A stretch of DNA of 64,000 nucleotides. It comes from an uncultured Candidatus Saccharibacteria bacterium (GTDB taxonomy: Bacteria; Patescibacteriota; Minisyncoccia; Phycocordibacterales; Phycocordibacteraceae). Made by a program: the position numbers and the translations under genes. Below the pieces are notes generated by a model that saw only the letters and a list, made by a program, of their open reading frames with translations, made no database searches and was not told where the DNA came from. Shown piece after piece: positions 1 to 64,000 of this stretch. Position 1 is the first letter of the stretch; each line of letters begins with the position of its first letter. The DNA lies in contig CAZJKG010000001.1 of assembly GCA_964546795.1 (NCBI GenBank), positions 61,690 through 125,689 of the forward strand. Reading direction: 5' to 3'.

Positions 1-276
1 CGGGTGTTAATCGACCGCCACACGCTTTTTTCAGGCGCGTAAATATAGTATCGGCTGCCGCAGTACCAAGTTGTTGCGCAGTAACAATTGACACTAATGA
101 CTCAAATAATTTTGACCGCGTACGTTTCTCGGAAAGATAAGCAGGGAGGAAAGCGTGATGGGCCTTGGTTGCTCTATGGAAATGCGGATCAACACGCTTA
201 AAATGCTTCAAAGCGTCAACTCTTCTTGTCATGCCGAGATAGTATCATTAGCCGACTCTCGTTGTATAATACATCT

Positions 277-459
277 ATGTATCCTGCATTTAAGGTCGCT
301 TTCTGGATATTCGTCCTTCTGCTTGCATTGTCGTTCTTTGGCATATCCATTCAGGCCATTATCAACTCCCCGGCTGGTCAGGCAAACTTCGGCTATCTTA
401 TACAGGTCCTCTCTCAGGGTTGGCAATGGCTCACAGAATGGATTCGTCCACTGCAGTAA
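277..459 (+). CDS. hypothetical small membrane protein (60 aa)
   Basis: ATG lies 6 nt after a TATAAT box. One hydrophobic helix (AFWIFVLLLALSFFGISI). No recognisable family. Confidence 0.2.
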   Translation: MYPAFKVAFWIFVLLLALSFFGISIQAIINSPAGQANFGYLIQVLSQGWQWLTEWIRPLQ

Positions 460-578
460 ATCCTTTGACTATCTACGCAAAAGAAATTAGCGCGAATACT
501 TATTCGACTAGAGAAAATCATTCTATGGTTGATTACACGTATAATGATTAAGTGCGTCTATAAGTTATCCAGCGGTTA

Positions 579-615
579 ATGAAATACCTCACTGCTTTCC
601 AGTGAGGTATTTCAT
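579..615. other. perfect 16-bp stem / 5-nt loop hairpin inside a ~600-nt non-coding stretch
   Basis: ATGAAATACCTCACTG-CTTTC-CAGTGAGGTATTTCAT read directly. No T-run follows. Confidence 0.5.
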
Positions 616-1076
616 GTTATAGGATTACTCTCCAACTATAGACATCTCAAAATAAGCAATTCTGAATCTCGGTTTCCCCACAAAAGAGGGTACGCCAAGA
701 GGTCATCTACCTACGTCTGTCTGTAACCCAGTAACTGCGTTTAAACGCGACTCCCGACGCGAGCCAGTAGAAAGCAATTATGGCACGTACCTGCTTTGGA
801 TACGCACCACGCCTATTTTTCTAAAGCGTGGAGAAGGCGCCGCTAAGTTTTTCTATAAGTAGTGTAAGTACCATGAGAAAGGTAGTTAGCGCCCGAGAGT
901 AATTTGTGTCCAGCGGTTTATTTCTGAACACAGGGTTTTATTATAACGCATAGCCCTCCAGTATCGTCAAGTGTTTTCCTGTGGAGAGCGTGGTATTTTC
1001 TGCCCACAACAACGCCTTGTGCGTAAAACGTAGGGGTTATTCACACGCCCGACATACTGGGGTATAATAAAAGTCC

Positions 1077-1367
1077 ATGAAAATACCAGCAAACATAAAC
1101 TTTAATCTACCGGTTTCCCTGATAAAAGAAGGTAAACAGGTTATTGCATATACCCCAGCACTTGATATTTCTACCGTTGGCAAAGATGAGGCACAGGTAA
1201 AGGAACGATTTTCTGAATTAGTAAATATGTTTTTTGCGGACCTTGTTGAAACTGGTTCTATTGATCAAGTACTGCCTGAATTGGGCTGGGTAAAAGTTGC
1301 TGAATCTTGGAACCCGCCAGTTGTGTCTAACGAATCAATTAACGTTTCAGTTCCGGCCTTCATCTAA
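1077..1367 (+). CDS. hicB: HicB-like antitoxin (UPF0150 fold)
   Basis: 96-aa protein with an HicB-type N-terminal segment. It sits directly upstream of an HicA-like toxin, and its stop overlaps that start (ATGA). A TATAAT box lies just upstream. Locally AT-rich. Confidence 0.55.
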   Translation: MKIPANINFNLPVSLIKEGKQVIAYTPALDISTVGKDEAQVKERFSELVNMFFADLVETGSIDQVLPELGWVKVAESWNPPVVSNESINVSVPAFI

Positions 1368-1597
1368 TGAAACCGTTGGGCAGGATTGATTCAAGGAGAT
1401 TTGAAAGGTATTTAATCGCGATTGGTTGCCGCTTCATCAGTCAAGAATCAAGTCACAGAAAGTTCAGAAAAGAAGCGGTTCTTCGCCCAATCATCGTGCC
1501 TTTTACCAATGACTTACCAGATTTTATTATTTTGAATAACTTACGCATCCTAGGAGTAAAGAGGGAGGACTTTATCCGAATCATCAAAAAGCTCTAA
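1367..1597 (+). CDS. hicA: HicA-like mRNA interferase toxin
   Basis: 76 aa. Pattern SHRKF.K....RPIIVPFT...DLPDFIILNNLRILGVKREDFIRIIKK resembles HicA/YcfA (conserved SH, basic patch, C-terminal hydrophobic helix). Paired with hicB. Confidence 0.55.
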   Translation: MKPLGRIDSRRFERYLIAIGCRFISQESSHRKFRKEAVLRPIIVPFTNDLPDFIILNNLRILGVKREDFIRIIKKL

Positions 1598-2120
1598 TCC
1601 TAATCCCGCCTATCCGAGATAGGGGAGGGGTTAGGAGTGAGAGACAGCATTTTGGAACATTCACATCAGGATTCCCCCTACAACCACCACAATCACTCCC
1701 GTCCATATCTTCTTGGCATAGTCCGCGCTAAAGATTAGATAGGAGATGTCATATGCTTCTCTCCCTCTGGAGCTCAGTCTCAAATGAGGAACCTTTTTCC
1801 CTTCTTTCTTTTAGAGGTTCCGAAATGAAGTAATTGACACCAGTATAGTGCGCAAAAGATATATTGTGCGCACACTTGATGGAGAACCCTGCATGGCAAC
1901 ACACCTCTATTCCTCTATTCCCTCCTTTTACTTACGCCAAAAGATATTATTTCTTGAGTGCGATAATAATGACATGAAGCAAACTGATGATAGTACTCAT
2001 GAATCCCGTCCAGAATGCATAGATCTGAAGTCGTCTTGAAGAATATTTTATACGTCTCATAGGGAATAGGATAGCATCAGAGCCCCCTCTTCCCTTCTTA
2101 CGAAAGGCGAAAATGATTTT

Positions 2121-2894
2121 CTAACAAGATACATTTGCAACGATGTAATCATATGCTTCATCAACCGAATCTACAACAGTATAGAGCGTCATGTCTTCTT
2201 TATTTATTGTTGCGCGTTCCTGGTAAAGCGTTTTATCAATAAAAGCAAGTAACGGTCCCCAATAGTTTTTTCCAAAGAGGATAATGGGCACCTTGCGGAT
2301 CTTCTTGGTCTGCACAAGAGTGACGATCTCAAAGAATTCATCCAGGGTGCCGAAGCCGCCCGGGAAATAGACGTAGACCTCGGAAGCGTACGTCAGCATG
2401 ACTTTGCGCACAAAGAAATGGTCGAAACCAAATCTTTCGGTGAGATACGGATTGTATTTTTGAACGTCTGGCAGATTGATATTGAGCCCAACCGACGCAC
2501 CGCCCGCTTCGTAGGCACCTTTATTTGCGGCCTGCATGATGCCGGAGCTGCCGCCGGTGATAACAGCGAAACCTCTCTTCGCAAGCCGGCTCGCCAACTC
2601 TTCCGCTTTCTTATAGACATCCTGCTCAAGCGAGGCGCGAGCACTGCCGAAAAAGGATACCGCCAAGCTGTAGCGGCGAATGATATCAAACCCTTCGATG
2701 AACTCGGACATGATTTTGAAGACCCGCCAGGACTCGATTTTTGTCGGTTTGCAGACCAGCGGCGGTCGCTCGGAGGGAATAGTGCGTTGTCCTTCGTGGA
2801 CCGCTTTTGCAAGTCGCTCCGCTGTCTCATGCATGGAAGGTTCGTTCGGTACCGGGAGTATCGCTGATGTAGTTCGCATCACATCCTCATTCAT
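2121..2894 (-). CDS. LOG family protein (TIGR00730; cytokinin riboside 5'-monophosphate phosphoribohydrolase-like)
   Basis: Motifs GGSSGIMQAANKGA, PGGFGTLDEF and a Rossmann-like lysine-decarboxylase fold signature. The N-terminal 60 aa are uncertain, so the start may be later. Confidence 0.7.
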   Translation of the reverse strand: MNEDVMRTTSAILPVPNEPSMHETAERLAKAVHEGQRTIPSERPPLVCKPTKIESWRVFKIMSEFIEGFDIIRRYSLAVSFFGSARASLEQDVYKKAEELASRLAKRGFAVITGGSSGIMQAANKGAYEAGGASVGLNINLPDVQKYNPYLTERFGFDHFFVRKVMLTYASEVYVYFPGGFGTLDEFFEIVTLVQTKKIRKVPIILFGKNYWGPLLAFIDKTLYQERATINKEDMTLYTVVDSVDEAYDYIVANVSC

Positions 2895-2912
2895 ACGGCG
2901 TATGATAGCAGA

Positions 2913-3260
2913 TTAGAGTCCTGTACAATTTGCTGCCGGCGCATAACCCGCTTTAAGAGCGGCTGCGGCCGAAACAAACCATACTTTATTTGTCTCGGAA
3001 ATGCGCTCTGCCCCCGCGCACTGCGGCGGATAATATCTCGTTCCTGTTTTGGAGGCGACCACCTCCCCTGCCGCCGCTGTCGGTGTAAGAGAAGGGGCTT
3101 CAAGCGAAATAGTTGTAGTGTTCCCCGCATCCAATCCTGCAAGATAGCCAAGCCCAAAGCTTAGAGACGAGGCGAGTATAAGAATGGCGACGATGAGCAC
3201 GTCCCGCGGTACCTGAGCAAGGAAACTTTTGCATTTTTCGCGCGCTTCTGGTATAGTCAT
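2913..3260 (-). CDS. membrane-anchored protein with Ada_Zn_binding-like C-terminal domain
   Basis: N-terminal TM helix ([23 protein letters not shown]). C-terminus YYPPQC....[25 protein letters not shown] matches the Y.P.C......N.V.F.S...A..AGY.P...C pattern of the Ada metal-binding domain. Confidence 0.45.
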
Positions 3261-3279
3261 CGGACATAACTATAGCATC

Positions 3280-3552
3280 ATGGCATCAACGAAAGCTGGC
3301 GGTTCGGCAAAAAATCTTAATACTTCAAACCCGAAATATCTCGGGGTTAAGTTGGCTGACGGCGCCGCCGCCCGGCCCGGCATGGTCATTGTCCGCCAGC
3401 GCGGCACAAAAATAGAAGCGGGTAAGAACGTAGCAGTCGGGCGCGACCACACTCTGTTCGCTCTTGCCACCGGCACGGTGTCCTTCCGTACGAAACGCAA
3501 AACAAGCTTTTCAGGCCGTATTTTTAATAAAAAAGTCGCTGACGTTGTCTAA
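3280..3552 (+). CDS. rpmA: 50S ribosomal protein L27
   Basis: [12 protein letters not shown]...NPKYLGVK...[21 protein letters not shown] is a classic L27 sequence. Start taken at the internal ATG (codon 18 of the track ORF). Confidence 0.9.
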
Positions 3553-3579
3553 AGAAAAAACCAGCGGATAAGAAAAAGA

Positions 3580-3671
3580 GTGCGCACCACAAGAGTACTT
3601 CCATTTTCCTAAGCCCGAGTACGGGCAAGGAAAATTGGTCGCTCCGGGCCGCTAGGCCAAGTCCTACTACC
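3580..3671 (+). repeat. intergenic repeat family A, copy 1 (~90 nt, hairpin-containing); lies between convergent rpmA and rplI
   Basis: GTGCGCACCACAAGAGTACTTCCATTTTCCTAAGCCCGAGTACGGGCAAGGAAAATTGGTCGCTCCGGGCCGCTAGGCCAAGTCCTACTACC. A reverse-complement copy is at 37585-37674 and a core copy at 39595-39626. Confidence 0.7.
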
Positions 3672-3695
3672 TGTTTCTGGTTTTTTTGGCTCTCA

Positions 3696-4142
3696 CTATT
3701 CTGCTTCAACCGTAGTAATAGAAAACTTTCCGAACGTATCGCCAGCGGCGACCGGGATATCGAACGTACCAAGTTCTTTGATGGGTTTTTCAAGCTTGAT
3801 CGCATCTTCGGACAGGTCTATATGCGCTTGTTCTTTTGCCGCCGCCCGTATCTCTGTCTCCCCTACCGCGTCGTACAAATGACCCTTTTCGTTTGCCTTT
3901 GCCCTGATAACGATGTGTGCGGATGCGAGAGAGGCAATATTCTGCGCGAGCAAAGCAGCGTTGAGGGTTGCGCGGTCCTGTATGCGCTTACGACGCAATT
4001 CGGCCTCCTGCATCGCCGTCGGAGTCGCGGGAATGGCGAATTTCTTCGGAATGAGGTGATTGAGGGCGTAGCCGTCGGCCAACGTAAGCGTGTCATGTGC
4101 GCGTCCAACCCCTTTTATGTCCTTGAGTAATACGATTTTCAT
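3696..4142 (-). CDS. rplI: 50S ribosomal protein L9
   Basis: MKIVLLKDIKGVG......GYA.N.LIP...A.PAT is the L9 N-domain; length 148 aa. Confidence 0.85.
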   Translation of the reverse strand: MKIVLLKDIKGVGRAHDTLTLADGYALNHLIPKKFAIPATPTAMQEAELRRKRIQDRATLNAALLAQNIASLASAHIVIRAKANEKGHLYDAVGETEIRAAAKEQAHIDLSEDAIKLEKPIKELGTFDIPVAAGDTFGKFSITTVEAE

Positions 4143-4158
4143 GTGAACGCATCCTACT

Positions 4159-5448
4159 CTATTGCGTATCCGCAGTCAAAAACGTGGTTGCCCTCAACAT
4201 TTGCGGATCGCGTTTGGCGGCCGTATCCGCCGCGGTGAACGGCACGATAATATCCGGCGTGATGCCGTTACCCATGATCCAGTTCCCCGCTGGCGTTATC
4301 CAACGCGCAACGGTGACTTTGAGCGATCCTTCGTCGAGATCCATCAATGTCTGCACGGAACCCTTGCCAAATGATTTCGTACCGATCAGCGTCGCGACGC
4401 GAGCGTCCTGCAAGGCACCCGCAAAGATTTCGGAAGCGGAAGCGGAACCTCCGTCAATGAGCACGACGATCTTCGTCCCTGCAGGCACATCCCCGTAACC
4501 AAAACTGGTATGCACGTTGCTTGGCTCTTTTCCGCCGAAATCCTCGGTCACAATGTCTGCGCCCCTCGGAAGAAAATGACTCGCGATGGCAACCGCTGCG
4601 TCAAGATAGCCGCCCGGGTTCCCGCGCAGGTCTACGATGAGCTTTTTTGAGCCGGAAGTTCTGAATCGCGCAAGGGCTTGATCAAACAGATTTGCGGAAT
4701 CGGACGTGAATTCATACAGTGCGATATGATAGACGCCACTTTTCATGTCGAGACCGTCTTCGGTCTGCGGTATCCGAATAGTGTCGCGAACAACTTTGAT
4801 ATCCAGAGAAACAGCATCTCTGATAATGGTGAGATCAACGGTCGTGCCAATGGGGCCGCGTATCTTATTGACCGCCTTATCAATGGAGATGCCATCGGTC
4901 GATGTCCCGTCAATGGCGATTATCTGATCGCCCGGCTTGATGCCAGCTTTTTCAGCAGGCGTACCTTTAAGAGGCGAGACGACGGTCAGGACGTTGTTTT
5001 TTACGCCGATTTCCATGCCGACGCCCGCGAAACTTCCCGATATATTTTCAGCAAATGCCTTCGCCTCCGTAGGCGGAAAGAAAACAGTATACGGGTCATC
5101 ATACGAAGCGGCGAGGCCTTCTATCGCGCCGAAAATCTGTTCTTTCTTCGAAGGAAGTGTTGAGGAGGCGTGCGTGACAATGTAGTTCGCTTCAAGCGCA
5201 TTCCATGCTTTCCAAAAGTTGGTGAGATCGGCGTTCGGATCCGGCGTCGCATCGAGACCGTCACCGACGAACGGAATGCGCGTCGTAATTGCCGTAGCGG
5301 AATTGCCGCCGCCCACGGAAAATCCGGCGACAAAGGCAAATGCCGCCACGAGCGCGAACGAGACGCCGCGAGCCGCGATAGTACGCCCGGATGTACGCAC
5401 GTTCCCCAATTCCATTCCGCACAGTGTAACACGAAAGGAGCGCATCAT
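4159..5448 (-). CDS. ctpA: carboxyl-terminal processing protease (S41 family, PDZ-containing)
   Basis: N-terminal signal/anchor, a PDZ segment, and S41 motifs GG.SASASEIFAGALQD and GTKSFGKGSVQ. Confidence 0.8.
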   Translation of the reverse strand: MMRSFRVTLCGMELGNVRTSGRTIAARGVSFALVAAFAFVAGFSVGGGNSATAITTRIPFVGDGLDATPDPNADLTNFWKAWNALEANYIVTHASSTLPSKKEQIFGAIEGLAASYDDPYTVFFPPTEAKAFAENISGSFAGVGMEIGVKNNVLTVVSPLKGTPAEKAGIKPGDQIIAIDGTSTDGISIDKAVNKIRGPIGTTVDLTIIRDAVSLDIKVVRDTIRIPQTEDGLDMKSGVYHIALYEFTSDSANLFDQALARFRTSGSKKLIVDLRGNPGGYLDAAVAIASHFLPRGADIVTEDFGGKEPSNVHTSFGYGDVPAGTKIVVLIDGGSASASEIFAGALQDARVATLIGTKSFGKGSVQTLMDLDEGSLKVTVARWITPAGNWIMGNGITPDIIVPFTAADTAAKRDPQMLRATTFLTADTQ

Positions 5449-5462
5449 GATATTCTAGACAC

Positions 5463-6383
5463 ATGATATTCCGGCATGACTATCTGGACGGCGTGTGGGT
5501 TGATCTGGAACAGCCAAGCGAGGACGAAATACGGGACGTTGCGCATGAATTCTCCATCGGCGGACGTCTTGAGGCGGAATTGCTCTCCCCTACTCCCGCA
5601 TCGCTCGTGACGAGCGATGCTAACGCGGCACTCCTGGTGCTTCATTTCCCGACATCCGGCACGGGCAGCGGCGAAACAAAGAGTCAGGAGATCGATTTCA
5701 TCGTCGGAAAAAACTTTATTCTGACGGTGCGGTACGAAGTTATAGCGCCCTTGTACCATTTGAAGAAATTGCTTGAAACACAACAGCTTGTCACGGGGAA
5801 AACGCCCATTACGACCGATGTCCTTTTGGAAATTCTCTTTGCGCATCTCTATACCTCGATGCGCGACCACACGAACCATATTGCCGACAATCTCGTGCGC
5901 GTCGAGAAAGAGATGTTTGACGGCCATGAACGGACGACGGTACGCTCCATCTCGAATATCAGCCGAGAATTCCTCCACGTGGAAGCCGCGCTCGCAACCC
6001 AGGAAGAATCCCTATCCCATTTCCTGGACGTTCTCAAGGAATATGCATTCTTTGACGATTCTTTCGCGCTGCGCGCCCAGCGTATCAAAACAGAACGCGC
6101 GAATGTCGCACGAATAGTAAAAACACATCGTGCCGTCGCGGGCGAGTTACGCGAGACGAATGTCGCGCTCCTTGAGGCGCGCCAGAATGAGATTATGAAG
6201 ACCCTTACGATCATCACTGTTATCATGCTTCCGCTTGAGGTCATAGCCGTTACCTTTGGCATACACGCGCAAGGCGCTCCATTTGAAAACGATTTGAATG
6301 CATTTTGGATTATCATCATGATTATGATCGGCATTGCTGGCAGCATGATACTTTTTTTCATGAAAAAACGCTGGATCTTCTGA
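5463..6383 (+). CDS. CorA-family divalent cation transporter homologue with non-canonical GMN motif (GIH)
   Basis: The C-terminal two TM helices align to CorA (KTLTIITVIMLPL..IA..FG...). At the YGMNF position the sequence reads FGIHA. Confidence 0.6.
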   Translation: MIFRHDYLDGVWVDLEQPSEDEIRDVAHEFSIGGRLEAELLSPTPASLVTSDANAALLVLHFPTSGTGSGETKSQEIDFIVGKNFILTVRYEVIAPLYHLKKLLETQQLVTGKTPITTDVLLEILFAHLYTSMRDHTNHIADNLVRVEKEMFDGHERTTVRSISNISREFLHVEAALATQEESLSHFLDVLKEYAFFDDSFALRAQRIKTERANVARIVKTHRAVAGELRETNVALLEARQNEIMKTLTIITVIMLPLEVIAVTFGIHAQGAPFENDLNAFWIIIMIMIGIAGSMILFFMKKRWIF

Positions 6384-6386
6384 CGC

Positions 6387-7856
6387 ATGAAGTGGCTCAC
6401 CCGCATATTCAGGAAACGAAAGGATGCCGCCGCGCAGGACCGGCCTGCGCAAATATTCCTCACCAATACGCTCTCGGGCGCGAAAGAACTCTTCATATCG
6501 CAGAGACCGAGGATCGCATCGATGTATACGTGCGGGCCAACGGTCTACAGTCAGCAGCATATCGGCAATCTGCGGCCCGGAGTTTTCTCGGATACGCTCG
6601 CGCGAGCGCTCGCACATGCCGGCTATCGCGTGCGACGCGTCATCAACATCACGGACGTCGGCCATCTGGTCGGCGATGGGGACCTTGGCGAGGACAAGAT
6701 AGAGATGGGAGCAAAGCGCGAGGGCCTCTCCGCCTCCGCCATTGCCGAGCGATACACGACATTATTCCTTACCGACCTTGCGGAGCTCAATATTGATACA
6801 AAAGACATCTTCTTTCCCAAGGCAAGCGACTATATTAAAGAACAAATTTCGCTCGCGCGCACGCTTGAAGAAAAAGGGTTCGCCTATCGTATTGACGACG
6901 GTCTTTATTTCGACACAAGCCGTTTCCACGGCTACGGCAAGTTGGGCGGGCTCTCCGGTGCACAACTCAAAGCCGGAGCGCGCATTGAAACGAATCCCCA
7001 GAAACGCCATCAGGCCGACTTCGCACTGTGGAAAAAAACACCTCCTGATGTGAGTCGAATGCAGGAATGGGATTCGCCGTGGGGGCCCGGATTTCCCGGC
7101 TGGAATTTGGAGTGTTCTGCGATGGCGCGCGCATTGCTCGGCATTGAGATAGACATTCATACCGGAGGCGAGGATCTCGCGCAGATACACCATAACAACG
7201 AGATCGCTCAGTCGGAAGCTGCATCGGGTCGGCCGTTTTCCCGCTACTGGATGCACAATGCATTTCTTACTATGGAGGGTGAAAAAATATCGAAATCGAT
7301 AGGCAATGTCGTCTACCTCTCCACTATCATTGAGAAGGGATTCCATCCTCTTTCGCTCCGCTATTTTTTTCTCCAAGCGCACTATCGCACTCCCCTCTCC
7401 TTCTCGTGGAACGCCATTGCGGGCGCCGCAAGCGCGCTTGAACGGCTCTGGAAGCTCTCGCGCGAACTCGCGGAGGAATCCAAGCGAATGGAAGAATCTT
7501 CTGAAGCGCGCAGTCGCTTCCTTGCAGCGATGCGCGACGACCTCGCAACTCCGCAAGCACTCGGCATCCTCTGGGACTCCTTGAAGAGCGAGGATTACAC
7601 TCCCGAAGAAAAATGGTGTCTTCTTGAAGATGCTGAAGCGCATTTCGGTCTGTCGCTCCTGCATCCGCCCGCCGCAGGCGCCCTGGCAACATCGGACATT
7701 CCGGAAAAGATCCGCGAAATGCTTGCGCGGCGGGAAGCAGCGCGCGCGGCACTGGATTTTAAGGAGGCGGACCGCATCCGAACCGATATTGAGAACAGTG
7801 GATATCATGTGGATGACGGACCGGAAGGGCCGGTGTTGATTCGGACGACTCTTTGA
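6387..7856 (+). CDS. cysS: cysteinyl-tRNA synthetase
   Basis: MYTCGPTVYSQQHIGNLR (HIGH-like), KISKS (KMSKS), zinc-binding Cys, and a C-terminal anticodon-binding domain. The first ~25 aa are uncertain. Confidence 0.85.
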   Translation: MKWLTRIFRKRKDAAAQDRPAQIFLTNTLSGAKELFISQRPRIASMYTCGPTVYSQQHIGNLRPGVFSDTLARALAHAGYRVRRVINITDVGHLVGDGDLGEDKIEMGAKREGLSASAIAERYTTLFLTDLAELNIDTKDIFFPKASDYIKEQISLARTLEEKGFAYRIDDGLYFDTSRFHGYGKLGGLSGAQLKAGARIETNPQKRHQADFALWKKTPPDVSRMQEWDSPWGPGFPGWNLECSAMARALLGIEIDIHTGGEDLAQIHHNNEIAQSEAASGRPFSRYWMHNAFLTMEGEKISKSIGNVVYLSTIIEKGFHPLSLRYFFLQAHYRTPLSFSWNAIAGAASALERLWKLSRELAEESKRMEESSEARSRFLAAMRDDLATPQALGILWDSLKSEDYTPEEKWCLLEDAEAHFGLSLLHPPAAGALATSDIPEKIREMLARREAARAALDFKEADRIRTDIENSGYHVDDGPEGPVLIRTTL

Positions 7857-8004
7857 TACCCGACACACGGAAACGGACATAATTTTGCAAAAATAAGCCC
7901 TTTTTGGCACACGCGCCTCTTTAACTTTATACGAAATAAGACCATTGAAACGCGCTGTCTTCTGCGCGATGCCGTTTCGTGTGACGGGTGATATAATCGG
8001 CGGG

Positions 8005-9360
8005 ATGGCTGCCGACCGCGTCCCACCCCAATCCCTTGATTCAGAGCGCGCCCTCCTTGGCGCTCTTCTGCTGAAACCCGACGCCATCCATGATGTTTCC
8101 GATATTATACGGGCTGATTCTTTCTACGCGGAAAAGCACCGGCTGATATTCGGCGCGATGCATGAACTCGCCGAACGCGGCGAGCCGATAGATCTTCTTT
8201 CATTGTCCGAACGTATGCAGAATCAGGGATTGCTTGAACGGTCCGGCGGGCGCAGCTATTTGGCTGAGCTTGCCGGTTCGGCACCGGCGCCCGGCAACTT
8301 CTCCCACTATGCCGAACTCGTCTCGCGCAAATTCCTGATGCGCTCCCTCATTGAAGCCGCATACACCATTACCGAGTCCGCGTATGACGATGCGCGCGAA
8401 ACGATGGAAGTACTCGATGAGGCCGAGAAGAGCGTCTATGCCATCGGCAATGCTTCTGCGGCACATAAATTTACCGCTATCGGCGACAAGATCCACGAAG
8501 CATGGGACCGTATTGAGGCGCTTTCCAAAAAAGAAAGTGGGATTCGCGGCGTCCCTTCCGGCTTCCCTGCCCTTGATAACCTCCTCTCTGGCTTTCATCC
8601 CTCCGATCTCGTCATCATCGCCGCGCGCCCGTCGATGGGCAAGACCTCGCTTGCGCTTGATATTGCTCGGAACGCCGCCGTGCGTCATAACGTTCCTGTT
8701 GGCATCTTCTCGCTTGAGATGAGCTCGGAACAGCTTATTGACCGCATGCTCGCCGCGGAGTCGTTCGTCAATTCATGGAAACTCCGCACCGGTCAAGTGA
8801 GGGAGGAGGACGATTTCAATCGCATACGGGACGCCCTGGAATCGCTTTCGAAAGCACCTATTTATATAGACGACAAACCGGGCAACAATATCCTCGCAAT
8901 GCGCGCTGTTGCCAGACGGTTGAAGCGCGAACGCGGCATCGGGCTTCTCATCGTGGACTATCTGCAGCTCATGGCACCGACCTCCACCAAATCATCCGAT
9001 TCCCTCGTCCAGCAGGTGACCGAGATATCACGTTCTTTGAAGTCACTTGCGCGCGAGCTTGCCGTGCCGGTCATCGCGCTCTCACAGCTCTCGCGCGCGG
9101 TTGAACAGCGAGGCGGCAAGCCCCGCTTGAGCGATCTGCGCGATTCTGGAAGCATTGAGCAGGATGCGGACGTCGTGATGTTTATTCATCGCGACGACAA
9201 GCGCAATCCCGAAAGTGACCGGCCGAACATCGCGGAAATACTTATTGAGAAACATCGCAACGGACCGACCGGCAAGACCGAACTGTATTTTGATGAAAAG
9301 CGCGCGACGTTCCAGCCGATGGACACGGCCGGCTACGGCGAACTCGCCGCGGAATTTTAA
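8005..9360 (+). CDS. dnaB: replicative DNA helicase DnaB
   Basis: N-terminal DnaB domain (SERALLGALLL.PDAI) and Walker A ARPSMGKTSLALDIA, with RecA-like motifs. Start taken at the internal ATG (codon 21). Confidence 0.85.
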   Translation: MAADRVPPQSLDSERALLGALLLKPDAIHDVSDIIRADSFYAEKHRLIFGAMHELAERGEPIDLLSLSERMQNQGLLERSGGRSYLAELAGSAPAPGNFSHYAELVSRKFLMRSLIEAAYTITESAYDDARETMEVLDEAEKSVYAIGNASAAHKFTAIGDKIHEAWDRIEALSKKESGIRGVPSGFPALDNLLSGFHPSDLVIIAARPSMGKTSLALDIARNAAVRHNVPVGIFSLEMSSEQLIDRMLAAESFVNSWKLRTGQVREEDDFNRIRDALESLSKAPIYIDDKPGNNILAMRAVARRLKRERGIGLLIVDYLQLMAPTSTKSSDSLVQQVTEISRSLKSLARELAVPVIALSQLSRAVEQRGGKPRLSDLRDSGSIEQDADVVMFIHRDDKRNPESDRPNIAEILIEKHRNGPTGKTELYFDEKRATFQPMDTAGYGELAAEF

Positions 9361-9376
9361 TCATGTTAGCAGCACA

Positions 9377-9524
9377 GCGAATACGCAATGTTGGAAACCC
9401 TCGGAGCCGACGCAGCATGGTAATTGCAGCGCCGAAGAGAGGTTGCGCTGCAATTTGCGTCGGAGAGAGTGAATGCGGCCTGTCGCAGGACAGGCCGACA
9501 TGTGTTCCAACATTGCGTATTCGC
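9377..9524. repeat. highly structured inverted-repeat element between dnaB and recR (20-bp perfect outer stem plus nested hairpins)
   Basis: GCGAATACGCAATGTTGGAA ... TTCCAACATTGCGTATTCGC enclose CCGACGCA/TGCGTCGG, ATTGCAGCGC/GCGCTGCAAT and CGGCCTG/CAGGCCG stems. Confidence 0.6.
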
Positions 9525-9531
9525 AAACGTC

Positions 9532-10134
9532 ATGGATAAGATAGACGAACTTGCACAGGCACTTGCCCGCCTTCCCGGCATCGGCCCGAGGCAGGGCAAG
9601 CGTTTTGTGTTTTATCTCCTCGCCGCTCCTGTCGTCGAGCGTGCGAAGCTCGCTGAACTTATTTCCTCATTAGGAAAAGAAGTCCGCCAATGCGCCGACT
9701 GCCTGCGTTTCTATAATGGTTCTATGGCAAGCGCCTGCAATTATTGTTCCGACACGGCGCGCGACGATACACTTCTCATGCTCGTTGAGAAAGACCAGGA
9801 CCTCGCGGCAGTAGAGCGCGCCGGGACGTATCGCGGCCGTTACTTCGTGCTTGGCGGCGTGCTCACCCTTACGGGCAAAGGGGCCATCCGCGAAAAAGAA
9901 TTGCTGAAAATAGTAGAAAAACGTCTGAAGAATAATTTAAAAGAGATTGTTCTCGCGCTCGGGGCGACGAGCGAAGGAGAGCATACCGCCGACCGTGTGC
10001 GCGAACTGCTTGCGCCCTATCGCGATACGGTGAAGATATCAGTGCTCGGCCGCGGCCTTGCGACCGGCAGCGAGCTTGAGTACTCCGACGGCGAAACGCT
10101 CCGCGCCGCCCTCACCAACCGCAAAGAAACTTAA
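9532..10134 (+). CDS. recR: recombination protein RecR
   Basis: MDKIDELAQALARLPGIGPRQGKR (HhH), C4 zinc finger (C..C...C..C), and a Toprim region. Start taken at the internal ATG. Confidence 0.85.
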   Translation: MDKIDELAQALARLPGIGPRQGKRFVFYLLAAPVVERAKLAELISSLGKEVRQCADCLRFYNGSMASACNYCSDTARDDTLLMLVEKDQDLAAVERAGTYRGRYFVLGGVLTLTGKGAIREKELLKIVEKRLKNNLKEIVLALGATSEGEHTADRVRELLAPYRDTVKISVLGRGLATGSELEYSDGETLRAALTNRKET

Positions 10135-10136
10135 TC

Positions 10137-10739
10137 ATGGGGAAACTGATTCTTGTACGACACGGTGAGACAGTAAAAAATGCTGCCGGTAGTATGCACA
10201 CCACCGAAGACCCTGAATTATTAACCGAAACAGGCATCGAACAAATAACGAAAACTGCTGAAAAACTAAAAGAGTTTAATCCTATTAAAATTTACTCTTC
10301 ACAAGAAGCTCGTGCCGTTCAGAGCGGAAAACTTATCGCCGATATTCTAGGCGTTGATTTTGAGACAATAGACGATATGCGGGAAAGAAATTGGGGAGAT
10401 TGGTCCGATAGGTCCTGGTCAGAGGTACAAGAGATTCTGGAACCAATGAATTTGCAAGAACGTTATACGTTTATTCCACCTAGAGGAGAATCATGGGAGC
10501 ACTTTGAAAAGAGATTGATTCAATCCATAAACTCTCTATTGGGGAAGCATTGGAGCGAAACTATCGTTGTAGTTTCGCATGGAGGTGCAATTCGAGCTCT
10601 TATGCCCTATCTGCTTTCCGTACCAAAAGAGGAAAGTTTTAAATATAGTCCAGACAACGCTTCGTTAACCGTTTTCAACATGGAAAACGGAATCGCTAAA
10701 CCAGTAACTCTAAATGATACATCCCATCTGAAAGGTTAG
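10137..10739 (+). CDS. histidine phosphatase family protein (phosphoglycerate mutase-like)
   Basis: LILVRHGET at the N-terminus and SHGG later. AT-richer than neighbouring genes. Confidence 0.65.
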   Translation: MGKLILVRHGETVKNAAGSMHTTEDPELLTETGIEQITKTAEKLKEFNPIKIYSSQEARAVQSGKLIADILGVDFETIDDMRERNWGDWSDRSWSEVQEILEPMNLQERYTFIPPRGESWEHFEKRLIQSINSLLGKHWSETIVVVSHGGAIRALMPYLLSVPKEESFKYSPDNASLTVFNMENGIAKPVTLNDTSHLKG

Positions 10740-12088
10740 CGGCCTTGGACGAACGTCAGTGCCTTACCTTTCTTGTCCGCTCGGCCGGTGCGGCCAATGC
10801 GGTGAATGTAGTCCTCATACGTTGACGGAAGGTCGTAGTTAATGACGTGCGAGACAGCCGGAATATCAAGGCCACGTGCGGCAACATCGGTCGCTACGAG
10901 CACGCTCACCTTCCCTGCCTTAAAGGCCTCTAGGGCGCGTATGCGCGCGCCATGCGTCTTGTTGCCGTGGATGCTTTCCGAGTGAATATGGAGGCGGGAA
11001 AGTGCCTTAGCGAGCTTCTCCACGCCGAACTTGGTGCGGCCGAATACGAGCACGCGGCTGAATTCGCGGTCCTTAAGCATCTCGGAGAGTACCTCAAACT
11101 TGTCCTTCCCGCGCGGAATGCGCACGACGTCCTGGTCAATGCTGCTCGGAGTATCGCGCGTCTTCACCGATATGACGACCGGGCTTGAAAGGAAGTCACC
11201 GATGAGCCGCTCAATGTCTCTCGACATCGTCGCGGAAAAGAAAAGTGTGTGACGCTCTTTGTTCATCTTCCCGAGTATCATGCGCATATCGTCAATGAAA
11301 CCCATATCAAGCATGCGGTCCGCCTCGTCAAGGACGACTGTGCCGAAACCGGAAAGGTCAAGCGCACGGCGTTCCATCAGGTCCTTCAGGCGCCCGGGAG
11401 TGCCGATGACGAATGCCGGATTGTGCCGGAGCTGAGAAATCTGCGGACCGATGTTCGCACCACCTACCGCGACCATGCCGCGGAACCCGAGACCTCTCGC
11501 GAAGCCAGCAAGCTCCTTTTCTATTTGCACCGCAAGCTCACGAGTGGGTGCCATGATGAGCACACGGTCGCCTTTCTGCTTCATGACCTTGTCAATAAGC
11601 GGGATGAGGAATGCTGCCGTCTTCCCCGTCCCGGTCGCGGCAAGGCCGACGACGTCCTGGCCGAGGAGCGCATGCGGAATGGCTTTGTCCTGAATAGGTG
11701 TCGGGGACACATAGTGTCGCACTTCAATATTCTTCTTCAGATGCGCATTAATATCGAAATCGGAAAATGTATGTTCGGGAACGAACACCGGCTCTGAAGT
11801 CGTCACAACCGTCTTGTTCATGAACTTTGATATTTCGGCTTCCGTCTCGCCGAAAGAGCCGAAACCGCGACCTCGTCCGTGCGCCTGCCTGCCGGCAGGC
11901 AGGCGCCCGCCTCCGAAGCGACTCGGCCCACCAAAACCGCCGCGCTGTGGCGGACGTGACGAATACGAACCTTGCCGGCCGGCAGGCGGGCGCTCACCAC
12001 CTTGTGGGCTGCGTGAATGTCCTCCAGACCGCCCGGTTCCATGCGAACTTCCACCTCCTGATTGATGATTCCATCTTCCTACTTGCAT
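10736..12088 (-). CDS. DEAD-box ATP-dependent RNA helicase with N-terminal Gly/Arg-rich region
   Basis: Q-motif/PTPIQ, Walker A GTGKT, DEAD (VLDEADRMLDMGF), SAT and HRIGRTGR motifs. About 85 aa of RGG/GRG repeats precede the core. An alternative start at MNKTV (near 11821) is possible. Confidence 0.85.
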   Translation of the reverse strand: MQVGRWNHQSGGGSSHGTGRSGGHSRSPQGGERPPAGRQGSYSSRPPQRGGFGGPSRFGGGRLPAGRQAHGRGRGFGSFGETEAEISKFMNKTVVTTSEPVFVPEHTFSDFDINAHLKKNIEVRHYVSPTPIQDKAIPHALLGQDVVGLAATGTGKTAAFLIPLIDKVMKQKGDRVLIMAPTRELAVQIEKELAGFARGLGFRGMVAVGGANIGPQISQLRHNPAFVIGTPGRLKDLMERRALDLSGFGTVVLDEADRMLDMGFIDDMRMILGKMNKERHTLFFSATMSRDIERLIGDFLSSPVVISVKTRDTPSSIDQDVVRIPRGKDKFEVLSEMLKDREFSRVLVFGRTKFGVEKLAKALSRLHIHSESIHGNKTHGARIRALEAFKAGKVSVLVATDVAARGLDIPAVSHVINYDLPSTYEDYIHRIGRTGRADKKGKALTFVQGR

Positions 12089-12126
12089 TGTATTTTTAAA
12101 TTAATGTATAGATCGAACGGAGCTTC

Positions 12127-12233
12127 GGAAAAAGCTAGAAGATGCGAGGCACGGGTAAGGCAATCTCTGCAGGCGTACAAAAGTACGACGGAAGAAATTA
12201 CCGGGACCCATAACGAAGCATCTTGAGCTTTTT
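12127..12233 (-). promoter_or_regulatory. long imperfect inverted repeat in the leader of the DEAD-box helicase / downstream of rplU
   Basis: GGAAAAAGCTAGAAGATGCG ... GCATCTTGAGCTTTTT (2 mismatches) separated by ~70 nt. Confidence 0.3.
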
Positions 12234-12238
12234 ACAAG

Positions 12239-12556
12239 CTACGAAATTGAGTCGATTTTGACTTTGAGAAGTGGTTGGCGATGCCCTTTGCGCTTGTAGT
12301 AGCGACTCTTCGGCTTGTACTTCACCACTTCCACTTTCTTTCCCAATCCGGCGAGAACGACAGTGCCCTTGACCTCCGCACCCTTGATAACGGGCGCGCC
12401 GATGGTCGTGTCCGAGCCGTTGTCGACGAGGAGCACCTCGCCAAATACAACCGTGTCACCTTTTTTCAAATCCCCTGGGAGCTTCTCTATAGCGATAGTG
12501 TCGCCCTTAGAGACGACGTACTGCTTCCCACCGGTCTTGATTACGGCCACTTCCAT
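12239..12556 (-). CDS. rplU: 50S ribosomal protein L21
   Basis: MEVAVIKTGGKQYVVSKGD...EKL...GD.V.F..VLLV......GAP resembles the E. coli L21 N-terminus. Start taken at the internal ATG (codon 67). Confidence 0.85.
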   Translation of the reverse strand: MEVAVIKTGGKQYVVSKGDTIAIEKLPGDLKKGDTVVFGEVLLVDNGSDTTIGAPVIKGAEVKGTVVLAGLGKKVEVVKYKPKSRYYKRKGHRQPLLKVKIDSIS

Positions 12557-12638
12557 AGTCCGTGTAATGTAGCACTTTCCTATATAAAAGACAAGGATGC
12601 GGAACGGGTTCCGCATCCTTTGAAGATCAATACTCACT

Positions 12639-12974
12639 TCACTTCCCCTTTTTCCATTTTCTCCACTCATTACGGCGACGTATACGTTCCTTTTTGCTCG
12701 GGCGCGATCCGCTTGGGTCCGGCAGATCTGTCTCAACATCGGTCTCTGATCCACACACCGGGCAGCAGAATGTTTCGAAAGATCTCCCCCCGTAAGTACG
12801 GCTAGTGGTATAGCTAGTCAAATAGAGATCTTCTGCAGTAATCAACAATCTCGCTCCGCACCCAGTTAATTCATTTCCCTTTCCAGTACAGTCGACTTTC
12901 GCACTCCCCGTTTTCGGTTTGCTTCCACGAGATAAAATCTTCATCTCGACCCTCCTTGTTGGTTGACCGGACAA
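12639..12974 (-). CDS. hypothetical Cys-rich (zinc-ribbon-like) protein with basic C-terminal tail
   Basis: C.G.....C ... CCPVCG arrangement and an RRRNEWRKWKKGK tail. Same strand and immediately upstream of rplU. No family recognised. Confidence 0.3.
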   Translation of the reverse strand: MSGQPTRRVEMKILSRGSKPKTGSAKVDCTGKGNELTGCGARLLITAEDLYLTSYTTSRTYGGRSFETFCCPVCGSETDVETDLPDPSGSRPSKKERIRRRNEWRKWKKGK

Positions 12975-12997
12975 TACCGGAAAAGATTCTCGGAGAA

Positions 12998-14062
12998 CTA
13001 TACACTATCTGATGTCGGCTTGTCAAGAAGTTCGGGTTCTCCGCCAGCTGGCGGAGCCGATTTAACGCCAGAGATGCGGTAGACATCTTTATCTATCTTG
13101 CCGAGTTCCTTATAACCCGCGTTGTAGTGGCTGACTGAGGTTCCGAGCGACACTCCAAGCTTGCGGTAGAATTCCTCATAGGCCGCCACATGCTTCCCCA
13201 GTTCCCCTACCCGCTGCTGTATCTCTACCGCCTTTTCTTCTATTTTGAGCGCTTTCAAACCCTGCATCACGGTCTGCAGATACGCGAGGAATGATGTTGG
13301 AGAAACGATGATGACCTTATATTTCCCCGCCGCCCTTTGAATGAGATTCTCGTCTTCTCCGCCTCCTACTTGATTGGTGAGGAGGTCGTAATAGATACCT
13401 TCGGAAGGGATGAACATAAAGGCAAAATCCATCGTGTTTTCTTCAGGCCGAATATACTTCGCTGTCTCAGCGATGCGCATCTTGAGGTCGCTCACGAATG
13501 CTTTCTCGAATGCCGGACGCTCGCTCTCGCTTGCGTGCACGAGACGATTGTAGTTCTCAAGCGAGAATTTGGAATCAATCGGAACTATTTTGTTGCTCAC
13601 GAATACTGCCGCGTCCACTATCTCACCGTTCTTGAACGGATACTGCATTTGGTACATGCCGGGCGGAAGCACATTCTTCAATACCGTTTCCAAATAGTAT
13701 TCGCCGAGGATTCCGCGCTGCTTTGGATTCTTCAGGATATCCTGGAGATTTTGAAGTTGTTCAGCGAATCCTTGTGTCTGGCGACCGATTTCTTTCACCG
13801 ACGTGACTTCCTGCGTGATTTCTTTGATGAGCCGATTAGATTCAGAGAACTGCCGATGGGAACTCTCCTGCATTGCCTTAGACGATTCTGCGACGCGCGC
13901 ATCGAGCGTCCGCGCAAGCTCTTGCATCTGCTGTTGCAGGAGCACCATACCTGCACCATCATCTTTGGGAGTTTCTTCGCGGCGGCGCAATATGAAATAG
14001 AGACCAATGCTTTGCACAACAATCAGGACGAACACGACAATAGCGACGCTGATAATACTCAT
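12998..14062 (-). CDS. rmuC: DNA recombination protein RmuC
   Basis: N-terminal TM helix, a long coiled-coil region, and a conserved RmuC core (NPK.RG..GE..LE..L). Confidence 0.75.
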   Translation of the reverse strand: MSIISVAIVVFVLIVVQSIGLYFILRRREETPKDDGAGMVLLQQQMQELARTLDARVAESSKAMQESSHRQFSESNRLIKEITQEVTSVKEIGRQTQGFAEQLQNLQDILKNPKQRGILGEYYLETVLKNVLPPGMYQMQYPFKNGEIVDAAVFVSNKIVPIDSKFSLENYNRLVHASESERPAFEKAFVSDLKMRIAETAKYIRPEENTMDFAFMFIPSEGIYYDLLTNQVGGGEDENLIQRAAGKYKVIIVSPTSFLAYLQTVMQGLKALKIEEKAVEIQQRVGELGKHVAAYEEFYRKLGVSLGTSVSHYNAGYKELGKIDKDVYRISGVKSAPPAGGEPELLDKPTSDSV

Positions 14063-14181
14063 GGGTGTAGTATACAGTGAACGGCAAATAGGTTGTAGCG
14101 AATAGTTTATGGCAATTCAAATCCAGGAACATGGTATTCTGTATCTACTATTAGCTATACGCTATAAACTATAAGCTGTTT

Positions 14182-14634
14182 ATGATCCACGAGACCCTTA
14201 AGAAATCTATCCCTGATGCACTGCGGGCGCATGACGAAGTACGACTGCGGACGCTCCGTTCGCTCGTGACTGCCATGACGAACGAGGTTGTCGCAAAGAA
14301 ACGCAAACCCGATGAATTCCTTACCGACGATGAGGCCATCGTCGTTGTGAAGCGTGCCGCTAACCAACGCAAGGATTCCATAGAACAGTTTGAAAAGGCA
14401 TCCCGCAACGACCTCGCGGAGCCGGAGAAGGCCGAGCTTGCCATTCTTGAGGCACTCCTCCCTTCCCAGATGAGCCGCGAAGAAATTATGGTCATTGCGA
14501 AAGCGAAAATGGCTGAGCTCGGTGTCTCAACCAAAGCCGATGCTGGCAAATTCACTGGTGCACTCATGAAAGAACTCAAAGGAAAAGCCGACGGCGGTGA
14601 TGTCAAAGCGGTTGTGGATAGCTTGCTTTCTTAA
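14182..14634 (+). CDS. GatB/YqeY domain-containing protein
   Basis: MIHETLKKSIPDALRAHDEVRLRTLR..... is YqeY-like across its whole length. Confidence 0.7.
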   Translation: MIHETLKKSIPDALRAHDEVRLRTLRSLVTAMTNEVVAKKRKPDEFLTDDEAIVVVKRAANQRKDSIEQFEKASRNDLAEPEKAELAILEALLPSQMSREEIMVIAKAKMAELGVSTKADAGKFTGALMKELKGKADGGDVKAVVDSLLS

Positions 14635-14681
14635 CAGAAATGGTGTTTAATATTGGTCGGACTTAACGGGAGACCACTACC

Positions 14682-14921
14682 ATGGAGAAACCTGAAAAAG
14701 TGAAGAGAGCGCAATTGGCCGGCGATAGTGAGGCCTTGAGCCGCATGGGTCGTACAGGAGGGCGACACGCGGACATCTTGAACAAGCTGCACAAAAAAGA
14801 CCGCAAAGAGATCGCTGATGAGATCGTTCGTGAGCAAGCGAAGCTCTATACGCTCTCGCAGGAAGGTGACGTCCTTCCGCCAACCGACATTGATATGCCT
14901 CTCAAGAATAAGCGCGGGTAG
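14682..14921 (+). CDS. hypothetical protein (79 aa)
   Basis: ORF in a gene-sized gap with no family match; codon usage looks typical. Confidence 0.2.
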   Translation: MEKPEKVKRAQLAGDSEALSRMGRTGGRHADILNKLHKKDRKEIADEIVREQAKLYTLSQEGDVLPPTDIDMPLKNKRG

Positions 14922-15052
14922 CCAACTGGCTCCCGCGCAAATCATTTAATACTTCCTTCTACCGTCTTTTTTTGTTATAAAACGAAGACGGCCTCATCGT
15001 CCCCGCCTGCTCCCGACCATCGGGAGGGCGGGCAGGTAACGGCTAGGCACAT

Positions 15053-15292
15053 ATGTATTTTGTTTATGTCTTGAAAAGTATAAAAGATGGAGAGCTCTAT
15101 TATGGTCTTACCGCCAATCTAGAAAATAGATTAGGAGAACATAATAAAGGCCGTGTACAAGCGACAAGAGGTAGAACACCTTTTGATCTTGTATATTTCG
15201 AAACTGTGGCAAATCTGACAGAAGCTAGAAAAAAGGAAAAATACTTCAAAAGCGGTTTTGGAAGAAAGTATATAAAGAACAAGTTAAAATAA
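15053..15292 (+). CDS. GIY-YIG nuclease family protein (UPF0213/YhbQ-like)
   Basis: FVYVLKS.KDGELYYGLT.NLE.RL.EHN, then R and E in the expected positions. AT-rich. Immediately 5' of tRNA-Glu. Confidence 0.6.
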   Translation: MYFVYVLKSIKDGELYYGLTANLENRLGEHNKGRVQATRGRTPFDLVYFETVANLTEARKKEKYFKSGFGRKYIKNKLK

Positions 15293-15299
15293 AGCAGAC

Positions 15300-15371
15300 G
15301 GCCCTATCGTCTAACGGTTAGGACACATCCTTCTCAAGGATGGAATCAGAGTTCGATTCTCTGTAGGGTCA
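15300..15371 (+). tRNA. tRNA-Glu (anticodon CTC)
   Basis: Manual cloverleaf: acceptor GGCCCTA/TAGGGTC (one G-U), D arm GTCT-AACGGTTA-GGAC, anticodon arm CATCC-TTCTCAA-GGATG, T arm CAGAG-TTCGATT-CTCTG. No encoded CCA. Confidence 0.75.
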
Positions 15372-15422
15372 TGATGAGCATGGGAAAGCCCCTTTGAAGT
15401 TATCGCTGGGGCTCATCGTTAG

Positions 15423-15629
15423 TTATTGGTTGGCAGTTTGCCGAAGCTCCTCGATCGGCATTGAACCCCATCCTGAACGCATCGCGAGATCTTGCCGGCT
15501 GGCATCAACTCCATCCCGAACATGTTCAGGCATACCAGGCTTGAAGGGATAGATTTTGTCGAGCATCTGTTCGATGAGTTTTCCCCTTTCCTCCAATTCC
15601 GATTCATCAATGGGATATTGTTGCGCCAT
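15423..15629 (-). CDS. hypothetical protein (68 aa)
   Basis: ORF only. It lies upstream of murF on the same strand and is acidic, with no motif. Confidence 0.2.
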   Translation of the reverse strand: MAQQYPIDESELEERGKLIEQMLDKIYPFKPGMPEHVRDGVDASRQDLAMRSGWGSMPIEELRQTANQ

Positions 15630-15749
15630 ACACTCCTCCTTTCATTTTCGAAAGTGGTATATCGTTGTGCTGCATTCTTGTTTTCTGCAAACACTATTGC
15701 ACAAATCGATATAAAAAGAAAGTTCTAATACATGCTTGTTCTTATAAAA

Positions 15750-17024
15750 TCATGATTTCTGCTTCCAGGCCTTTTCTTGTCGGACGAGCTGTGCCACGTC
15801 CGCCGGATCAGCGAGCAATGCCTCTACGATACGCTCGGTACGAATCGCTTGAGAACCCTTCACAAGAACGACATCGCCCGTGTGGACCAATTCGGAGAGA
15901 GCGACTGCGGCCGCGCGAGCATTATCAAACGACATAATCTTGGCACCCGTATTGACCGTTCCGAATGCCCGGGCGCGAATGCCGACTGTAGCGATGACAT
16001 CGGCCGAATCGTTTGCAAGCGAACTGATACGCTCATGCTCCATTGCCGAATAGCGACCGAGTTCAAGCATATCGCCAAGGACAGCGATAAGGCGATGTGC
16101 GTACGGAAACGTTTTCAAGGTGAGAAGCGCCTCCTCAACCGCCGCAGGCGAAGCATTATACGAATCATCTATGATAATGGACCCGTTCTTGCCAGCAAAG
16201 AGACGGCCGCGGCCAGGCGGCGTTTCGTAGCTCATAAGCGCCTCATGCACTTCCGAAAATGGTATGAGGAAAGCGTGCGCCACTGCAAGCGCGGCCGCAA
16301 TGGGGAGAAGTTGGGTCTTCCCAACCGAGCCGCGCACTATGAAATTCTTATGTTCACTGCCTACATGCATCGTGGCCTGCATGCCGGCGACCTTTCCATT
16401 CTCTTCATAGAAATCAACGTCGCTCATGCGTACACTGGCATCGTTGGCGCTGCCGTACGAGAGAACGCGCGCCGATGTGCGCATTGCCATATCAAGCACA
16501 TATAGATCATCGGCGGGCACGATCAGCGGCGCGGCGGCGGCAAGCGCATATGCGGGAGAAAACTCTTCTTCTCGCACCGCGTCCGGCGAGGCATACGCTT
16601 CAACGTGTACGGGTATCTCGGGAAGTCGCGTGACTACAACCGCATCCGGCGTCGCTATGCGCGCTATGCGAGCAAGATCGCCGGGCCTGTCTGCTCCCAC
16701 TTCAAGCACGAGCATCGTGGGATAGTGGTTGGGCAACAGAAGAAGCGCGAGCGCGTTTTTGGCAAGAAAGAACCATTCAAGAGGATCGTACCAGGGATTC
16801 TTGACTCCGAGGATGGTAAAAGGAACGCCAAATTCACTGTTGAAACTTTTCTCGCTCGCGCGCACAAAAAAACGCCTAGCGAGCACAGCCGCGACAGCGT
16901 CCTTCGTGGAGGTCTTCCCTACCGACCCCGTTACCATCACGATGCGCGGAGCATACCGGCGTACCACGGCGCGCGCGACAAGCGCGAGCATGAAGGCGAC
17001 GATGGACTTCAAGACGTTTTTCAT
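15750..17024 (-). CDS. murF: UDP-N-acetylmuramoyl-tripeptide--D-alanyl-D-alanine ligase
   Basis: Mur ligase ATP-binding motif VTGSVGKTSTKD and a Mur ligase central/C-terminal organisation. Position within the dcw cluster. Confidence 0.8.
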   Translation of the reverse strand: MKNVLKSIVAFMLALVARAVVRRYAPRIVMVTGSVGKTSTKDAVAAVLARRFFVRASEKSFNSEFGVPFTILGVKNPWYDPLEWFFLAKNALALLLLPNHYPTMLVLEVGADRPGDLARIARIATPDAVVVTRLPEIPVHVEAYASPDAVREEEFSPAYALAAAAPLIVPADDLYVLDMAMRTSARVLSYGSANDASVRMSDVDFYEENGKVAGMQATMHVGSEHKNFIVRGSVGKTQLLPIAAALAVAHAFLIPFSEVHEALMSYETPPGRGRLFAGKNGSIIIDDSYNASPAAVEEALLTLKTFPYAHRLIAVLGDMLELGRYSAMEHERISSLANDSADVIATVGIRARAFGTVNTGAKIMSFDNARAAAVALSELVHTGDVVLVKGSQAIRTERIVEALLADPADVAQLVRQEKAWKQKS

Positions 17025-18778
17025 GGTGTTGTTTGCGATGAATGTGTCGAACTCGTGGTCGCAACACCCCTATCAGGAGGCACTGCGTAATAGTTGATGA
17101 GGAAATGGGTGAGGTCCATAAAAGTTGAAGTCAATGTCTCGGAAGCATACTGGACTCCTTGCGGGTCATTCGTGTAAAGAAGAATTATAAACCGTGGCGC
17201 GTAGGAAGGGAAATAACCGAAGAATGAATGGAAATAGCGGTCATCATAATAGCCGCCCTTCCCATTCGTCAGTTGCGCCGTACCGGTCTTCGCGGCAAAT
17301 GTCATATTCGGCATCCGGACGGAACCATGGCCGAGCGCGTAGTCCGCGACATTCGTCAGCATCGTGCTCACTTCCCGCGTCGCCTCTGGATTGAAGACCT
17401 GCACCCGCCCGCTCCAATCAAGCGGACGCATGACGCCTGTATTGAGCTGTATCGCCTGCACGATATGCGGCTCAACCATCGCGCCGCCGTTGGCGAGCGA
17501 GCCGAGCGCGCGGATCATCTGTATCGGCGAGAGCGCGATACCCTGTCCGAACGCGGCGGTATTATAGTAAATCTGCTGGGGCTTCGAGAGATTATTGATA
17601 AGCGCTCTGCCCTCGTTCGGCAAGTCGATGCCGGTTTTCTCTCCGAACAGAGTCGTGAAATAGGTGCGGAAACGGTCCTGTCCGAGCTGCGTCGCTATCC
17701 ACGATGCCCCGACGTTCAGCGATTGAGACAGAATCTGCTGCATCGGCACTATACCGCGCGCTTTGTGGTCAAAGTTACAAATGCTTGCTTTATTGACCGT
17801 AATACAGCCCGTATCGTCATAGGTTGTGTCGGGAGTGATGACACCCGAATCGAGTCCGGAAGCCATGGTGAGCGGCTTCATGATGGAACCGAATTCGTAG
17901 ACATGCTCCACGAGCGGATTCCCCAACATGCTCGGATTAATGTTCTGTAGATCATTCTCGTCATAGGTCGGATAACTTGCGATTGCGAGAATTGCTCCTG
18001 TGGCGGGGTCCATGATAATTCCGCCTGACTCTTTACTTCCGTAACGCTGATTCAGTTTCGCGATGTCTTCGACGAGCCGTATCTCGACTTCGGGCTCGAT
18101 CGTCGTTACGACATCGCCTTCATGCGCGTCCTTCGCAGAAACGAGCAGGTTGCCGACGTTTGAGAAAAGTTCCGCAAAGAAATTTTTATAGAGCGCATCG
18201 CCCGAGCGCACAAGCGTACCGTTGTAGGACGCCTCAAGTCCGGTCTGTCCGATGAGAGCATCGCCCGAACCATACGAAACGATACCTATCGACTGTGCGG
18301 CAAGCGAAGAACCCGGATAATAGCGCCAACGCTCCTTTAATACTTTTACGCCGGAAATGGAGCGGCTTGCGAGTGATTGTCCGCTTTCCTGCGAAAGACG
18401 ATGTGCGACTTCAATATAGACCTGTCCTTTCTTCGCAGCCGCGGCAAGGAATGCTTCATGGGAAATAACAGCGGATGTGACGGCGGTAATCGCACCATAG
18501 GCGGCCTCAGGGTCGGCAAGTATCTGCGGATTTATCGCGACAAGAAAACCGGTCGCTAGAGTCGCGGCGGAAATAAGAGTACCGTCCTTGCGGGTGAAAT
18601 AAATGGAACCGCGATCAAAGAGTCCGCTTCCGCCTGCAGCGAACTGGCGGTCGGCCTTTTGCGCATAATCGTCTCCATACACGATCTGAACGAAATAAAG
18701 GCGCACGAGGATGAGGAGTGCGGCACAAACGACCAAAGCAAGAACGAGGCGGATGCGTGAGCGGAACTGTGCGCGCAT
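17021..18778 (-). CDS. ftsI: penicillin-binding protein (class B transpeptidase, FtsI-like)
   Basis: N-terminal TM, a PBP dimerisation region, and transpeptidase motifs SIMKP (SxxK) and KTGTA. Between ftsL-like and murF. Confidence 0.8.
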   Translation of the reverse strand: MRAQFRSRIRLVLALVVCAALLILVRLYFVQIVYGDDYAQKADRQFAAGGSGLFDRGSIYFTRKDGTLISAATLATGFLVAINPQILADPEAAYGAITAVTSAVISHEAFLAAAAKKGQVYIEVAHRLSQESGQSLASRSISGVKVLKERWRYYPGSSLAAQSIGIVSYGSGDALIGQTGLEASYNGTLVRSGDALYKNFFAELFSNVGNLLVSAKDAHEGDVVTTIEPEVEIRLVEDIAKLNQRYGSKESGGIIMDPATGAILAIASYPTYDENDLQNINPSMLGNPLVEHVYEFGSIMKPLTMASGLDSGVITPDTTYDDTGCITVNKASICNFDHKARGIVPMQQILSQSLNVGASWIATQLGQDRFRTYFTTLFGEKTGIDLPNEGRALINNLSKPQQIYYNTAAFGQGIALSPIQMIRALGSLANGGAMVEPHIVQAIQLNTGVMRPLDWSGRVQVFNPEATREVSTMLTNVADYALGHGSVRMPNMTFAAKTGTAQLTNGKGGYYDDRYFHSFFGYFPSYAPRFIILLYTNDPQGVQYASETLTSTFMDLTHFLINYYAVPPDRGVATTSSTHSSQTTP

Positions 18779-18789
18779 ATGCCTTTACA

Positions 18790-19077
18790 CTAGCGCAATG
18801 TGGCTACATTCTTCGCCGGTACGAACACTTCGACAAGTGGCTTCGCATAGCCCATCGCGGTGTAATTTGTGCCGGTGATATGCGTCATGGTAGTAATGTA
18901 TTGTTTTTCAAGTATGGCAACCACCGCTTCATCGTTCCTGACCGATTGCGAAAATTCAACCGTAAGCGCCGCATAGCTCATGACCACCGCAATGAGCCCA
19001 ATATAGGAGACCGCAAGAACGGCGACCGTGCCGGAACAAAATGACAGGAGAGAGAATGGGAAATGGGAATTATACAT
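18790..19077 (-). CDS. FtsL-like small bitopic membrane protein
   Basis: 95 aa with one TM helix. Sits between rsmH and ftsI, which is the canonical ftsL position. Confidence 0.4.
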   Translation of the reverse strand: MYNSHFPFSLLSFCSGTVAVLAVSYIGLIAVVMSYAALTVEFSQSVRNDEAVVAILEKQYITTMTHITGTNYTAMGYAKPLVEVFVPAKNVATLR

Positions 19078-20110
19078 AGGAAAGGATGGGGGTTATGGAA
19101 CCAGCTTGTTCCGCGTGCGTGACGGCGGCGCGCTCGAACACGCGCAATTTCGCGCTTCGCGCGCGGCGATTCGCAAGGATTTCCGGACGTCCAGGCACAA
19201 TGGGCTTCTTCGGCGAAAGCGACCCTAATCCCGCAAGCGCCGCGTCGCGCAACGCGTTCTTCACAACGCGGTCCTCAATGCTATGGAAAGAGATGATGGC
19301 GAGCCGTCCAAGCGGCGCGAGCGCATCAATGGCCGCAGTAAGCCCTTCGCGCAGAGCGCCGATCTCATCGTTGACCGCGATACGGAGCGCCTGAAAGGTT
19401 TTAGTTGCCGGATGGATCTTGCGGTCGTGATACCACGCGGGAGTTCCGGCGAGAATGGCAGCAACGAGCGCGCCCGTCGTGAGAATGCGTCCACGAGAAC
19501 GTACCGCGACAATAGAGCGCGCAATGCTGCGCGCGAAGCGTTCTTCGCCGTACGTGAAGATAAGATCGGCAAGCGCTTCTTCGGAGGAACTGTTGACGAT
19601 ATCGGCGGCCGTCTCGCCTGTCCCGAGTCCGGCCGAGGGGCCTTCCTCGCCATACGTCATCAAAAGCGGTTCGTCGTTCTGAAATGAAAAACCTCTCGGT
19701 GCGGCAATTTGGTATCCGCTCCAGCCGAGATCGAAGAATATTTTATTGACTGGGCCGATACTGAGCCGTTCAAGGACGCGTGCAAGATTACGGAAATTAT
19801 CGTTCACCAAATGCGCAATAGGACGCTCATGCCGGCGATCTTCCGCATATGATTCGCGACCGCGCTCCACCGCTGCCCTGTCGGCATCAATGCCGACAAT
19901 GACGCCGCCCTCGCCGAGCGCGGCAAGAAACGCTGCAAAATGCCCCGCTCCACCAATGGTCGCATCCACAAGCGTATCGCCCGGCTCGACAGCAAGTGCC
20001 TCAAGGACTTCATGCATGAGTACGCTGTCGTGACGTACTTCTTTACCACGTGACACATACTGCTGTATGTGTGTTTTACGGGGCATATTATTTTTTACCG
20101 CCGGCATCAA
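19070..20110 (-). CDS. rsmH: 16S rRNA (cytosine1402-N4)-methyltransferase RsmH (MraW)
   Basis: HEPVLL.E.L......VDAT.GGAGH SAM-binding motif. Position after mraZ. Confidence 0.85.
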   Translation of the reverse strand: MMPAVKNNMPRKTHIQQYVSRGKEVRHDSVLMHEVLEALAVEPGDTLVDATIGGAGHFAAFLAALGEGGVIVGIDADRAAVERGRESYAEDRRHERPIAHLVNDNFRNLARVLERLSIGPVNKIFFDLGWSGYQIAAPRGFSFQNDEPLLMTYGEEGPSAGLGTGETAADIVNSSSEEALADLIFTYGEERFARSIARSIVAVRSRGRILTTGALVAAILAGTPAWYHDRKIHPATKTFQALRIAVNDEIGALREGLTAAIDALAPLGRLAIISFHSIEDRVVKNALRDAALAGLGSLSPKKPIVPGRPEILANRRARSAKLRVFERAAVTHAEQAGSITPILSYV

Positions 20111-20522
20111 GTGTTTCGGCGAATGTATCGGCGTTGCGCTCTATCGCGGCTGTGTATTTTTTCCACGCATGTTCTTCCCAAATCTCGACCCGGTCGGCCA
20201 CACCGGCGATAACCGCCATCTCTTTTATCGATGCAAACGATTTCAAATGTTCCGGTATCAGCACGCGGCCCGAGCGATCCACTTCACCTTCGGAAGAACC
20301 CGCAAGGAACAGACGCGCGAGGCCGCGACGGGCCGCACTCCCATTCACCTCTGCGGCATAGCTGCGCGCTTCCCTCTCCCATGCCTTGCGCGAATAGACA
20401 TTCAAACAATGATCAAGGCCGCGTGTTACCACAACCACGCGGCCCAAATCCTTCCGGAATTTCGAAGGTATCGAAATCCTATTTTTGGAATCAAAAGTGT
20501 GTAGGTATTCTCCGAGGAACAT
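20088..20522 (-). CDS. mraZ: transcriptional regulator MraZ
   Basis: MFLGEYLHTFDSKNRISIPSKFR and a second repeat (..GRVLIPE.L). Start taken at the internal ATG. Confidence 0.85.
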   Translation of the reverse strand: MFLGEYLHTFDSKNRISIPSKFRKDLGRVVVVTRGLDHCLNVYSRKAWEREARSYAAEVNGSAARRGLARLFLAGSSEGEVDRSGRVLIPEHLKSFASIKEMAVIAGVADRVEIWEEHAWKKYTAAIERNADTFAETLDAGGKK

Positions 20523-20564
20523 AGCAGAAGGCGGCGATGCGACTGGGAAAGAGGCCACCACTCC

Positions 20565-20620
20565 TTCTTCCCACTACATTCACCACTAGTGGAGTATATC
20601 CCACTCCACCCCACTACCCT
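20565..20620 (-). promoter_or_regulatory. putative MraZ operator: direct repeats of AGTGGG(A/G) with 10-bp spacing around a TATACT box
   Basis: On the mraZ sense strand: GTAGTGGGGTGGAGTGGGATATACTCCACTAGTGGTGAATGTAGTGGGAAG. Confidence 0.4.
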
Positions 20621-20698
20621 GCTCAAAGTTATCCACACCCAAAAACAGAGGTTCAACCTTATACATTCTGACTCCACTCTTACTGCTGGCCTTACTGG

Positions 20699-20738
20699 CT
20701 ATCCAAACCACAATGCGACCGCATTGTGATTTGGATAG
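20699..20738. repeat. palindrome family B, copy 1 (19-bp arms, 1 mismatch)
   Basis: CTATCCAAACCACAATGCG-AC-CGCATTGTGATTTGGATAG. Related copy at 63709-63752. Confidence 0.6.
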
Positions 20739-20775
20739 TGCCCACAATTTGTACTCAAAATGAAATATGGAGCCG

Positions 20776-22344
20776 TTATACTATGGCTTCGTTAAGACGC
20801 GTGATGACAAAATCACGAGGGAGGCCTGCAAGGAACCATCCGGCTTTGGGGCCTGAATCACGGTTCAAGAAAATCCGGTAAATCGCCTGAAAAAGCTCTT
20901 TGGGTTGTATGGGGATTTCGACTTTCAGTTCATGGAGACGCAAATGGAGTTCTTCGCCGGTACGTTCAGATGCCTGAAAAAATTCTGCAAGCATAGCGAG
21001 CGCGTTCTTTTGAGCATCAGAAAGCTCTACCTGCGGCATTTCCTCTTGGAGTTCGTATTTAAATTCTTCAGGCGCATACGTAGTGAGCCAGAACTTTGCA
21101 TACCGCGCGCGCTCCTCAAGCGCCCGCGTTTCGTCTTCCGTAAGGGCGCTACCCTTCGTTCGGGCGGCCTCTTCGTTAAGGGAGAGGTGTGCCATCTGTA
21201 CAATAAAAGCCACCTCCCGAAATCGCATCTGCCAAGGGGCGATAAGCGCCGCGCGCTTCTCAGGAAGTTCGCAAAGTGCGAAGAGGCGCGAATAGTCGTC
21301 CGCCTTCCCTGTACGCACGCCGTCCCCCAGTTCGTCATACCAGTCGTAGAGACGCGGTACCGATTCGCCGGAAGGATCCACATCTATCTGTTCGCGAATA
21401 TCCTTCCCGATAAGTGCAAGACGAAAGATCTCTGCAGGGAAAAGATCGCACATGTCTTTGGCGCTGCTGCCACGACCTTTTGAAGAGGACATTTTCTTCC
21501 CGCCGACAAGGAAGAATTCATATGGTATATCAAAGGGCGGCTCCTGACCGAACAGTTCACGGCACAAGTGATTTGCGACATCGCGTGAGCCGCCCTTTGT
21601 GGAATGGTCTTTGCCGCCACCCTCAATATCGACGCCTTGCGCGATCCACTTCGCCGCCCAATCAACTTTCCAGAAAAGTTTTGTCGTGCCCTTCCATGGC
21701 GTAATACGGCCCGTATGCCCGCAACTCGTTGTGCTATCTGGATTCTTGTCGCAGGCGTAGCCGACGGTCTCGCTGTCGTAGTCGTACGCGTGTGTCGTCA
21801 TCATCTTCCCGCACTTCTCACACACGACCGACACCGGGAGCCATGAGGCGTCCTTCTCGGACCCCGAGACCTCTTTCAAAATACGGCGGACATCATTCGC
21901 TCGTTCAAGTGCGATCTTGATATACGCGTCCATCTTCCCCGATTGGTAGAGTTCGGTCGCCCGATAGTAACTCGGCGTGAATCCGGCTTTTTTGTGCACC
22001 TCCATGAATTCAGCGCCGAAGTACTCTGCATAATTTTTGAAACCCGGTTCAGGACTTGGCACCTTATAGAGCGGCTTCCCGAGATGTTCTCTGAATATTC
22101 CTGCGTCAAGATAGTTCGGTATGGAATCAAACGGGTCAAAGTCGTTAAGCTCAAATCGGAACTCATTCTTGATGCCGTATTCCCCGAGGACTTCCGAAAT
22201 GAGCCCATGGATGGCAACGCCGCGCATCGAGCCCACATGCACCCGGCCGGAAAGCGTCTTTTCGTCCCGAATGATAAAAGTTTTCCCGTCAGTCGGTTTG
22301 CGCGTATCTCGTATCTCGCCGGCTATCCTATCGGCCCACAGCAT
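20776..22344 (-). CDS. lysS: lysyl-tRNA synthetase, class I (archaeal-type)
   Basis: ~520 aa. HVG (HIGH-like) near the N-terminus, KMSSSKG (KMSKS), and the Cys cluster C.KC......C...C typical of class I LysRS. Confidence 0.8.
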   Translation of the reverse strand: MLWADRIAGEIRDTRKPTDGKTFIIRDEKTLSGRVHVGSMRGVAIHGLISEVLGEYGIKNEFRFELNDFDPFDSIPNYLDAGIFREHLGKPLYKVPSPEPGFKNYAEYFGAEFMEVHKKAGFTPSYYRATELYQSGKMDAYIKIALERANDVRRILKEVSGSEKDASWLPVSVVCEKCGKMMTTHAYDYDSETVGYACDKNPDSTTSCGHTGRITPWKGTTKLFWKVDWAAKWIAQGVDIEGGGKDHSTKGGSRDVANHLCRELFGQEPPFDIPYEFFLVGGKKMSSSKGRGSSAKDMCDLFPAEIFRLALIGKDIREQIDVDPSGESVPRLYDWYDELGDGVRTGKADDYSRLFALCELPEKRAALIAPWQMRFREVAFIVQMAHLSLNEEAARTKGSALTEDETRALEERARYAKFWLTTYAPEEFKYELQEEMPQVELSDAQKNALAMLAEFFQASERTGEELHLRLHELKVEIPIQPKELFQAIYRIFLNRDSGPKAGWFLAGLPRDFVITRLNEAIV

Positions 22345-22378
22345 AAGCGTATCGTATCACGCCGTCTTACGCGCACGC

Positions 22379-24064
22379 TTACGCGGATTGCGCTGGAAAT
22401 TCAACGATGAAGGTTGAGCCCTTGTCGGGGCCGTCGGAGGTGCAGGTGATGGTCCCGCCGTGCGCTTCCACGATATTCTTGGCGATATAAAGACCGTAAC
22501 CGGTGGAATGGATATTCGTTTTCTGCGAATCCTTGCCATGACCGCCCTCGGTGAAAAGATTCTTTTTATCTTCATCGCTGATGCCGACGCCGGTATCCGT
22601 AATAGTGAAAACAATTTTTCCTGTCCCGAGCCCGGCCGAGGGAGCATTCTCTTTTTTCAAGGAAGCGGTAATTGTACCTGCAGGCGTATAGTTGACGGCA
22701 TTCTCAATGAGGTTCCGGAACACATTGTCGGCGATTTTTTCCTTATCGCCGCTCAAGGTGTATGGAGCACCGGAATCATCCGCTGAAAATGAGAGAGTTA
22801 GATTCTTTTCTTTTGCCGTCGGCTGCTCTTTCTCTATAACCTCCGCAATGACCGCCTTGAGGTCAAAAGGCGCTTTTGCATACGTTATCGTTCCCTTCTT
22901 TTGGTTGGCAGCAGTGAGGATATCCGTCACCGAACGAACGCCGTCGCGCGATTGTATGAGCGCGCGAGTAACGAACGGCTTCAGCGGCTCCGGTAATGCT
23001 CCAAAATCACCGTCGGAGAGCGAAGCGAATGCCCCGGCATCTTTGGTCAAAAATCCTTTCACTTCGTGCCCGATAAAGTGAATGAGTCCTTCCTGCCGTT
23101 CATTTGTCTGCTCAAGTTCCACGGCGAGTATCTCGATATGCTCGCGCTGCTCGATTTCTCGTTTGACGCTTCGAACCAAAAATATACCGCTCAACGCGAA
23201 TGCTATGAGTGTTACTGCTGTCAAAAGAAAGTCCTCGGGTACCGTACTATAGAACAAGCGTGCGCCAATAAGGAATACAATTACCCAAACCAGTGCTTGT
23301 GTAGCAAGCAGTTTCACATTAAATGCATGGTACTGGACAATCATATAAGTTAGCAGGACCAAAAACAGGAGCATCCCAAGAGGTCCCCATAAGTTGAATT
23401 CATAAACTCGAGTTATTTCTCCATAAAAATTTGAAAGGAAGAATATTCCTAAAAATAACGCTATTCCTGTGGTAAGAACGGTTATCTGATTCTTGAAATG
23501 CTTATCAGTGGCCTTTCGGTAAGCACTGATGCCAAGGATTATCATGAACGCGATTGCTCCTGGCTCAAGAGCATATAATAGTTGCCAGAGTGTCCCATTG
23601 ATACCTTCACAGTTGTACACATCGTAGGATGTGGCGTTGAATGCTGTTGGTGTAACCACAATGACACCGAGTATAAGCATTCCTAACACGATTTTCCCTA
23701 TAAATGGGATGTCTTGTTTGTAAAAAAAAACATACGCAAAATAAAAAATGCTCAAGAAGATGCTTACTTCAAAAATAGCGGTTAACTGCCAAGAAAAGAA
23801 TAGAACTGTATGGTAGGAAGCAACCCACTGAACAAGTATATTTGCTACCCAGAGTACAAACGATAGCGTTAGCACTAAAAGGAGTCTTGCTTGAAGCAAC
23901 TTCTTATTGTTCCAAACCACATAAAAAGCCACTAATAGAGCCGCAATAATAATTGGAATATAAGAATAGAAAAGAAATGGTGGGGCCGTTGAGAAATCAA
24001 AAAGGCCAAGAAAAGACGGTGCCTCCTCCCCGCAAATAATCTGTCCTAGTTCTGTGAATGGCAT
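22379..24064 (-). CDS. sensor histidine kinase with ~7-TM N-terminal domain
   Basis: Multiple N-terminal TM helices, an H-box IGHEVKG, and HATPase_c G-boxes (GYGLYIAK.IVEAHGG). No response regulator adjacent. Confidence 0.75.
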   Translation of the reverse strand: MPFTELGQIICGEEAPSFLGLFDFSTAPPFLFYSYIPIIIAALLVAFYVVWNNKKLLQARLLLVLTLSFVLWVANILVQWVASYHTVLFFSWQLTAIFEVSIFLSIFYFAYVFFYKQDIPFIGKIVLGMLILGVIVVTPTAFNATSYDVYNCEGINGTLWQLLYALEPGAIAFMIILGISAYRKATDKHFKNQITVLTTGIALFLGIFFLSNFYGEITRVYEFNLWGPLGMLLFLVLLTYMIVQYHAFNVKLLATQALVWVIVFLIGARLFYSTVPEDFLLTAVTLIAFALSGIFLVRSVKREIEQREHIEILAVELEQTNERQEGLIHFIGHEVKGFLTKDAGAFASLSDGDFGALPEPLKPFVTRALIQSRDGVRSVTDILTAANQKKGTITYAKAPFDLKAVIAEVIEKEQPTAKEKNLTLSFSADDSGAPYTLSGDKEKIADNVFRNLIENAVNYTPAGTITASLKKENAPSAGLGTGKIVFTITDTGVGISDEDKKNLFTEGGHGKDSQKTNIHSTGYGLYIAKNIVEAHGGTITCTSDGPDKGSTFIVEFPAQSA

Positions 24065-24066
24065 AA

Positions 24067-24207
24067 CTATTCAAGACTTTCTTCGAGTTCGCCTTCTATA
24101 TTAATAACCGTGAATTCCCCTAAGACTACTGTTCTGTAGTAAGTGATAGCGACTGCAATAACCAGTGCGACCAGAATCACGGTAATAAGGGCTCTTTCTT
24201 TACTCAT
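24067..24207 (-). CDS. hypothetical 46-aa membrane peptide
   Basis: MSKERALITVILVALVIAVAITYY... Its stop abuts the kinase start. Confidence 0.2.
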   Translation of the reverse strand: MSKERALITVILVALVIAVAITYYRTVVLGEFTVINIEGELEESLE

Positions 24208-24216
24208 GGTCAATTG

Positions 24217-25149
24217 CTATTCTATCACGCTGGAAACAACAATTGACGATACTGTGAACTTCTTTAAAAAGGAAACTGGTCGATATTTCATCTTTGATTT
24301 TCTCAAATTTTCTATTCCCAAATCCTGTTCAAAATTCCATAAGGTTAATCCCCTGCTGTTTAAATACTTGGCTATCGAGTACAGTAAAAAGTCGTATATT
24401 CCTGTTTTCTGAGTATCAGCTTTCCAGAAATGTCCTATGCAATAGTCATCTGTAAGTATTTCTTCTATGGAAAAAGCAATGGTGTTGGATTCATTCGAGA
24501 TGGTAGTAATGATGAACTTATGATCATTTTTTAATGAATTGAGTAGTCGAGAAAGAGCTATTCTTTCTTTATGAACTTCAAATTCTTTCCCTTTGGCAAT
24601 TTTGTCCGCTCCCCATAAATCAAGAAGATTTAAAATATGATCTTTCAATCCACTTTCGTTTTTATCTTTCACTTCTACATGATACTGCGAATATAGCTCC
24701 GAAAACTTTCTGACGTTTCGTCGCAAATCTTTAAAAGACCCGCCTTCGAGACGACTTAATGATGGGATATCTAAAATATAGTCAAAATTATTGCGGTCCT
24801 CCATAACCAAAAACTCCTTGTTGTTAGAGTCAGGTATCGAGACCTCGGGAATCAATTCTAGTGACTTCAATAGCTCGTGTTTTTCAGCATAGCCAAGTAA
24901 CGATATTATTGTCTCTTCAATTTTGTTACTTCCTAGAAACGAAAGAAACTGTTCACTTGTGGTGTAGTCCGTGAGGCGGGCAACAAGGTTGCCGTTAAGT
25001 TCTGAAACCATGCGCTCGTCACTGGTATCCCACGCCCACAGACTCGTGAAGTTAAAATCTGAATACGGTGGATACTGGCAAGTGTATGACTCGACTGCTT
25101 TCCTATCATTGACCTCAATTTTCTTAAATTCAGGGAACGTGGGAATCAT
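24217..25149 (-). CDS. DUF2156 (MprF C-terminal / LPG_synthase_C-like) domain protein, putative aminoacyl-tRNA-dependent transferase
   Basis: SDFNFTSLWAWD, FDYILD...L.GG.FKDLRRNVRKF, and HFWKAD...GIYDFL......L...G.TLWNFEQDLGIENLRKSK.KY.P match the DUF2156 consensus. The region is AT-rich. Confidence 0.55.
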   Translation of the reverse strand: MIPTFPEFKKIEVNDRKAVESYTCQYPPYSDFNFTSLWAWDTSDERMVSELNGNLVARLTDYTTSEQFLSFLGSNKIEETIISLLGYAEKHELLKSLELIPEVSIPDSNNKEFLVMEDRNNFDYILDIPSLSRLEGGSFKDLRRNVRKFSELYSQYHVEVKDKNESGLKDHILNLLDLWGADKIAKGKEFEVHKERIALSRLLNSLKNDHKFIITTISNESNTIAFSIEEILTDDYCIGHFWKADTQKTGIYDFLLYSIAKYLNSRGLTLWNFEQDLGIENLRKSKMKYRPVSFLKKFTVSSIVVSSVIE

Positions 25150-25153
25150 CGAG

Positions 25154-25546
25154 TTAAACTAGGTTATGCGCTGGATACTTAAGACCTCGTTTGATGAAAT
25201 GGACCTCTACTTCCTCCAGATAGAATTTTTTCTTAAAAAAGTCGACTATAAACTCTTGGTCCATGCCATTTTGGCAGGTGTAAACGTCTGCTGAGACAAA
25301 TCGTCGCTTTGGGAACGTATGAATGCTGATGTGACTTTCTGCGATGATAACGAAGCCACTCCACCCGCCCGAATCTTTGATATGGTTGTCCGGTGCAGGG
25401 ACGACGTGCGGCTTCATGAGCGGACGCATCCGGAGCGCGTCACAAAGCTCGGTAAGAGTAGAGAAAACAGCTTCTTCACTGTCGAGGCGAACCGGATCCC
25501 CGCCATAGCCGTCAATAGTTATATGTTCACCGAAGTGGGCTGCCAT
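25154..25546 (-). CDS. speH: S-adenosylmethionine decarboxylase proenzyme (class 1b, pyruvoyl-dependent)
   Basis: ESHISIHTFPK processing/active-site motif; ~130 aa. Confidence 0.75.
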   Translation of the reverse strand: MAAHFGEHITIDGYGGDPVRLDSEEAVFSTLTELCDALRMRPLMKPHVVPAPDNHIKDSGGWSGFVIIAESHISIHTFPKRRFVSADVYTCQNGMDQEFIVDFFKKKFYLEEVEVHFIKRGLKYPAHNLV

Positions 25547-25626
25547 GCACCTTTATTATATCACCCATTACGTCAACGACAATTTAAAACAAAACCGGCA
25601 ACGATGCGTGTGCATCATTGCCGGCC

Positions 25627-26196
25627 TCAAAACAATTTTACAACCAGGTCATACCCGAGCCAGTTGAGAACTGGAGAAACGTACGGCATGAGCCATCTCC
25701 TGAAAACTTCGATGGCACCAAAGACGAGCGCTCCCCAATACAGATTACTGATCACAATGGCTCCCCAGAAGATCTTCCAGTCTCGTGGGGTCATGGTATG
25801 GTTCTCACTCCCCCGCCGCATATACACGACTGCGATGAACGCGTCGTACTTAATGCAGAGGAAAAGGAAGGCCATAGCGTCGCCACGATCGGCAATTCGC
25901 TGGAAGAACTTTCTGACTTTCCCTGTCGCCTCTCCGTCGCGTACGAGCTTAATCGTCTCAATACCGAGCCAGTCTTGGCCTGTCAGGTCGTAGAACCACA
26001 GGCACCCGAGACAAAGCGCAATTGAGCCGGCGACTGCGTAGAGCCACCCGAGAGCTAGACCATAGACCGCAATAAGATAGGGGTAAACCACGAAGTTGTA
26101 CCCCACTGCCATTGCAGTGTTAGCGGTAAGACCAAGGACTAAGATGCCGATTCGCTTCCAGAAGCGAATCGGGTGATTCGCTTTCTCGAGCGCCAT
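25627..26196 (-). CDS. hypothetical polytopic membrane protein
   Basis: 4-5 predicted TM helices, no motif recognised. Confidence 0.4.
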   Translation of the reverse strand: MALEKANHPIRFWKRIGILVLGLTANTAMAVGYNFVVYPYLIAVYGLALGWLYAVAGSIALCLGCLWFYDLTGQDWLGIETIKLVRDGEATGKVRKFFQRIADRGDAMAFLFLCIKYDAFIAVVYMRRGSENHTMTPRDWKIFWGAIVISNLYWGALVFGAIEVFRRWLMPYVSPVLNWLGYDLVVKLF

Positions 26197-26305
26197 CTGA
26201 CAGCTCCTTTCTGCTCCGGAATGTTAAGAACACCGCATTCAGGAAAGTCCCCGAATGCCACCCGATTGCACTATAGCACACCAAATAAAAAATGCAAGTG
26301 TTATT

Positions 26306-26794
26306 TTATGCTACTTTCTCGATGGTATAGGTCTGTTTGCCGGATGGGGTCTCAAACGTGAACACGTCCCCTTTCTTCTTCCCCATTAATGCGGCTCCCA
26401 AGGGCGAAACATGCGAAAGTTTTTTCACGCGCATATCGGCCTCTTCACTGCCGACGATGACATATTCATGCAAGTCCTCATTTCCCTCTTTCTTAATGGA
26501 TACTTTGGAGCCGAAACTGACTTCATTCTTCTTCTTTCCGTCGGTGATGATCTTCGTGTACTTCACGAGTTCTTCAAGTTTTTTGATGCGCTCCTCGGTC
26601 GCCGCTTGCAGATCGCGCGCCTCTTGATACTCGGCATTTTCCGAGAGGTCGCCGAGTGAACGGGCATACTCAAGATTCTTGGCAATCTCGGTGCGGCGCA
26701 CCGTCTTCAAATTCTCAAGCTCCTTTATCATCTCGTCGAATTTTTCCTGCGAGACGAGTGTGTCTTGTGCATCAGGCATACGTAGTGCGTGCAT
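26306..26794 (-). CDS. greA: transcription elongation factor GreA
   Basis: N-terminal coiled-coil with acidic tip, and a C-terminal FKBP-like domain (GS.VS..........Y.IVGS.EAD....KLS..SP.G.AL.GKK.GD). Confidence 0.85.
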   Translation of the reverse strand: MHALRMPDAQDTLVSQEKFDEMIKELENLKTVRRTEIAKNLEYARSLGDLSENAEYQEARDLQAATEERIKKLEELVKYTKIITDGKKKNEVSFGSKVSIKKEGNEDLHEYVIVGSEEADMRVKKLSHVSPLGAALMGKKKGDVFTFETPSGKQTYTIEKVA

Positions 26795-26829
26795 TGTACG
26801 CGAGCGCTGCAGGAGCGCAAGCCATTGCG

Positions 26830-28497
26830 CTAATCGGTATAAGGAGAATGTTCGGCGTGGAGCGATTCAAAGAATTGTCTCATGACATTGACCGCTTGAC
26901 TGCCCGAACCTTCTGGACCGCGTTCAAGCACGACTGCGAAAGCATACTGCGGCTGATTGTACGGAAAAAAACCAATTACCCATGAATTGTCATATTGATT
27001 GCGCACACCTGTTTGCGCCGTGCCGGTCTTTGCTGCCACTGCTATGTAAGGGAGATTGATTGCACCCGCGAGCGCGTTCGTGACGGTCTGTCGCATACCC
27101 TCACGCACCACCGAAAACGCAGAGACGGATACGGGCACGGTTGTATAGGTTGGCGTTTGTCCTGTGCGCGCGCTTGGTACGAAAAGTTTTCCGTCGTTCG
27201 CTACCGCAGCGATCGCCCGCACCATTTGTATCGGCGTTACCTGTACCGAGTATTGCCCGATGGCCGTGAAGTATGTGTCACCGAGGTACCACGGCTCGTT
27301 GAAAATCTCCCGTTTCCATGCGGGAGTCGGGATGAGTCCGTCCGCCTCCTCGGGCAAGTCAATGCCCGTCTGGCTTCCAAGACCGAATTGCCGGTACCAA
27401 TAATCAAGCCGGTCGATACCGAGACCTTTCTGATTTCCAAATCCGCCGCCGACGGTATAGAAAAAGATGTCCGAGGACCAAGCAATGGCCTTTCTCACAT
27501 CCACCGGACCAAGCGCCTTCCAACCCTTGTAAATGAAGTTCTCTCCCGGATGATACGGGTCCGGCAAAGAGAGAAATCCGGGATCGTTGATGACGGTGTT
27601 GGGAGTGATGAGACCGTCGGTGAGCGCACCAGACGCGACAAACGGCTTCACGATGGAGCCGGGCGCATAGACGCCCTGCACGGCATGATCAAGAAATGGA
27701 TGTCCGGGATTTGCATTATAGCCAGCGATGGTTACGGACGGACCGCCATCCGACATCACATTCGGGTCGTAGCTTGGATAGGAGACGATGGCGCGCACCT
27801 CGCCGGTATGCACATCCATGATGACACCCGCGCCGGCGATGAAACGGGTCTTGCTTGCAATGTCTGCAATGGCGCGCGCAAACGCCCGCTGAAGATCGGC
27901 GTCGATCGACAACTGGACCGTTTTTCCTTCCTCTGCCGGAACAACAATTCCCTCGGAACGAACCTGGCCAAATGCATCCGTCTCGGTCAAAAGCTGTCCG
28001 TTCTTCCCGGCAAGAAGCGAATTGTATTGGGCCTCTATGCCGGCAAGACCTGTCTCGCTCGTATCGTAATATATTCCTCTTGAGTCCTTCTTCGGATAGG
28101 AAACGTAACCGATGATCTGGCTCAAAGAAGGTATCGGATAATTGCGTCCGACGCTGCCATCGGATTTCTCTACATTTTCAGCAAGTACAACGCCATACAT
28201 GTCGGTGATGATGCCTCTCGGAGCAAAGAGTGTCGTGACTTCAAGCGAGTTATGTGCGCTCTCTGCGGCAAAGACGGAACCGTTTGTTATCTGGAGATTC
28301 CAGGAGCGAACAATGAGAATGAGGAAGAGGAGCGCGAGCATGCCGGCAAGCGAAAAGAATGTTCCCTGCGGCAGCGGTTTCTCTATCCTCCCCTCGAAGC
28401 GCGCATGATTGAACTCTTGTGTATTTGACGCATCAAGAAATATCTCATCGGGAGCGATCTCCGGATCTCGCCTCCTCTTTCTGCGCCATCCCATCAT
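26830..28497 (-). CDS. mrdA: penicillin-binding protein 2 (elongasome transpeptidase)
   Basis: TM anchor, SIVKPF (SxxK), KTGTAQ. Directly downstream of mreBCD. Confidence 0.8.
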   Translation of the reverse strand: MMGWRRKRRRDPEIAPDEIFLDASNTQEFNHARFEGRIEKPLPQGTFFSLAGMLALLFLILIVRSWNLQITNGSVFAAESAHNSLEVTTLFAPRGIITDMYGVVLAENVEKSDGSVGRNYPIPSLSQIIGYVSYPKKDSRGIYYDTSETGLAGIEAQYNSLLAGKNGQLLTETDAFGQVRSEGIVVPAEEGKTVQLSIDADLQRAFARAIADIASKTRFIAGAGVIMDVHTGEVRAIVSYPSYDPNVMSDGGPSVTIAGYNANPGHPFLDHAVQGVYAPGSIVKPFVASGALTDGLITPNTVINDPGFLSLPDPYHPGENFIYKGWKALGPVDVRKAIAWSSDIFFYTVGGGFGNQKGLGIDRLDYWYRQFGLGSQTGIDLPEEADGLIPTPAWKREIFNEPWYLGDTYFTAIGQYSVQVTPIQMVRAIAAVANDGKLFVPSARTGQTPTYTTVPVSVSAFSVVREGMRQTVTNALAGAINLPYIAVAAKTGTAQTGVRNQYDNSWVIGFFPYNQPQYAFAVVLERGPEGSGSQAVNVMRQFFESLHAEHSPYTD

Positions 28498-28555
28498 TCC
28501 CCAATAATACTCGCCCCGTTAGAGATAGGAAGTGCTTGAGATATGTGTATAAATA

Positions 28556-28813
28556 TCATAAATCTCTAACCGGGCTCGACCTGAGACGGCTACGCACGAA
28601 CAGCATACTAAAGGTAAGAATGGTCCCGCAGATGGTAAAGAGCGGTAGGGTGTACGCATGAGGAGCGTAATAAAGCGTATCGGCGAATATACCGATAGCG
28701 AGCGGCACGAGCGGTTCCGTAAACGAAGAGACGAACGCGAGTGCGGCTGTAAGAGGCCACGGAAACAGTACCGCGGATATAAAAGTGAGGAGTGTAAGTA
28801 TGCCCTGCGTCAT
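28556..28813 (-). CDS. mreD: MreD-like small membrane protein
   Basis: 85 aa with 2-3 TM helices, between mreC and pbp2. Confidence 0.4.
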   Translation of the reverse strand: MTQGILTLLTFISAVLFPWPLTAALAFVSSFTEPLVPLAIGIFADTLYYAPHAYTLPLFTICGTILTFSMLFVRSRLRSSPVRDL

Positions 28814-29652
28814 GGTGCATTTGGACTCGCTTGCAGAAGAGTATTGAGAAGCGACGCACCCGTATCGCGCAGAACGACCCAGGTGACCGAAAAGAGGTTG
28901 ATTGCAGGAATGATGCGCAGCGTGACCACGGGCGCGAGAGGGTCGCTGTCGATACGCGTAACCCTTCCTATCGCAAGCGCTCCCGGACCGGGGCCGAAGA
29001 CAGTATCGCCCACGGCAATACCCGCAGAGCGTGCAAGCGATGCTCTCATCACTCCCCCGCCAGAGCCCTCAATGGTGAGTGGAATATTTGAAGATCCGAC
29101 CCAGCCGTGAGTTACCATGCCCGGTGCCGAAAAAAGAGTCGCTTGAGAAAAATCGGCAAAGACCGACGAAACGACACCAATGGGCACTCCGCCCGGACCA
29201 AATACTTCCATACCGAGCGTGACGCCTGTATTCATTCCTTCAGCGAGCATGAGCGTATCGTACGAGCTTTCAGGCGGACGGGCGACGACGCCTGCGAGAA
29301 TCCCGGAAGCGCCATTGCGTTCTTTTGCAGAAGAAGCGGGTAACGTCGCAATGCTTGTCGTCTTCTGGAGAAGTGTACGATTCTCGTTCAAGAGGGCGGC
29401 ATTCTCATGCATGAGTGTTTCGTTCTGCAATGCGAGAGCTGCTGTATCGCCCAAACTGGAGAGAACAAAATGACTCTGTGCCGCAAGAGTATCCGCTACA
29501 CGAAAGATTGGTGTGAGTATAGACCAGAAGAAATTCGGCGCGACCAGGCGCAGGAAAAGCGCTAGAACTGCACCAGTAAGCGCGACAGTACCCCACGAAA
29601 AGCCCGTGGATGAAAGGAGCGCATTACGCTTCACTAAGAATGTCTTCTTCAT
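28810..29652 (-). CDS. mreC: rod shape-determining protein MreC
   Basis: TM anchor, coiled coil (LL.EN..L..), and Gly-rich beta domains. Its start overlaps the mreB end. Confidence 0.7.
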   Translation of the reverse strand: MKKTFLVKRNALLSSTGFSWGTVALTGAVLALFLRLVAPNFFWSILTPIFRVADTLAAQSHFVLSSLGDTAALALQNETLMHENAALLNENRTLLQKTTSIATLPASSAKERNGASGILAGVVARPPESSYDTLMLAEGMNTGVTLGMEVFGPGGVPIGVVSSVFADFSQATLFSAPGMVTHGWVGSSNIPLTIEGSGGGVMRASLARSAGIAVGDTVFGPGPGALAIGRVTRIDSDPLAPVVTLRIIPAINLFSVTWVVLRDTGASLLNTLLQASPNAP

Positions 29653-30676
29653 CGATGAAAAAATCTGTGTAAGGCGCAGGATTCTCGGTCACGATGCCCG
29701 CACCGCGCACGACGGCTGAGAGCGGGTCCGGCGCGACTCTGACCGGCACCCCGAGCATTTTCCCGAGTATCTGCGGTAAACCGCGCAAGAGCGCGCCGCC
29801 GCCGAAGACGGTCACGCCGCGCTCGAGGACGTCGGAAAGTAGTTCGGGAGGCGTCGCTTCTATGACTTCTTTCATGGCATCCATGAGCGCATCAAGAGAC
29901 GGCGCGATTGCTTCGCGGATATGCGCGTCGGTAAGCACTATCTCGCGAGGCAGCCCCGTCGCATAATCGCGGCCGCGTACGCTCCGCGAAAGTATCTCGC
30001 TAAGCGGCACGACTGCGCCGATTGTGATCTTGGCATCCTCAGCGGTGCGCTCGCCGATGCCGAGTTTGAACTCGCTACGCACGAAGTCCATAATGTTCTC
30101 GTTGAAACGATCGCCGGCGACATGCGAACTTTTGGCGGCGACAACGCCTTTGAGCGCAATCACGGCGATGTCGGTCGTACCGCCACCAATGTCGAGCACC
30201 ATCGTGCCGACGGCCTCGCTGACCGGCAGTTTCGCGCCTATCGCACCCGCAACGGTTTCCTCGAGGATAATCGCTTCGCGGGCGCCGGCGTTCTTTGCCG
30301 CATCGCGCACCGCACGGCTCTGCACGTTCGTCACGCCGGTCGGCACGCCGATGACGACCCGCGGACCGAACATTCGCGCATGACCGTCCTGCGCTTTATT
30401 GATGAAATACGTGAGCAGTTCCTCGGTTACTTCAAAGTCGGAGATGACGCCGTGGGAAAGTGGACGCACGACGCGAATGTGCGCAGGCGTTTTGCCAAGC
30501 ATGCTTTTCGCTTCCTTCCCCACGGCGACGACCTGATGGGTTTTATCGTTGACCGCCACCACCGAGGGCTCATTAATGACTATACCCTTCCCGCGCACAT
30601 ACACGAGCGTGTTCGCGGTCCCCAGATCGATCGCGATGTCATTACTGAAAAGCAAGTTTTTTGAGAAAAATGCCAT
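29624..30676 (-). CDS. mreB: rod shape-determining protein MreB
   Basis: IDLGTANTLVYV..KGIVINEPSVVA, plus actin-fold phosphate 2 and adenosine motifs. Confidence 0.9.
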   Translation of the reverse strand: MAFFSKNLLFSNDIAIDLGTANTLVYVRGKGIVINEPSVVAVNDKTHQVVAVGKEAKSMLGKTPAHIRVVRPLSHGVISDFEVTEELLTYFINKAQDGHARMFGPRVVIGVPTGVTNVQSRAVRDAAKNAGAREAIILEETVAGAIGAKLPVSEAVGTMVLDIGGGTTDIAVIALKGVVAAKSSHVAGDRFNENIMDFVRSEFKLGIGERTAEDAKITIGAVVPLSEILSRSVRGRDYATGLPREIVLTDAHIREAIAPSLDALMDAMKEVIEATPPELLSDVLERGVTVFGGGALLRGLPQILGKMLGVPVRVAPDPLSAVVRGAGIVTENPAPYTDFFIDEEDILSEA

Positions 30677-30682
30677 ACCGTC

Positions 30683-31927
30683 CTATGCAGCGAGGATTTC
30701 CTCTTTCGTTTTCTCCACGGTTTCACCGGTCACTCGATCAACCACTTCAAACGCACCAGTGGCGACAGTGTCTTTGCCGACCACGATGCGCTTTGGGATA
30801 CCGAGAAGATCGCTTTCCGCGAACTTTTCGCCGGCGCGCGCATCGCGGTCATCATAGAGGACTTCAATACCGGCGCGTACCAAACCCTCATAAAGGACAT
30901 CCGCTGCTTGGGCCACGGTGTCCCCGGGCTTCCCAAGACATACGAGGTGCATTGAAAACGGCGCAACTTCTTCCGGCCATACAAGCCCTTTACTGTCGGA
31001 AAGTGTCTCAACGATGATACCCATGAGCCGTGTCGGGCCGATGCCGTAACTTCCCATGACGACCGGTTTGCGCACGCCCGTCTCGTCCGCATACAGGAGG
31101 CCGAGCTGCTGGGAAAAACGTGTGCCGAGATTGAAAATATTTCCCGCTTCAATGGCGCGTTTCTCGATAAGTTTCTTTCTATCGAGCCCGAGTTTTTTGA
31201 GCGTTTCGTCAGTGCACACCTCCTTGTTGACCGCAATACGCTTTTCTTCGTCAATGAAAATCGTATCTTCTCCCGCCTCAGAAACTGTCTGGAATTCCTC
31301 AGAAAATTCGCTGAATATGCCGCCCGATGCGAATGTGGCATAGGTTCGGTCGCCCACACCTGTGCGTTTAAATACGTTTATGTACGCGGTGCGGACTTTG
31401 TCATACTGCGCCCTATGTTCCGCATCGTCTTTTGAGAAAGAATAGAGGTCTTTCATGAGAAATTCCTTGCCGCGCATGATACCGGACTTCGCGCGCAACT
31501 CATTGCGAAATTTATTCTGGAATTGATATGCATAAACTGGTAAGTCGCGATACGAGGAAATGTGTTCCGTCATGATGCGCGTGAGCGGCTCCTCGTGTGT
31601 GATGGCGAGCCCCGTCTCGCCGCCGCTCTTGAACGTCGTCTTGAACCAATTATCCACTTTATCGTCGTCCCAGCGGTCGGTACGCGACCAAAGCTCTTTG
31701 TCCTGGAGCGCGGTCATGACGATCTCCTGACCGCCGATAGCATTCATCTCTTCGCGAACAATCCCAACGATCTTATTAAGAGTGCGCAGGCCGAGCGGGA
31801 GATACGAATACACCCCCGCCATCTCTTTGTGAACGTAGCCGGCGCGGACCAAGAGTTGCGCGTTCTTCGCGACCTCGTCTGCGGGCGCTTCCCGTCGCGC
31901 CTTGGTGAAAAGCTCCGATTGCCTCAT
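30683..31927 (-). CDS. proS: prolyl-tRNA synthetase
   Basis: Class II motifs and a ProRS anticodon-binding C-terminus. ~415 aa form without the bacterial insertion domain. Start taken at the internal ATG (track ORF starts at TTG 31987). Confidence 0.8.
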   Translation of the reverse strand: MRQSELFTKARREAPADEVAKNAQLLVRAGYVHKEMAGVYSYLPLGLRTLNKIVGIVREEMNAIGGQEIVMTALQDKELWSRTDRWDDDKVDNWFKTTFKSGGETGLAITHEEPLTRIMTEHISSYRDLPVYAYQFQNKFRNELRAKSGIMRGKEFLMKDLYSFSKDDAEHRAQYDKVRTAYINVFKRTGVGDRTYATFASGGIFSEFSEEFQTVSEAGEDTIFIDEEKRIAVNKEVCTDETLKKLGLDRKKLIEKRAIEAGNIFNLGTRFSQQLGLLYADETGVRKPVVMGSYGIGPTRLMGIIVETLSDSKGLVWPEEVAPFSMHLVCLGKPGDTVAQAADVLYEGLVRAGIEVLYDDRDARAGEKFAESDLLGIPKRIVVGKDTVATGAFEVVDRVTGETVEKTKEEILAA

Positions 31928-32041
31928 GCTCTGCAGTATACGCCCACCAAACCGGCTCGGCAAAACAAATTTCGCAGCCATCCACAATTTGTCGCTATAG
32001 CGACAAGTTGTGGATGGCTGCCCTTTTGAGTGGATACGCGC

Positions 32042-33175
32042 CTAGTGGACAATCTTGAAGATGTCGTGCGCCGTGACGACGACCATAAGAAGGACAAGAA
32101 AGACGAAGCTGATTGCATTAGCCGCGCGAGTGACGTTTACATCGATGGGGCGGCGGATGACGCTTTCAATGAGCACAAAGAGGAGCCGGCCGCCATCAAG
32201 CGCGGGAATGGGAATGAGATTGATGAGCGCAAGATTGATGGAAATAATCGCCATGATGGAGAGGAGATATTCAAATCCTTGTACCGATGCGGAACCGACG
32301 ACGCCCGCGATGCCGATGGGGCCTGCCACCTGCGAAAGGTCAGCTGAAAATGTGAAGACGCTGTAGAAAAAATGCCAGAGTCCGACTGCGGTGAGTTCGG
32401 TTGCGCTCCAAGTGAGCCGTGTGCCCTCTATAAGAGCCGCGCCGAAAGAGAGCGGTACAACGCCGATGGTAGCCACTTCAACTCCAAGCGCGTAGCGGCT
32501 TGGGTCGGCACTCGCAACGCCCGCTGCGGGCGTTGCGCTAATACTACGAACGTTCTCAGCATGCTTCACCATGAGAATGATTTCATTTCCGCCGCTTTGT
32601 GCAATAAATTCTGAAAAACTTTGAGGGTCCACAGCATGCCAGTCCCCCGCCGCATCATGCGCACTAAGTATTGAGTCGCCCGGTAGAAGTCCTGCAAGAG
32701 CCGCGGGCGAGCCGGGGAGCACGTTCGCGACCGCAAGTTCTGCACTACGAGCGTTTTGAATTTCATCCTGAGACAGCGCACGGGGCGTTCCGATGACGAG
32801 CGCGCCGGTGATAAGCACATAAGCAAAAAGGAGATTCATCGCGACACCGGCAATGAGCACAAACGCCTGAAGGATGCGCGGGCGAGCGGAAAACGAGCGT
32901 GGATCCACCCCTCCGCCTGCCTGCGCAGACAGACCATCCTCGCCGTATATCTTCACGAAACCGCCAAAAGGCAGCCAGTTGAGGGTGTACAGTGTCTCGC
33001 CCTTTTTTGCGATGACGGCCACGCGCGGCGGATAGCCGAGCCCGAATTCATCAACACGCATTCCCGAGAGTTTCGCTGCGACGAAATGTCCCAATTCATG
33101 TACTACGATAAGCGCAACGATAACGACGATAAAAATGAAAATAGTCACGAAGCGTATTATAGCAGAGCAATGAAT
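32042..33175 (-). CDS. rseP: RIP metalloprotease RseP (site-2 protease)
   Basis: HELGHF zinc motif, PDZ domain, LDG motif, multiple TM helices. The true start is unclear: the track ORF reaches 33256 but runs through an inverted-repeat element. Confidence 0.75.
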   Translation of the reverse strand: MHCSAIIRFVTIFIFIVVIVALIVVHELGHFVAAKLSGMRVDEFGLGYPPRVAVIAKKGETLYTLNWLPFGGFVKIYGEDGLSAQAGGGVDPRSFSARPRILQAFVLIAGVAMNLLFAYVLITGALVIGTPRALSQDEIQNARSAELAVANVLPGSPAALAGLLPGDSILSAHDAAGDWHAVDPQSFSEFIAQSGGNEIILMVKHAENVRSISATPAAGVASADPSRYALGVEVATIGVVPLSFGAALIEGTRLTWSATELTAVGLWHFFYSVFTFSADLSQVAGPIGIAGVVGSASVQGFEYLLSIMAIISINLALINLIPIPALDGGRLLFVLIESVIRRPIDVNVTRAANAISFVFLVLLMVVVTAHDIFKIVH

Positions 33176-33270
33176 CAGGGTATGCTGTTTTGGAACCGCA
33201 TAATTTCCTGCTGAAAATTTGCTCTGGCTCGCGCCGCCGCGCTCCGCACGTTCCAAAACAGCATACCCTG
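33176..33270. repeat. 21-bp perfect inverted repeat flanking a ~53-nt loop, between rseP and frr
   Basis: CAGGGTATGCTGTTTTGGAAC ... GTTCCAAAACAGCATACCCTG. Confidence 0.6.
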
Positions 33271-33285
33271 TATTCGTGCTCTATG

Positions 33286-33837
33286 TTATTGCGCGATCTC
33301 GGTCTCTTTCTTCTCAAGCATTTTCGCGAGAGCATCGTTGCCAGCATCAATGTATTTCTGCGCTTCGGCTTTCAGGCGCATCAGCTCGTCTTTCCCCATG
33401 CCGCCTTCTTTCGCGGACCCATCAAGCGCTTTGAGCGCATCGGTGCGATGCGAGCGCAGCGTCACTTTCGCCTGTTCGGTTTTATCGCCTGCGATCTTTG
33501 AGAGTTGCTCGCGTCGCTCGCTAGTCAGCGCCGGAAAGGTAACGCGCAATCCCTGATCATCAGTCGCGATGCCGATGCCGAGATCAGCGTCGGTAATTCC
33601 CTTCTCTATTGTTTTCAAAAGCGTCATATCCCACGGAATGATGCGTATCGTACGAGCATCTTCAACTGAAACGGACGCAAGTTCGCGGAGCGGCGTGCGT
33701 GTGCCATAGGCCTCGGGCTTCACTGCATCAAGCAAGGTCGGTGTCGCACGGCCGGTACGGACTCCCGAGAGCTCGCGCGAGAGCCATTCCTCGGTCTCTT
33801 TGATACTCGCTTTTAATTTTGAGAAATCGTATGCCAT
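33286..33837 (-). CDS. frr: ribosome recycling factor
   Basis: Full-length RRF pattern (LSGVRTGRA.P.LLD.V ... IPWD). Confidence 0.9.
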   Translation of the reverse strand: MAYDFSKLKASIKETEEWLSRELSGVRTGRATPTLLDAVKPEAYGTRTPLRELASVSVEDARTIRIIPWDMTLLKTIEKGITDADLGIGIATDDQGLRVTFPALTSERREQLSKIAGDKTEQAKVTLRSHRTDALKALDGSAKEGGMGKDELMRLKAEAQKYIDAGNDALAKMLEKKETEIAQ

Positions 33838-33866
33838 AGGATAGGTGATAGGTTGTAGGGAGTAGT

Positions 33867-34586
33867 TTATAGTAAATTCTTTGGTATGACGAGTGAGAGA
33901 TGTTCCAGGATCATGCGCACCGGCGCGCTGCGGTCATAGAGATAATTCCGCAAAATTGCAATGTCTGAAAGAAGGTCGGCGATAGCTCCGCTATCGCCGA
34001 CCTTCTTCAGCCGCCGATAAGCCGCGACCTCTACGCCGTTCATTATCGCTATCGCTTCGTCGCGATGTTCCCGCCGTTCCTCCTCATCCTTCCCTGTCGT
34101 AATCTTTTTAATTATTGCGCTGCGCTTTTCCTTACTCGCTTTCATAAACTCTTCCGCTTCCTCCGGAATGTGGGGCATCGGAAGTCCTACATTGGCGTCG
34201 AGTACGCCCACGCGCGATCGTAGTGTCGGCAAGATTCCTCCGAATGTTGGTATCACGAGAAAAATGTAAGTACCAGAAGGCGGCTCTTCAAAAAGTTTCA
34301 GAAGTGCATTCTGTGCCTCGTGATACGCACGGTTCGCGCTGATAATAAGCACCTTATGCTCACCCCTGAAAGGCGCTCCCGCGGCGAACTCCGTTACTCG
34401 CCGTGCATCTTCAACCGAAAGCAGCCCGTAGCGCAAAACGACGATGTCGGGATTCCCTTTTACTTTCATTTTGAGCTCCCGCTCCGCCCACGCCTGCGCT
34501 ATCTCAATCCCCTTTTCTGCTTCCGCCTCAATAACGAACGCATGATGCCGCATGTGTCGATTATAGCCCGCATCTGCTAGTTCCAA
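33867..34586 (-). CDS. holB: DNA polymerase III delta'-like subunit (short form)
   Basis: NALLKLFEEPP motif, and an AAA+ lid-like region. Confidence 0.55.
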   Translation of the reverse strand: MELADAGYNRHMRHHAFVIEAEAEKGIEIAQAWAERELKMKVKGNPDIVVLRYGLLSVEDARRVTEFAAGAPFRGEHKVLIISANRAYHEAQNALLKLFEEPPSGTYIFLVIPTFGGILPTLRSRVGVLDANVGLPMPHIPEEAEEFMKASKEKRSAIIKKITTGKDEEERREHRDEAIAIMNGVEVAAYRRLKKVGDSGAIADLLSDIAILRNYLYDRSAPVRMILEHLSLVIPKNLL

Positions 34587-34681
34587 GCGATATTGACAGA
34601 TTCATATTGGTATGCTAAGGTAGCTATAGAAAAAGAAGTGTGTCTAAATGAGACAGTTAATCCCAGAAAAGGAGGGGCGTA

Positions 34682-35023
34682 ATGAGTATTGGGAAATTAA
34701 TCTTGGCGTTTGGTTGTTCGGCTCTGTTTGGTGGTCTGTTGTTTGGTTGCGATGGAAACACGGATCCGTGGGCGCGAGTTCGTGCCGAACCGACTATCAC
34801 TGATTGGTCACCCGAATCAACCATTACGACCGAGGGAGAGGTCAAGAAAGTGTTAGCGCTCAACGTTGGACGTGTGCTCGTCAAACGCGACGGTCATCGG
34901 GATTTGTTCTCCGTGTTGGTCATTCCCTTTAGGAAAATTCCAGTTGGATCGAAGGTCGAAGTTGTCGTGGTCGAGGATAGGCAGAGCATCGGGACGATCT
35001 CGGTATTCTTTGTCGTAAAGTGA
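34682..35023 (+). CDS. hypothetical lipoprotein
   Basis: Signal peptide with lipobox LLFGC. Confidence 0.35.
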   Translation: MSIGKLILAFGCSALFGGLLFGCDGNTDPWARVRAEPTITDWSPESTITTEGEVKKVLALNVGRVLVKRDGHRDLFSVLVIPFRKIPVGSKVEVVVVEDRQSIGTISVFFVVK

Positions 35024-35158
35024 AGACAAATCTCTGAGGGCTCCTGGCGGAAACGCTTGGGGTCCTCTTCTTTTTTACTACCGAGCGAGAGAGTGGAAAG
35101 AGAGATTCTGAGCTCTCTTTCCCGAACGAGCGAAGGGAGCAAGCCCTGCTCTGAGGGC

Positions 35159-36184
35159 TTATTGCTTCGCTAAAATGCTTTTCTGATACGTATCCAGGTG
35201 CTTCAGCGCGATGCCGGTGCCGCGCGCGACACAGTAGTAGGGGTCTGATGCGATCTTCGCTATCACACCGGTGCGGCGGTACACAAGCTCCGACATTTGT
35301 CGCAATTGCGAGGAACCGCCGGTCAGAATAATGCCGTTATCAATAATATCGGCCGCGAGCTCGGGCGGGGTTTCCTGCAGCACTTTGCGTATCGCTTGCG
35401 TCATCTCGCGCAATTCCCTTCCCATCGCTTGCACCAAGTCATTGGTCGAGAGTTCAATAGTACGTGGCAAGCCGTTCATGAGGTCGCGGCCTTTGACCGC
35501 TAGAGAAAGTTCTTCATTCATCGGCACCGCGGCTCCTATCTTTATCTTCACTTCTTCCGCGGTCTTGTCGCCTATCGCGAGATTGTGCTGTTTCTTCACG
35601 TAGTCAATGACTGCCCTATCCAGGCGGTCGCCCGCACACTTCACGCTCGTAGAGGCGACGATGCCGCCGAGCGATATCACGGCAACGTCTATCGTGCCGC
35701 CGCCGATGTCCACAACCATGCGCCCCATCGGTTCGTGAATGGGAATGCCCGCGCCGATGGCCGCAAGTATCGGCTCCTTCACCACATACGCGTTCTTCGC
35801 ACCGGCCTTCATTGCCGCTTCAATAACCGCGCGTTTCTCGGTGGACGTCACTCCCGCGGGAACTGAGACGAGGACGGTCGGTTTGAACGGATTCCGGCCG
35901 AGCGCTTTTTTCATGAAATAACGCAACATCGCTTCGGTCACGCGATAGTTTGCGATAACGCCATCTTTCATCGGGCGATACGCGATGATGTCGTCCGGTG
36001 TGCGACCGATCATCTGCTTCGCCTCGGTACCGATGGCGAGGATAGAGTTACCGCCTCGTTTGCTGTGCGTTTTGCCTACGGCGACGACCGATGGTTCGTT
36101 CAGAACGACGCCCTTGCCGGGCACAAAGACGAGCACATTGGTGGTGCCGAGGTCAATGCCGAGCTTTGGAGAAAAGAAAGACAT
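35159..36184 (-). CDS. MreB/Mbl-like actin homologue (second copy)
   Basis: GIDLGTTNVLVFV.GKGVVLNEPSVVAV is an MreB-family sequence distinct from the 29624-30676 copy. Confidence 0.8.
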   Translation of the reverse strand: MSFFSPKLGIDLGTTNVLVFVPGKGVVLNEPSVVAVGKTHSKRGGNSILAIGTEAKQMIGRTPDDIIAYRPMKDGVIANYRVTEAMLRYFMKKALGRNPFKPTVLVSVPAGVTSTEKRAVIEAAMKAGAKNAYVVKEPILAAIGAGIPIHEPMGRMVVDIGGGTIDVAVISLGGIVASTSVKCAGDRLDRAVIDYVKKQHNLAIGDKTAEEVKIKIGAAVPMNEELSLAVKGRDLMNGLPRTIELSTNDLVQAMGRELREMTQAIRKVLQETPPELAADIIDNGIILTGGSSQLRQMSELVYRRTGVIAKIASDPYYCVARGTGIALKHLDTYQKSILAKQ

Positions 36185-36251
36185 TGTCTATATAGTATCG
36201 CTCTCGGTGCCCTCGTGCAAAGCGTAAGAACAAAATGGTACGATACCCAGA

Positions 36252-37562
36252 ATGCAAGGGGAAATGAATTTCATCGTTGAGGGTGGACGGAAGCTTTCCG
36301 GAAGAGTTGAGACGAGCCGCTCCAAGAATGGTGCGGTTGCCCTTTTGGCCGCCTCGCTTCTAAATCGCGGCCGGACGACCTTGGAGCATGTGCCGAAAAT
36401 CGAAGAAGTGAATCGCCTTATTGAAGTGCTCCGCTCGATTGGCGTCAAAGTTGAATGGCACGGAACGAATGTCGTCATAGAGCCACCGAAAACATTTTCT
36501 CTCAAGACAATCGACCGCGCAGCCGCCGCAAAAACGCGCAGCATTTTGATGTTCATCGGCCCCTTGCTCCACTTTTTTAGAAAATTTGAATTGCCGCAGT
36601 CGGGCGGCTGCACGCTCGGACTTCGCAGCGTGCGTCCGCACCTCATGGCGCTCGAGAAATTCGGTGTCGCGATAGAAACGCTCTCCGACAGGTATCACAT
36701 TGCCCACACCAAACTTACTCCGGCAGAAGTTATTCTCTACGAATCAAGCGATACCGCGACCATAAACGCGCTTCTGGCGGCCGCATGCATCCCGGGCACG
36801 TCCGTCATCAAATACGCTTCGGCGAATTATCAGGTGCAGGAATGTTCTGGTTTTCTGCGCGTCCTCGGCGTTTCCATTGACGGCATTGGTACGACGACGC
36901 TCCGAGTGAAAGGCGTCGGCAATATACGCAAAAATATTTCCTATAGCGTGGCGGAGGACCCGACCGATGCGATGTTCTTTATCGCGGCGGCAGCCGTGAC
37001 CGGCTCCGCCATCACGATTACGGCCGCGCCCATAGAATTTCTCGAAGTAGAACTGTTAATCCTGGGGAAAATGGGCTTGAAATACACATTATCAAAACGG
37101 AGAGTATCGGAAAACGGCATCACAAAACTCGCCGATATTTCTGTAAAACGTTCCACACTCATCGCGTTCCCTGAAAAAATTCATGCGCGGCCCTACCCGG
37201 GTCTTAATATCGATAATCTTCCCTTCTTCGCCGTTATCGCTACGCAGGCGCAGGGCACCACACTCATTCACGATTGGGTATATGAGAAGCGAGCGATTTA
37301 CTATACCGAACTCGATCGGCTCGGCGCCACGACTATTCTCCATGACCCCCACCGTATTTCTATCGAAGGACGGAAAGATCTCAAGGCCGCGGAAGTCATT
37401 TGCCCGCCTGCACTAAGACCCGCGACCATCATCCTCGTCGCGATGCTCGCGGCAAAAGGACGTTCCATGCTGCGTAATGTCTATAGCATTAACCGCGGCT
37501 ACGAGGATATCGTGACCCGCCTCACGCACCTCGGCGCCTCCGTCAAGGTGCATATGGGCTAA
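36252..37562 (+). CDS. murA: UDP-N-acetylglucosamine 1-carboxyvinyltransferase
   Basis: EPSP-synthase-fold protein of ~430 aa, with an N-terminal K.NG...LLAASLL segment and an overall MurA pattern. Confidence 0.85.
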   Translation: MQGEMNFIVEGGRKLSGRVETSRSKNGAVALLAASLLNRGRTTLEHVPKIEEVNRLIEVLRSIGVKVEWHGTNVVIEPPKTFSLKTIDRAAAAKTRSILMFIGPLLHFFRKFELPQSGGCTLGLRSVRPHLMALEKFGVAIETLSDRYHIAHTKLTPAEVILYESSDTATINALLAAACIPGTSVIKYASANYQVQECSGFLRVLGVSIDGIGTTTLRVKGVGNIRKNISYSVAEDPTDAMFFIAAAAVTGSAITITAAPIEFLEVELLILGKMGLKYTLSKRRVSENGITKLADISVKRSTLIAFPEKIHARPYPGLNIDNLPFFAVIATQAQGTTLIHDWVYEKRAIYYTELDRLGATTILHDPHRISIEGRKDLKAAEVICPPALRPATIILVAMLAAKGRSMLRNVYSINRGYEDIVTRLTHLGASVKVHMG

Positions 37563-37584
37563 GAGAATGGGCGAAGCAGAAAAA

Positions 37585-37674
37585 GATAGTTGGACTTGGC
37601 CTCTCGAACCGGAGCGACCAATTTTTCTTGCCTGTACTCAGGATTAGAAAAATGGAAGTGCTCTTGTGGTGCGC
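37585..37674 (-). repeat. intergenic repeat family A, copy 2 (reverse orientation)
   Basis: Its reverse complement aligns to 3580-3671 with about 80% identity, including a compensatory GCCCG/CGGGC -> CCTG/CAGG stem change. Confidence 0.7.
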
Positions 37675-37717
37675 TAGCTTTTTCTGCTTTGCTCGTGAAC
37701 GGCTATACTGTAAAGGT

Positions 37718-38011
37718 ATGAAATCCATCCGTGACATTCTCCCCGATATCAGGAAAAAGGCGGCCGCCGCGCCGAAAGGAAGGAAACGGCAGACGGAACG
37801 CGGCGAGCTGATGCGTTTCTTCCTCCGCCACTTAAATCATTCCCGCGCGCACGATGGTCTCGCGCCCATGACTATGGCGCATCTGGGCACCGTCCTTGAG
37901 AAAATACCCACGCAAGACCTCTACTACCTCAAGAGCGTGTGCAGCCAGGCAAAGAATTTCGGCAAAAAATTCTGGTGGGAATTGGATCCAACAAAACATC
38001 TGTCCCGCTGA
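37718..38011 (+). CDS. hypothetical protein (97 aa)
   Basis: ATG preceded by AAAGG and a TATACT box. Basic, no motif. The track ORF upstream of this ATG is a translation of repeat A. Confidence 0.3.
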   Translation: MKSIRDILPDIRKKAAAAPKGRKRQTERGELMRFFLRHLNHSRAHDGLAPMTMAHLGTVLEKIPTQDLYYLKSVCSQAKNFGKKFWWELDPTKHLSR

Positions 38012-38171
38012 TTTTTTGTTATACTGCAGCACCTGCCCGGTAGGACAACATAGCATCATGTCTACACTCCAAAAGTAATTTGTGCGACGCACGATAACGA
38101 TGCATTATGTACGCTATGAACTCATCAAGACGTATGACACGGGAAGTAATGCCATGTTGTACTGACCGGGC

Positions 38172-39578
38172 ATGAAAGAAATCGTGCAAGATGGCACGCC
38201 AGTGTTGCGCGATATCGCATTGCCCGTGCCCGAGGATCTCTTCGGCACCCCGGAGCTCGTGCATCTCATCAAGGACATGGAGGAGGCGCTCGACAAAGAG
38301 ACCGAGGGCGTCGCACTCGCCGCGCCGCAAATAGGAGTGTCGTACCGCGTCTTCATCGTAAGGAAAGACAGAACCCGTCCTTCGCCAAAGGCTACGGAGG
38401 GCACAGCACTTCCCCTACACGCGCCGCGAAGCGGCGCGTCGGGCAAACTTTTAGCGGAGTCGGAAGTTTTAGCCCCCGAAATAGAGGTCTTTATCAATCC
38501 CGAGATTGTAAAGACCTCCCGCAAGCGAGCAAAGACAGACGAAGGATGTCTCTCGGTTCGCGGCGTGTACGGCACGACCAACCGGCACGAACGCGTTACC
38601 ATCCGCGCCCGTCGTCCTGACGGCTCTAAACTAACGCGCGGCGCCGGCGGACTCTTGGCGCAAATATTCGAACATGAAATAGACCATTTGAACGGCATCC
38701 TCTTTATTGACCATGCCGAACATCTCATTCACATAAAGCGTCAATTGGAGCATCGCTTCGCCTATTTCGGTACGCCCCATGTCGCGAGCGATACGCTTGC
38801 CATTCTCATCGAACGCGGGTTTGTACCTTCCGTCGTTGTAACTTCTCCGGACGCGCCGAAAGGTCGGGGTCTTGCTCTTGCACCGTCCGAAACGAAAAAG
38901 CTCGCGCTTGTACACGGTATCCCCGTCATGACTCCGGAAAAATTAGACGCAAATGCAATCGCTGAGATAAATACATTCGCATGCGACTATGCCGTCGTCG
39001 TCGCCTACGGCAAGATATTTCCCGAAGAGCTTATAACCGCATTCCCCCGAGGCGTGGTAAATGTCCATTATTCACTTCTGCCGAAATATCGCGGAGCGAC
39101 ACCGCTTGAGACGGCTCTCCTTTCGGGCGACACGGAGACCGGCGTGACTATACAAGAAATGGTGCGTGAACTTGATGCGGGCGACATCATTGCGCAGAAG
39201 ACCACCGAAATTGCGCTGTTTGAGACCGCGCGCGAGCTGCGAGCGCGACTCATCGATATGGGAGCTTCCCTGCTTGCCGACACTCTCCCCGAATACGCAG
39301 CGGGGCGCATTGAGCCAGTTCCGCAAGACGCCTCCCGCGTCACGCGCACGAGGAAACTCAAAAAAGAAGACGGGCTTCTCTCACTTGATGCTCCTGCCGA
39401 AGTGAACTGGAACAAATACCGCGCATATGCCGACACTATCGGCACCTATTTCTTTGATCCGCCAATCGGCGGAGGTAAGCGAATTAAAATAACGGCGGCC
39501 TCATTTAAAAACGGGGTATTTGTCATCGAGCGCGTCATTCCCGAAGGTAAACGCGAGATGAACTACTCCGCGCGGTAA
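38172..39578 (+). CDS. bifunctional peptide deformylase / methionyl-tRNA formyltransferase fusion (Def-Fmt)
   Basis: The N-terminal half carries PDF motifs G.A.PQIG, EGCLSVRG and HEIDHLNG. The C-terminal half carries Fmt motifs (FGTP, HYSLLPKYRGATP, a C-terminal domain). It is a single uninterrupted 468-codon frame. Confidence 0.8.
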   Translation: MKEIVQDGTPVLRDIALPVPEDLFGTPELVHLIKDMEEALDKETEGVALAAPQIGVSYRVFIVRKDRTRPSPKATEGTALPLHAPRSGASGKLLAESEVLAPEIEVFINPEIVKTSRKRAKTDEGCLSVRGVYGTTNRHERVTIRARRPDGSKLTRGAGGLLAQIFEHEIDHLNGILFIDHAEHLIHIKRQLEHRFAYFGTPHVASDTLAILIERGFVPSVVVTSPDAPKGRGLALAPSETKKLALVHGIPVMTPEKLDANAIAEINTFACDYAVVVAYGKIFPEELITAFPRGVVNVHYSLLPKYRGATPLETALLSGDTETGVTIQEMVRELDAGDIIAQKTTEIALFETARELRARLIDMGASLLADTLPEYAAGRIEPVPQDASRVTRTRKLKKEDGLLSLDAPAEVNWNKYRAYADTIGTYFFDPPIGGGKRIKITAASFKNGVFVIERVIPEGKREMNYSAR

Positions 39579-39637
39579 ACCTTAAAAAAGGTAGCGCTCC
39601 GGGCCGCTAGGCCAAGTCCTACTACCTTTTTTAAGGT
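39579..39637 (+). terminator. 16-bp perfect-stem hairpin whose loop is the repeat-A core; bidirectional terminator between fmt and hpf
   Basis: ACCTTAAAAAAGGTAG-[CGCTCCGGGCCGCTAGGCCAAGTCCTA]-CTACCTTTTTTAAGGT, starting 1 nt after the fmt stop. Confidence 0.6.
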
Positions 39638-39655
39638 TTGCCGGCTCCGTAAAAT

Positions 39656-40018
39656 TCAGCGGCCAAAGCGCAGCATCCGCTTGAGCGCAGCGCCGCCGCG
39701 CCTCAGCAGTCGTCGAGTGCGCCCGCGCGAACGCCGTATCTCGGCTTCAAGCTCACTGCGGACCCTGTCCGCAGCGCTCTCGGGAGACGGCTTCACCGCC
39801 TCTGCATGAAAGACCTGTCCGTCCACCGTAAGCCGCGCGACGAGGCGGCAGGGCTCCGACGAACGGCCCTCAGGCGGCGCCTCCTCTATCTCTATCTCAA
39901 GTAATGCCGTATCACCTTTCTCGCCAAGAAGGCGTAGTGGGGCCGCAAGTTTTTCTTCAAGGATCGCTTCCGTCTCTGGAGTAAGTCGGTACTTCGTTGC
40001 TTTGATGGTGATATTCAT
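39656..40018 (-). CDS. hpf: ribosome hibernation promoting factor / RaiA family
   Basis: MNITIKATKYRLT...I..KL........ matches the HPF/YfiA N-domain. Basic C-terminal tail. Confidence 0.7.
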   Translation of the reverse strand: MNITIKATKYRLTPETEAILEEKLAAPLRLLGEKGDTALLEIEIEEAPPEGRSSEPCRLVARLTVDGQVFHAEAVKPSPESAADRVRSELEAEIRRSRGRTRRLLRRGGAALKRMLRFGR

Positions 40019-40031
40019 GACGGGGCAAATG

Positions 40032-40271
40032 TCAGTTGTTAATACTGATCATCTTAGCGCGTGAACGGTGTCCTGTCAGTATGCGCACCTTTCCGAGGGG
40101 CTTTCCGAATCGCTTGGCCAGTATCTCGCGCACGCGATCATTCGCACGGTTCCCGAGTGCGGGCTCCCTCACTGATATCGCAAGCATCTCGCCTTCTTCC
40201 GCGCCTTTGGCGGGATGAACCTCAATCTTCTCGCGCTTAGCGTCCGGTGTGACAAATACTTTGATATACAT
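40032..40271 (-). CDS. DUF167 (YggU) family protein
   Basis: IKVFVTPDAKREKIE......L.ISV.EPA..GRAN.....ILAK.FG.....V.ILTGHRSR.K matches the YggU pattern. Confidence 0.6.
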   Translation of the reverse strand: MYIKVFVTPDAKREKIEVHPAKGAEEGEMLAISVREPALGNRANDRVREILAKRFGKPLGKVRILTGHRSRAKMISINN

Positions 40272-40360
40272 AATCAGTATCGTAACACCGCGTCGGCACA
40301 TCCATTGCGACATGTGATTTTTCAGTTAGAATGTGGACACGCCCTCTTTACGGGGGTTTA

Positions 40361-40440
40361 AAACATTCCGGGATAGCTCTCCGCCGGCTGGCGGAGGTAG
40401 AGCGGTTACAATCCGGGGTCGAGAGTTCGTTCGTAAACAT
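40361..40440 (+). other. tRNA-like fragment: duplicated 5' portion (acceptor + D-arm start) of the downstream tRNA
   Basis: AAACATTCCGGGATAGCTC recurs as AAACATATTCCGGGATAGCTC at 40435-40455. No matching 3' acceptor strand. Confidence 0.5.
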
Positions 40441-40442
40441 AT

Positions 40443-40735
40443 TCCGGGATAGCTCAATGGTAGAGCAGCGCCCTGTGGCTTACGCAGCTTTTCAGAGGAA
40501 TCTGGATCGAATAACGAGGTGAATTGCTGGAAACCCTTCGTGGGCAATCAGCAGCCAAGTCCCGCCGTCGGCTGGAAAGGTTCAGAGACTATCCCGAAAG
40601 GGAGTACTGTCCCGATGTAAAGTCGGAATGGGAAGCGCCTCGCACCGAGAAACGGTGATGATATAGTCCATCCCTTTTGGAAACTTAAGGAGCGATGTAA
40701 GGCGTTGGTTGCAGGTTCGAGTCCTGCTCCCGGAG
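40443..40735 (+). tRNA. tRNA (anticodon read as GTT, Asn) interrupted by a ~221-nt group I intron in the anticodon loop
   Basis: Exon 1 (40443-40476) and exon 2 (40698-40735) form a clean cloverleaf: acceptor TCCGGGA/TCCCGGA, D arm GCTC-AATGGTA-GAGC, anticodon stem GCGCC/GGCGT, loop CTGT^TAA, T arm GCAGG-TTCGAGT-CCTGC. Confidence 0.7.
40477..40697 (+). ncRNA. group I self-splicing intron
   Basis: 5' exon ends in U and the intron ends in G. Internal CAGCAGCCAAGTCC, GGTTCAGAGACTA and ATGTAAAGTCGGAATGGG resemble conserved P4/P7 core segments of Tetrahymena/cyanobacterial tRNA group I introns. Too short to encode a homing endonuclease. Confidence 0.65.
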
Positions 40736-40969
40736 CTAGAAAAAGTTAGGCCCTGATGCGGACAGCATTGGGGTCTTACTTTTTCTCTCCGCGGACAGGA
40801 CTCGAAAGCGAGCGCGGGTACCAGTCGAGCACGACTGGTCGCGCGAGGCGGCTCGCGAAATACTGGAGCGACGGCGACAGTATTTTGTGAGAGAGATGCG
40901 TACTCGCGATCCTGCTCCCGGAGCAAAATAACCGTAGGTCGGTTCAAGATGGCACTTTAGGGTGCTATT

Positions 40970-41326
40970 TTGCTACAATTGAGAATAATGGAAAACAAAT
41001 ATCAGAGTGAAATAACAGTGCTACTCAAGCAAGTTCGTCCAAGACTTTCCACCACACACCAATTAGAATTCAAAAATGTATTTGGTGCAGTTGGTGGTTA
41101 TATCAACGGGCACATATTTATTTCGTGTGGAAAGTTTGGAGTTGCGCTTCGGCTTCCGCCGGAAACTCTTGACCAACTTTTTCACGAAAAGAAAGCAAAA
41201 CGCCTTAAATATTTTCCCAAAGGACATATCAAAAAAGAGTATGCGGTGCTTTCAAAACAAGTGCTTGAAAATAAACAAAGGCTGAAAAAACTCGTGGATG
41301 AAAGTATTAAATTTGTGGTAAAATGA
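40970..41326 (+). CDS. TfoX N-terminal domain protein (Sxy/TfoX competence-regulator family, N-domain only)
   Basis: FKNVFGAVGGYINGHIFISCGKFGVALRL, then KYFPKGHIKKEYAVL, matching the TfoX_N pattern. Confidence 0.55.
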   Translation: MLQLRIMENKYQSEITVLLKQVRPRLSTTHQLEFKNVFGAVGGYINGHIFISCGKFGVALRLPPETLDQLFHEKKAKRLKYFPKGHIKKEYAVLSKQVLENKQRLKKLVDESIKFVVK

Positions 41327-41366
41327 AAAGGTCGAAAACATAAATTAACAACTAATCAAAAACATT

Positions 41367-41546
41367 ATGAAGACACTTACATGTGACCTGTGCGAAGTGG
41401 CAGCGGAAGGTGAGACATTTGAGGCATGGATGAAAGCACTTCACCCTCATTATATGGAGGTCCACGCAGATGTTATGAAAAACTCTAAAGAAGGAGATGA
41501 GCAGAAATGGATGGTGGAAAACAAAGCAAGATTTGACGCTGTCTAA
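41367..41546 (+). CDS. DUF1059-like small metal-binding protein (59 aa)
   Basis: MKTLTCDLCEVAAEGETFEAWMKALHPHYMEVH resembles the DUF1059 pattern (MK.F.C...C.F...GET.EE.......H....H). Not in the ORF track because it is under 60 aa. Confidence 0.4.
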   Translation: MKTLTCDLCEVAAEGETFEAWMKALHPHYMEVHADVMKNSKEGDEQKWMVENKARFDAV

Positions 41547-41575
41547 AACGTACATAAAAAATCTTCTAGCGCATC

Positions 41576-41875
41576 ATGCCAAAGAATACTTACAAGATGC
41601 GTTCAAAAGTATGGCCGTATCCCGGTATGGCGGCATGGCGATTCCTCACTCTGGCAAAAAAGCAGGGGCAGGAAATAAAAAAGAAATTTGGTCGATATGC
41701 CAGAGGATGGGGTTCACTCCCCGTTTCGGTAGCTATAGGAACAACGGTCTGGAACACTTCGATTTTTCCTGATAAGAAGTCAGGGTCGTATGTCCTTCCA
41801 CTCAAGGCGAAGATAAGAAAGATTGAGAACATATCCGACCACTCAACCGTGTCGTTTGTTCTAACGTTACGATAG
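41576..41875 (+). CDS. DUF1905 domain protein
   Basis: GWGSLPVSVAIGTTVWNTSIFPDKKSGSYVLPLKAKIRK matches DUF1905. The true start may be at an internal Met. Confidence 0.55.
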   Translation: MPKNTYKMRSKVWPYPGMAAWRFLTLAKKQGQEIKKKFGRYARGWGSLPVSVAIGTTVWNTSIFPDKKSGSYVLPLKAKIRKIENISDHSTVSFVLTLR

Positions 41876-41907
41876 TAACCTCTATCTTTCCATATCGGTT
41901 AGATTAG

Positions 41908-42096
41908 GTGATGACTGAACGTATAACATTGAAATTATTCTGGATGATGATGCTGTTGTGCGCGGGGTCGGCGCTAACCCTTATCTGGGTGGGCGACGTT
42001 TTTCCGGAGAAAATCGTCCCCACCTTCTTTATCTTAGGTTTCGCGAGCTTCTTAATTTGGGCACCCCTGGTTATCTACCGATTCTTGGCAAAATAG
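41908..42096 (+). CDS. hypothetical 2-TM small membrane protein
   Basis: Two hydrophobic helices, no motif. Confidence 0.25.
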   Translation: MMTERITLKLFWMMMLLCAGSALTLIWVGDVFPEKIVPTFFILGFASFLIWAPLVIYRFLAK

Positions 42097-42124
42097 CGGT
42101 TTTGGATAAAAACGATTCTTTCAT

Positions 42125-42376
42125 TCAACGATGAATGCATCCGGCCCAACAACAAGGTCGGCGTATCCCTTCTATAAGTTCCGTACGTGTCCTCTCGATG
42201 CGGTGACTCCTCGTCTCCGGTTTTTTGGCGGACATAATCCAGCAAATCCATTCATTGCGTGCGAGCGGAGTAATATCTTCCCATGCCGCTCGCGCCGTTG
42301 GAGCCGAAATAAAGGTCTTTCGTAAATCCGCTGGCATCCTGTGTACCGCACCAGTAGCGATTCCTTTTTTGGTCAT
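42125..42376 (-). CDS. YdeI/OmpD-associated (OmdA) domain protein
   Basis: PADLRKTFISAPTARAAWEDITPLARNEWICWIMSAKKPETRSHRIERTRTELIEG matches OmdA. Has an extra Cys-rich C-terminal tail. Confidence 0.55.
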   Translation of the reverse strand: MTKKGIATGAVHRMPADLRKTFISAPTARAAWEDITPLARNEWICWIMSAKKPETRSHRIERTRTELIEGIRRPCCWAGCIHR

Positions 42377-42445
42377 AGGATTACTTTATCAAATTCTCTC
42401 GGTCATGGCGGTTCGAACATTCTCTATCTAGCGGGGCCAAACAAT

Positions 42446-42922
42446 TCAATCACCCAGATCAAGCAGCTTCACTGGCTTCATCACGGCTTTGGGGTTTTGT
42501 TTCCATTCGTCCGACACATCTGCATAGAGTTCAAGTTCGTTAGCATCCGGATCAAGTATGTAGATGCTGTGCGTGACAGTATGATTGCCGGTGCCTACGA
42601 TCGTGACACCTTTTTCTTTCAGTTCACGATATGCTTGCTTCGCATCGTCGGTTGAATTGCCTATCTTGAATCCAATATGGTAAAGACCGGGAGTCGGAAA
42701 TCCCCTTTGGATCGGACTTCCACCGACTTCAATGAGCAACAATTCGTGATGGGTTCTCCCGGAAGAAAATAATGCCATCCCTCCATCACGATGAATCTCA
42801 TGAAAACCTAATGTATTACGGTAGAAGTCAGCTGAACGCTTTAGGTTAGAAACATAGAGAACGACATGGCCAAGTTCCTTAATCTGCATGGGATCATTGT
42901 ACCCTTTTACGGGTCCGAACAT
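42446..42922 (-). CDS. VOC (glyoxalase/bleomycin-resistance/dioxygenase) family protein
   Basis: LGHVVLYVSNLKRSADFYRNTLGF ... HIGFKI, matching the VOC beta-alpha-beta-beta-beta modules. Confidence 0.7.
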   Translation of the reverse strand: MFGPVKGYNDPMQIKELGHVVLYVSNLKRSADFYRNTLGFHEIHRDGGMALFSSGRTHHELLLIEVGGSPIQRGFPTPGLYHIGFKIGNSTDDAKQAYRELKEKGVTIVGTGNHTVTHSIYILDPDANELELYADVSDEWKQNPKAVMKPVKLLDLGD

Positions 42923-42956
42923 TCCTTATCCGGCAAAGTAAAGGTTGGTGTAGAAT

Positions 42957-43757
42957 GTGCCCATGGCGGATACCCGTACCGAACAGAAGAATAATAAAAT
43001 CTGGGAGAATGTCTTGGTGAGAGGTGTGCATAAATTTAATAGAGCACGGTCTTTGTTCAGATATATTCCCTCCAATCCGCGCTGCCGCATGTGCAATGCG
43101 CCGTTCGGGAATATCGGAGCGCCGATAATGCGCTGGTTCTATAACAAGCGCCCTTCAAACCGCAACCCGAACTTCTGCAATTTCTGCGAGACCATGGCGA
43201 GAGACAATCCCGGTGGAGCGGAAGTGGAACTCTCCATGCTTTTCGCTGATATCCGCAACTCCACAGGGCTTGCTGAGACCATGGACGCGACGATGTTCAG
43301 AAGTTTGTTGAACCGTTTTTATGAGGTTTCCAGCAATGCACTCGTCAACACCGATGCGATGATAGACAAGCTTGTGGGAGATGAAATCATCGGCCTCTAT
43401 ATTCTCGGTATTGCGGGACCGAATCACGCCCAAAAGGCGCTTCAGGGGGCAAAGGATATACTTCAGAAAACCGGGCACGCCGACCAAGGCGGGCCGTGGC
43501 TGCCGGTGGGTGTCGGTATCCACACCGGCATTGCCTTCGTGGGGTCAGTGGGATCAACGGACAGTTTCCTTGATTTCACCGCATTAGGAGACGCCATGAA
43601 TACTACGGCGCGCATCGCAAGCAAAGCGGGAGCGGGAGAGATTTTAATGAGCGACACTGCGTTCCGTGCGGCGCATCTTGAAAACGATGCGGAAGAACGT
43701 GTATTGGAATTAAAAGGAAAAAGCCAGCCGGTTATCGTTCGCGTCCTGCATAGTTAA
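42957..43757 (+). CDS. class III adenylate/guanylate cyclase with N-terminal 4-Cys zinc-ribbon
   Basis: CHD motifs LFADIRNST, KLVGDEIIGLY, GVGIHTGIAFVGSVG and ALGDAMNTTARI. N-terminal CRMC...17...CNFC. Confidence 0.8.
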   Translation: MPMADTRTEQKNNKIWENVLVRGVHKFNRARSLFRYIPSNPRCRMCNAPFGNIGAPIMRWFYNKRPSNRNPNFCNFCETMARDNPGGAEVELSMLFADIRNSTGLAETMDATMFRSLLNRFYEVSSNALVNTDAMIDKLVGDEIIGLYILGIAGPNHAQKALQGAKDILQKTGHADQGGPWLPVGVGIHTGIAFVGSVGSTDSFLDFTALGDAMNTTARIASKAGAGEILMSDTAFRAAHLENDAEERVLELKGKSQPVIVRVLHS

Positions 43758-43762
43758 TGAAT

Positions 43763-45019
43763 TTACGCTGCATATTGCGGACGTTGGCGTCCATATACGA
43801 AAAATAATAAAGCCAAGAGCGCCACGCATGATAAGGTGGCGCCAAACATGAATGGGGCCGCCGGACTCACTTTTTCCCATAATAAGCCGGCAATAATACT
43901 CGCGGGAAGTGCGATGACCCCGAGGGCAGCATTGTAGATGCCATACGCCCGCCCGCGATGATCCGCAGGCACCATGTCCGCCACAAACGCTTTTGCAACC
44001 CCTTCGGTAGTCGCATAATACAGACCGTAGAATGCAAAGAGGATCCATATCTGGTAGCTCGCGCTCGCGAACGCAAATCCTGCGTACGCGAGCGCGTAGG
44101 CGAGCCAGCCGAGCATGATGACTTTTTCTCTCCCGATCCGATCCGACAGAGTCCCGAGCGGCACGGATGCGACCGCATAGACGAAATTGAAAAGCGCGAA
44201 GACAAGCGGAATCGCAAGGAGTGTGACTCCAAGGTTCTGTGCTCTCAAAATAAGGAAAGCGTCAGAGGAATTTCCCAGGCCGAACAGCAACATAATGCCG
44301 AGGAATATATAGAAGGAACGTGGGAGAGCTACTTTCACTCCGGTCTCCATTGCTTTGTTCTGTACAGGACTCTCTTGCACTTTGAACTTCAATATCAGGA
44401 GCGTGATGACAAGAGGTATCGCTGTGATGAGAAGTATGATGTGGTATTTCGCCACACTGTCTTGCAGCAGATAGAGCAACCCGAAGAGTGCGAGCGGGCC
44501 GATGACCGAACCAAACGTATCGAGCATGCGCGCGATGCCGAATCCCCTACCGCGGTTATGTGCCTGCGTAGAATCCGCAATAAGGGCATCCTTGGGAGAA
44601 TCCTTCATTCCCTTTCCGATGCCGTCGAGGAAGCGGAGGCCGAGAATAAGGCCGCTTGATGCAGTAAGGGCAAGCATCGGCCGAGCGATGAGCGAAAAGA
44701 AATAGCCGAGGAATATGAATGGTTTTTTCTTTCCGAGACGATCGACAAAAAAGCCCGAAAGTATTTTAAACACACTCGCCCCGCTTGTGACCAAACCCTC
44801 GGAAATGCCGATGAACACTTTGTCGAAACCCAGTACGTTTGTAAGATAGAGTGGAAGGATAGGGATGAAGATATCTTGGCTGATACCGCCAAAGAAACTC
44901 AAGAGACCAATGTAGAATACGTTCCCCGCTTTTTTCTTTTCCGTAACGTCTTTAATCTCATGCATGCATAAAAGTATAGCTTTTAATATGTACGTATCCA
45001 AAATCCTGCTCCGCCCCAC
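43763..45019 (-). CDS. MFS transporter
   Basis: 12 predicted TM helices, and an MFS loop 2-3 motif (DRLGKKK). Confidence 0.75.
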   Translation of the reverse strand: MGRSRILDTYILKAILLCMHEIKDVTEKKKAGNVFYIGLLSFFGGISQDIFIPILPLYLTNVLGFDKVFIGISEGLVTSGASVFKILSGFFVDRLGKKKPFIFLGYFFSLIARPMLALTASSGLILGLRFLDGIGKGMKDSPKDALIADSTQAHNRGRGFGIARMLDTFGSVIGPLALFGLLYLLQDSVAKYHIILLITAIPLVITLLILKFKVQESPVQNKAMETGVKVALPRSFYIFLGIMLLFGLGNSSDAFLILRAQNLGVTLLAIPLVFALFNFVYAVASVPLGTLSDRIGREKVIMLGWLAYALAYAGFAFASASYQIWILFAFYGLYYATTEGVAKAFVADMVPADHRGRAYGIYNAALGVIALPASIIAGLLWEKVSPAAPFMFGATLSCVALLALLFFVYGRQRPQYAA

Positions 45020-45795
45020 ATCGGGATATATTTCCCCATTTTCGTCCGCTTGATGGAAAGTGCAAATGCTTTGCTGTGGAGTGATACACCGATACGGCCC
45101 GCAAGCGAGCGCATATAGGTTCCCGAGGCACAGGTTATCTTTAAGCGAAGTACGGCGAAACTCCTTGTATGCACGATTTTAAAAAGCGACTTCCAGTGCA
45201 CACGAACGGCATCTACGCGAAAATCTTCTCCAAGCCGCTTTGACGGCTCATCGGTGCGCGGAACGAGATCAAGAAATTTCGATACTCTTGCCTCAAGTTC
45301 TGTATCGGAAATTATATATGAGCCCTGATGCTGAATTCGATAGATACGCTCCACATGCTTAGGTATTTTTATGTGCGAAAGCGTTCCTTCAAGTGCATGG
45401 AGAAAGAGAGGTTTACCATTCACGGTCTTCGAAGAAAATGTGGGGTACGCACGCATATGCGCGCCACGTTCGCGATACAGTGCATCGGTAAGAATACCTG
45501 TATCTACGAGTGTTTCTTTATCAGCGTACTCTGGTATACCGAGCACATCACCCGTATCGCTCCCCATATCGAGTAAAACCTCGATCTCATATTCTTTATC
45601 CAGATCCATATACGCGCGCTGCTGTTTGCACTCATCTCCCAGAAGCACGAGTAGTTTACCGCATGCCATCGGGTCCAGACGGCCTGCATAACATACTGGT
45701 ACATCGGTATACTTTTGATTCCGTATCTTCCATGTCCGTATCGCCGCAAGCGGTGTCTCACCCACTTTTTTATCCAATACTACAAATCGTCTCAT
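44983..45795 (-). CDS. truB: tRNA pseudouridine(55) synthase TruB-like
   Basis: FVVLDKKVGETPLAAIRTWK and the catalytic AGRLDPMACGKLLVLLG. Start taken at the internal ATG; the track ORF begins at a GTG inside the inverted-repeat element. Confidence 0.7.
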   Translation of the reverse strand: MRRFVVLDKKVGETPLAAIRTWKIRNQKYTDVPVCYAGRLDPMACGKLLVLLGDECKQQRAYMDLDKEYEIEVLLDMGSDTGDVLGIPEYADKETLVDTGILTDALYRERGAHMRAYPTFSSKTVNGKPLFLHALEGTLSHIKIPKHVERIYRIQHQGSYIISDTELEARVSKFLDLVPRTDEPSKRLGEDFRVDAVRVHWKSLFKIVHTRSFAVLRLKITCASGTYMRSLAGRIGVSLHSKAFALSIKRTKMGKYIPMWGGAGFWIRTY

Positions 45796-45861
45796 TTTGT
45801 GCGCAGTATACCTTGTGAGATAAACTATATCGGGGTTCTTAATAAGCAGGAAATTCTTGTT

Positions 45862-46037
45862 CACAAACTTTGAATTACGAAACTCTCATGAGCGACCGTC
45901 CGCAGGCGCTGAGCTCTGGTGTTTTTTGGCTATACTGCGCGGAGCAAGCCAAAAAACTCAGCGCCGAGGACAGAGCGACGAGCCGCTGGAGCGAGCTCGC
46001 GTGTCGCACGGGAGAGTTTCGTAATTCAAAGTCACAA
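45862..46037. mobile_element. MITE-like element: 21-bp perfect terminal inverted repeats flanked by 5-bp direct repeat CACAA
   Basis: CACAA-ACTTTGAATTACGAAACTCTC ... GAGAGTTTCGTAATTCAAAGT-CACAA. The interior holds a further imperfect hairpin (GCGCTGAGCTCTGGTGTTTTTTGGC / GCCAAAAAACTCAGCGCC). Non-coding. Confidence 0.5.
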
Positions 46038-46094
46038 ATCAATCGTGAAGCGCGGGATTGATATAATGAATAGTTCGTGGTATTATGAGCGACA

Positions 46095-46322
46095 ATGAAG
46101 CGGCCCGATATAGACAAAGAAAGGAGTGAGAAATCACTTTCTCTTTCGAGCTTCCTAAAGTCCTATAATGAGGGTCTTCCGTTGGCATTTCCACGAGCTT
46201 CCCTGTCACTCCTGCGAGAGTTCAGGAAGGCACACAAAACAATCTTCAAGGGCACCGATTCGTGGTCGCTCGATCAGCACCGAAAGAAAGTGATGGATTG
46301 GCTTCCTTCTCTATCAACCTAA
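46095..46322 (+). CDS. hypothetical protein (75 aa)
   Basis: ORF only, in the gap before mltG. Confidence 0.15.
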   Translation: MKRPDIDKERSEKSLSLSSFLKSYNEGLPLAFPRASLSLLREFRKAHKTIFKGTDSWSLDQHRKKVMDWLPSLST

Positions 46323-46363
46323 TAACTCTCAACGAGAAAACGTATCTTCATTAAGCAAAACAA

Positions 46364-47494
46364 TTGTTTCTTAATGGAGGATTTGCCGTTATACTAGTAG
46401 CGGTAGCAATTATTACATCTGTGGAACTTATACCTCCTTCGTATTCAAGGAATCGTCTCAAACACACAAAAAAAGGTGGGATGCACTACATTTTTACACT
46501 GCTCGGTCGCACGGTGCTGTTCGGAGTTATGTTGGGAGGCATTGTATTTTCGTTTCCCGTGCTGCTTGCTCTGAATATAGAGCGCGAACAGAATCAGAGT
46601 ATTTCTGCGGCACCCGAGCAGTTCCCTATCACGGTTGATCCTGGCAATAAAATCATTGTTGAAAACGCACAAGTGAATACTTTTTTTGAGAACACGTATT
46701 CTCCGCTTCAAGCGGCAGCCGGAAATGTCCAACATATACTGGGGAATGTATTTGAATGGATTGCTCTCTCTATCGCTGCGGCGCCGCAGTATCAAAGCAT
46801 TGCAGCGGTAGATGGTCGCTTTGTTGCTATTGAGCCAGGCATGAGAAAAGAACAAGTGACGAACATTTTTGCGAACACGCTTGCGTGGAATGCCAAGCAG
46901 AAAAAGGAATTTGTAACTGCGGAAACGGACTCGTCGCTTCCGCTTCCTGAAGGTTCATTCGCGCCAGGTGTCTATTCCGTTACAATGGGTGCAACGCCGG
47001 CCATAGTACAAAATCTTGTGAACGAACGCTTTTATAAGGATGTCATCTCCCATTACGGCCCAGAGACGGCTAGTATTGTGCCACTTGATCAAGCGCTCAC
47101 CATTGCTTCGCTTATTGAACGAGAGGCGGGAGGACCTGACGACATGCGCATCATATCTGGCATCATCTGGAATCGACTTTTTATTAGCATGAATCTTCAA
47201 ATAGATGCGACGCTCCAATACGCAAAAGCGAACAGTAGAGCAGGCGGGAGCTGGTGGCCGCGGATAGTGCCTGCGGATAGATTCCGTGCATCGCTCTATA
47301 ACACCTACTTACATCCGGGCCTGCCACCGACTCCCATATCAAATCCATCGGTGGCTTCCATACTAGCCGCCCTCAATCCAAGAAATACTTCATGTCTTTT
47401 CTATTTCCATGATGCGATGGGAGGATTCCATTGCACTCCCACATATGCCGAGCATGTCACACTTCTAAAGAAATATTATGGACGAGGAAAATAA
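46364..47494 (+). CDS. mltG: endolytic murein transglycosylase MltG (YceG family)
   Basis: N-terminal TM and a YceG core (ASLIEREAGGPDDMRIISGIIWNRL..M.LQIDATLQYA ... YNTY.HPGLPPTPISNPS ... FYFH). Confidence 0.8.
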   Translation: MFLNGGFAVILVAVAIITSVELIPPSYSRNRLKHTKKGGMHYIFTLLGRTVLFGVMLGGIVFSFPVLLALNIEREQNQSISAAPEQFPITVDPGNKIIVENAQVNTFFENTYSPLQAAAGNVQHILGNVFEWIALSIAAAPQYQSIAAVDGRFVAIEPGMRKEQVTNIFANTLAWNAKQKKEFVTAETDSSLPLPEGSFAPGVYSVTMGATPAIVQNLVNERFYKDVISHYGPETASIVPLDQALTIASLIEREAGGPDDMRIISGIIWNRLFISMNLQIDATLQYAKANSRAGGSWWPRIVPADRFRASLYNTYLHPGLPPTPISNPSVASILAALNPRNTSCLFYFHDAMGGFHCTPTYAEHVTLLKKYYGRGK

Positions 47495-48116
47495 ATCATC
47501 GGTACTTTGGGTATCTGTTTGGATTGTGTTGTTTCTATGTCTTACTTTCCTCACGATAGAGGTGGTGATATCTCAGAGTTTTATAGTTGCTGCTGATGTG
47601 TGGTTTGAAAATGTGCTGCTTAGCGTTCGTACCCCCTTTCTTATACATGTCTTTGCTTGGATAACTCTTTTGGGGAATGCTTTTGTCGCCATGGGAATAG
47701 CGGGGATTGCTCTGATATTTTTATTGTGGAAGCGCTACAAAGCATACGCAGTAGGACTTGCTATCACACTTATCGGCGCTGCTGCCACAGATTATGTGAT
47801 GAAAGCCATCATAGAACGCGCACGACCGGATGGTCTCATTCCCTCCATGGTTGAAACCTCATTTTCCTTTCCAAGCGGACATGCTACCGCCGCAATGGCT
47901 CTCTATGGTTTTATGGCGTACGTCCTTTGCAATCTTTTCCCTGAGAAAAAAACAGTCCTAGTGACCGCGGCTGTGCTCATCATAGGGAGCATCGGCTTCA
48001 GCAGATTGTATTTGGGTCTGCACTTCCCTAGCGACGTGCTCGCCGGCTACATTCTTGGGGGTCTTTGGCTCCTCATAGGAATCGCAGCGGCAAAAAGAGT
48101 TTCCGACTATCAATAG
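47478..48116 (+). CDS. PAP2 family phosphatase (undecaprenyl-diphosphatase-like)
   Basis: KAIIERARP, PSGH and SRLYLGLHFPSDV motifs, with 5-6 TM helices. Confidence 0.7.
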   Translation: MDEENKSSVLWVSVWIVLFLCLTFLTIEVVISQSFIVAADVWFENVLLSVRTPFLIHVFAWITLLGNAFVAMGIAGIALIFLLWKRYKAYAVGLAITLIGAAATDYVMKAIIERARPDGLIPSMVETSFSFPSGHATAAMALYGFMAYVLCNLFPEKKTVLVTAAVLIIGSIGFSRLYLGLHFPSDVLAGYILGGLWLLIGIAAAKRVSDYQ

Positions 48117-49471
48117 CGATAACCGACCTCCCCATGGACGGCGAGATCGAGCCCTTGTTCTTCTTCGTCCGAACTCACTCGTAGCGGAGATTTGAGCGAA
48201 ACGAGTTTCAGGATGATCCACGTTGCCGCAAAGGAATAGATGCCAACCGCAACCACTGCCACTATCTGCACGAGGAGTTGCTCGGGATTGCCGAACAGAA
48301 GACCGTTGTTACCCGCCGCATTTATCGCTTTCTCCGCAAAGAAACCGGTGAGTATGGCGCCAGTGAGACCTCCGACACCGTGACCCGCCCACACGTCAAG
48401 CGTATCGTCTATGCTGATACGCCGATTTCGTATATGGACAGCCAAGTAGGTGATGGCTCCCCCGAGAATACCGATAGCGATAGCGGCTACTGGCCCAACA
48501 TATCCTGAGGCCGGCGTGATAGCGACAAGGCCGCACACTGCGCCAATAGCAGCGGCCATGGCGGATGGCTTTTTATTTTCGGCCCATGAGAGCGCCACCC
48601 ACGTGAGCGCCGAGGCGGCGGCAGCGGTATTCGTGACCACGAACGCGCTCGCCGCAAGAGCACCCGCGGCAAGCGCGGAGCCGGCATTGAAGCCGAACCA
48701 TCCGAACCACAAGAGCGCCGCGCCCAAAATAACAAAGGGAACATTGTTGGCATTGTTCATGGGGTTCTTCATCTGGAGACGTTTGCCCACGACGAGCGCC
48801 GCCGCAAGTGCCGAAAATCCCGCGGTCATATGCACGACCGTTCCTCCCGCGAAATCCAGCGCACCGAGCGCATGAAGCCATCCGTTTGGAGACCATACCC
48901 AGTGAGCGACCGGGTCATATACAAAAGTCGCCCAGAGCAGAGTAAATATGACGAGTGCTTTAAATTTAATACGCCCGACAAAAGCGCCGATGATGAGTGC
49001 AGGTGTAATTATCGCAAACATCCCCTGGAATATCATGAACACCAATGCAGGAATAGTCGCCGCATAATTTGGATCGGGCGCAAACCCAACCCCCCGTAAT
49101 CCAAAGAGCGAAAGGTCTCCCACGACCCCGCGCACATCCGGACCAAAGGCCATGCTGTAGCCGATGACCACCCACTGCACGGAAATAAGCGCGAGAATTA
49201 TCATTGACTGCTTTATGACGGACACCACGTTCTTAGACGAAACCATGCCGCCGTAGAAGAAACCGACCGCCGGCGTCATGAGCATGACAAGAGCTGTGGA
49301 CGCAAGCATCCACGCAGTATCGCCACTGCTTATGGCGCTTGAAGAAGCGTCTCCCGCCGAGGCACCCGCAAAAAAGGTCGCAAGGTATCCCACACCGCAC
49401 CCGAGTGCTATCCAGAGGGCGGAATGCCAGATGAATTTCTTCCCTTCCTGCGATCTTAGAAATTGTTCCAT
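48110..49471 (-). CDS. amt: ammonium transporter
   Basis: Amt/MEP signature DFAGGTVVHMTAGFSALAAALVVGKR, 11 TM helices. Confidence 0.85.
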   Translation of the reverse strand: MEQFLRSQEGKKFIWHSALWIALGCGVGYLATFFAGASAGDASSSAISSGDTAWMLASTALVMLMTPAVGFFYGGMVSSKNVVSVIKQSMIILALISVQWVVIGYSMAFGPDVRGVVGDLSLFGLRGVGFAPDPNYAATIPALVFMIFQGMFAIITPALIIGAFVGRIKFKALVIFTLLWATFVYDPVAHWVWSPNGWLHALGALDFAGGTVVHMTAGFSALAAALVVGKRLQMKNPMNNANNVPFVILGAALLWFGWFGFNAGSALAAGALAASAFVVTNTAAAASALTWVALSWAENKKPSAMAAAIGAVCGLVAITPASGYVGPVAAIAIGILGGAITYLAVHIRNRRISIDDTLDVWAGHGVGGLTGAILTGFFAEKAINAAGNNGLLFGNPEQLLVQIVAVVAVGIYSFAATWIILKLVSLKSPLRVSSDEEEQGLDLAVHGEVGYRY

Positions 49472-50901
49472 AGGAGTTGATTGGTTACTTCATGATGGTA
49501 AATAATCTCGGAGCCCTTGATGGCCGTCCCGAGGGCCTTGGGCGAACGGTCCGCCGCGGCCTGCTTGTAATGAATGAACTTTTCTTTATTGTCCTCACCC
49601 AGAATCTCGGTCATGAACTTACTGCTTCTACAGAGCGCGATGGCATCGTTAATATTGTCCGGAAGGAAGCGCAGGCGATCTCGTTTATTCCTGTCTTTCT
49701 GTAATTTCTCTCCCTCCAGACCCACGCGCACGATGGTGTAGAGCGCGAGATAGGGATTGGCGTCAGGAGCAACGGAGCGCACTTCAATGCGTGCGGTTTT
49801 CTCATTCCCCACTGGAATCCGTATCATCGAGCCGCGATCTATAGGCGAGACCTTTATCTGATTCGGCGCCTCAAAATGAGGATCAAGCCGCCGGTAGCTG
49901 TTAACCGAAGAATTAATGATGAGACAGAGCTCCGGCGCATGGTTGAGGAGTTTCAGTATGAAGTCCCACGCCAGCTTCGAAAGCCCGTCCTGACCTTTCG
50001 GATCATGGAATATGTTCTTTCCGTTCTTGCCGAGCGAGAAATTAGTATGCATGCCAGAGCCATTGATGCCCATGAATGGCTTCGGTAAGAATGTTGCCGT
50101 CATGCCGAGATTCCGCGCGACCTGGCGGCATATCAGTTTATACAGCTGCACATTGTCGGCCGCCCTCACCACGTCCGAGTAAGAGAAATTCATTTCGAAC
50201 TGCGAAGGAGCGACCTCCGGATGATCTTTTTCATTTTTGAATCCCATGGCGCGCTGCGCTTCCGCTGCGCGATCTATGAAGATGCGCAACTTGTCCATGG
50301 GAAGTGAGTGGAAGTAGCCGCCCGACGATATGAGTTTGAATCCTTCCCCACTGCGATAATTCTGCTCGCTCTGTATGCCGTCCACCAAAAAACCTTCTAT
50401 TTCTGCGGCAGAATAGGCCTCAATGCCTTGCTTTTTCTTCAGGGCCGCCACATACGATTTCAACTGGCCGCGGAAATCAGAATGATAGGGTGTGCGATCC
50501 CTATTAAGCACCGATGCAAAGAAAATCACCTTGCCGGCGCCGAACACGTCAGCCGGAAAATAACGGATGCTTCCCCAGTCAATCTCGAGTCGCAGGTCCG
50601 ACTCGTGCTGGGGCGTGAAGCCGCGAATGGATGAACCGTCGAAGGTGAGATTGGAAAGAGAATTAAGCAAAAATTTCTTGTCATAATCGAGCATGTGAAG
50701 GCGTCCTTCAATATCCGTAAAGCAAAGCGTGACCGCTTTTATCCTTTTTTCTTTTTTCAAATACGCCGTGTATTCTTTCTCGAGCGCCGCCGGCGATACG
50801 GTTTCCGCCCTCTCCTTCGCCTTTACGTTCAGCTCTTCCAGGCGGTCATAGGGGATCTGAAGGAAATTCTTTAAACCATCCATATCTATATCTTTTTCCA
50901 T
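49456..50901 (-). CDS. glnA: glutamine synthetase (type I-like, with N-terminal extension)
   Basis: Beta-grasp plus catalytic domain and the NGSGMHTNFSL motif. Adjacent to amt. Confidence 0.8.
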   Translation of the reverse strand: MEKDIDMDGLKNFLQIPYDRLEELNVKAKERAETVSPAALEKEYTAYLKKEKRIKAVTLCFTDIEGRLHMLDYDKKFLLNSLSNLTFDGSSIRGFTPQHESDLRLEIDWGSIRYFPADVFGAGKVIFFASVLNRDRTPYHSDFRGQLKSYVAALKKKQGIEAYSAAEIEGFLVDGIQSEQNYRSGEGFKLISSGGYFHSLPMDKLRIFIDRAAEAQRAMGFKNEKDHPEVAPSQFEMNFSYSDVVRAADNVQLYKLICRQVARNLGMTATFLPKPFMGINGSGMHTNFSLGKNGKNIFHDPKGQDGLSKLAWDFILKLLNHAPELCLIINSSVNSYRRLDPHFEAPNQIKVSPIDRGSMIRIPVGNEKTARIEVRSVAPDANPYLALYTIVRVGLEGEKLQKDRNKRDRLRFLPDNINDAIALCRSSKFMTEILGEDNKEKFIHYKQAAADRSPKALGTAIKGSEIIYHHEVTNQLLWNNF

Positions 50902-50974
50902 ATTAAATATAATTATTAATTGAATTATATTAAAAGTATATATACTTAGTATAAATATTGTCTATATAATACTT

Positions 50975-51721
50975 GTGGATAACCGTCTTTTAGATATGGT
51001 AAGCTACGGTCATTACATGGATAAAGAAGAGTTGAGAGAACACGAAGCGCTTGCCCGCACGTTGAACGATCCTGCGTTGCGCGCCGCCTATGCCAAACCA
51101 TTTGATGAATATAAAGCGGGATATATCGCCCGCGTGCTCGGAGGTTTCTTGATACGCTCCGGAGGTCTCATATACGGCAGACAACCTTCCTATGCGAAAT
51201 TTAAAGCCATAGAGGTGATAGCGCGCATACCGTATCAGTCCTGGGAAATGGCGGTGTACACGCTCTTGACCGCCTTTTATACCGATGAACAGAAAGCAAT
51301 CGGTCTTGCGAAAACGAGTACTTTCAGCCGCATGGCCCAGGATAACGAGACGATGCATGTGGTCGTCTTGTCCCAGATAGTGTGCCGTCTCAACTGCGAG
51401 GATGTCCTGCGGCACACACTCATTCCCTTCTTCTTTTCCTTCCTGTATTTCTGGACGGTATACGTCCTCTACCTATTCTCGCGACGAGCGGCGTTTGAGC
51501 TCAATTATCTCTTTGAGGCGCATGCGTACGCGCAGTACAGCGAATTTCTGGAGCGCGAGGGCGAGCATCTGAAACAACGTCCCGTTACATCGGATTTCCT
51601 TGCATTCTATGGCCGAGACGTGCGCAGTGAATACGAGCTCTTTGAACTTATCCGTAATGACGAACTCATCCATCGCAACCGTTCCATACGCGAGCTTCAA
51701 GCCAACGCTCTCGTGATATAA
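50975..51721 (+). CDS. alternative oxidase (AOX/PTOX family di-iron carboxylate quinol oxidase)
   Basis: All four iron-ligand helices are present: IEVIARIP (LET.A..P), QDNETMHVVVL (NERMHL), LFEAHAYAQYSEFLE (LEEEA.HSYTEFL) and IRNDELIHRNRS (RADEA.HRDVNH). Hydrophobic membrane-docking helices lie between them. Confidence 0.7.
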   Translation: MDNRLLDMVSYGHYMDKEELREHEALARTLNDPALRAAYAKPFDEYKAGYIARVLGGFLIRSGGLIYGRQPSYAKFKAIEVIARIPYQSWEMAVYTLLTAFYTDEQKAIGLAKTSTFSRMAQDNETMHVVVLSQIVCRLNCEDVLRHTLIPFFFSFLYFWTVYVLYLFSRRAAFELNYLFEAHAYAQYSEFLEREGEHLKQRPVTSDFLAFYGRDVRSEYELFELIRNDELIHRNRSIRELQANALVI

Positions 51722-51728
51722 ATACCGC

Positions 51729-51971
51729 ATGAGCATCATTGTGTATACAAAAACAGGATGTCCTTGGGCCACTGAGGTCATGGCGTATTTGAAATCTCGC
51801 AACATCCCTTTTGAGGAACGCGATATCATCAAAAATCAAGGGTACCGAACAGAAGTTGAAGAAAAGAGCGGGCAAAGCAAAAGCCCTACGCTTGATATTG
51901 ATGGAGTCATCGTGCCAGATGCCGGCGTGGAGGAAGTGGCTGCAGCTCTGGCAAAGTTGCATTTGACATAA
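51729..51971 (+). CDS. glutaredoxin-like thioredoxin-fold protein (single-Cys CPWA site)
   Basis: IIVYTKTGCPWATEVMAYLKSRNIPFEERDI ... PTLDIDGVIV matches the Grx fold. Confidence 0.55.
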   Translation: MSIIVYTKTGCPWATEVMAYLKSRNIPFEERDIIKNQGYRTEVEEKSGQSKSPTLDIDGVIVPDAGVEEVAAALAKLHLT

Positions 51972-52040
51972 ATCCATAAGTAAAGTACCGTTCCAGGAGA
52001 GGTATCGCGGCTTCTGCGACACTCAAGAAAGGAGTGTGCC

Positions 52041-52217
52041 ATGCTTTGGAAGTACTGTGAATGCGGAAAAAAGATATTATTCTTCCGATCCTTTCGGCCT
52101 GGTAAAGGCAGAATGATTTTTTCTAAAAAGAACGGTCATACTCTTTGCGCTCGGTGCTTGAGATCTGAAAACGACTCTATACGAGCGCATGAAATGCAAA
52201 TGATAGATGGACTATAA
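52041..52217 (+). CDS. hypothetical zinc-ribbon peptide (58 aa)
   Basis: AAAGGAG RBS 7 nt upstream. C.C ... C..C arrangement. A strong terminator follows. Confidence 0.3.
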   Translation: MLWKYCECGKKILFFRSFRPGKGRMIFSKKNGHTLCARCLRSENDSIRAHEMQMIDGL

Positions 52218-52252
52218 GCTCACTCCCTCTACGGGAGTGAGCTTAAACTTTT
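52217..52252 (+). terminator. rho-independent terminator
   Basis: AGCTCACTCCC-TCTAC-GGGAGTGAGCT followed by TAAACTTTT. Confidence 0.7.
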
Positions 52253-52271
52253 GATACAAAAACTTCCTTGT

Positions 52272-52940
52272 TCAACGAGATGTAATGAGTTCGTAATCGT
52301 GCGGGAAGAAATATTGGACGATTTTAAATATGCCGTAGGCCATAAAAGGTGCCGCGAATACGTCAATGGAATAGTGAATATGGGCCAACAGCACGGCAAC
52401 GGCAAAGACGAGCGCCATCAATAAGAACACAGCGCGAAGAAATGGCGTCTCCCAGAAAATAAGGGCCATGAGAAACGGTATGCCAGTATGTCCTGAAAAG
52501 AAGAAGCCGGTTTGGAAATTGTAATATAAATAAATAGCGTCAAGAAATCCAGCACCCGGATCTATCTGGCCCGGATAAATACCTATATGAGTGAGGGAGA
52601 TGGATAAGGCCCGAATCGTTATAAAAATTGCCAAGGCCTTGAGGGTAAAGACAAGATATCGCGGCTTTAAAAATACAACGAATATTGTACCGAAGACGAT
52701 ACTCAACAGCGCACCTTCAATGATAATGAAATTCAGGTCGATGATGGGAAGATTGTCCAAAAGAAGGTCTCCGACATGTCTGGTCGTGGGGCTCGTCAGA
52801 AAGGTGAATGCGTAGACGATAGCGAAGTGGTCAAAGATGAAGGAGACGCAAAGCATGAGAAGTGCGCTCACAAGTGAGTGCAATCTCCCGTGCTCGAACA
52901 AATCCATGAATTTGAACGTATCCTCTTGGTGCGTCTCCAT
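52272..52940 (-). CDS. PAP2-superfamily integral membrane protein (sphingomyelin-synthase/AUR1-like C-terminal motifs)
   Basis: FFSGHTG and HYSIDV motifs, 6 TM helices. Confidence 0.5.
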   Translation of the reverse strand: METHQEDTFKFMDLFEHGRLHSLVSALLMLCVSFIFDHFAIVYAFTFLTSPTTRHVGDLLLDNLPIIDLNFIIIEGALLSIVFGTIFVVFLKPRYLVFTLKALAIFITIRALSISLTHIGIYPGQIDPGAGFLDAIYLYYNFQTGFFFSGHTGIPFLMALIFWETPFLRAVFLLMALVFAVAVLLAHIHYSIDVFAAPFMAYGIFKIVQYFFPHDYELITSR

Positions 52941-53126
52941 AGCGAGAGTTGGTGTTCGTCAGTGTATCAGATATAGCATTCTGCTGTATACCTTCGCGTT
53001 TGACAGCGGACCATGCGGTTGCTATTCTATGGGCATCAACCAGCGCTGGATCCAGAGAAGTGGGATCGAGCTTCTATTTTCGGCTACTGATTTGATACAC
53101 ATTAGCCACACAATTATCTCTCTAGT

Positions 53127-53336
53127 ATGAAAGATGGAATAGTCATCAAGAAGAACCTAAAAGGTTTCGGCTTCATCAAGGTGAGCGGCGCGCCGGAAGG
53201 CGCAAAGGATCTTTTCTTCCATTCCAACGAGCTCAGGAACGTTTCGTTCGATGAGCTCCAGGAAGGCGACAAGGTCTCGTTCGAGATCGGGGACAGCCCG
53301 AAAGGTCCGAACGCGCTCAACGTCAGCAAGGTCTAA
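53127..53336 (+). CDS. cspA: cold-shock protein (CspA family)
   Basis: [16 protein letters not shown] and LFFHSNEL (RNP1/RNP2-like). Confidence 0.85.
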
Positions 53337-53356
53337 GTAATTAGATTGGTGCAAGA

Positions 53357-53391
53357 AAACGTCCCGCTACACGCGGGACGTTTTCCTTTTT
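53357..53391 (+). terminator. rho-independent terminator
   Basis: AAAACGTCCCGC-TACAC-GCGGGACGTTTT followed by CCTTTTT. Confidence 0.7.
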
Positions 53392-53409
53392 AATATTCCT
53401 GTCGTCTTC

Positions 53410-54153
53410 TTAAACGCTGTCGCGAATATCGGTATAGGTCTCGGTGAGCGGCTTGCCGCGAACAAGAGTATGGAGATAATTTCCAGCATAGCGCAGCCCC
53501 ATGGTGACAATACCCTCGCTCGCAAGCCGCCGACCGGAAGCATACATCGGCAGGCGGAATGTCCATTTCACCTTCCCTACCTTGCTAATGCGGCGTGCTA
53601 CATCGGTATCCTCGCCGTAGAACTCAATGGACGTATCAAAGCCGCCTGCCTGCTCAAGATATGTTCTGCGTACGATGAAATTTCCGCCCTGGAGCATTGC
53701 ACCAATCCGAAAAATATGTTGATTCACGAGATGCGACAGATAACCGGCAACATAAAAAAGACGGGTGAGTGCCCGATGGGACGCGGAGAGGTCGTAATAA
53801 ATGAAAGGACCGCTTAATGCCGCCAAACGCTCGTCCTTTGAAAATTCAGTAAGCACTGTATCGAGCCATCCCTCCGTCAGCATCGTATCGGCGTCTATAT
53901 TCGCGATGAGTTCCCCCGTCGCCGCCATGAGCCCCGCGTGGCGGGCGCGCACAAGCCCTTTTCTCGGCTCGTCTACTACGCGCACCCACTCGTAACTCCG
54001 GGCCACGTCGCCAGTACGATCAGTGCTCGCATTATTGACGACTATCACTTCGGCATCGCAAGGGGTACGAAAAAGCTCGCGCTCAACAGCGGCAAGACAC
54101 GTCGGCAAACGTCGCTCTTCATTGTAGGCCGGAATGACGAAACTGATGCGCAT
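53410..54153 (-). CDS. family 2 glycosyltransferase (polyprenyl-phosphate glycosyltransferase-like)
   Basis: ISFVIPAYNEE, DXD (NIDADT), ~245 aa. Confidence 0.75.
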   Translation of the reverse strand: MRISFVIPAYNEERRLPTCLAAVERELFRTPCDAEVIVVNNASTDRTGDVARSYEWVRVVDEPRKGLVRARHAGLMAATGELIANIDADTMLTEGWLDTVLTEFSKDERLAALSGPFIYYDLSASHRALTRLFYVAGYLSHLVNQHIFRIGAMLQGGNFIVRRTYLEQAGGFDTSIEFYGEDTDVARRISKVGKVKWTFRLPMYASGRRLASEGIVTMGLRYAGNYLHTLVRGKPLTETYTDIRDSV

Positions 54154-54234
54154 AAAACGTAAGTGGATTGTACATAAAAGAAGTGGAGCGCACAAACCCT
54201 GTTTGTGCGCTCCATCTGCTGAAAGAACTTTTGA

Positions 54235-54831
54235 TCATCTGCCGAAAGCGAGCCAGGCAGTCCGTCCGAGGGTCAGCACCGCCGTACCGCCGATGGTGCC
54301 CCAAGTCCCCATGCTCGTAAGCGGCCGTCCCGGATACCAGTCGGGCTGCACCAGGCCGAGCACCACATGGTTCCCGACGACGGTGTGGATGATGAGCAGT
54401 ACCGACACCAACCACATGTACGGCGTGTACTCCGCATCAAGGAAATACAGACCCAGGACCGCGAACGCAGCTGCCATGTACAGGAGATGCATCCAGCCCG
54501 CATCGGTCAAATGTCCGCGCTGCACGTGGGCCTCAATGATCGTCCCTGCTTTGTAGGTCTCGTGCATCACAAAACTTGCGATGAGACCCACAAGGATTGC
54601 TGTCCCGATTTTTCCCCATGACCATCCCGGGCTGTAACGTTCGACGATGAAGGCCAGAATCGGGGAAATGATGAGTACATCGCCCCACATGCCGCCATGA
54701 GCGATAAACGGCAATCCCCGGGACACCTTCCTAAGCATCTGGCTCGGCCAGAAGAACTCGTCGACATACGCGAACAAGGCCTGCAGCATCACTCCTGCCA
54801 CGGAAATGGCCAACACGAGCCAAAAGAGCAT
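54235..54831 (-). CDS. hypothetical polytopic membrane protein
   Basis: 5-6 TM helices, no motif. Confidence 0.4.
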   Translation of the reverse strand: MLFWLVLAISVAGVMLQALFAYVDEFFWPSQMLRKVSRGLPFIAHGGMWGDVLIISPILAFIVERYSPGWSWGKIGTAILVGLIASFVMHETYKAGTIIEAHVQRGHLTDAGWMHLLYMAAAFAVLGLYFLDAEYTPYMWLVSVLLIIHTVVGNHVVLGLVQPDWYPGRPLTSMGTWGTIGGTAVLTLGRTAWLAFGR

Positions 54832-54939
54832 GGGTTACCTCCTTTTCAAAAGGGTTTATATGTCCGGCGGTATTATATACTACAGTTCACTTAATTGTCA
54901 AATCATGCGGTCCGTGATTTACTTTCCTTATTCTTCGCC

Positions 54940-55524
54940 ATGGACTTCCTTCCTTCTCTCATTGGATTTCTGGAACAGTCGAAATACGTTCTTATTTTCG
55001 CTGGTTCATTTCTTGAAGGATCGGCGGTCATGATGACCACGGGGCTCCTGTGGCACATTGGCACGGTTGCATTCTGGCCTGCTTATGCCGCGCTTTTGGC
55101 CGGAGATTTCCTCGCGGATGTCATGTGGTACGTCATCGGCCACTACGGGGCCCGGTCATTTTTCGACCGCTGGGGACACTTCTTCGGCGCGACGCCGGAC
55201 GTGATTGGAAAAGTCGAACGGCGCTTCAATCACTACCACACAAAAATCTTGATCATTTCGAAACTTACCATGGGTCTCGGACTTGCCGTGCCTATCCTAA
55301 TCGTCGCCGGTATGCTACGCGTCCCGTTTATGCGTTATCTCATGATTAATGTGCTCGGCGGTATCGTATGGGTTCTTTTCCTTATGGGCATCGGGTATTA
55401 TTTCGGCGATGTCTTACAGCAGATTCCAAAAGATTTCCAGATCGCCGTGGCGATTGCGGTACCGTTCCTCTTCTTCTTCGGCCTGCGCTGGGTGAACAGG
55501 AAACTGAAAGAAGTCGATTGGTGA
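54940..55524 (+). CDS. DedA/VTT-domain family membrane protein
   Basis: F.E......AG.....G motif, 4-5 TM helices. Confidence 0.7.
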   Translation: MDFLPSLIGFLEQSKYVLIFAGSFLEGSAVMMTTGLLWHIGTVAFWPAYAALLAGDFLADVMWYVIGHYGARSFFDRWGHFFGATPDVIGKVERRFNHYHTKILIISKLTMGLGLAVPILIVAGMLRVPFMRYLMINVLGGIVWVLFLMGIGYYFGDVLQQIPKDFQIAVAIAVPFLFFFGLRWVNRKLKEVDW

Positions 55525-55525
55525 T

Positions 55526-56248
55526 ATGAAATTGTCGATTATTATTCCTGCGCGCGAGGAGGAGAAAGCGATCGCGAAAACGCTTATTCAGTTCAAAGAC
55601 AAACTCTTGATACACCATGAGACCATCGTATCGGATGCCCGTAGCAAAGACCACACGGTCGCGGTCGCGCGAAAGACCGCACATGTGGTCGTCGTGTTCG
55701 ACGGCGACAAGCATACGGCAGGCATCGGACGCAACGACGGCGCGAAAGTCGCGCATGGCGAATATCTCGCATTCGTCGATGCCGATATCGAGATACCCGA
55801 ACCCCACGCTTTTTTTGAACGAGCGTTCAAGCATTTCGAGAATGACTCGACCGTCGTGGGCGTCACCGGCCCCCAGCGTGCCACTCCCGCCATCGAGACG
55901 TGGGCCGACCGTCTTTCTTTCGGCTATCTTAATGCCGTCATCCGATTCCAAAATAACGTACTGCATCGCGGCGAAGCGTCGGGAAAATTCATGCTTGTGT
56001 CGCGCACTGCATTTGAAAAGATTGGTGGTTTCCGCGAGGACCTCGTGACCCGGGAAGACGGCGATTTCTTCTATCGCCTCTCAAAGATAGGCCGTACCGT
56101 CTTTGATCCTTCGCTGATGATCTATCATGGGGCCCGGCGTGCACACAAGATCGGCTGGGCGCGTCTATGGTTCATTTGGATTGTGAATACCGTCAGCGTA
56201 ACGCTCTTTGATAAGGCGGTCGCCGATGATTGGACTCCGATCCGGTGA
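55526..56248 (+). CDS. family 2 glycosyltransferase
   Basis: LSIIIPAREEE, DAD, GT-A fold. Confidence 0.75.
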   Translation: MKLSIIIPAREEEKAIAKTLIQFKDKLLIHHETIVSDARSKDHTVAVARKTAHVVVVFDGDKHTAGIGRNDGAKVAHGEYLAFVDADIEIPEPHAFFERAFKHFENDSTVVGVTGPQRATPAIETWADRLSFGYLNAVIRFQNNVLHRGEASGKFMLVSRTAFEKIGGFREDLVTREDGDFFYRLSKIGRTVFDPSLMIYHGARRAHKIGWARLWFIWIVNTVSVTLFDKAVADDWTPIR

Positions 56249-56336
56249 TACACTACTGATTATCATGTCTGCCCTTCCCCCGCCGGACAAGACAGCGAAA
56301 TTACGCCTTTTTCATCGTTCGCAAAGCATCCGTCGT

Positions 56337-57089
56337 CTAGGTCCGTGGATCGGATTTTGGCCATTCCATAAGATTGCTAGCCGTGAGTTCCATCCGGTCT
56401 GCATTGCGAACGTACCGCCAATTCCCTTTCGGCACAAGATAATAATGTGGTAGAACGCTCAAGGCGTCGGCTATTTCCCATACATTCTTTTCTGTTGTAA
56501 TCCACTCATGACCGAACCGGCGCATATCAAGTGGCTTGGAGTAGCATTCAAGGGTTTTCTCTCCTGTCTCACTTAAGAACCATTCGTTGAAATAGGAGAG
56601 CACAAGTTCGCGTGGTGTGCGGTACACTGGGTCGCGGAATCGGAGAACAGCATAATTCGTTTTGCTGATGGCGCCATAGCGACCGCCCCGCTTATACAGC
56701 GTGATGACATGATCCACGTCTCCCTTCCCGAGACGCGCTGAAATATTTATGATGAGCGGCGGCTCGCCCTGCATCCAGAGCGCCGTGGCGGCGAGGAGCG
56801 CGCCCTCAATGCAGTGCGCTTTCCTTTCCTTAAGAACGCGGCGCGGAGACAGGTGGGTATCTCCCTTCTTTTCCCAATTCATCGGAATGGTATCGAGGAA
56901 GTTCTGGATCTTTATCGGTGTTGTGAGACGTGCAAGCGTTTCGTACTCTTTATGTGTCAGGCCGGATTGAGCGAGTGTAAGACGCTGCATAACGGTAAGG
57001 ATACCGCATAAAAATACGCGCGCCGCTTTCTGCGGCGCGCGTATTTTTCTACACCAGTTACTTGAGAGCGAGATCGCCAGCACCGACAA
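56337..57089 (-). CDS. transglutaminase-like (TGc) putative cysteine protease domain protein
   Basis: KAHCIEGALLAATALW....P..I followed by DHV and later D, giving a Cys-His-Asp arrangement. Weak. Confidence 0.35.
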   Translation of the reverse strand: MSVLAISLSSNWCRKIRAPQKAARVFLCGILTVMQRLTLAQSGLTHKEYETLARLTTPIKIQNFLDTIPMNWEKKGDTHLSPRRVLKERKAHCIEGALLAATALWMQGEPPLIINISARLGKGDVDHVITLYKRGGRYGAISKTNYAVLRFRDPVYRTPRELVLSYFNEWFLSETGEKTLECYSKPLDMRRFGHEWITTEKNVWEIADALSVLPHYYLVPKGNWRYVRNADRMELTASNLMEWPKSDPRT

Positions 57090-57624
57090 CTATTTTTGCA
57101 AGCTCGGCTTGCGTTCTCGGAATCTGCTGCGAATGTGTAAGGTCGATATGTCCCACGACACGGATGGTAACACCGTTGCAGATTCCAAGTACCATACCTG
57201 CATTCTTCACTTTGCCGTTCTTCAGAGTATAATTTGATTTCGTGCTGAAAAGAATATCAATGCGGTCGGTATACCGCGGATTCATCGCATCCGCGATAAC
57301 GCGATAACCGATAATAGGCGCGACGATATCGTACCCGCAGGCCTCTTTTGAAGCGTCCGTCGCGTCAATCTCAATAATGGTGCCGAACGGCAACTCGTCG
57401 GCGAGATCGCGCGAACGCGCTGCGACAATCTCGGGATTGGAGTATACACCGGAAGCGGTCACGAGAGGATCGTTATCGGTCTGTGCCTTCACAGCGTTAT
57501 AGGCGGTCAGCGTTACCGTATGGCTCGGAACCATAGGTGTTAGTGGTGCCACCGCATGTGCGGGTAGCGCGCCTAGAGCGCCAGACAAAAAGAAAAGGCC
57601 CATAAGGGCTCCTAATGTAGTCAT
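57058..57624 (-). CDS. secreted 3D-domain protein (YuiC/MltA-like)
   Basis: Signal peptide, TAYNAVKAQTDNDPLVTASG...GTIIEI...GYRVIADAMNPRYTDRIDI. Confidence 0.6.
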   Translation of the reverse strand: MTTLGALMGLFFLSGALGALPAHAVAPLTPMVPSHTVTLTAYNAVKAQTDNDPLVTASGVYSNPEIVAARSRDLADELPFGTIIEIDATDASKEACGYDIVAPIIGYRVIADAMNPRYTDRIDILFSTKSNYTLKNGKVKNAGMVLGICNGVTIRVVGHIDLTHSQQIPRTQAELAKIVVGAGDLALK

Positions 57625-57680
57625 GTGATGTGGTTACCGAGACAGTAAGTAACTACCTCGTTAGGACGCATCCTAGCATG

Positions 57681-57698
57681 TTGACAATATATTGTCAA
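57681..57698. promoter_or_regulatory. 18-bp perfect palindrome (operator-like) upstream of the 3D-domain gene
   Basis: TTGACAATATATTGTCAA, with two overlapping TTGACA hexamers. Confidence 0.45.
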
Positions 57699-57726
57699 TA
57701 GCGTCTAGTGCGCAGTATATAAATTG

Positions 57727-57753
57727 AAACCCGGCTGCGTTCGTGCAGCCGGG
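57727..57753 (-). terminator. rho-independent terminator of the PLP-enzyme gene
   Basis: CCCGGCTGC-GTTCG-TGCAGCCGGG with a T-run on the minus strand. Confidence 0.6.
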
Positions 57754-57772
57754 GGTTCAGGGTTGTAGGATT

Positions 57773-58831
57773 TCATCGGATATCACCGCTTTCGGAGAGC
57801 ATCTGCAAGAGATTCAGTGGAGGAATGGTGGGTGAGAATTCCGTCTTGCGATTAAGCGCTCCGAAATACAGCGGCAAATAGGGCCGACAATCATCAGGAC
57901 CGAATACGACGACGTGGATTTTGCCGTCTTCTTTGTCCCTGAATTGCTCCAGTGTTCGGACATCTTTATGCTTCCGGAGAAAACTGAAAGCGCCAGCGAT
58001 ACCGAGACCGAAGCTTGGACCCAAGTGAGGCGTGACATGCGACCATGTCAAGAAACTGAGATAGAACGCCGCATGGCGTGTGCCGAACTGAAGGTCTTTT
58101 TTTTGAAAGAATTTCTCCCAAGGTTGCCGAATGTCTTTTCTGACACTGCTCAAAGTACGGACCCCGGGGACTTCTTGCCCTTCGGCGCACAACACTGGAA
58201 CGACCACGGTACGAAGGCCTCTATCGCGTGCATATTTGGCGAGACCGATACACGTCCCCATAGTACCGGCAGGTAGTGCGAGGATGGATATTTGTTTCGC
58301 TTGCCCAAACAGTTGCGGAGCAAGATGGCAGTAATGTGCCTTCCAATTCCATTCCCCATCGTACTGACACGGATTGTACCAGCCGTCTTTAGCACCGAGC
58401 CGACGAGCATACGCGACTGTGGTTTCGTCAGTGTCGGAAATCAAATGCAGCCCAGTGCGACGCCCAAGAACCCGTATCGCATCGATTTTGTCATGCGGAA
58501 CATCGATGGACATGGCCGCTACGAAACGCACACCGAGTGCGTTGCACACAGTGCTCATAGCATTGCCTGTGTTGCCGCTCGTCGCTTCAATAACGGTCGT
58601 CTTGGGACCAATGAGACCTTTCTTGATACCGTCCATGATACCTTCCCGAGCCATAACCCACTTGCTGTGGGGGGTCTCTCCGGGAACAGCAGCAGCCCTA
58701 AAGACAACACCGTCACTCGCGAATGGATTGAGTTCCGACGGAAGTTCTGCAGAAACGCGTACCAGCCGTAAGCGCGAAGGGTCTGTTTCTTTCCAAAAGG
58801 GATGATTAAGCAGTTCTTGGTTCGCTTTCAC
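57773..58831 (-). CDS. PLP-dependent enzyme, tryptophan-synthase-beta/cysteine-synthase superfamily
   Basis: EATSGNTGNAMSTVC and the Gly-rich ALPAGTMGTCIG loop. Confidence 0.6.
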   Translation of the reverse strand: MKANQELLNHPFWKETDPSRLRLVRVSAELPSELNPFASDGVVFRAAAVPGETPHSKWVMAREGIMDGIKKGLIGPKTTVIEATSGNTGNAMSTVCNALGVRFVAAMSIDVPHDKIDAIRVLGRRTGLHLISDTDETTVAYARRLGAKDGWYNPCQYDGEWNWKAHYCHLAPQLFGQAKQISILALPAGTMGTCIGLAKYARDRGLRTVVVPVLCAEGQEVPGVRTLSSVRKDIRQPWEKFFQKKDLQFGTRHAAFYLSFLTWSHVTPHLGPSFGLGIAGAFSFLRKHKDVRTLEQFRDKEDGKIHVVVFGPDDCRPYLPLYFGALNRKTEFSPTIPPLNLLQMLSESGDIR

Positions 58832-58956
58832 TTTTTGCCTCCTTTCAGAGCGTAGGGGTTAGATAAACAAATTGCTCGCCCGTTAAAAGAGCTTCCGGCC
58901 AGAGTGTACTCCCATTTACTGGTTTCAGCCAGATTGGAACGGCTGTTCTCTCTCTT

Positions 58957-59340
58957 TTGACCCAAATACGCTATACTGCACAAGCATTACACTTATTCAT
59001 CATTATTTTTAGTATTACTATGGCATTTGGATTCGGTTCTCTGTTCAAAAAACAGGATGTCGCACCGGCACAAGATATGCGTCAGGAATATACACAAATG
59101 AAGGAGCAGACCGGACTCAGTATCTCCTATGCACAACGCTCTGACGGATCCATCATTGTTTCGGCCATCTCAGCCGATGCTCCGGCCATCGAGGCGATTT
59201 TCCCTGGCACTGCCACTGATGAGGCACATATCCTGTATACATTGTCAGGTGAATTATTGCGCTCTCGTGCCGCTCTTGGTCAAGAGCATGTGGTAATTCG
59301 CAACACAGTTGAGGGATTATTTGCCTCTTATCGCCGATAA
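58957..59340 (+). CDS. hypothetical protein with N-terminal TM
   Basis: ORF only. Confidence 0.25.
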   Translation: MTQIRYTAQALHLFIIIFSITMAFGFGSLFKKQDVAPAQDMRQEYTQMKEQTGLSISYAQRSDGSIIVSAISADAPAIEAIFPGTATDEAHILYTLSGELLRSRAALGQEHVVIRNTVEGLFASYRR

Positions 59341-59353
59341 TCGATTCGATAAT

Positions 59354-60109
59354 ATGAACACTCCATCCACAAACTCTGCTCAGGGAGAATTTGTCGCTAA
59401 TCCTGGCAAGAAACTCATGATTGATGTTGATGGCACTACGTATCTGCGCCTACCAATCAAGACACGACTCATTACGACTAAAGATACCGATATTCTCTCG
59501 CTTCTTGATGAGTATGCACGGCCCCATCTTGTACTAGGCGACCTTATCTTCATCAGCGAGAAAGCTCTCACGGTAACACAGGGTCGTATTATTAACATGA
59601 GCAATATCAAGACGACGCCATTCGCACGTCTTTTGGCACGTAACGTAGGCAATCGCTACGGCACGAACGATTTCCGCGGCTTTGGGCATGGGACGGATAT
59701 GGCAATGCAACTCTTCCTCGAAGAGGCGGGGTATCTGCGCGTTATATTTGCAGCAGCGGTTTCCGCTCTTACGCGGCCGCTCGGCATTCACGGTCTCTTC
59801 TATCAGATTTGTGGCAAGCGGGCGAAGTCAATTGACTGTCCTATGTCGTTCCTGATCCTTGAATACGCACACTTCGCTAAGCTCGCCCCAAACGACCCAG
59901 ACGGCGCTGCCCGATTGGTCAAGGAACGTTTTGGTCACGAAGCAATTATCCTTGATGCCAACTATCGTGGTGCATTCTCGCTTGGGAAATCAACGTATGC
60001 GATCTCGGAGAAATTTATTCAGAAGCTTTTTAAGGACAATCCTCTTGGTCAGTCCGACGAAATGACGCCTTTCTGTATCGTCCGAAAGGCCGAATTCATG
60101 CATCCTTGA
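59354..60109 (+). CDS. CofE-like (F420-0:gamma-glutamyl ligase family, PF01996-like) protein, divergent
   Basis: LGDLIFISEKALTVTQGR matches the CofE GD..V.SEK......GR motif. Downstream metal-binding motifs are not clearly conserved. Confidence 0.35.
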   Translation: MNTPSTNSAQGEFVANPGKKLMIDVDGTTYLRLPIKTRLITTKDTDILSLLDEYARPHLVLGDLIFISEKALTVTQGRIINMSNIKTTPFARLLARNVGNRYGTNDFRGFGHGTDMAMQLFLEEAGYLRVIFAAAVSALTRPLGIHGLFYQICGKRAKSIDCPMSFLILEYAHFAKLAPNDPDGAARLVKERFGHEAIILDANYRGAFSLGKSTYAISEKFIQKLFKDNPLGQSDEMTPFCIVRKAEFMHP

Positions 60110-60156
60110 TAATAAGACATATTGTCTGTCTGTCGGCGAAAGGATTCTGAGATAGA

Positions 60157-60528
60157 TTAAGGACGCCACCCTTTCTTAATTTTCGTGATTTTATTCTTTT
60201 CGCTCATAAAGATGACGGTCGGACTCATTTTTTCCGCCTCCTTCGCATCAACCCATGCTTCGCCGAGAATAATGACTTTGTCGCCCTTCTGGAAGAACCG
60301 TGCTGGCGGGCCGTTGAGGATGATGTCGCCCCTCCCCTTCTTCCCTTTTACGATATAGGTACGCCAGAGGACAGCGTTACTGACATTCGTTATCTGCACC
60401 ATCTGCCCCGGTAGAAGCCCGGCCGCTTCAAGCAGTGTTTCATCTATCGTGATGGAACCGAGATAATTAAGGTCGGCGTCGGTGACGGTCGCCCGATGCA
60501 GCTTTGCGATACAGACATTTATTAGCAT
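60157..60528 (-). CDS. panD: aspartate 1-decarboxylase
   Basis: MLINVCIAKLHRATVTDADLNYLGSITIDE, with a Gly-Ser processing site and YIV.G.KG.G.I.LNG. Confidence 0.85.
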   Translation of the reverse strand: MLINVCIAKLHRATVTDADLNYLGSITIDETLLEAAGLLPGQMVQITNVSNAVLWRTYIVKGKKGRGDIILNGPPARFFQKGDKVIILGEAWVDAKEAEKMSPTVIFMSEKNKITKIKKGWRP

Positions 60529-60576
60529 ACGGCGAATATATCACGCCTCGATGCGGCGCGCGAGCATTGAATACTT

Positions 60577-62247
60577 TCAATCTGAGCGCATGAGCCGCAC
60601 GAGGCGGATCGTTTCAAAGGAATATCGGCCTCCGAGCGCATGGAAGACGGGTGAGAGGCGATCATCGTTTGTGGCTCTAAGCGCTTCATGAATCTCATCG
60701 GTCGTATCAATCGGGAGCAGGTGTGCGAAATCAGCTCGAACAAGCTTCCCTATCTCCGAGAGTTCTTCCAGATGCTTCACGATGGTCGAAATTGCGAGCG
60801 CGCGCGACTTAGCGACCTCGTGGAGCGTCTTTCCGTCGCGCGCCGCGGCAAGCGTCTCCGCTAGCCGTCCGGGCAAACCTGTAGCATTTAGTTTTGCATT
60901 TCGTTTTTCGGATTTCGCATGTACATCAAACCACGCGCCGCCCATCGCTTTTACGAACTTCTTTTGCATATCGGTCATTTCCGTTATGGGCAGTGTCGCA
61001 AACGCTTCGCGCGCCGCCTCAGAGGCGGCGCGAAAATCCCTATCCTTCTCCAAAATATCTGGATGCACCTCAAGTGCGCGCGCATTCAAACCGGTGAGAT
61101 AGACACCAGAGAGCCGCCGCACTCGAGAAAGCGCGACATATCCCTGTCCATATTCAAACGCTTTTGAGAGGTCTATGATGGCAGCGTCCATGCTCATCCC
61201 CTGGCTTTTGTGCACCGTCATCGCGTAGGCGAGCCGCAACGGTATCTGGGAAACGCTTGCGCGCACTTTCCCCTGTTCCTCCAGCTGCCACTCCATCGGC
61301 TCAGTGGTTATCCTGGGGCCGTTTTTTGTTTTGACGATCGGCGTCCCATCTGCGCCCCAGCCGCTCACGATACCGAGCGTGCCATTGACGAATTTCCCTT
61401 GCGGCGAATTCTTGGTGAACATTACCGCCGCGCCCTCTTTCAATTCCAATGTCTCTGGGGAAAGACATCCGCGTTTAAGCCACTCCACCAACGAATCCTT
61501 CCCAGATGAGCTCATGTGGAACTTCTTTGCCACGCTAGAGAGTTTTGAGAGCTCAGCGGTATTGATGCGGTCCACATCGGCGTTGTGTGAGAAGAGCTTC
61601 GGCGCGTCCAAAGGGAGCTCGGAAGCATCTTTGTGGCGCGTCATAAGCTCTTCGTAATGGAGTTGTTCCACCTGGCCCGCGCGTATCGCCGAGAGCACCC
61701 CGAGAAATTCGGTGTCGTCCTGCCGGTACTGTTCGGTGAGGTAGCAAGTAAACAGGTTCAAGTCGCGCCACACGGCTGATGTATAGGCGAATGAAACCTC
61801 GCGAGCGCGGGAGACCGGCGGCAGCTGAAAGAAATCGCCCACGAGGATGACTGTGAGCCCACCGAATGGCTTATCAACACGCCGCACCTCGCGACAAATG
61901 GCGTCCGCCATCTCGAATGTCGCCGCCGAAAGCATTGAGATTTCTTCTATGATAAGCACTTTTGCTTTCTGTATCCGCCGCGCAATATGTTCCTTGCTTG
62001 CGATGCGGTCCACGTCGGCGCGTGAAAGCGATTCTGCAATACCTATGCCGCTCCAGGAATGGAGCGTCATGCCGGCAACATGCGTCGCTGCGATACCGGT
62101 TGCCGCAGTTACCGATGGCTCAATACCAGACGCGCGCAGCCACTCAATAAATGCATTTACCGTATGCGTCTTGCCGCTCCCGGGCTCGCCGGTAAGAAAT
62201 ACATTCGCACCTGTCTTCAATATCGTAAGCGCCTCGCCTTGGGTCAT
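60577..62247 (-). CDS. PIF1/RecD-family DNA helicase with C-terminal HTH domain
   Basis: Walker A GEPGSGKT, TLHSWSGIG, Walker B VLIIEEISM, and a C-terminal HTH-like segment. Confidence 0.75.
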   Translation of the reverse strand: MTQGEALTILKTGANVFLTGEPGSGKTHTVNAFIEWLRASGIEPSVTAATGIAATHVAGMTLHSWSGIGIAESLSRADVDRIASKEHIARRIQKAKVLIIEEISMLSAATFEMADAICREVRRVDKPFGGLTVILVGDFFQLPPVSRAREVSFAYTSAVWRDLNLFTCYLTEQYRQDDTEFLGVLSAIRAGQVEQLHYEELMTRHKDASELPLDAPKLFSHNADVDRINTAELSKLSSVAKKFHMSSSGKDSLVEWLKRGCLSPETLELKEGAAVMFTKNSPQGKFVNGTLGIVSGWGADGTPIVKTKNGPRITTEPMEWQLEEQGKVRASVSQIPLRLAYAMTVHKSQGMSMDAAIIDLSKAFEYGQGYVALSRVRRLSGVYLTGLNARALEVHPDILEKDRDFRAASEAAREAFATLPITEMTDMQKKFVKAMGGAWFDVHAKSEKRNAKLNATGLPGRLAETLAAARDGKTLHEVAKSRALAISTIVKHLEELSEIGKLVRADFAHLLPIDTTDEIHEALRATNDDRLSPVFHALGGRYSFETIRLVRLMRSD

Positions 62248-62265
62248 GAGAGCGATTATACCTTC

Positions 62266-62673
62266 TCAATAATCAATATGGTATTTCAGAGCGAGTTTTC
62301 TCATATTCTCTGCGACAGACCATTCTCCTTCTGCATCAAAGAGATCGGATTTTTCTAATGGTCCACTGCCGATGATAATGTGGTAGAGGCGATGGCGTGT
62401 TGCCTCGGTAAGACCAAAATGTTCAACAAATGACTTTCGAAATAAATCAAATTCGCCGAAAAGAGGACCGTGAGTAAGTAAATCCTTGTATGCCGCCTTA
62501 TATACTGCACGTACTAATCGCACAATAGGTCCACGTTCTGGGTCGGCTTTGTCCTTCTCTACAAGTTTAAAACCAGCATCATTTTGTTCCCGTTCTAGCT
62601 CTCGCTCCCGACGAATCTTCTCTTCTTCCGATTCTGTCGGTTTTTCCTCGTTTATTGGCGGTTGTTCACTCAT
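62266..62673 (-). CDS. hypothetical protein (135 aa, acidic N-terminus)
   Basis: ORF between the helicase and the PRTase; no motif. Confidence 0.3.
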   Translation of the reverse strand: MSEQPPINEEKPTESEEEKIRRERELEREQNDAGFKLVEKDKADPERGPIVRLVRAVYKAAYKDLLTHGPLFGEFDLFRKSFVEHFGLTEATRHRLYHIIIGSGPLEKSDLFDAEGEWSVAENMRKLALKYHIDY

Positions 62674-62718
62674 AACTTCAGTGTATCATTTGCAACCTCT
62701 TCGTGTGCACTGCACATT

Positions 62719-63345
62719 TCAAACCGTTTTTGCAAGGAGCGCAATGACCTCCGCATCCGTCACCTGTGGAAACTTCTCATAATAAGCCCCGACGGCCCCT
62801 TGATACTCTTCCTCGTTCGTAAGCACAATGACCTCATCCGCTTCCCGCCGGAGCATGGCGGTAACATCCGCTCCCGCGCAAGGGACCGCGACGACCACCT
62901 TCGCTGGTTTCTCCTTGCGAAGCGATGCGAGCGCGGCGCGGATGGTGAGTCCGGTCGCGATACCGTCATCAACGAGAATAGCGGTCTTGCCCGCAGGCGA
63001 TATGCGCGAGCGTCCGGTGAGATACGCTGCGCGCCGGCGCTTCGCTTCCTGACGCTCGCGCTCCACCGCCTCGGCAAGCCATACCTTATCCAGAAACCCT
63101 AACTCTGCTTCATCGCAGATGAGCGGGCCGTCCTCGGTCACCGCGCAAACCGCATATTCGGGATTATGCGGGTGTCCTATCTTCCGCGCTATCGCAAGAT
63201 CAAGCGGAGCGCCAAGAGCTGTCGCGACCTCGTATCCGAGAACAACGCCTCCGCGCGGCAGCGCGTAAACGACTGCGTCTGCTGCGCGATACTTCGCGAG
63301 CGCTTGCGCAAGCTGTCTGCCCGCATCAATGCGGTCTGCGAACAC
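62719..63345 (-). CDS. predicted phosphoribosyltransferase (COG1926-like)
   Basis: PRPP-binding loop ILVDDGIATGLT, ~208 aa. Confidence 0.7.
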   Translation of the reverse strand: MFADRIDAGRQLAQALAKYRAADAVVYALPRGGVVLGYEVATALGAPLDLAIARKIGHPHNPEYAVCAVTEDGPLICDEAELGFLDKVWLAEAVERERQEAKRRRAAYLTGRSRISPAGKTAILVDDGIATGLTIRAALASLRKEKPAKVVVAVPCAGADVTAMLRREADEVIVLTNEEEYQGAVGAYYEKFPQVTDAEVIALLAKTV

Positions 63346-63354
63346 GATACGGTA

Positions 63355-63645
63355 TTAGACGCGATGCATCCGGTTCCAAAGAAGCGCGAAGACGTAACCG
63401 ACAATGCATCCGATAATCGACGTGACGACGATGAGCGTGATGGCCGCAGAGATATCAAACTCTTTGATGACAACTGGTGCGCTAACCATATGCGCCCATA
63501 AGCTGAAGTTAACAAGCGTTTGAGCCCATCCGAGGGCGACAAAGATTGACCAGACAAGATGCAGTCCGCCCACGGTCTTGCCGACGGCGAGTCCGGTCTT
63601 GGCAGGATCAATGTAATGATTCATGAGGATATATATTACTCGGTT
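63355..63645 (-). CDS. hypothetical small membrane protein
   Basis: 2-3 TM helices. Start uncertain: the track ORF extends to 63759 through palindrome B copy 2. Confidence 0.3.
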   Translation of the reverse strand, partial: NRVIYILMNHYIDPAKTGLAVGKTVGGLHLVWSIFVALGWAQTLVNFSLWAHMVSAPVVIKEFDISAAITLIVVTSIIGCIVGYVFALLWNRMHRV

Positions 63646-63708
63646 AATGCGGTAATGATACCGCTTTTCCATCGAGCGCAATGATGACTGGTGCGTAACC
63701 CACCGAAC

Positions 63709-63752
63709 CACTATCCACAATACAATGCGGTCGCATTGTATTGTGGATAGTG
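63709..63752. repeat. palindrome family B, copy 2 (21-bp perfect arms)
   Basis: CACTATCCACAATACAATGCG-GT-CGCATTGTATTGTGGATAGTG. Confidence 0.6.
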
Positions 63753-63759
63753 TCGACAA

Positions 63760-64000
63760 TTAGCGGATACCAGTGTCGCAAGAAATGTTTGTCGTAACGT
63801 AGCCGCCTACGGCTATCGTGACATCCGCTCCCGCGCAGCGCGGGAGCGTTTTGTCGCCTCCGGCAGTGAGTGTGTATGAGCCGGGTGGAAGTGAGAATGT
63901 AAACGCGCCGCTCGCATCTGAATTCCCGATTGCAAACGGCACTTTAGCGCCGGCCCGATACACTAATACAGCCGTTGCATACGGTTTGTCGGCACACTGT
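63760..64000 (-). CDS. C-terminal fragment of a protein with a carboxypeptidase-regulatory-like / Cna-B-type beta-sandwich domain (gene continues beyond the window end)
   Basis: GAFTFSLPPGSYTLTAGG...GADVTIAVGGYVTTNISCD. Confidence 0.35.
   Translation of the reverse strand, partial: QCADKPYATAVLVYRAGAKVPFAIGNSDASGAFTFSLPPGSYTLTAGGDKTLPRCAGADVTIAVGGYVTTNISCDTGIR

Follow-up and report, generated by a model that had tools for sequence, protein, structure and literature searches.

Repeat Elements in the Window

The window, i.e., the whole 64,000-nt stretch of DNA analysed here, originates from an uncultured Candidatus Saccharibacteria bacterium and contains three copies of a hairpin-forming repeat. 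These are located between the convergent genes for ribosomal proteins L27 and L9 (copy 1), in a 155-nt spacer between a MurA-type gene and a small conserved ORF at 37718–38011 (copy 2), and between the convergent genes for a Def-Fmt fusion protein and HPF (copy 3), at or near the positions and in the gene contexts given by the original prediction. Their resemblance is far beyond chance: the 24-nt core pattern has three matches in the window and the 26-nt 5′ pattern has two, with 0.00 matches expected for either in 100 shuffles.

Copies 1 and 2 match each other in inverted orientation with 82% identity over 123 nt (3560–3682 vs. 37574–37696), in keeping with the figure of about 80% proposed earlier. 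Copy 3 is 85% identical to copy 1 over 53 nt, and 84% identical to copy 2 over 37 nt. The copies had been taken for a single 90-nt family, but comparison revealed that copies 1 and 2 are composites of two independent families, here designated A and B, with B nested inside A (Table 1). In both composites, B is found in the A tip after GCGC, and, because CGC is repeated at both junctions, the edges of B in copy 1 are uncertain by 2–3 nt. The peptide RKMEVLLWCA, which is common to ORFs 3524–3805 and 37628–38011, was correctly recognized in the original prediction as translated repeat. Such spurious ORFs and shared peptides are one way in which the elements affect annotation, and they break assemblies as well.

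The core of copy 3 forms, as predicted, the tip of a 16-bp perfect stem (39579–39594 with 39622–39637) that begins directly 3′ of the fmt stop codon (39576–39578). The stem reaches 22 nt at 95% pairing (39573–39594 with 39622–39643), so that its extension overlaps the stop codon, which lies inside the left arm. The RNA fold energy of copy 3 is −44.5 kcal/mol (z = −6.65), while the fold of copy 2 has z = −5.95 on the plus strand and −3.39 on the minus strand. A fourth, distant palindrome at 40716–40806 (DNA fold −34.8 kcal/mol, z = −8.05) may be assigned to family A by its resemblance. The 3′ end of the adjoining tRNA gene serves as its outer left arm and recurs, inverted, as the right arm.

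Table 1. Coordinates of the A and B elements and their parts in the window.
Feature	Position	Strand	Description
Copy 1	3553–3695	+	Composite; takes up the entire 143-nt rpmA/rplI spacer; A hairpin with B nested in the tip
Parts of copy 1			A-run and CCAG, 3553–3564; inner left arm, 3571–3583; right arm, 3668–3687
B element in copy 1	3584–3642	+	GCACCACAAGAGTACTTCCATTTTCC..GGAAAATTGGTCGC; includes hairpin GCCCG-AGTA-CGGGC
Conserved A core of copy 1	3641–3667	+	GCTCCGGGCCGCTAGGCCAAGTCC plus TAC
Copy 2	37571–37692	−	Composite A+B; outer arms, 37571–37589 and 37674–37692
B element in copy 2	37614–37672	−	Hairpin CCTG-AGTA-CAGG
A core of copy 2	37589–37615	−	Variant: GGTTCGAGAGGCC in apical mini-hairpin; AAC replaces TAC
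Copy 3	39573–39643	+	Plain short-form A; arms of 22 nt; tip, 39595–39621 (27 nt); core, 39596–39619
Candidate fourth, A-like palindrome	40716–40806		Inner AGAAAAAG..CTTTTTCT; tip ends ..GGTCTTAC

Structure and Distribution of Families A and B

The A element (~75–85 nt) consists of a locus-specific stem of ~23 bp topped by a conserved tip of 27 nt, C-GCUCCGGGCCGCUAGGCCAAGUCC-UA, which is composed of an internal loop (5′ CGCUCCG, 3′ AAGUCYUA) and a 4-bp mini-hairpin. The consensus of the arms is roughly GCCGGCAAA-nnn-AAAAAG-ngn-GC ... TAC-ncn-CTTTTT-nnn-TTTGCCGGC. Among the GTDB species representatives, the exact 24-nt A core was found at 47 loci, 44 of them in Patescibacteria MAGs and three representing chance matches in other phyla; the invariance of the core in this set is partly an artefact, since the search was seeded with the exact pattern. 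Several A copies are present in some genomes, and nhmmer detected 8 further variant copies within the exact-core loci. Relative to the neighbouring genes, neither orientation of the intergenic copies is preferred. About 7 of 27 full-length copies have TC..TC flanks, often as CGCTC on the left and TCGCT on the right; target-site duplications do not exceed 2–3 nt and are confined to a subset of copies. At the window sites, comparison with relatives allowed no clean filled/empty junction to be defined.

The B element is about 55–60 nt long (~59 nt in the window). It starts with a conserved 5′ part, GC-ACCACAAGAGYACUUCCAUUUU, continues with a variable apical hairpin with an RNUA loop, and has a conserved 3′ part, AAAAUYRGGUCGC, ending in AAAAUUGGUCGC. 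By inspection, its ends GCACC and GGU(C)GC are able to pair. The motif was detected in at least 120 metagenome contigs. Elements of either family are found in both orientations and may be nested or arranged in tandem; B arrays were observed.

The original prediction also held that the internal hairpin is preserved by compensatory change. Between copies 1 and 2, GCCCG/CGGGC becomes UCCUG/CAGGC, where one pair has indeed changed on both sides (C-G to U-A), but the outermost pair is broken in copy 2 (G-C to U·C). A second compensated pair was found in the next helix (CCAUUUUCC/GGAAAAUUGG to CCAUUUUUC/GAAAAAUUGG). In the wider sets, the B apical hairpin is represented by at least 18 distinct complementary stems, and the A stem cells are paired in 82.3% of cases, compared with 56.1% in shuffles and 35–52% when slid. 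The A arms are in register over ~23 bp, with double changes at 22 of the 23 stem pairs. The hairpins are maintained by double changes, and this strong covariation of the stems confirms the compensatory change postulated from the window copies. As for the nature of the conserved structure, which had been left as either RNA or DNA, the helices are almost purely Watson–Crick and nearly devoid of G·U pairs (in B, 9 among 1006 pairs), a pattern more in line with a DNA palindrome than with an RNA fold under selection.

Filled Sites, Empty Sites and Insertions within Genes

Orthologous sites in related genomes are occupied to a variable extent. The rplI/rpmA spacer harbours the A hairpin alone in L169, with the same stem as in the window and lacking B; and A with a different insert of ~60 nt in L170. 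In L168, a remnant is left, and in both L172 and L175 the spacer measures 29 nt and lacks the hairpin. The spacer between murA and the small ORF, which holds A+B in the window, contains a short A in L024 and is 4 nt long in L021. At fmt/hpf, the plus-oriented A of the window is replaced in L021 by a long minus-oriented A+B with a different stem, and the ~17-nt spacer of L024 is empty. L021 also carries, at a different locus, a B sequence identical to that of copy 2. Each of the three window sites is thus found in a short, long or empty version among close relatives, so the movement of the elements has been recent.

The elements are also present inside coding genes. About a quarter of the exact-core A loci (12 of 47) lie within long ORFs of conserved proteins, the gene calls in the related loci being crude longest-ORF calls. 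A is found in frame within the genes for RarA, IF-2, an IscS-like protein, PrmC, MiaA, ArgRS and Mpg; either orientation occurs, as do all four stop-free frames. B is in frame within PrmC, YebC-like and MiaB-like genes. Orthologues without the A insertion are 15–21 aa shorter at that point, and E. coli RarA lacks ~19 aa at the position of the insertion. Some arms include host DNA, such as the 3′ end of the tRNA gene in the palindrome at 40716–40806 and the RarA codons for VLG in L025. The original prediction had placed the copies at gene 3′ ends and suggested testing for a terminator or small-RNA function, and had itself named copies inside coding regions as evidence to the contrary. Related copies in frame within conserved genes, in both orientations and several frames, were observed, and the idea of an RNA element of gene 3′ ends is therefore not supported. 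Tolerance of palindromic elements in frame is best documented for Rickettsia; A and B are tolerated in this way within essential translation and repair genes, where they add insertions of 15–25 residues that could be mistaken for lineage-specific features of the proteins.

Origin of the Elements

Thus, A and B are multi-copy elements of many Patescibacteria that are insertion-polymorphic at orthologous sites, nested or in tandem, found in both orientations, and in frame in genes. The three window copies probably arose by insertion of mobile elements that are small, palindromic, non-coding and non-autonomous and belong to two families nesting in one another. In their behaviour, these would resemble the RPE, REP and MITE elements discussed below.

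It is unlikely that the hairpins are instead cis-acting RNA signals selected at gene 3′ ends (bidirectional intrinsic terminators or stabilising stem-loops, with a tip that binds a putative Patescibacteria-specific protein) and that they have spread through function rather than mobility. Stop codons do adjoin all three window copies, and runs of A5 in the left arm and T5 in the right arm occur in 18 of 31 copies at loci without a coding-gene copy, both runs being absent in 9 of 12 copies at loci that hold one. MITE-derived terminator-like elements, such as SPRITE, are also known (PMC10969869). However, an intrinsic terminator has a G+C-rich stem, a short loop and a T-run directly after it, a layout that none of the window copies shows: the T-run is within the stem, the tip is at least 27 nt long, and the terminator scan was silent at copies 1 and 2, detecting only a 5-bp sub-hairpin inside copy 3. 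The lack of orientation bias, the share of exact-core copies within coding genes and the scarcity of G·U pairs also speak against a 3′ RNA signal, and the same convergent or tandem gene pairs in close relatives are separated by 4–29 nt without a hairpin. The tip is tightly conserved across candidate classes, and A·C mismatches outnumber G·T mismatches in A stems (51 vs. 19), an asymmetry that hints at the folding of one strand. Both observations count against the mobile-element reading in that they are compatible with selection acting on a single folded strand as well, and a role as functional RNA or as single-stranded DNA is possible. An RNA signal at gene 3′ ends is plausible as an added, exapted role of some intergenic copies.

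Some ribozymes typically occur in many copies and in tandem, an arrangement shared by A and B, in which highly conserved unpaired blocks (B: ACAAGAGUACUU; A: the two sides of the tip loop) lie beside variable, covarying helices. In B, positions 3 and 13 also covary (most copies have A..U, 10 have G..C, and about four are exceptions). Nevertheless, a reading of B, A or both as genes that encode a small structured RNA or self-cleaving ribozyme is very improbable: the copies are found in both orientations and in several frames inside coding genes, their helices are nearly without G·U pairs, and a candidate kissing interaction between the junction GUAC and the hairpin loop is backed by a single covarying copy (L128). 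At gathering thresholds, a scan of the window with Rfam 15 gave no matches besides a group I intron and a tRNA, both elsewhere, and E-value scans of copy 1 and 12 B loci gave no relevant match over the elements at even E = 1 to any family, including all known small ribozymes (hammerhead, twister, pistol, hatchet and HDV-like among them) and tRNA. No paper matching the A or B sequence was found in the literature. Chance similarity, low complexity or an assembly artefact can be dismissed. As is often the case with repeats, the exact A core lies at a contig end in two loci (L016 and L019), but the shuffles predict zero matches, and the elements recur across hundreds of contigs produced in unrelated studies with different assemblers, usually in the interior of a long contig.

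If the elements are mobile, as we consider probable, they may be mobilised in trans by an enzyme that recognizes the folded tip, the leading guess being an HUH/Y1-type enzyme specific for hairpins in single-stranded DNA. Template switching at the palindrome would keep the arms perfect, extend them into flanking host DNA and flip the tips. In such compact genomes, only insertions into tiny spacers or tolerant protein loops would be expected to survive. Intergenic copies with both an A-run and a T-run might act as bidirectional terminators or mRNA 3′ stabilisers as well, a possible secondary role. More tentatively, the conserved tips could be recognition sites of a system that places small hairpin elements specifically into the exposed tips of other hairpins in DNA and then builds or extends the palindrome by inverted copying of flanking host DNA, an idea that we put forward as speculative. 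To our knowledge, such a mode of transposition would be undescribed for known IS or MITE families. If it exists, a tip-inserting system would be active in reduced Patescibacteria genomes and would reshape essential proteins such as IF-2, ArgRS and RarA. The limited target-site duplications count against the mobile-element reading, and so does the absence of a transposase or other partner gene for the elements at the examined loci, where no gene family recurs beside them. The conserved tips offer a handle, as bait sequence or through phylogenetic profiles, for finding the putative mobilising enzyme.

Comparison with Known Mobile Elements

Elements of the IS200/IS605 family move through hairpins in single-stranded DNA, which are recognized by a Y1 HUH transposase, and leave no target-site duplication. 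In a phmmer search with IS608 TnpA (PDB 2a6m) against all ORFs of the examined loci and the window, only an IS200-like gene of L016 (3944–4402) matched; it is the sole Y1 transposase gene (Y1_Tnp) in the 1.14 Mb examined. Although the L016 genome carries both this gene and family A, the IS has end hairpins of its own, CCTCGCAGC-TCT-GCTGCGGGG, unrelated to A and B, and no link was demonstrated. Furthermore, the ends of IS200/IS605 elements, the parent family of PATEs, are two separate subterminal hairpins, whereas A is one long palindrome.

Several bacterial MITEs, Correia and RUP among them, derive from known IS families with defined target duplications. A and B resemble the bacterial MITEs (Correia/CREE of Neisseria; BOX, RUP and SPRITE of pneumococcus) in being small, non-coding and multi-copy, with terminal inverted repeats and locations at gene boundaries. 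Unlike Correia and RUP, they have no known parent (no autonomous IS with matching ends was found in the 1.14 Mb examined), duplicate at most a TC dinucleotide, and nest specifically into hairpin tips. Pneumococcal elements insert into one another, and SPRITE contains rho-independent terminator-like sequences (PMC10969869).

A and B are also much like the Rickettsia palindromic elements (RPEs). RPEs are about 100–150 bp long and restricted to Rickettsia, and, like A and B, they are short, non-coding and palindromic and have no known transposase. Besides intergenic DNA, they occupy, with unusual frequency, in-frame positions in unrelated housekeeping genes, to which they add a peptide segment, each RPE encoding a conserved peptide (PMC10969869). 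A and B likewise occupy both intergenic DNA and coding genes; in contrast to RPEs, they are 55–85 nt long, are read in several frames and both orientations, and have variable arms around a conserved tip, nested in each other's tips. As their hosts are Patescibacteria, A and B would be an analogue of RPE rather than a member, and they add to the very small genomes of this group (CPR) a class of very small mobile DNA that is nested and recently active.

REP sequences open with GT(A/G)G and continue as an imperfect palindrome of about 20–35 nt whose middle is non-complementary. A similar layout may be seen in the main A tip when it is read as the reverse complement, GTAGGACTTGGCCTAGCGGCCCGGAGCGC, with a GTAG head, an imperfect palindrome and a length of 29 nt, within the tabulated REP lengths (PMC2817692), but common A variants have GTAA in place of GTAG. 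Like A and B, REPs keep their palindrome through complementary mutations. They lie outside genes, as a rule in more than 100 copies per genome, and form alternating pairs (REPINs/BIMEs), with the RAYT gene between two REPs, while the REP-like unit of A is single, is placed at the tip of a long locus-specific hairpin, and is also found within genes. No RAYT gene was found in the 1.14 Mb examined; in L038, an inverted pair of A elements flanks ordinary genes.

Repeat Copies in the Window and Their Gene Setting

All three repeat copies put forward in the original prediction are real at their sites, and they are probably nested, selfish palindromic mobile DNA of two families, here termed A and B, with the repeats being more widespread than is visible from the window sequence alone. 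Copies 1 and 2 form an inverted pair (82% identity over 123 nt, 3560-3682 versus 37574-37696), and copy 3 has a common core of 37-53 nt with both. The core pattern occurs three times and the 5' pattern twice in the window, against a shuffle expectation of zero. Pfam agrees with the proposed neighbouring genes for L27, the MurA-type enzyme, the Def-Fmt fusion and HPF, and L9 was recognised via homologues. In the fused ORF, Pep_deformylase (1-184) and Formyl_trans_N (199-370) domains were detected; the fusion is also present in the related loci L021 and L024 (L-numbers designate related loci or contigs), and its last three codons and stop codon are part of the copy 3 arm. The fold of copy 3 (-44.5 kcal/mol, z = -6.65) has a 27-nt tip on a stem of 22-25 bp, and copy 2 folds strongly on either strand (z = -3.4 and -5.9). 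The fold energy of copy 1 is unremarkable (z about -1) because of an 8-nt bulge in its left arm.

Repeats, palindromes and associated features discussed in the text (window coordinates unless a locus is named)
Feature	Position	Description
Copy 1	3553-3695 (+)	A+B; entire 143-nt spacer of convergent rpmA and rplI
Copy 2	37571-37692 (-)	A+B; 155-nt spacer, murA to small conserved ORF (37718-38011)
Copy 3	39573-39643 (+)	A; spacer of convergent def-fmt and hpf; fmt stop codon within left arm
def-fmt	38172-39578	Peptide deformylase and methionyl-tRNA formyltransferase, single fused 468-aa ORF
tRNA gene	40443-40736	Acceptor TCCGGGA/TCCCGGA; anticodon loop split by group I intron (about 40480-40690)
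A-like palindrome	40716-40806	Left arm, tRNA gene 3' end; right arm, its inverted copy
15-nt direct repeat	40722-40736; 40910-40924	tRNA 3' end (TCCTGCTCCCGGAGC); hairpin-rich ~175 nt between
Long locus-specific hairpins	33164-33282; 45867-46032; 9377-9524; 11878-11993	20-33-nt arms, 53-108-nt structured tips
Related near-perfect palindromes	20699-20738; 63709-63752	CTATCCA.A..ACAATGCG / CGCATTGT....TGGATAG
Third palindrome	31974-32021	ATCCACAAT in common with the preceding pair
28-nt direct repeat	14088-14115; 33848-33875	86% identity (ATAGGTTGTAGSGARTAGTTTATRG)
Third tip-nesting element	L170, about 1990-2050	TTAGCATGCACCCCTTCGGGTAACCCTCGACAGGGTGACGAAGCGTCAGATGCGACATCG
IS200-like element	L016, 3899-4432	152-aa Y1_Tnp gene; hairpin CCTCGCAGC-TCT-GCTGCGGGG either side

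Family A

A scan of GCTCCGGNNCGNNAGGCCAAGTCC across one genome per GTDB species returned 47 loci, 44 of them in Patescibacteria MAGs (Kaiser-, Adler-, Harrison- and Sungbacteria, Paceibacteria and Minisyncoccia, as well as some labelled Saccharibacteria or Peribacteria); the other three lie in other phyla and are evident chance matches. The core was absent from the scanned viral contigs. Almost all loci have the core as the tip of a long hairpin, and the stem sequence of that hairpin varies between loci. In a gapless alignment of 44 copies (73 columns), 82.3% of the stem cells form standard pairs, compared with 56.1% in shuffles and 35-52% with the partner slid; both-sided changes are seen at 22 of 23 stem pairs, and the covariation score is 0.59 versus 0.15.

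The tip consists of C, the 24-nt core and UA, with a 4-bp mini-hairpin (GGCC/GGCC). One pair of the mini-hairpin is flipped from C-G to G-C in L038 and a longer hairpin replaces it in L014; the conserved part of A is, therefore, the internal loop (5' CGCUCCG and 3' AAGUCYUA). Apparent core invariance is inflated by the exact-pattern seed, and all eight additional copies found by nhmmer on the same loci are variants. Copy 3 shows the short form, which is how the family generally occurs. A resemblance of the tip to a class II tRNA D-arm was discarded, as no tRNA model matched.

The inner 9-11 bp by the tip are common to the A copies of one genome (AAAAAGTGTGC...TACCCACTTTTT in JBEKSI01; AAGAGRGC...TACYCTCTT in JACOWS01), and the outer end tends to GCCGGCAAA...TTTGCCGGC. 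Host sequence can form part of the arms: in L025, the outermost 8 bp are native RarA VLG codons with an inverted copy within the inserted segment, and the A-like palindrome overlapping the tRNA gene 3' end (DNA fold z = -8.05) is built similarly. Quasipalindromes are known to undergo correction, and template switching between inverted repeats is known to invert the spacer. By analogy with these processes, replication-associated template switching may keep the arms perfect, extend them and flip the tips.

Family B and the Composite Element

The repeat had been described as a single ~90-nt family. In copies 1 and 2, as well as in L021 and L088, ~59 additional nt separate GCGC from UCCGG of the A tip, and the 5' part of this insert, CCACAAGAGNACTTCCATTTT, is found in at least 120 metagenome contigs, which makes the insert an independent element (family B). 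Copies 1 and 2 are thus A with B inserted in the tip. B has the layout GC-ACCACAAGAGYACUUCC-AUUUUY-[variable hairpin]-RAAAAUYRGGUCGC and is mostly 55-60 nt in size, with 86 distinct simple copies among the matches listed. The arrangements among these matches include single copies, head-to-tail arrays (L056, L093, L149, L156, L165), B nested within B (L059, L089, L092, L097) and copies adjoining tRNA 3' ends, to which they supply ACCA (L107, L120, L162); B also frequently tips locus-specific hairpins (L060, L069, L080, L087, L141). A tRNA-like nature of the ACCA start was rejected, since no tRNA model matched and most copies are not beside tRNA 3' ends. The Hainich and Rifle groundwater metagenomes were the source of many hits.

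The hairpin with a compensatory stem change noticed earlier is the apical hairpin of B, and the change is genuine: across the family, the 4-5-bp stem takes at least 18 different forms, all complementary, beneath an RNUA loop. Indels weakened the RNAalifold consensus from a MAFFT alignment of B, and the structure was therefore assessed by per-sequence folding. Kissing or pseudoknot pairing of the B-junction GUAC with the hairpin loop was dropped, with covariation in L128 only.

Presence and Absence at Orthologous Sites

Comparison with close relatives at three orthologous sites revealed presence/absence and layering of the elements. The rplI/rpmA spacer, A+B in the window, is 88 nt in L169 (L9 84% identical), with A alone in unchanged stem and orientation; in L170 (86%), the mini-hairpin of A holds another insert of ~60 nt, L168 (86%) has a 49-nt spacer with a remnant in opposite orientation, and L172 and L175 (78%) have 29 nt without a hairpin. 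The L170 insert, differing from B, adds a third kind to the tip-nesting elements. The murA/small-ORF spacer holds A+B in the window, A alone in L024 and only 4 nt in L021 (MurA 88% identical), and the fmt/hpf spacer holds A(+) in the window, A+B(-) with another stem in L021 and about 17 nt in L024.

The empty sites demonstrate that the unit added is the whole hairpin, more than the tip, and that these gene pairs function without it. Mobility of the 27-nt tip alone, landing in pre-existing terminator hairpins, is rejected at all three window sites, since the empty sites of the relatives have no hairpin. The spacers at the window sites are too diverged to yield a clean target-site duplication from the filled/empty comparison. 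Of 27 full-length A copies, about 7 are flanked by TC on either side, often as CGCTC|...|TCGCT, which may reflect duplication of 2 bp at a favoured target.

Copies Inside Genes

Within long ORFs of conserved proteins lie 12 of the 47 exact-core loci, with RarA/MgsA, IF-2, an IscS/NifS-like enzyme, PrmC, MiaA, ArgRS and 3-methyladenine glycosylase as hosts. A is inserted in either orientation and in all four stop-free frames (ALRAARPSP, RSGPLGQV, GLGLAARSA, RTWPSGPER), and opposite orientations occur at one gene position in IF-2 (L008/L043), RarA (L019/L025) and PrmC (L028/L044). Orthologues lack 15-21 residues exactly at the insert position (RarA, L030; IF-2, L023; IscS, L043). E. coli RarA has about 19 residues fewer at the A position; the IF-2 insert is evident only versus the Patescibacteria orthologue, the E. 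coli linker being of similar length. In-frame B was found in PrmC (L072), a YebC-like gene (L124) and a MiaB-like gene (L160), among others. Where tandem genes flank the element, the upstream stop codons are outside the hairpin, which means that the genes are not split; there is no sign of RNA-level removal. Copies in coding regions, seen here for both A and B, are the outcome by which, under the original prediction, an intergenic RNA element would be refuted.

RNA Signal, DNA Palindrome and Relation to Known Systems

A structured element following gene 3' ends, possibly a terminator or small RNA, had been the earlier reading. Based on crude ORF calls, intergenic A has no orientation preference relative to its neighbours (opposite/opposite 10, same/same 9, convergent 4, divergent 3). 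The intrinsic-terminator scan did not call copies 1 and 2, and the T-run of A is inside the stem. Neither A nor B matched an Rfam model: no relevant family emerged for copy 1 or for 12 family-B loci, whether E-values were permissive or the gathering threshold applied. B helices are near-purely Watson-Crick (G.U in 9 of 1006 predicted pairs among the matches listed). The non-Watson-Crick cells of A stems, in the orientation as written, are A.C in 51 cases versus G.T in 19; with this excess, wobble pairs would arise on the complementary strand, reading GTAGGACTTGGCC. On that strand, the tip resembles a REP element in layout, with a GT(A/G)G head followed by an imperfect palindrome (Nunvar et al., PMC2817692), in 29 nt. 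These observations hint weakly at a single strand of the DNA as the substrate that folds, and give no support for an RNA function. A5/T5 arm runs are present in 18 of 31 A copies from loci without a coding-gene copy and missing in 9 of 12 from loci holding one, a distribution compatible with selection against terminator-like runs in genes and some exaptation outside. In place of the RNA reading, nested selfish palindromic DNA is the favoured explanation, and a role as terminator-like hairpins is possible but secondary.

Clustering of 945 neighbouring ORFs for a mobilising partner gave housekeeping families only, and the genes between the inverted A pair in L038 are ordinary ones. A phmmer search of 1.14 Mb with IS608 TnpA (sequence verified against PDB 2a6m) had one match, an IS200-like Y1 transposase (L016, 3944-4402; Pfam Y1_Tnp, 124 bits), in a MAG that also has family A. 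The L016 element was rejected as the partner, its end hairpins being unrelated to A or B.

In the searchable literature, neither family turned up by sequence or by topic. The nearest analogues in function are the Rickettsia palindromic elements, often inserted in frame in unrelated genes (PMC10969869), although the A/B hosts, Patescibacteria, are a different phylum. REP elements seem closest in tip architecture, but A is also intragenic and lacks a RAYT in the 1.14 Mb searched. In size, nesting and gene-boundary position, the bacterial MITEs Correia, BOX, RUP and SPRITE (PMC10969869) are closest; however, no parent IS for A/B was found in the same 1.14 Mb. Given these differences, together with variable arms around a conserved tip and nesting into hairpin tips, A/B are a demonstrated member of none of the three groups.

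Other Palindromes and Repeats

The group I intron in the split tRNA gene was identified by Rfam (RF00028; 81.6 bits; E = 3.5e-19), and the tRNA was not called by ARAGORN. The 15-nt repeat of its 3' end has the appearance of an att-type duplication from the integration of a very small element. The four long locus-specific hairpins probably represent additional families of nested palindromic elements; the tip of 33164-33282 includes CTCGCGCCGCCGCGCTCCG, which also adjoins family-B copies in L075, L079 and L081. The three palindromes at 20699-20738, 63709-63752 and 31974-32021 form one more family of small palindromic repeats. A further palindromic element, GCTCGCTCGGAAA..TTTCYCTCGCT, is located directly 3' of B in L061, L071, L084, L140 and L161, and the CGCTCGC motif recurs also at A outer flanks.

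Follow-up and report, generated by a model that had tools for sequence, protein, structure and literature searches.

An undescribed, dispersed palindromic element of Kaiserbacteria-like Patescibacteria, examined at the dnaB–recR junction

The Correia elements (CREE) of Neisseria and the enterobacterial ERIC/IRU sequences are bacterial MITEs that are co-transcribed with their flanking genes (PMC10969869, PMC2649163, PMC2229807), and the Rickettsia palindromic elements (RPEs) are read through by ribosomes with host gene function left intact (PMC10969869). Patescibacteria have very small, compact genomes, and we found no description of their repeat elements, nor any paper on elements of the kind reported here; in a review of prokaryotic MITEs from 2024 the phylum goes unmentioned.

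Here we analyse a 148-nt structure in the spacer between dnaB and recR of a 64-kb stretch of DNA (the window, by which we mean the whole stretch analysed). The structure is the 'long' variant of an undescribed, dispersed palindromic element of Kaiserbacteria-like Patescibacteria, which are tiny bacteria of groundwater. It has the marks of a MITE, being small (148 nt here), bounded by 20-bp terminal inverted repeats and present at several loci, with filled and empty sites in relatives; it holds no transposase gene, and its only ORF is a non-conserved one that we call the relay ORF. The family is widespread and new to Rfam 15, and combines a conserved junction core with variable yet complementary clamp stems and strand-asymmetric wobbles. 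At dnaB–recR, a coupled operon junction has absorbed a hairpin of −87 kcal/mol, across which the relay ORF may hand ribosomes from dnaB to recR.

The insert between dnaB and recR

The locus is laid out as follows.

7945–9360, plus strand: dnaB, replicative helicase, with its TAA stop at 9358–9360; Pfam DnaB/DnaB_C on the called product.
9361–9376, plus strand: left linker, TCATGTTAGCAGCACA, carrying the relay ATG at 9363 and the left TCATG repeat (9361–9365).
9363–9539, plus strand: relay ORF of 58 codons, which begins 2 nt past the dnaB stop and crosses the whole structure.
9377–9396, plus strand: 5′ arm of the outer stem P1, 20 nt, 100% complementary to the 3′ arm; compensatory changes in 9 of 22 P1 pairs across four orthologues.
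9397–9399, plus strand: junction J1/2 (ACC), from the predicted fold; common to bridging members of the family such as L113.
9400–9469, plus strand: P2 arm, with a CTC/GAG base, a purine-rich internal loop (GGA/AGA) and an 8-bp stem.
Within 9400–9469, plus strand: distal part of the P2 arm, an 11-bp stem with a 12-nt loop.
9470–9472, plus strand: junction J2/3 (TGA), kept across the family alignments (the GAGAGTGAGCG motif).
9473–9501, plus strand: P3 hairpin, 12 pairs with the loop GCAG; compensatory changes in 4 of 9 pairs.
9502–9504, plus strand: junction J3/1 (GTG), from the predicted fold and comparison with bridging members.
9505–9524, plus strand: 3′ arm of P1, 20 nt, the complement of the 5′ arm.
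9525–9531, plus strand: right tail AAACGTC, which with the recR ATG gives the right TCATG repeat (9530–9534).
9532–10134, plus strand: recR, whose 200-aa product is unchanged on the source contig; RecR/Toprim Pfam domains.

The outer arms, GCGAATACGCAATGTTGGAA (9377–9396) and TTCCAACATTGCGTATTCGC (9505–9524), are 20 nt each with 100% complementarity, as an earlier note on this DNA had it. That note also described three perfect inner stems. Its 8-bp stem stands (9407–9414/9456–9463); its 10-bp stem is in fact 11 bp long (9422–9432/9445–9455), and its separate 7-bp hairpin extends to 9 bp (9476–9484/9489–9497), or 12 pairs in the predicted fold. Nor does the structure take up the whole spacer between dnaB and recR, as had been thought: the spacer measures 171 nt, of which 16 (9361–9376) precede the structure and 7 (9525–9531) separate its end from the recR ATG.

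The predicted RNA fold of the 148 nt is a three-way junction, with two branches enclosed by the 20-bp outer stem and the first branch closed at its base by 3 bp (CTC/GAG). Its energy is −87.2 kcal/mol against −52 ± 4 for 200 dinucleotide shuffles (z = −8.7), none of which folds as well; the opposite strand folds equally strongly (z = −9.3). P2 (9400–9469) is the family's short, GACG-capped P2 in enlarged form, and expansions of P2 also occur in the copies L082, L118 and L112. The 20-nt arm has no second occurrence in the window at up to 3 mismatches (0.03 chance matches expected), and in 1.5 Mb of compared sequence it matches only the orthologue L028 (3 mismatches) and L176 (4 mismatches).

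RecR served to place the locus among its relatives. We found 2586 RecR homologues; a protein identical to that of the window is on record on two contigs, one of them a 173-kb metagenome contig (ENA ERZ27284378) that matches the window, and the relatives carry the labels Kaiserbacteria, Paceibacterota or Patescibacteria. Comparing the recR loci of 80 species-level genomes, we observed dnaB directly upstream of recR in nearly all of them, with DnaB 72–96% identical (mostly 83–94%) over the aligned C-terminal segment. The gap between the two genes is only 2–30 nt in about 55 of 78 relatives, the commonest empty junctions being TAATGG, in which stop and start overlap, and TAAATGG; among the relatives compared, gaps of 114–173 nt occur solely where a family copy is present. 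Because the junction of the relatives is ancestrally overlapping or touching, a geometry suited to translational coupling, the 171-nt spacer of the window represents an insertion. No promoter-like or terminator-like site was found at 9000–9900. Judged by eye, recR has no obvious Shine–Dalgarno sequence.

Filled sites come in two forms. Long-variant homologues of 146–148 nt lie at dnaB–recR in L028, L002 and L004; L016, L054, L040 and L155 carry short variants of 90–100 nt there, in which P2 is small and P3 is A/T-rich. Empty sites are seen in relatives whose RecR is 94% and 90% identical. In the closest relative, L207 (RecR 97% identical), the spacer is 30 nt long and consists of the left linker and part of the 5′ arm; the deletion is of 141 nt and in frame, and by eye the shared 3′ end of dnaB is nearly identical to that of the window. 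The left linker, missing at empty sites, is kept in L028 as well as in the L207 remnant, and further apparent remnants are found in L018, L015 and L080. The element is therefore patchy among relatives and is lost by deletion at dnaB–recR, where it is dispensable; being missing from most of the relatives, it is no ordinary conserved spacer, which was the outcome that the earlier note had set against its own proposal. As a hotspot for inserted palindromes, the dnaB–recR junction also holds unrelated ones, in L071/L038 and L022/L046/L061/L209. We also considered insertion of the core into a pre-existing hairpin, and rejected it for dnaB–recR, where there are empty sites without any spacer.

A recently transposed, MITE-like insertion had been proposed. 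The empty sites and further copies agree with the MITE-like part, and the age does not: the insertion is not recent, since orthologous copies are found in species with RecR 83–93% identical, in which the stems differ yet remain complementary. A neighbour-joining tree of DnaB plus RecR resolves these relatives too poorly for gains and losses to be counted. The window copy is closer to the L028 copy than to that of the apparent sister L002, a hint of lateral exchange in which the conserved flanks recombined.

The supposed lack of a target-site duplication is doubtful. Direct repeats flank the insert here (TCATG, 9361–9365 and 9530–9534) and in relatives (ATGGA in L002 and L004, TATGGA in L040). 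The left ATG may be the copy made by a target-site duplication, or may have been selected as the start codon of the relay ORF, and one does not preclude the other. No target duplication is visible at loci other than dnaB–recR, and the flanks of the compared copies have no conserved target motif of 4–5 nt.

Family members at other loci

Searches of the window and of other genomes recovered family copies in both, the latter in large numbers. The window holds three, including the copy at dnaB–recR; the other two are as follows.

33164–33282, minus strand: second family copy, a short variant with 33-nt arms; 77.3 and 76.5 bits with two models.
45867–46032, plus strand: third, divergent copy, with 30-nt arms of the TGAATTACGAAACT terminal-repeat subfamily; a weak model match.

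The second copy lies between two co-directional minus-strand genes, 3 nt past the stop of the upstream one. The third has an expanded P2, GTCC-GCA-GGCG...CGCC-GA-GGAC, of the same P2 architecture, and is matched only weakly by model R2 (45888–46011, 13 bits, E = 0.5). Elsewhere, a short variant is found at L028 4648–4746, between recR and a convergent helicase gene, a position at which recR and the DEAD helicase gene overlap in L002; another short variant sits in the cysS–dnaB spacer of L068, and L080 has one as well.

Scanning metagenomes with the short-variant P3 pattern gave matches on at least 120 contigs. Covariance models run over those contigs and seven other sources gave at least 147 matches, at least 144 of them distinct and nearly all on metagenome contigs; part of the P3 conservation in this set stems from the search pattern itself. 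At least 20 contigs hold two copies among the matches listed. Across the family the element measures about 75–170 nt, with P1 arms of 9–43 bp in the other copies, and its core consists of the P2 arm with a G(N)A/GA internal loop, junctions of the form ~ACY, TGA and GTG/GTA, and the P3 hairpin. The sequence of the P1 clamp varies from copy to copy and its complementarity is kept. Copies on the same contig have the core in common and usually differ in P1, with 43–73% overall identity and one pair at 90% among the matches listed; these same-contig copies give no sign of a recent burst or of recent identical copies.

P1 arms are alike only within subfamilies, such as the one with the sequence GCGRATRCGCAATGTYGGAA, which is common to the window copy, L028 and L176. 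The TGAATTRCGAAAYT terminal-repeat subfamily includes the window copy at 45867–46032, and TGAATTRCGAAAYT ends also flank unrelated cargo in L143/L162 and in L118. Searching for widely spaced TGAATTRCGAAAYT pairs that might mark an autonomous parent returned one 1-kb pair (L150), without sign of a transposase by eye; from its translation, again by eye, we take the enclosed gene to be an MltG/YceG-like host gene.

Neither of the short-variant covariance models, R1 or R2, detects the dnaB–recR element itself, because its P2 is expanded and its P3 different. Its placement in the family is instead argued from sequence comparison: identity of the junction sequences, the bridging members and the P1 in common with L176 together point to membership. 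L113, L133 and L200 are such bridging members, pairing the long-variant junction (CTCTCGGA...GAGAGTGAGCG...CGCGTG) with a short-variant P3, and their junction sequence reads as that of the long variant does (ACTCTCGGA ... GAGAGTGAGCG ... CGCGTG). In L176 a short variant lies at an unrelated locus, and its P1, GGATGCGCAATGTCGGAAC, is nearly that of the dnaB–recR element. L054, L155 and L016 have an identical 74-nt unit, from which L183 departs at one base, within outer stems that are wholly different yet complementary; the core could have been homogenised by gene conversion, or transferred laterally.

The window gave no Rfam 15 match at the gathering threshold. At a permissive E-value the dnaB–recR element drew only chance-level matches (13 bits, E about 5–6), and at six loci with short and long members Rfam left the elements unmatched. 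Scans of viral contigs returned 1 and 4 matches, each either due to chance in GC-rich coding DNA or a fragment without P1.

Orientation, pairing and translation across the element

Gene calls around the copies come from a self-trained codon model, which on the source contig reproduces the public annotation. Among the matches listed, copies between co-directional genes are sense in 34 cases and antisense in 32, with 20 further copies between convergent genes and 9 between divergent ones; cruder earlier gene calls gave the same lack of bias. The antisense cases were checked on translations of the flanking ORFs, which we take by eye to encode L11, FtsE/FtsX and ribosome recycling factor. Copies in either orientation are less expected of a riboregulator dedicated to recR than of a selfish element of the MITE/ERIC kind, and the element is not a housekeeping riboregulator.

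The stems are held together by compensatory change. In the four long variants 17 of 52 pairs have changed on both sides and 97.6% of cells are paired; none of 500 shuffles reaches either value, and sliding the partners abolishes the signal. The short family has 574 cells with compensatory changes against 191 in shuffles among the matches listed, in an alignment that, being fitted to the model, leans towards structure. P1 outside the modelled 9 bp provides an unfitted test, in which the extension rule treats every mismatch alike. Here we counted 1122 Watson–Crick, 48 G·U and 11 A·C pairs among the matches listed, and with each position taken once per cluster of related stems the excess persists (G·U 41 versus A·C 10, p = 1.5e-5, same matches). 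Base composition is symmetric between the two P1 arms. Because a process acting on double-stranded DNA alone predicts equal G·T and A·C, the single-stranded sense form appears to be under constraint, and this form could be RNA or single-stranded DNA. Folding of the host mRNA is not the whole explanation, since G·U is still in excess in copies antisense to their genes (14 versus 6 among the matches listed). A structured RNA had been one of the possibilities raised beforehand, and stems kept by compensatory changes are what a structured single strand would have. Mismatches are also asymmetric between the arms, with G(5′)·T(3′) 38 and G·A 12 versus T·G 10 and A·G 0 among the matches listed. This would fit, as speculation, an error-prone polymerase copying one arm from the other, and such templated copying might be how the long clamp stem is made or repaired.

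The stop of the relay ORF is a TAA overlapping the start of recR (ATGGATAA). An ORF spanning the insert from the dnaB stop to the recR ATG is found in all seven family copies scored at the junction, and an eighth, L155, agrees when read by eye. In the seven scored copies the relay ATG lies 0–7 nt past the dnaB stop (TAATCATG, TAAAATGGA, TAAATGAAA); the relay stop comes 0–5 nt before the recR ATG or overlaps it (TAACTATG, TAAGTATG, TAATGTATG, ATGGATAA), and in relatives it is carried by the right tail (GTAACT, ATAAGT, TGTAATGT). Shuffled spacers yield such an ORF at 0.01–0.03 per locus, and such ORFs are present in 14 of the 21 junction spacers that measure 20 nt or more, where 2.2 were expected. 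The remnants L207, L018, L015 and L080 keep a relay ORF of only 6–17 codons, that of L207 reading MLAKRMRKHHG* with an overlapping stop as in the window, and the relay arrangement also exists at another junction, in L176. Peptide sequence is not conserved among the copies: the cores of L016 and L054 are almost identical but are read in different frames, and a 1-nt indel shifts the relay frame of L002/L004 relative to the window copy. Translation across the element is no general property of the family, a reading ruled out by the many tight-junction copies in which all frames are closed; counted family-wide, sense frames are open moderately more often than antisense frames (198/432 versus 140/432 among the matches listed).

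From the arrangement of the codons, the relay ORF suggests that translational coupling between dnaB and recR is preserved across the insert. By this logic recR would depend on ribosomes handed on from dnaB, and only those versions of the insert that relay ribosomes would persist at the junction. That the structure probably influences recR expression, as had been supposed, is plausible, but the relay ORF and the loss of the element in the closest relative point to neutralisation and not to regulation.

We assign a probability of roughly 0.6 to the reading that this is an old MITE/ERIC-like three-way-junction element, co-transcribed with dnaB–recR and neutralised by the relay ORF, with a sense strand constrained for reasons of its own. 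A non-autonomous palindromic element would have inserted into the touching or overlapping dnaB–recR junction and, with no promoter-like or terminator-like site found, would be co-transcribed with both genes. Its hairpin would be expected to block translation of recR, which presumably relies on coupling to dnaB. Ribosomes entering the relay ORF at the dnaB stop would unwind the structure, and their termination on or beside the recR ATG would allow re-initiation there, so that the element would be tolerated. The preference for G·U over A·C in sense-strand pairing would mean that the single-stranded form probably matters for the propagation or recognition of the element rather than for control of recR.

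Several features of this account would also suit a dedicated cis-regulatory RNA of recR that evolved in the spacer, such as a riboregulator, an RNase III processing site or a translational operator: the strong predicted fold with covarying stems, a 3′ arm that ends 7 nt ahead of the recR ATG, the excess of G·U over A·C on the mRNA-sense strand, and long perfect duplexes, which are RNase III substrates in Correia-element transcripts (PMC10969869). We nevertheless hold such a regulator to be improbable, for it is missing in most relatives, whose stop and start codons overlap, and has been deleted in one with a 97%-identical RecR, and the same core, without an Rfam match, stands at many unrelated loci and is equally often antisense. 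That random orientation relative to genes, and flawless stems that fold equally well on both strands, would instead agree with a cruciform palindrome of double-stranded DNA, kept perfect by template-switch correction and devoid of single-strand function. Perfect inverted repeats are known to arise by template switching at quasi-palindromes. However, such a palindrome predicts G·T and A·C in equal number, against the 41 and 10 observed, and leaves the sequence conservation of an asymmetric core, in which P2 and P3 are not mutually palindromic, unaccounted for; this too we think unlikely. A real gene for a 58-aa small protein between dnaB and recR seems barely credible: although every family copy at the junction has an uninterrupted ATG-to-stop ORF, the peptides are not conserved, the frames differ (L016 versus L054; L002/L004 versus the window), the remnants keep 6–17 codons only, and at many other loci the element is closed in all frames.

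A functional RNA or single-stranded-DNA module in its own right, with P1 as only a clamp, has more to recommend it, although we still consider it rather doubtful. Candidates are a new ribozyme, an RNA that binds protein, and the structure by which an RNA- or ssDNA-mediated mobile element is recognised; such a module would account for junction nucleotides that are conserved while the arms vary in length and sequence, for the strong covariation, for strand-asymmetric mismatches that extend to copies antisense to host genes, and for the 74-nt unit that L054, L155 and L016 (and L183, one base off) have within different outer stems. Against it, we found neither a promoter or terminator belonging to the element nor an associated gene, and the copies show no preferred orientation; it bears no likeness to known ribozyme cores (by Rfam, and for hammerhead and twister by eye only), and the conservation of P3 in the metagenome set is partly due to the search pattern. 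Compared by eye, the consensus features of hammerhead, twister, k-turn, retron and attC all fail to fit the junction. The arm-asymmetric mismatches, together with the identical 74-nt unit in different but complementary outer stems, do hint at a single-stranded module, and we entertain as a tentative, low-confidence idea that the three-way-junction core is an unrecognised one present across Patescibacteria (again a ribozyme, a protein-binding RNA, or an RNA or single-stranded-DNA recognition structure of a mobile element). Its well-covarying three-way junction is now offered to RNA biologists for testing.

Under the preferred MITE/ERIC-like reading, the relay, if confirmed, would be a clean natural case of selection for translating rather than for a peptide. 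Annotators should take care, as relay ORFs could be called as small hypothetical genes.

Comparison with known repeat elements

Termination–reinitiation at overlapping stop and start codons (TAATG, ATGA) is a form of translational coupling. The relay ORF recreates the TAATGG/TAAATGG geometry of the empty junctions at both of its ends, with TAATCATG at one and ATGGATAA or TAANNATG at the other; in the literature on coupling across repeat elements we found no relay ORF described across an inserted repeat.

Integron attC sites have R″/R′ core sites (RYYYAAC ... GTTRRRY) and form co-oriented cassette arrays. The inner P1 of the present element (TTGGAA/TTCCAA) misfits these core sites and varies between copies, and the copies are single, scattered and in both orientations, so an attC identity was set aside. 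REP/REPIN sequences, mobilised by RAYT transposases, and the hairpin ends of IS200/IS605, with transposition as single-stranded DNA, are extragenic palindromes whose folded single strand matters; by analogy, a REP/REPIN-like folded single strand would explain the strand-specific excess of G·T wobbles. REPINs keep the stem sequence and vary in the loop. The Patescibacteria element has variable stems and a conserved core, and by this measure is not a REPIN.

RPEs resemble it in being palindromic, about 100–150 nt long, housed in reduced genomes and read through by ribosomes, the last of which the reading frames make probable here. RPEs, however, lie in frame inside protein-coding genes and encode a conserved peptide, whereas the Patescibacteria element stands between genes. 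It has a separate relay ORF with neither peptide nor frame conserved, and many of its copies are untranslatable; intergenic and differing in frame and peptide from copy to copy, it falls outside the RPEs.

Correia and ERIC elements resemble it as well: these too are small, lack a transposase, have long inverted repeats that give a hairpin in the transcript, and are intergenic and multi-copy. Both orientations and presence/absence polymorphism between related genomes are likewise common to them, and by the same analogy an effect on the operon is likely. There is no sequence similarity between them and the Patescibacteria element, in which we found neither an IHF site nor a promoter motif. The terminal repeats of Correia and ERIC are conserved; in the Patescibacteria element it is instead the core that is conserved, and the terminal stems vary. 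P1 is not a family-wide terminal repeat, which is atypical of a MITE and nearer to a functional RNA, and counts against the explanation that we prefer. Its copies within one genome are also old and divergent by comparison with Correia and ERIC. The element is a new family and an unusual variant of a familiar type of element, outside the Correia, ERIC and RPE families.

Outer-stem mismatches and dispersed copies of the family

Mismatches in P1, the long outer clamp stem of the element family, differ between its two arms across 144 family copies (loci L082–L201 and others, from relatives' genomes or metagenome contigs). A 5′-arm G stands opposite a 3′-arm T in 38 cases and opposite a 3′-arm A in 12; the reverse mismatches number 10 for T·G and 0 for A·G. 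In the same 144 copies, arm composition is symmetric, with 212 GC and 210 CG pairs, and 358 AT and 342 TA pairs.

One copy lies at a locus unrelated to dnaB–recR:
L176 592–681, minus strand, short-variant (P2 size) family copy

Its P1 (GGATGCGCAATGTCGGAAC) is almost identical to that of the dnaB–recR element, and the copy is spanned by an ORF that opens inside the upstream gene, at that gene's end, and closes on the ATG downstream (ATGA). At L150 733–1750, two TGAATTACGAAACT ends stand inverted, 1 kb apart, with a putative MltG/YceG-like gene (likeness by translation) between them. The pair may represent two half-elements, or the ends may have captured a host gene between them.

Insertions at and beyond the dnaB–recR junction

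The dnaB–recR junction is a hotspot for palindromic insertion. Palindromes unrelated to the family occupy it in other species (L071 2432–2559 and L038 1210–1298; also L022, L046, L061 and L209), and are of two types, one with CCCGTTAGAAAT arms and the other made up of CTAGGG/TAAGGT-like repeats. Bigger inserts are present in some relatives: L035 (3743–4001) holds an ORF of 82 codons, the insert of L013 (3446–4001) measures ~550 nt and four genomes (L037, L047, L052 and L069) carry a gene-sized insert of ~1.26 kb.

Several relatives have a second element family ~1.8 kb 3′ of recR, with the following members:
L009 5750–5832
L014 5823–5893
L024 5839–5927
L067 6677–6749

In these four, the closing stems of 14–17 bp vary in sequence with complementarity kept, around a conserved interior (CGCGACTGGCTG ... 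CCCGAAGGAGCGAG).

Other structured elements of the window

Two near-perfect palindromes, at 63709–63752 and 31974–32021, have arms of 21 and 24 nt, and the arms of both contain a DnaA-box-like motif (TATCCACAA and CATCCACAA). Two more intergenic long-stem elements lie at 37571–37692 (19-nt arms; fold z ~ −5) and 39573–39643 (22-nt arms); no relation of either to the dnaB–recR element family is obvious.

The window also contains a split tRNA gene:
40446–40750, tRNA gene with a group I intron in its anticodon loop

The intron, at 40480–40690, matches Rfam RF00028 with 81.6 bits. The 5′ half of the tRNA is TCCGGGATAGCTCAATGGTAGAGCAGCGCCCTGTGG and the 3′ half terminates in GCAGGTTCGAGTCCTGCTCCCGGAG; ARAGORN made no call for the split tRNA at 40446–40750. 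Group I introns in tRNA genes of Patescibacteria were recently reported (PMC13011429), and this intron-split gene is consistent with that report.

Follow-up and report, generated by a model that had tools for sequence, protein, structure and literature searches.

A family of 38-bp palindromes bracketing a PaaX-like regulator gene in Paceibacteria as candidate operators

Two long palindromes in a 64,000-nt stretch of DNA (the window), whose source contig originates from a Kaiserbacteria-like CPR bacterium, are members of a family of symmetric 38-bp sites that is widespread among uncultured CPR bacteria. In relatives, these sites have a fixed position at promoters and on both sides of a gene for a small PaaX-like protein. 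They are probably operators of this regulator, which is conserved across the Paceibacteria (CPR); binding is a prediction. The original prediction had described two near-perfect palindromes of about 44 nt. Both exist, B1 with one arm mismatch and B2 with perfect arms, the length of B1 being 40 nt. The idea of a closed family of two was not borne out: a third copy (A1) was located in the window, two more on the source contig outside of it, thus at least five on this contig, and a metagenome scan combined with a covariance model yielded 42 distinct sites. The window contains the following palindromes and half-site-like sequences:

20699-20738, no strand assigned: B1 (copy 1), palindrome of type B, CTATCCAAACCACAATGCG-AC-CGCATTGTGATTTGGATAG
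20739-20747, plus strand: half-site-like 9-mer TGCCCACAA abutting B1, reverse complement of TTGTGGGCA, 7/9 match to TTGTGGATA
31974-32021, no strand assigned: A1 (third window copy), palindrome of type A, centre GCTATAGC
32030-32036, plus strand: GTGGATA, possibly an auxiliary half-site, 21 nt outside of the A1 arm
63709-63752, no strand assigned: B2 (copy 2), palindrome of type B, CACTATCCACAATACAATGCG-GT-CGCATTGTATTGTGGATAGTG
63751-63759, plus strand: half-site-like 9-mer TGTCGACAA at the edge of B2, adjoining or overlapping it, weak, read from the sequence

B1 consists of 19-nt arms with one mismatch, a core TATCCA-N26-TGGATA at 20700-20737 and the centre GCGACCGC; B2 has perfect 21-nt arms, its core at 63712-63749 and the centre GCGGTCGC (both read from the sequence). 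A1, with the core CATCCA-N26-TGGATG at 31979-32016, has the outer frame ATCCACAA-N20-TTGTGGAT in common with the two type B copies; its interior differs, but is still palindromic. The covariance model R1 scored B1 with 57.7 bits, B2 with 61.1 bits and A1 with 60.8 bits and revealed no weak additional copies in the window. All three sit between transcription units (lysS and mraZ-dcw, rseP and proS, an ORF and DUF5676-PRTase-PIF1), start 7-51 nt after the stop codons of co-directional genes and are located 34-100 nt upstream of -10 boxes. B1 lies between the lysS stop (20776) and mraZ, 37 nt past the stop of the class I lysS. For A1, the neighbours are the rseP stop (32042) and proS, whose -10 box TATACT (31940-31935) follows the site at 38 nt. 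The distance to the nearest -10 box is 36-38 nt for these two copies, with respect to a candidate TATAAG box in the case of B1. A CarboxypepD_reg-like ORF stops 7 nt before B2, and the ATG 84 nt after the site belongs to a DUF5676 gene with two transmembrane helices, which is preceded by the -10 box TAATAT; an equivalent of B2 was present in identical gene context in the metagenome contigs L205 and L160. The genes flanking B1 and B2 are all on the minus strand. The gene context had been described correctly, only the term promoter-proximal is loose: the annotated -10 boxes are 73 nt away from B2 and, in the case of mraZ, about 100 nt from B1.

The GTGGATA next to A1 resembles GCGGATAC at 63763-63770 beside B2, within the upstream ORF. 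Such auxiliary half-sites could be chance occurrences, since they are present at only two of four sites. Abutting extra 9-mers recur among metagenome members (ttgtcgacacTATCC, ttttggatacTATCC), and tandem pairs occur in L229; the 9-mer abutting B1 may act as an extra half-site. A perfect DnaA-box-like 9-mer, TGTGGATAA at 20629-20637, is conserved in the mraZ promoter region (GGGGATAAC in relatives). It probably represents the first MraZ box, with no relation to the palindromes.

With the limits set to arms of 17 nt or longer, no more than one mismatch and a loop of up to 4 nt, four palindromes were counted in the window and none in any of 60 windows simulated with a first-order Markov model. 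The 16-nt core CAATGCGNNCGCATTG with up to two mismatches was found twice against 0.45 expected, which is not significant alone (10 of 100 shuffles reached two), and a search of the window for CAATGCG-NN-CGCATTG returned only the two reported copies, again not significant alone. A weak intergenic enrichment of TGGATA-type 6- to 9-mers was caused by the palindromes themselves. A set of 44 sites (88 half-sites) was put together, including those of the window and the source contig as well as members from relatives and metagenomes. They have the frame TATCCA-N26-TGGATA (38 bp) with outer arms (C/G)TATCCACAA, and the consensus reads (C/G)TATCCACAA, six variable self-complementary nucleotides, GC(GRYC or TATA)GC, the six mirrored nucleotides and TTGTGGATA(G/C). 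The search pattern suggested originally carried wrong gaps, N10 in place of N5. Two types of centre were distinguished, GCG(AC/GT)CGC in type B, to which both reported copies belong, and GCTATAGC in type A. The spacing of the half-sites was constant in all 44 sites. TATC at positions 19-16 from the dyad centre was invariant in 88 of 88 half-sites, the following CA was present in 83-85, and C15, A14 and C3 were near-invariant. Matches on viral contigs (22) were dismissed as chance because all had non-palindromic interiors. Type C sites were observed in high-GC soil contigs, where the adjoining ORFs had no Pfam matches.

The symmetry of the sites is maintained across the family, as had been predicted from two copies. 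In the 42 distinct members 87.1 % of the arm positions were paired, compared to 72 % after shuffling and 32-42 % with the partner slid. Changes on both sides were observed in 128 cells against 51 expected, double changes affected 14 of 19 pairs, and none of 500 shuffles reached the observed values. Counted from the dyad centre, both arms of B1 and B2 have their differences at positions 13, 11 and 10. The mirrored differences claimed originally are real for positions 13 and 10, with the same change in each arm; position 11 changed in both arms to unlike bases and thus constitutes the single mismatch of B1. The central dinucleotide is inverted, AC in B1 and GT in B2. Within one genome, mirrored changes could stem from quasipalindrome template-switch mutation instead of selection.

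A 194-aa gene with winged helix-turn-helix (wHTH) and PaaX_M (Cas2-like) domains has sites on both sides in eight loci of several Paceibacteria lineages, and this bracketing was seen at every locus examined. The motif led to L111, L134, L116/L125 and L144/L195; equally bracketed were L229, L230, L231 and L233 (NCBI assembly GCA_964357415.1), retrieved through the protein alone. P0020 was traced to four contigs (L233-L236), all of them from samples other than the source. On the upstream side of the PaaX-like gene, 9-11 nt separate the end of the site from the -10 box (TATAAT, TAGGAT, TAAAAT or TAGAAT), and another 6-9 nt lead from this box to the ATG. With this geometry, the dyad centre of the upstream site is near -41. 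In L111, L134, L144, L229 and L231 this site is located within a divergent intergenic region. Genes recurrently facing a site were rnhB (L134, L111, L144, L229, L233), a PD-(D/E)XK nuclease (L152, L231, L232), DUF5671, DUF5676 and SMC; the distance from the site end to the rnhB -10 box was 13 nt in L134, L111 and L233, 24 nt in L229 and 29 nt in L144. L230 and L231 contain a paralogue with a palindrome variant of its own on both sides, GTATCAA-N22-TTGATAC with the centre CCTATAGG, as would be expected for proteins that each recognise the site next to their own gene. The protein matched Pfam PaaX_M with an E value of about 1e-19 and TIGR02277 PaaX with 5.5e-10; the wHTH assignment is based on weak matches plus secondary structure. 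In a Foldseek search, the top match was the crystal structure of E. coli PaaX (8a39; E 1.5e-3, 130 columns), followed by Cas2 and then the PaaX-like structures 3kfw and 3l09. A PDB sequence search gave no match. More than 1000 homologue clusters were obtained, and those with a source name were of Patescibacteria type.

The family, its symmetry, the bracketing of the regulator gene and a PaaX-like spacing make operators the best reading, and the dimeric-regulator binding site proposed originally gained support as a candidate from the wHTH and PaaX_M gene and the half-site spacing. We infer protein binding, the sign of regulation and the functionality of the window's own copies. The regulator combines an N-terminal transmembrane helix, a probable winged helix and the Cas2-like PaaX_M domain. 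In the manner of E. coli PaaX, a dimer may contact each outer half-site (TATCCA/TGGATA, with 26 bp between them) by one winged helix, and the conserved centre together with the symmetric interior could be recognised by this symmetric complex itself or by another dimer. The window copies would then act as upstream sites, class-I-like or as a roadblock, rather than as occluders of the core promoter. Several observations speak against operators. The window copies are off the core-promoter position, at 36-101 nt from -10 boxes, and are located 7-37 nt after stop codons, where terminators sit; B1 and A1 reside in insertion-like DNA absent from 78 related species; the structure model of the protein is poor in the N-terminal half (residues 1-62 have a pLDDT below 50) and PaaX_C was not detected. 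The co-occurring transcription factor sought in the original prediction was found in relatives, but not on the source contig: tblastn and HMM searches of the window, L107, L108 and L232, together 92 kb of the 173-kb contig, gave no PaaX_M gene, and the top 120 homologues of the Kaiserbacteria protein included none from this contig. In the nearest Kaiserbacteria, the gene is located at dnaE-rnhB, outside the 92 kb examined. A contig walk via HisRS showed that at two syntenic places with paralogues in L230/L231 the source contig has solo palindromes only.

The insertion-like setting of B1 and A1 looks more like the spread of copies than the slow evolution of binding sites. A dispersed copy-and-insert palindromic repeat, REP- or MITE-like and possibly operator-derived, would leave the window copies without a regulatory role of their own; we consider this unlikely, although a number of observations agree with it. 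B1 is part of about 90 nt of extra intergenic DNA missing from the closest relative L005, and A1 of an insertion of about 77 nt in an rseP-proS gap that measures 34-70 nt in relatives. The copies of the closest relatives are elsewhere (L005:4100, without a counterpart in the window) or have a different interior (L015:3668, at the rseP site). Five near-perfect copies in 92 kb compare to two in 1.27 Mb of related lysS loci, 78 of 80 of which had no member by R1. The type A copies A1, A2 and A3 have an identical 18-nt interior and unrelated flanks, and other palindrome families (ACATAGGAC..GTCCTATGT) exist in the same clade. However, neither a transposase nor a RAYT/Y1_Tnp protein was among the called genes of the 92 kb, the ends read (C/G)TATCC...GGATA(G/C) with neither a GTAG/CGTC tag nor a target-site duplication, related contigs have kept the B2 site at its position, and the motif and its place at the regulator gene are kept across lineages whose regulators are only 60-70 % identical. 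With a lower probability, the sites are cruciform- or hairpin-forming borders of single-gene units, recognised by the Cas2-like domain protein; the bracketed genes might be looped out, insulated or excised through recombination of the two copies around them, and the solo sites and abutting B+A pairs might be empty junctions. The bracketed units would be the two PaaX-like paralogues and, in this genome, the stretch from A2 to B2 with a 57-aa ORF and a 182-aa gene. This arrangement agrees with solo sites at the paralogue places and with abutting B+A pairs in L229; it also agrees with an origin of B1 and A1 that resembles insertion and with the otherwise unexplained requirement for an interior that is palindromic throughout.

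RNA hairpins in 3' untranslated regions, either terminators without U-tract, RNase III processing sites or 3' stabilisers, with B1 replacing the lysS terminator, seem as improbable as such gene cassettes. The position of the window copies past stop codons agrees with hairpins, and six relatives (L006, L008, L011, L013, L016, L050) have a canonical GC-rich hairpin and T-run directly after lysS where the window has only B1. The predicted hairpins are very stable (-29.5 to -39.6 kcal/mol, z scores -7 to -10), and the stems of 18-24 bp have a size suited for RNase III. Against hairpins, a U-tract is absent: no T-run follows B1, B2 or A1, a scan of 20400-20900 yielded no terminator-like site, and a promoter scan also gave nothing. 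Of the 31 resolved contexts, at least five are between divergent genes, where transcript ends are not expected, and in relatives sites are inside core promoters upstream of the start site. Sequence at the stem base and the centre is conserved, which a terminator does not need, and the symmetry extends through the centre, where a loop needs none. Non-Watson-Crick positions had no G.U bias on the sense strand (4 G.U, 2 A.C, which is uninformative). Rfam 15 gave no match for the palindromes and only a group I intron and one tRNA for the window. The hairpin RNA named as an alternative in the original prediction is weakened by these data, and its form as 3'-end terminator disagrees with the divergent and core-promoter contexts. 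Inverted pairs of DnaA boxes, which DnaA would occupy as a transcription factor or for its titration, are very improbable. The outer arm TATCCACA matches the DnaA box TTATCCACA at 8 of 9 positions, and TATCCAAA of B1 resembles E. coli R3. The same 9-mers retrieved ordinary oriC-like DnaA-box clusters in the metagenome scan, and neighbour genes often belong to replication and repair (dnaE, dnaG, rnhB, SMC). However, T is rare as first base of the box (of 88 half-sites, 47 have C, 32 have G and 5 have T at position 20), the window has no GC-skew switch, and DnaA leaves the constant 26 bp between the half-sites, the conserved centre, the covarying interior and the paralogue variant TATCAA unexplained.

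How Patescibacteria/CPR, organisms with tiny genomes and few regulators, control their transcription is to our knowledge hardly understood at all, and in the literature available to us we found no paper linking PaaX with Patescibacteria. The predicted operators thereby offer an initial access to gene regulation in this group and tie a sequence-defined 38-bp site to one of the most conserved small DNA-binding proteins of the CPR. This protein is routinely mis-annotated as 'Cas2', a systematic error that the present assignment corrects. The candidate regulon comprises rnhB, the PD-(D/E)XK nuclease, SMC and membrane DUFs, and in this genome the dcw/mraZ, proS and PIF1-helicase units. Operator, hairpin-forming and possibly mobile properties coincide in these sites; a cassette- or insulator-like system would, if true, be specific to CPR bacteria.

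Compared to known systems, DnaA boxes share the near-identity of the outer arm and differ in the strict inverted pairing, the first base and the ordered interior of the sites. Intrinsic terminators are similar as stable hairpins soon after a stop, B1 taking the place of a canonical one; the sites have AT-rich stems, a conserved sequence and positions in divergent promoter regions. REP elements carry a conserved GTAG or CGTC tetranucleotide at one palindrome end (PMC3733652). REP/BIME elements with RAYT resemble the sites as extragenic palindromes of 35-40 nt, often just past stops, with presence or absence among close relatives and a gene between two copies, as RAYT genes are. The sites differ by the missing tag, a copy number that is low so far, a flanked gene encoding wHTH/PaaX_M and not a Y1 transposase, and a fixed register with -10 boxes. 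PaaX of E. coli and Pseudomonas is a phenylacetyl-CoA-responsive repressor, and we know of no requirement for a palindromic spacer in PaaX operators. The sites differ from these operators in the half-site sequence, the entirely palindromic spacer with a conserved centre and the presence on both sides of the gene; the protein of about 194 aa has an N-terminal transmembrane helix and no PaaX_C, and no paa catabolic genes are nearby. E. coli PaaX binds TGATTC(N27)GAATCA and represses its own promoter by steric hindrance (PMC9493321). The likeness to this operator lies in two inverted 6-bp half-sites 26-27 bp apart, 38-39 bp in total, in the overlap with the promoter of the regulator itself, seen in relatives, and in a linked wHTH and PaaX_M protein with 8a39 as its top structure match.

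The original prediction described two near-perfect palindromes as a family. Both are present at the coordinates given (B1 and B2 below), and the proposed mirrored differences are real: in each arm the two copies differ 10, 11 and 13 positions away from the dyad centre. They do not form a closed pair, since the family is larger: a third site, A1, lies in the window, and A2 and A3 lie beyond it in other parts of the source contig (L107 and L232).

Palindromes of the family on the source contig
B1: 20699-20738, 19-nt arms with one mismatch and a 2-nt centre
B2: 63709-63752, perfect 21-nt arms
A1: 31974-32021, between rseP and proS
A2: L107:9035-9074, about 590 nt past the window end
A3: L232:14128-14165, outside the window

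The source contig is a 173-kb metagenome contig (ENA ERZ27284378, k139_648605) of a Kaiserbacteria-like CPR bacterium, and the 92 kb examined contained these five sites. In the window, four palindromes have arms of 17 nt or longer with no more than one mismatch, whereas 60 first-order Markov simulations gave none; the 16-nt core common to B1 and B2, taken alone, was not significant. The outer frame of A1 is that of B1 and B2, ATCCACAA-N20-TTGTGGAT, with an interior that differs yet is palindromic. The centre is GCTATAGC in type A and GCG(AC/GT)CGC in type B, and the gap from ATCCA to TGGAT is exactly 26 nt in both types. A filter-free covariance-model scan revealed no further copies in the window. 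One more palindrome at 33969-34007, perfect over arms of 18 nt (AAGAAGGTCGGCGATAGC tcc GCTATCGCCGACCTTCTT), is not intergenic, but lies within a 239-aa ORF (33867-34586, - strand).

All genes adjoining B1 and B2 are on the - strand, and the predicted gene context was borne out. B1 is located 37 nt past the stop codon of lysS (class I), with mraZ-rsmH-ftsL-ftsI-murF downstream of it. B2 follows a CarboxypepD_reg-like ORF, 7 nt past its stop codon, and precedes a DUF5676 membrane-protein gene by 84 nt. The window copies stand close behind stop codons and off the core-promoter position.

Distances from the palindromes to -10 boxes
A1: 38 nt (proS, TATACT)
A2, past the window end: 38 nt
B1: 36 nt (candidate box TATAAG)
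B1: about 100 nt (-10 box of mraZ)
B2: 73 nt

Such a position fits an upstream or roadblock role; a copy-spread repeat or an RNA hairpin would fit it too. Upstream of mraZ (20562-20640, - strand), a series of AGTGG(G/T) repeats around the -10 box GATATACT is preceded by TGTGGATAAC (GGGGATAAC in relatives); the full arrangement is kept across Kaiserbacteria-like relatives and appears to be the dcw promoter's array of MraZ operators. Many genes have a -10 box just 6-9 nt ahead of the ATG, without Shine-Dalgarno spacing (31927-31945 and 63622-63640 in the window, L107:9110-9130), which points to mRNAs with no leader, or almost none, as the rule in the source lineage. Directly downstream of A2, about 590-900 nt past the window end, an uncalled, very basic 57-aa ORF (MATNPPPGPGRRGQVKKRDQVYSSQNKRWTKRGADKKF..., L107:9127-9300) has a TAGGAT -10 box 7 nt ahead of its ATG and no Pfam match. 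Elsewhere in the window, a group I intron (RF00028, 81.6 bits, Rfam) at 40480-40690 (+ strand, in 40430-40740) splits a tRNA-like gene (TCCGGGATAGCTCAATGGTAGAGCAGCGCCCTGTGGCT ... GGTTCGAGTCCTGCTCCCGGAGC), uncalled by ARAGORN and read directly; immediately upstream, at about 40366-40430, stands another tRNA-like sequence that contains an insert. The neighbouring 96-aa and 76-aa genes at 1077-1597 are probably a HicAB toxin-antitoxin module, because the second has a weak HicA_toxin match.

For comparison, 80 related lysS loci (1.27 Mb) were collected from 79 assemblies, one of which gave two loci. Only two of the 80 carried a family member: in L015 it follows rseP, as A1 does, with a type-B-like interior, and in L005 it stands at a place where the window carries none. 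In most relatives lysS is followed directly by a canonical terminator, made up of a GC-rich hairpin and a T-run; the window has no canonical terminator there, but B1 instead, within about 90 nt of extra DNA. Where rseP and proS are adjacent in relatives, a gap of 34-70 nt leads straight to a conserved TTGCCG-17-TATACT promoter; in the window this gap holds an insertion of roughly 77 nt containing A1. In view of these insertions and the scarcity in relatives, the window copies look recently acquired rather than anciently kept in place, with the exception of B2, which was found at the same site and in the same gene context in two metagenome contigs (L205, L160). Several related species repeatedly carry, between genes, a different family of palindromes built on ATGTAGGAC/GTCCTACAT (or ACATAGGAC/GTCCTATGT) (L015:3715-3735, L025:2670-2760, L027:1798-1852, L030:1568-1604 and 2287-2323, L039:12210-12240).

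A scan of metagenome contigs for exact TATCCACAA-N20-TTGTGGATA gave at least 120 matches; viral contigs, scanned likewise, yielded chance matches only. Four groups were present among the matches listed: many type A and type B sites, palindromic inside, on contigs of 45-56% GC, several of these from 0.1/0.2-um fractions of Hainich groundwater samples; type C (AATGAAGAGTATTCTTCATT) on high-GC soil contigs; some other palindromic interiors; and ordinary, non-palindromic DnaA-box clusters. Type C, TATCCACAA-AATGAAGAGTATTCTTCATT-TTGTGGATA, has conserved flanks (L110, L133, L151, L176 and about 30 more metagenome loci among the matches listed, 62-70% GC); six ORFs adjoining it in five loci had no Pfam match, and it could represent a conserved non-coding locus from a different phylum. 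Forty-four sites were compiled from the metagenome matches listed and the model matches. All of their 88 half-sites (88/88) have TATC at positions 19-16, counted from the centre. C15 (83/88) and A14 (85/88) are near-invariant, as are CAA (positions 13-11) and C3, and positions 10-5 are variable. The variable positions covary so that the arms stay complementary: among 42 distinct sites, 87.1% of cells paired versus 72% in shuffles and 32-42% with the partner slid, double-sided changes numbered 128 cells versus 51 expected, and none of 500 shuffles reached the observed pairing or covariation values. Quasipalindrome template-switch mutation can produce mirrored changes within one genome; it, rather than selection, could account for the differences between B1 and B2.

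A candidate for a co-occurring transcription factor was obtained from metagenome contigs, several of which carry a second copy about 650 nt from the first with a 194-aa gene in between. In the encoded protein, PaaX_M, a Cas2-like domain, is matched at E about 1e-19; a hydrophobic helix stands at the N-terminus, and there are weak matches to winged helices and to TIGR02277 PaaX. Only the C-terminal half of its AlphaFold model is confident; among PDB structures the model comes closest to 8a39, a crystal structure of E. coli PaaX, and after it to Cas2 proteins and to 3kfw and 3l09, which are PaaX-like. The protein family comprises more than 1000 clusters; those with a named source are Patescibacteria-type, labelled mostly 'CRISPR-associated endonuclease Cas2' or 'PaaX'. 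As a control, four loci were fetched via the protein alone (L229, Kaiserbacteria RIFCSPLOWO2_01_FULL_52; L230, L231, L233), and a site stood on each side of the gene in all four. In eight of eight bracketed loci the upstream copy overlaps the promoter: it ends 9-11 nt before the -10 box, with the ATG 6-9 nt further on, so that the dyad centre falls at about -41 and covers the -35 region. Five of these upstream sites are in divergent intergenic regions. The downstream copy precedes rnhB or a PD-(D/E)XK nuclease gene, 13 nt from the rnhB -10 box in L134, L111 and L233. L230 and L231 also carry a paralogue that has a variant palindrome of its own on each side, GTATCAA-N22-TTGATAC (centre CCTATAGG); the paralogue's -10 box lies within the variant site. 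Type B and type A also occur as abutting or near-abutting B+A pairs (L229:16001-16088 and 16470-16574), both in one 700-nt non-coding stretch after smc in this Kaiserbacteria relative.

The PaaX-like gene was not found in the 92 kb of the source contig, nor did the best 120 homologues include a close homologue cluster on this contig. In true Kaiserbacteria (L229, L233) the gene is located at dnaE-rnhB, a locus outside the 92 kb examined. At the two syntenic positions where L230 and L231 have PaaX-like genes, the source contig lacks these genes and carries solo palindromes: a solo type A (L232:14128-14165) and a solo site of the paralogue's type (L232:18114-18149) occupy the exact places of the two genes, as if these had been deleted by recombination between the bracketing copies. 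The proposed binding of a regulator is supported by the bracketed gene and the covariation, and weakened by the gene's absence from the 92 kb and the off-promoter position of the window copies.

That position, close behind stop codons and away from core promoters, would suit a mobile repeat, which we regard as unlikely; against classical REPs speaks the lack of a GTAG or CGTC tag and, among the called genes of the 92 kb, of a RAYT. The closeness to stop codons would also suit RNA hairpins, as terminators or in another role, and the palindromes would be very stable if transcribed, so that a dual role is possible. However, they lack a U-tract, occur also in divergent regions and inside promoters, keep their sequence where a stem needs none, show no sense-strand G.U bias and have no Rfam match; these points speak against hairpins as their sole function, and we consider an RNA hairpin role quite improbable. 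To take the sites for DnaA boxes is hardly credible, as the first T is disfavoured and DnaA leaves spacing, centre and covariation unexplained.

Rather probably, B1 and B2 serve a PaaX-like regulator as operator-type sites. PaaX of E. coli binds TGATTC(N27)GAATCA, a similar site is known from Pseudomonas, and PaaX represses its own synthesis at Px by steric hindrance (reviewed in PMC9493321). The TATCCA-N26-TGGATA family has the same architecture, and the paralogue-specific palindromes would fit proteins that each recognise the site beside their own gene; the family is therefore read as operators of PaaX-like regulators. In the literature searched, we found no paper linking PaaX with Patescibacteria. 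In contrast to known PaaX-type systems, the predicted operator is a palindrome over its whole length, a copy of it stands on each side of the regulator gene, and the PaaX_M protein is short and CPR-specific. The architecture itself is known; its reuse by such a protein would be new.
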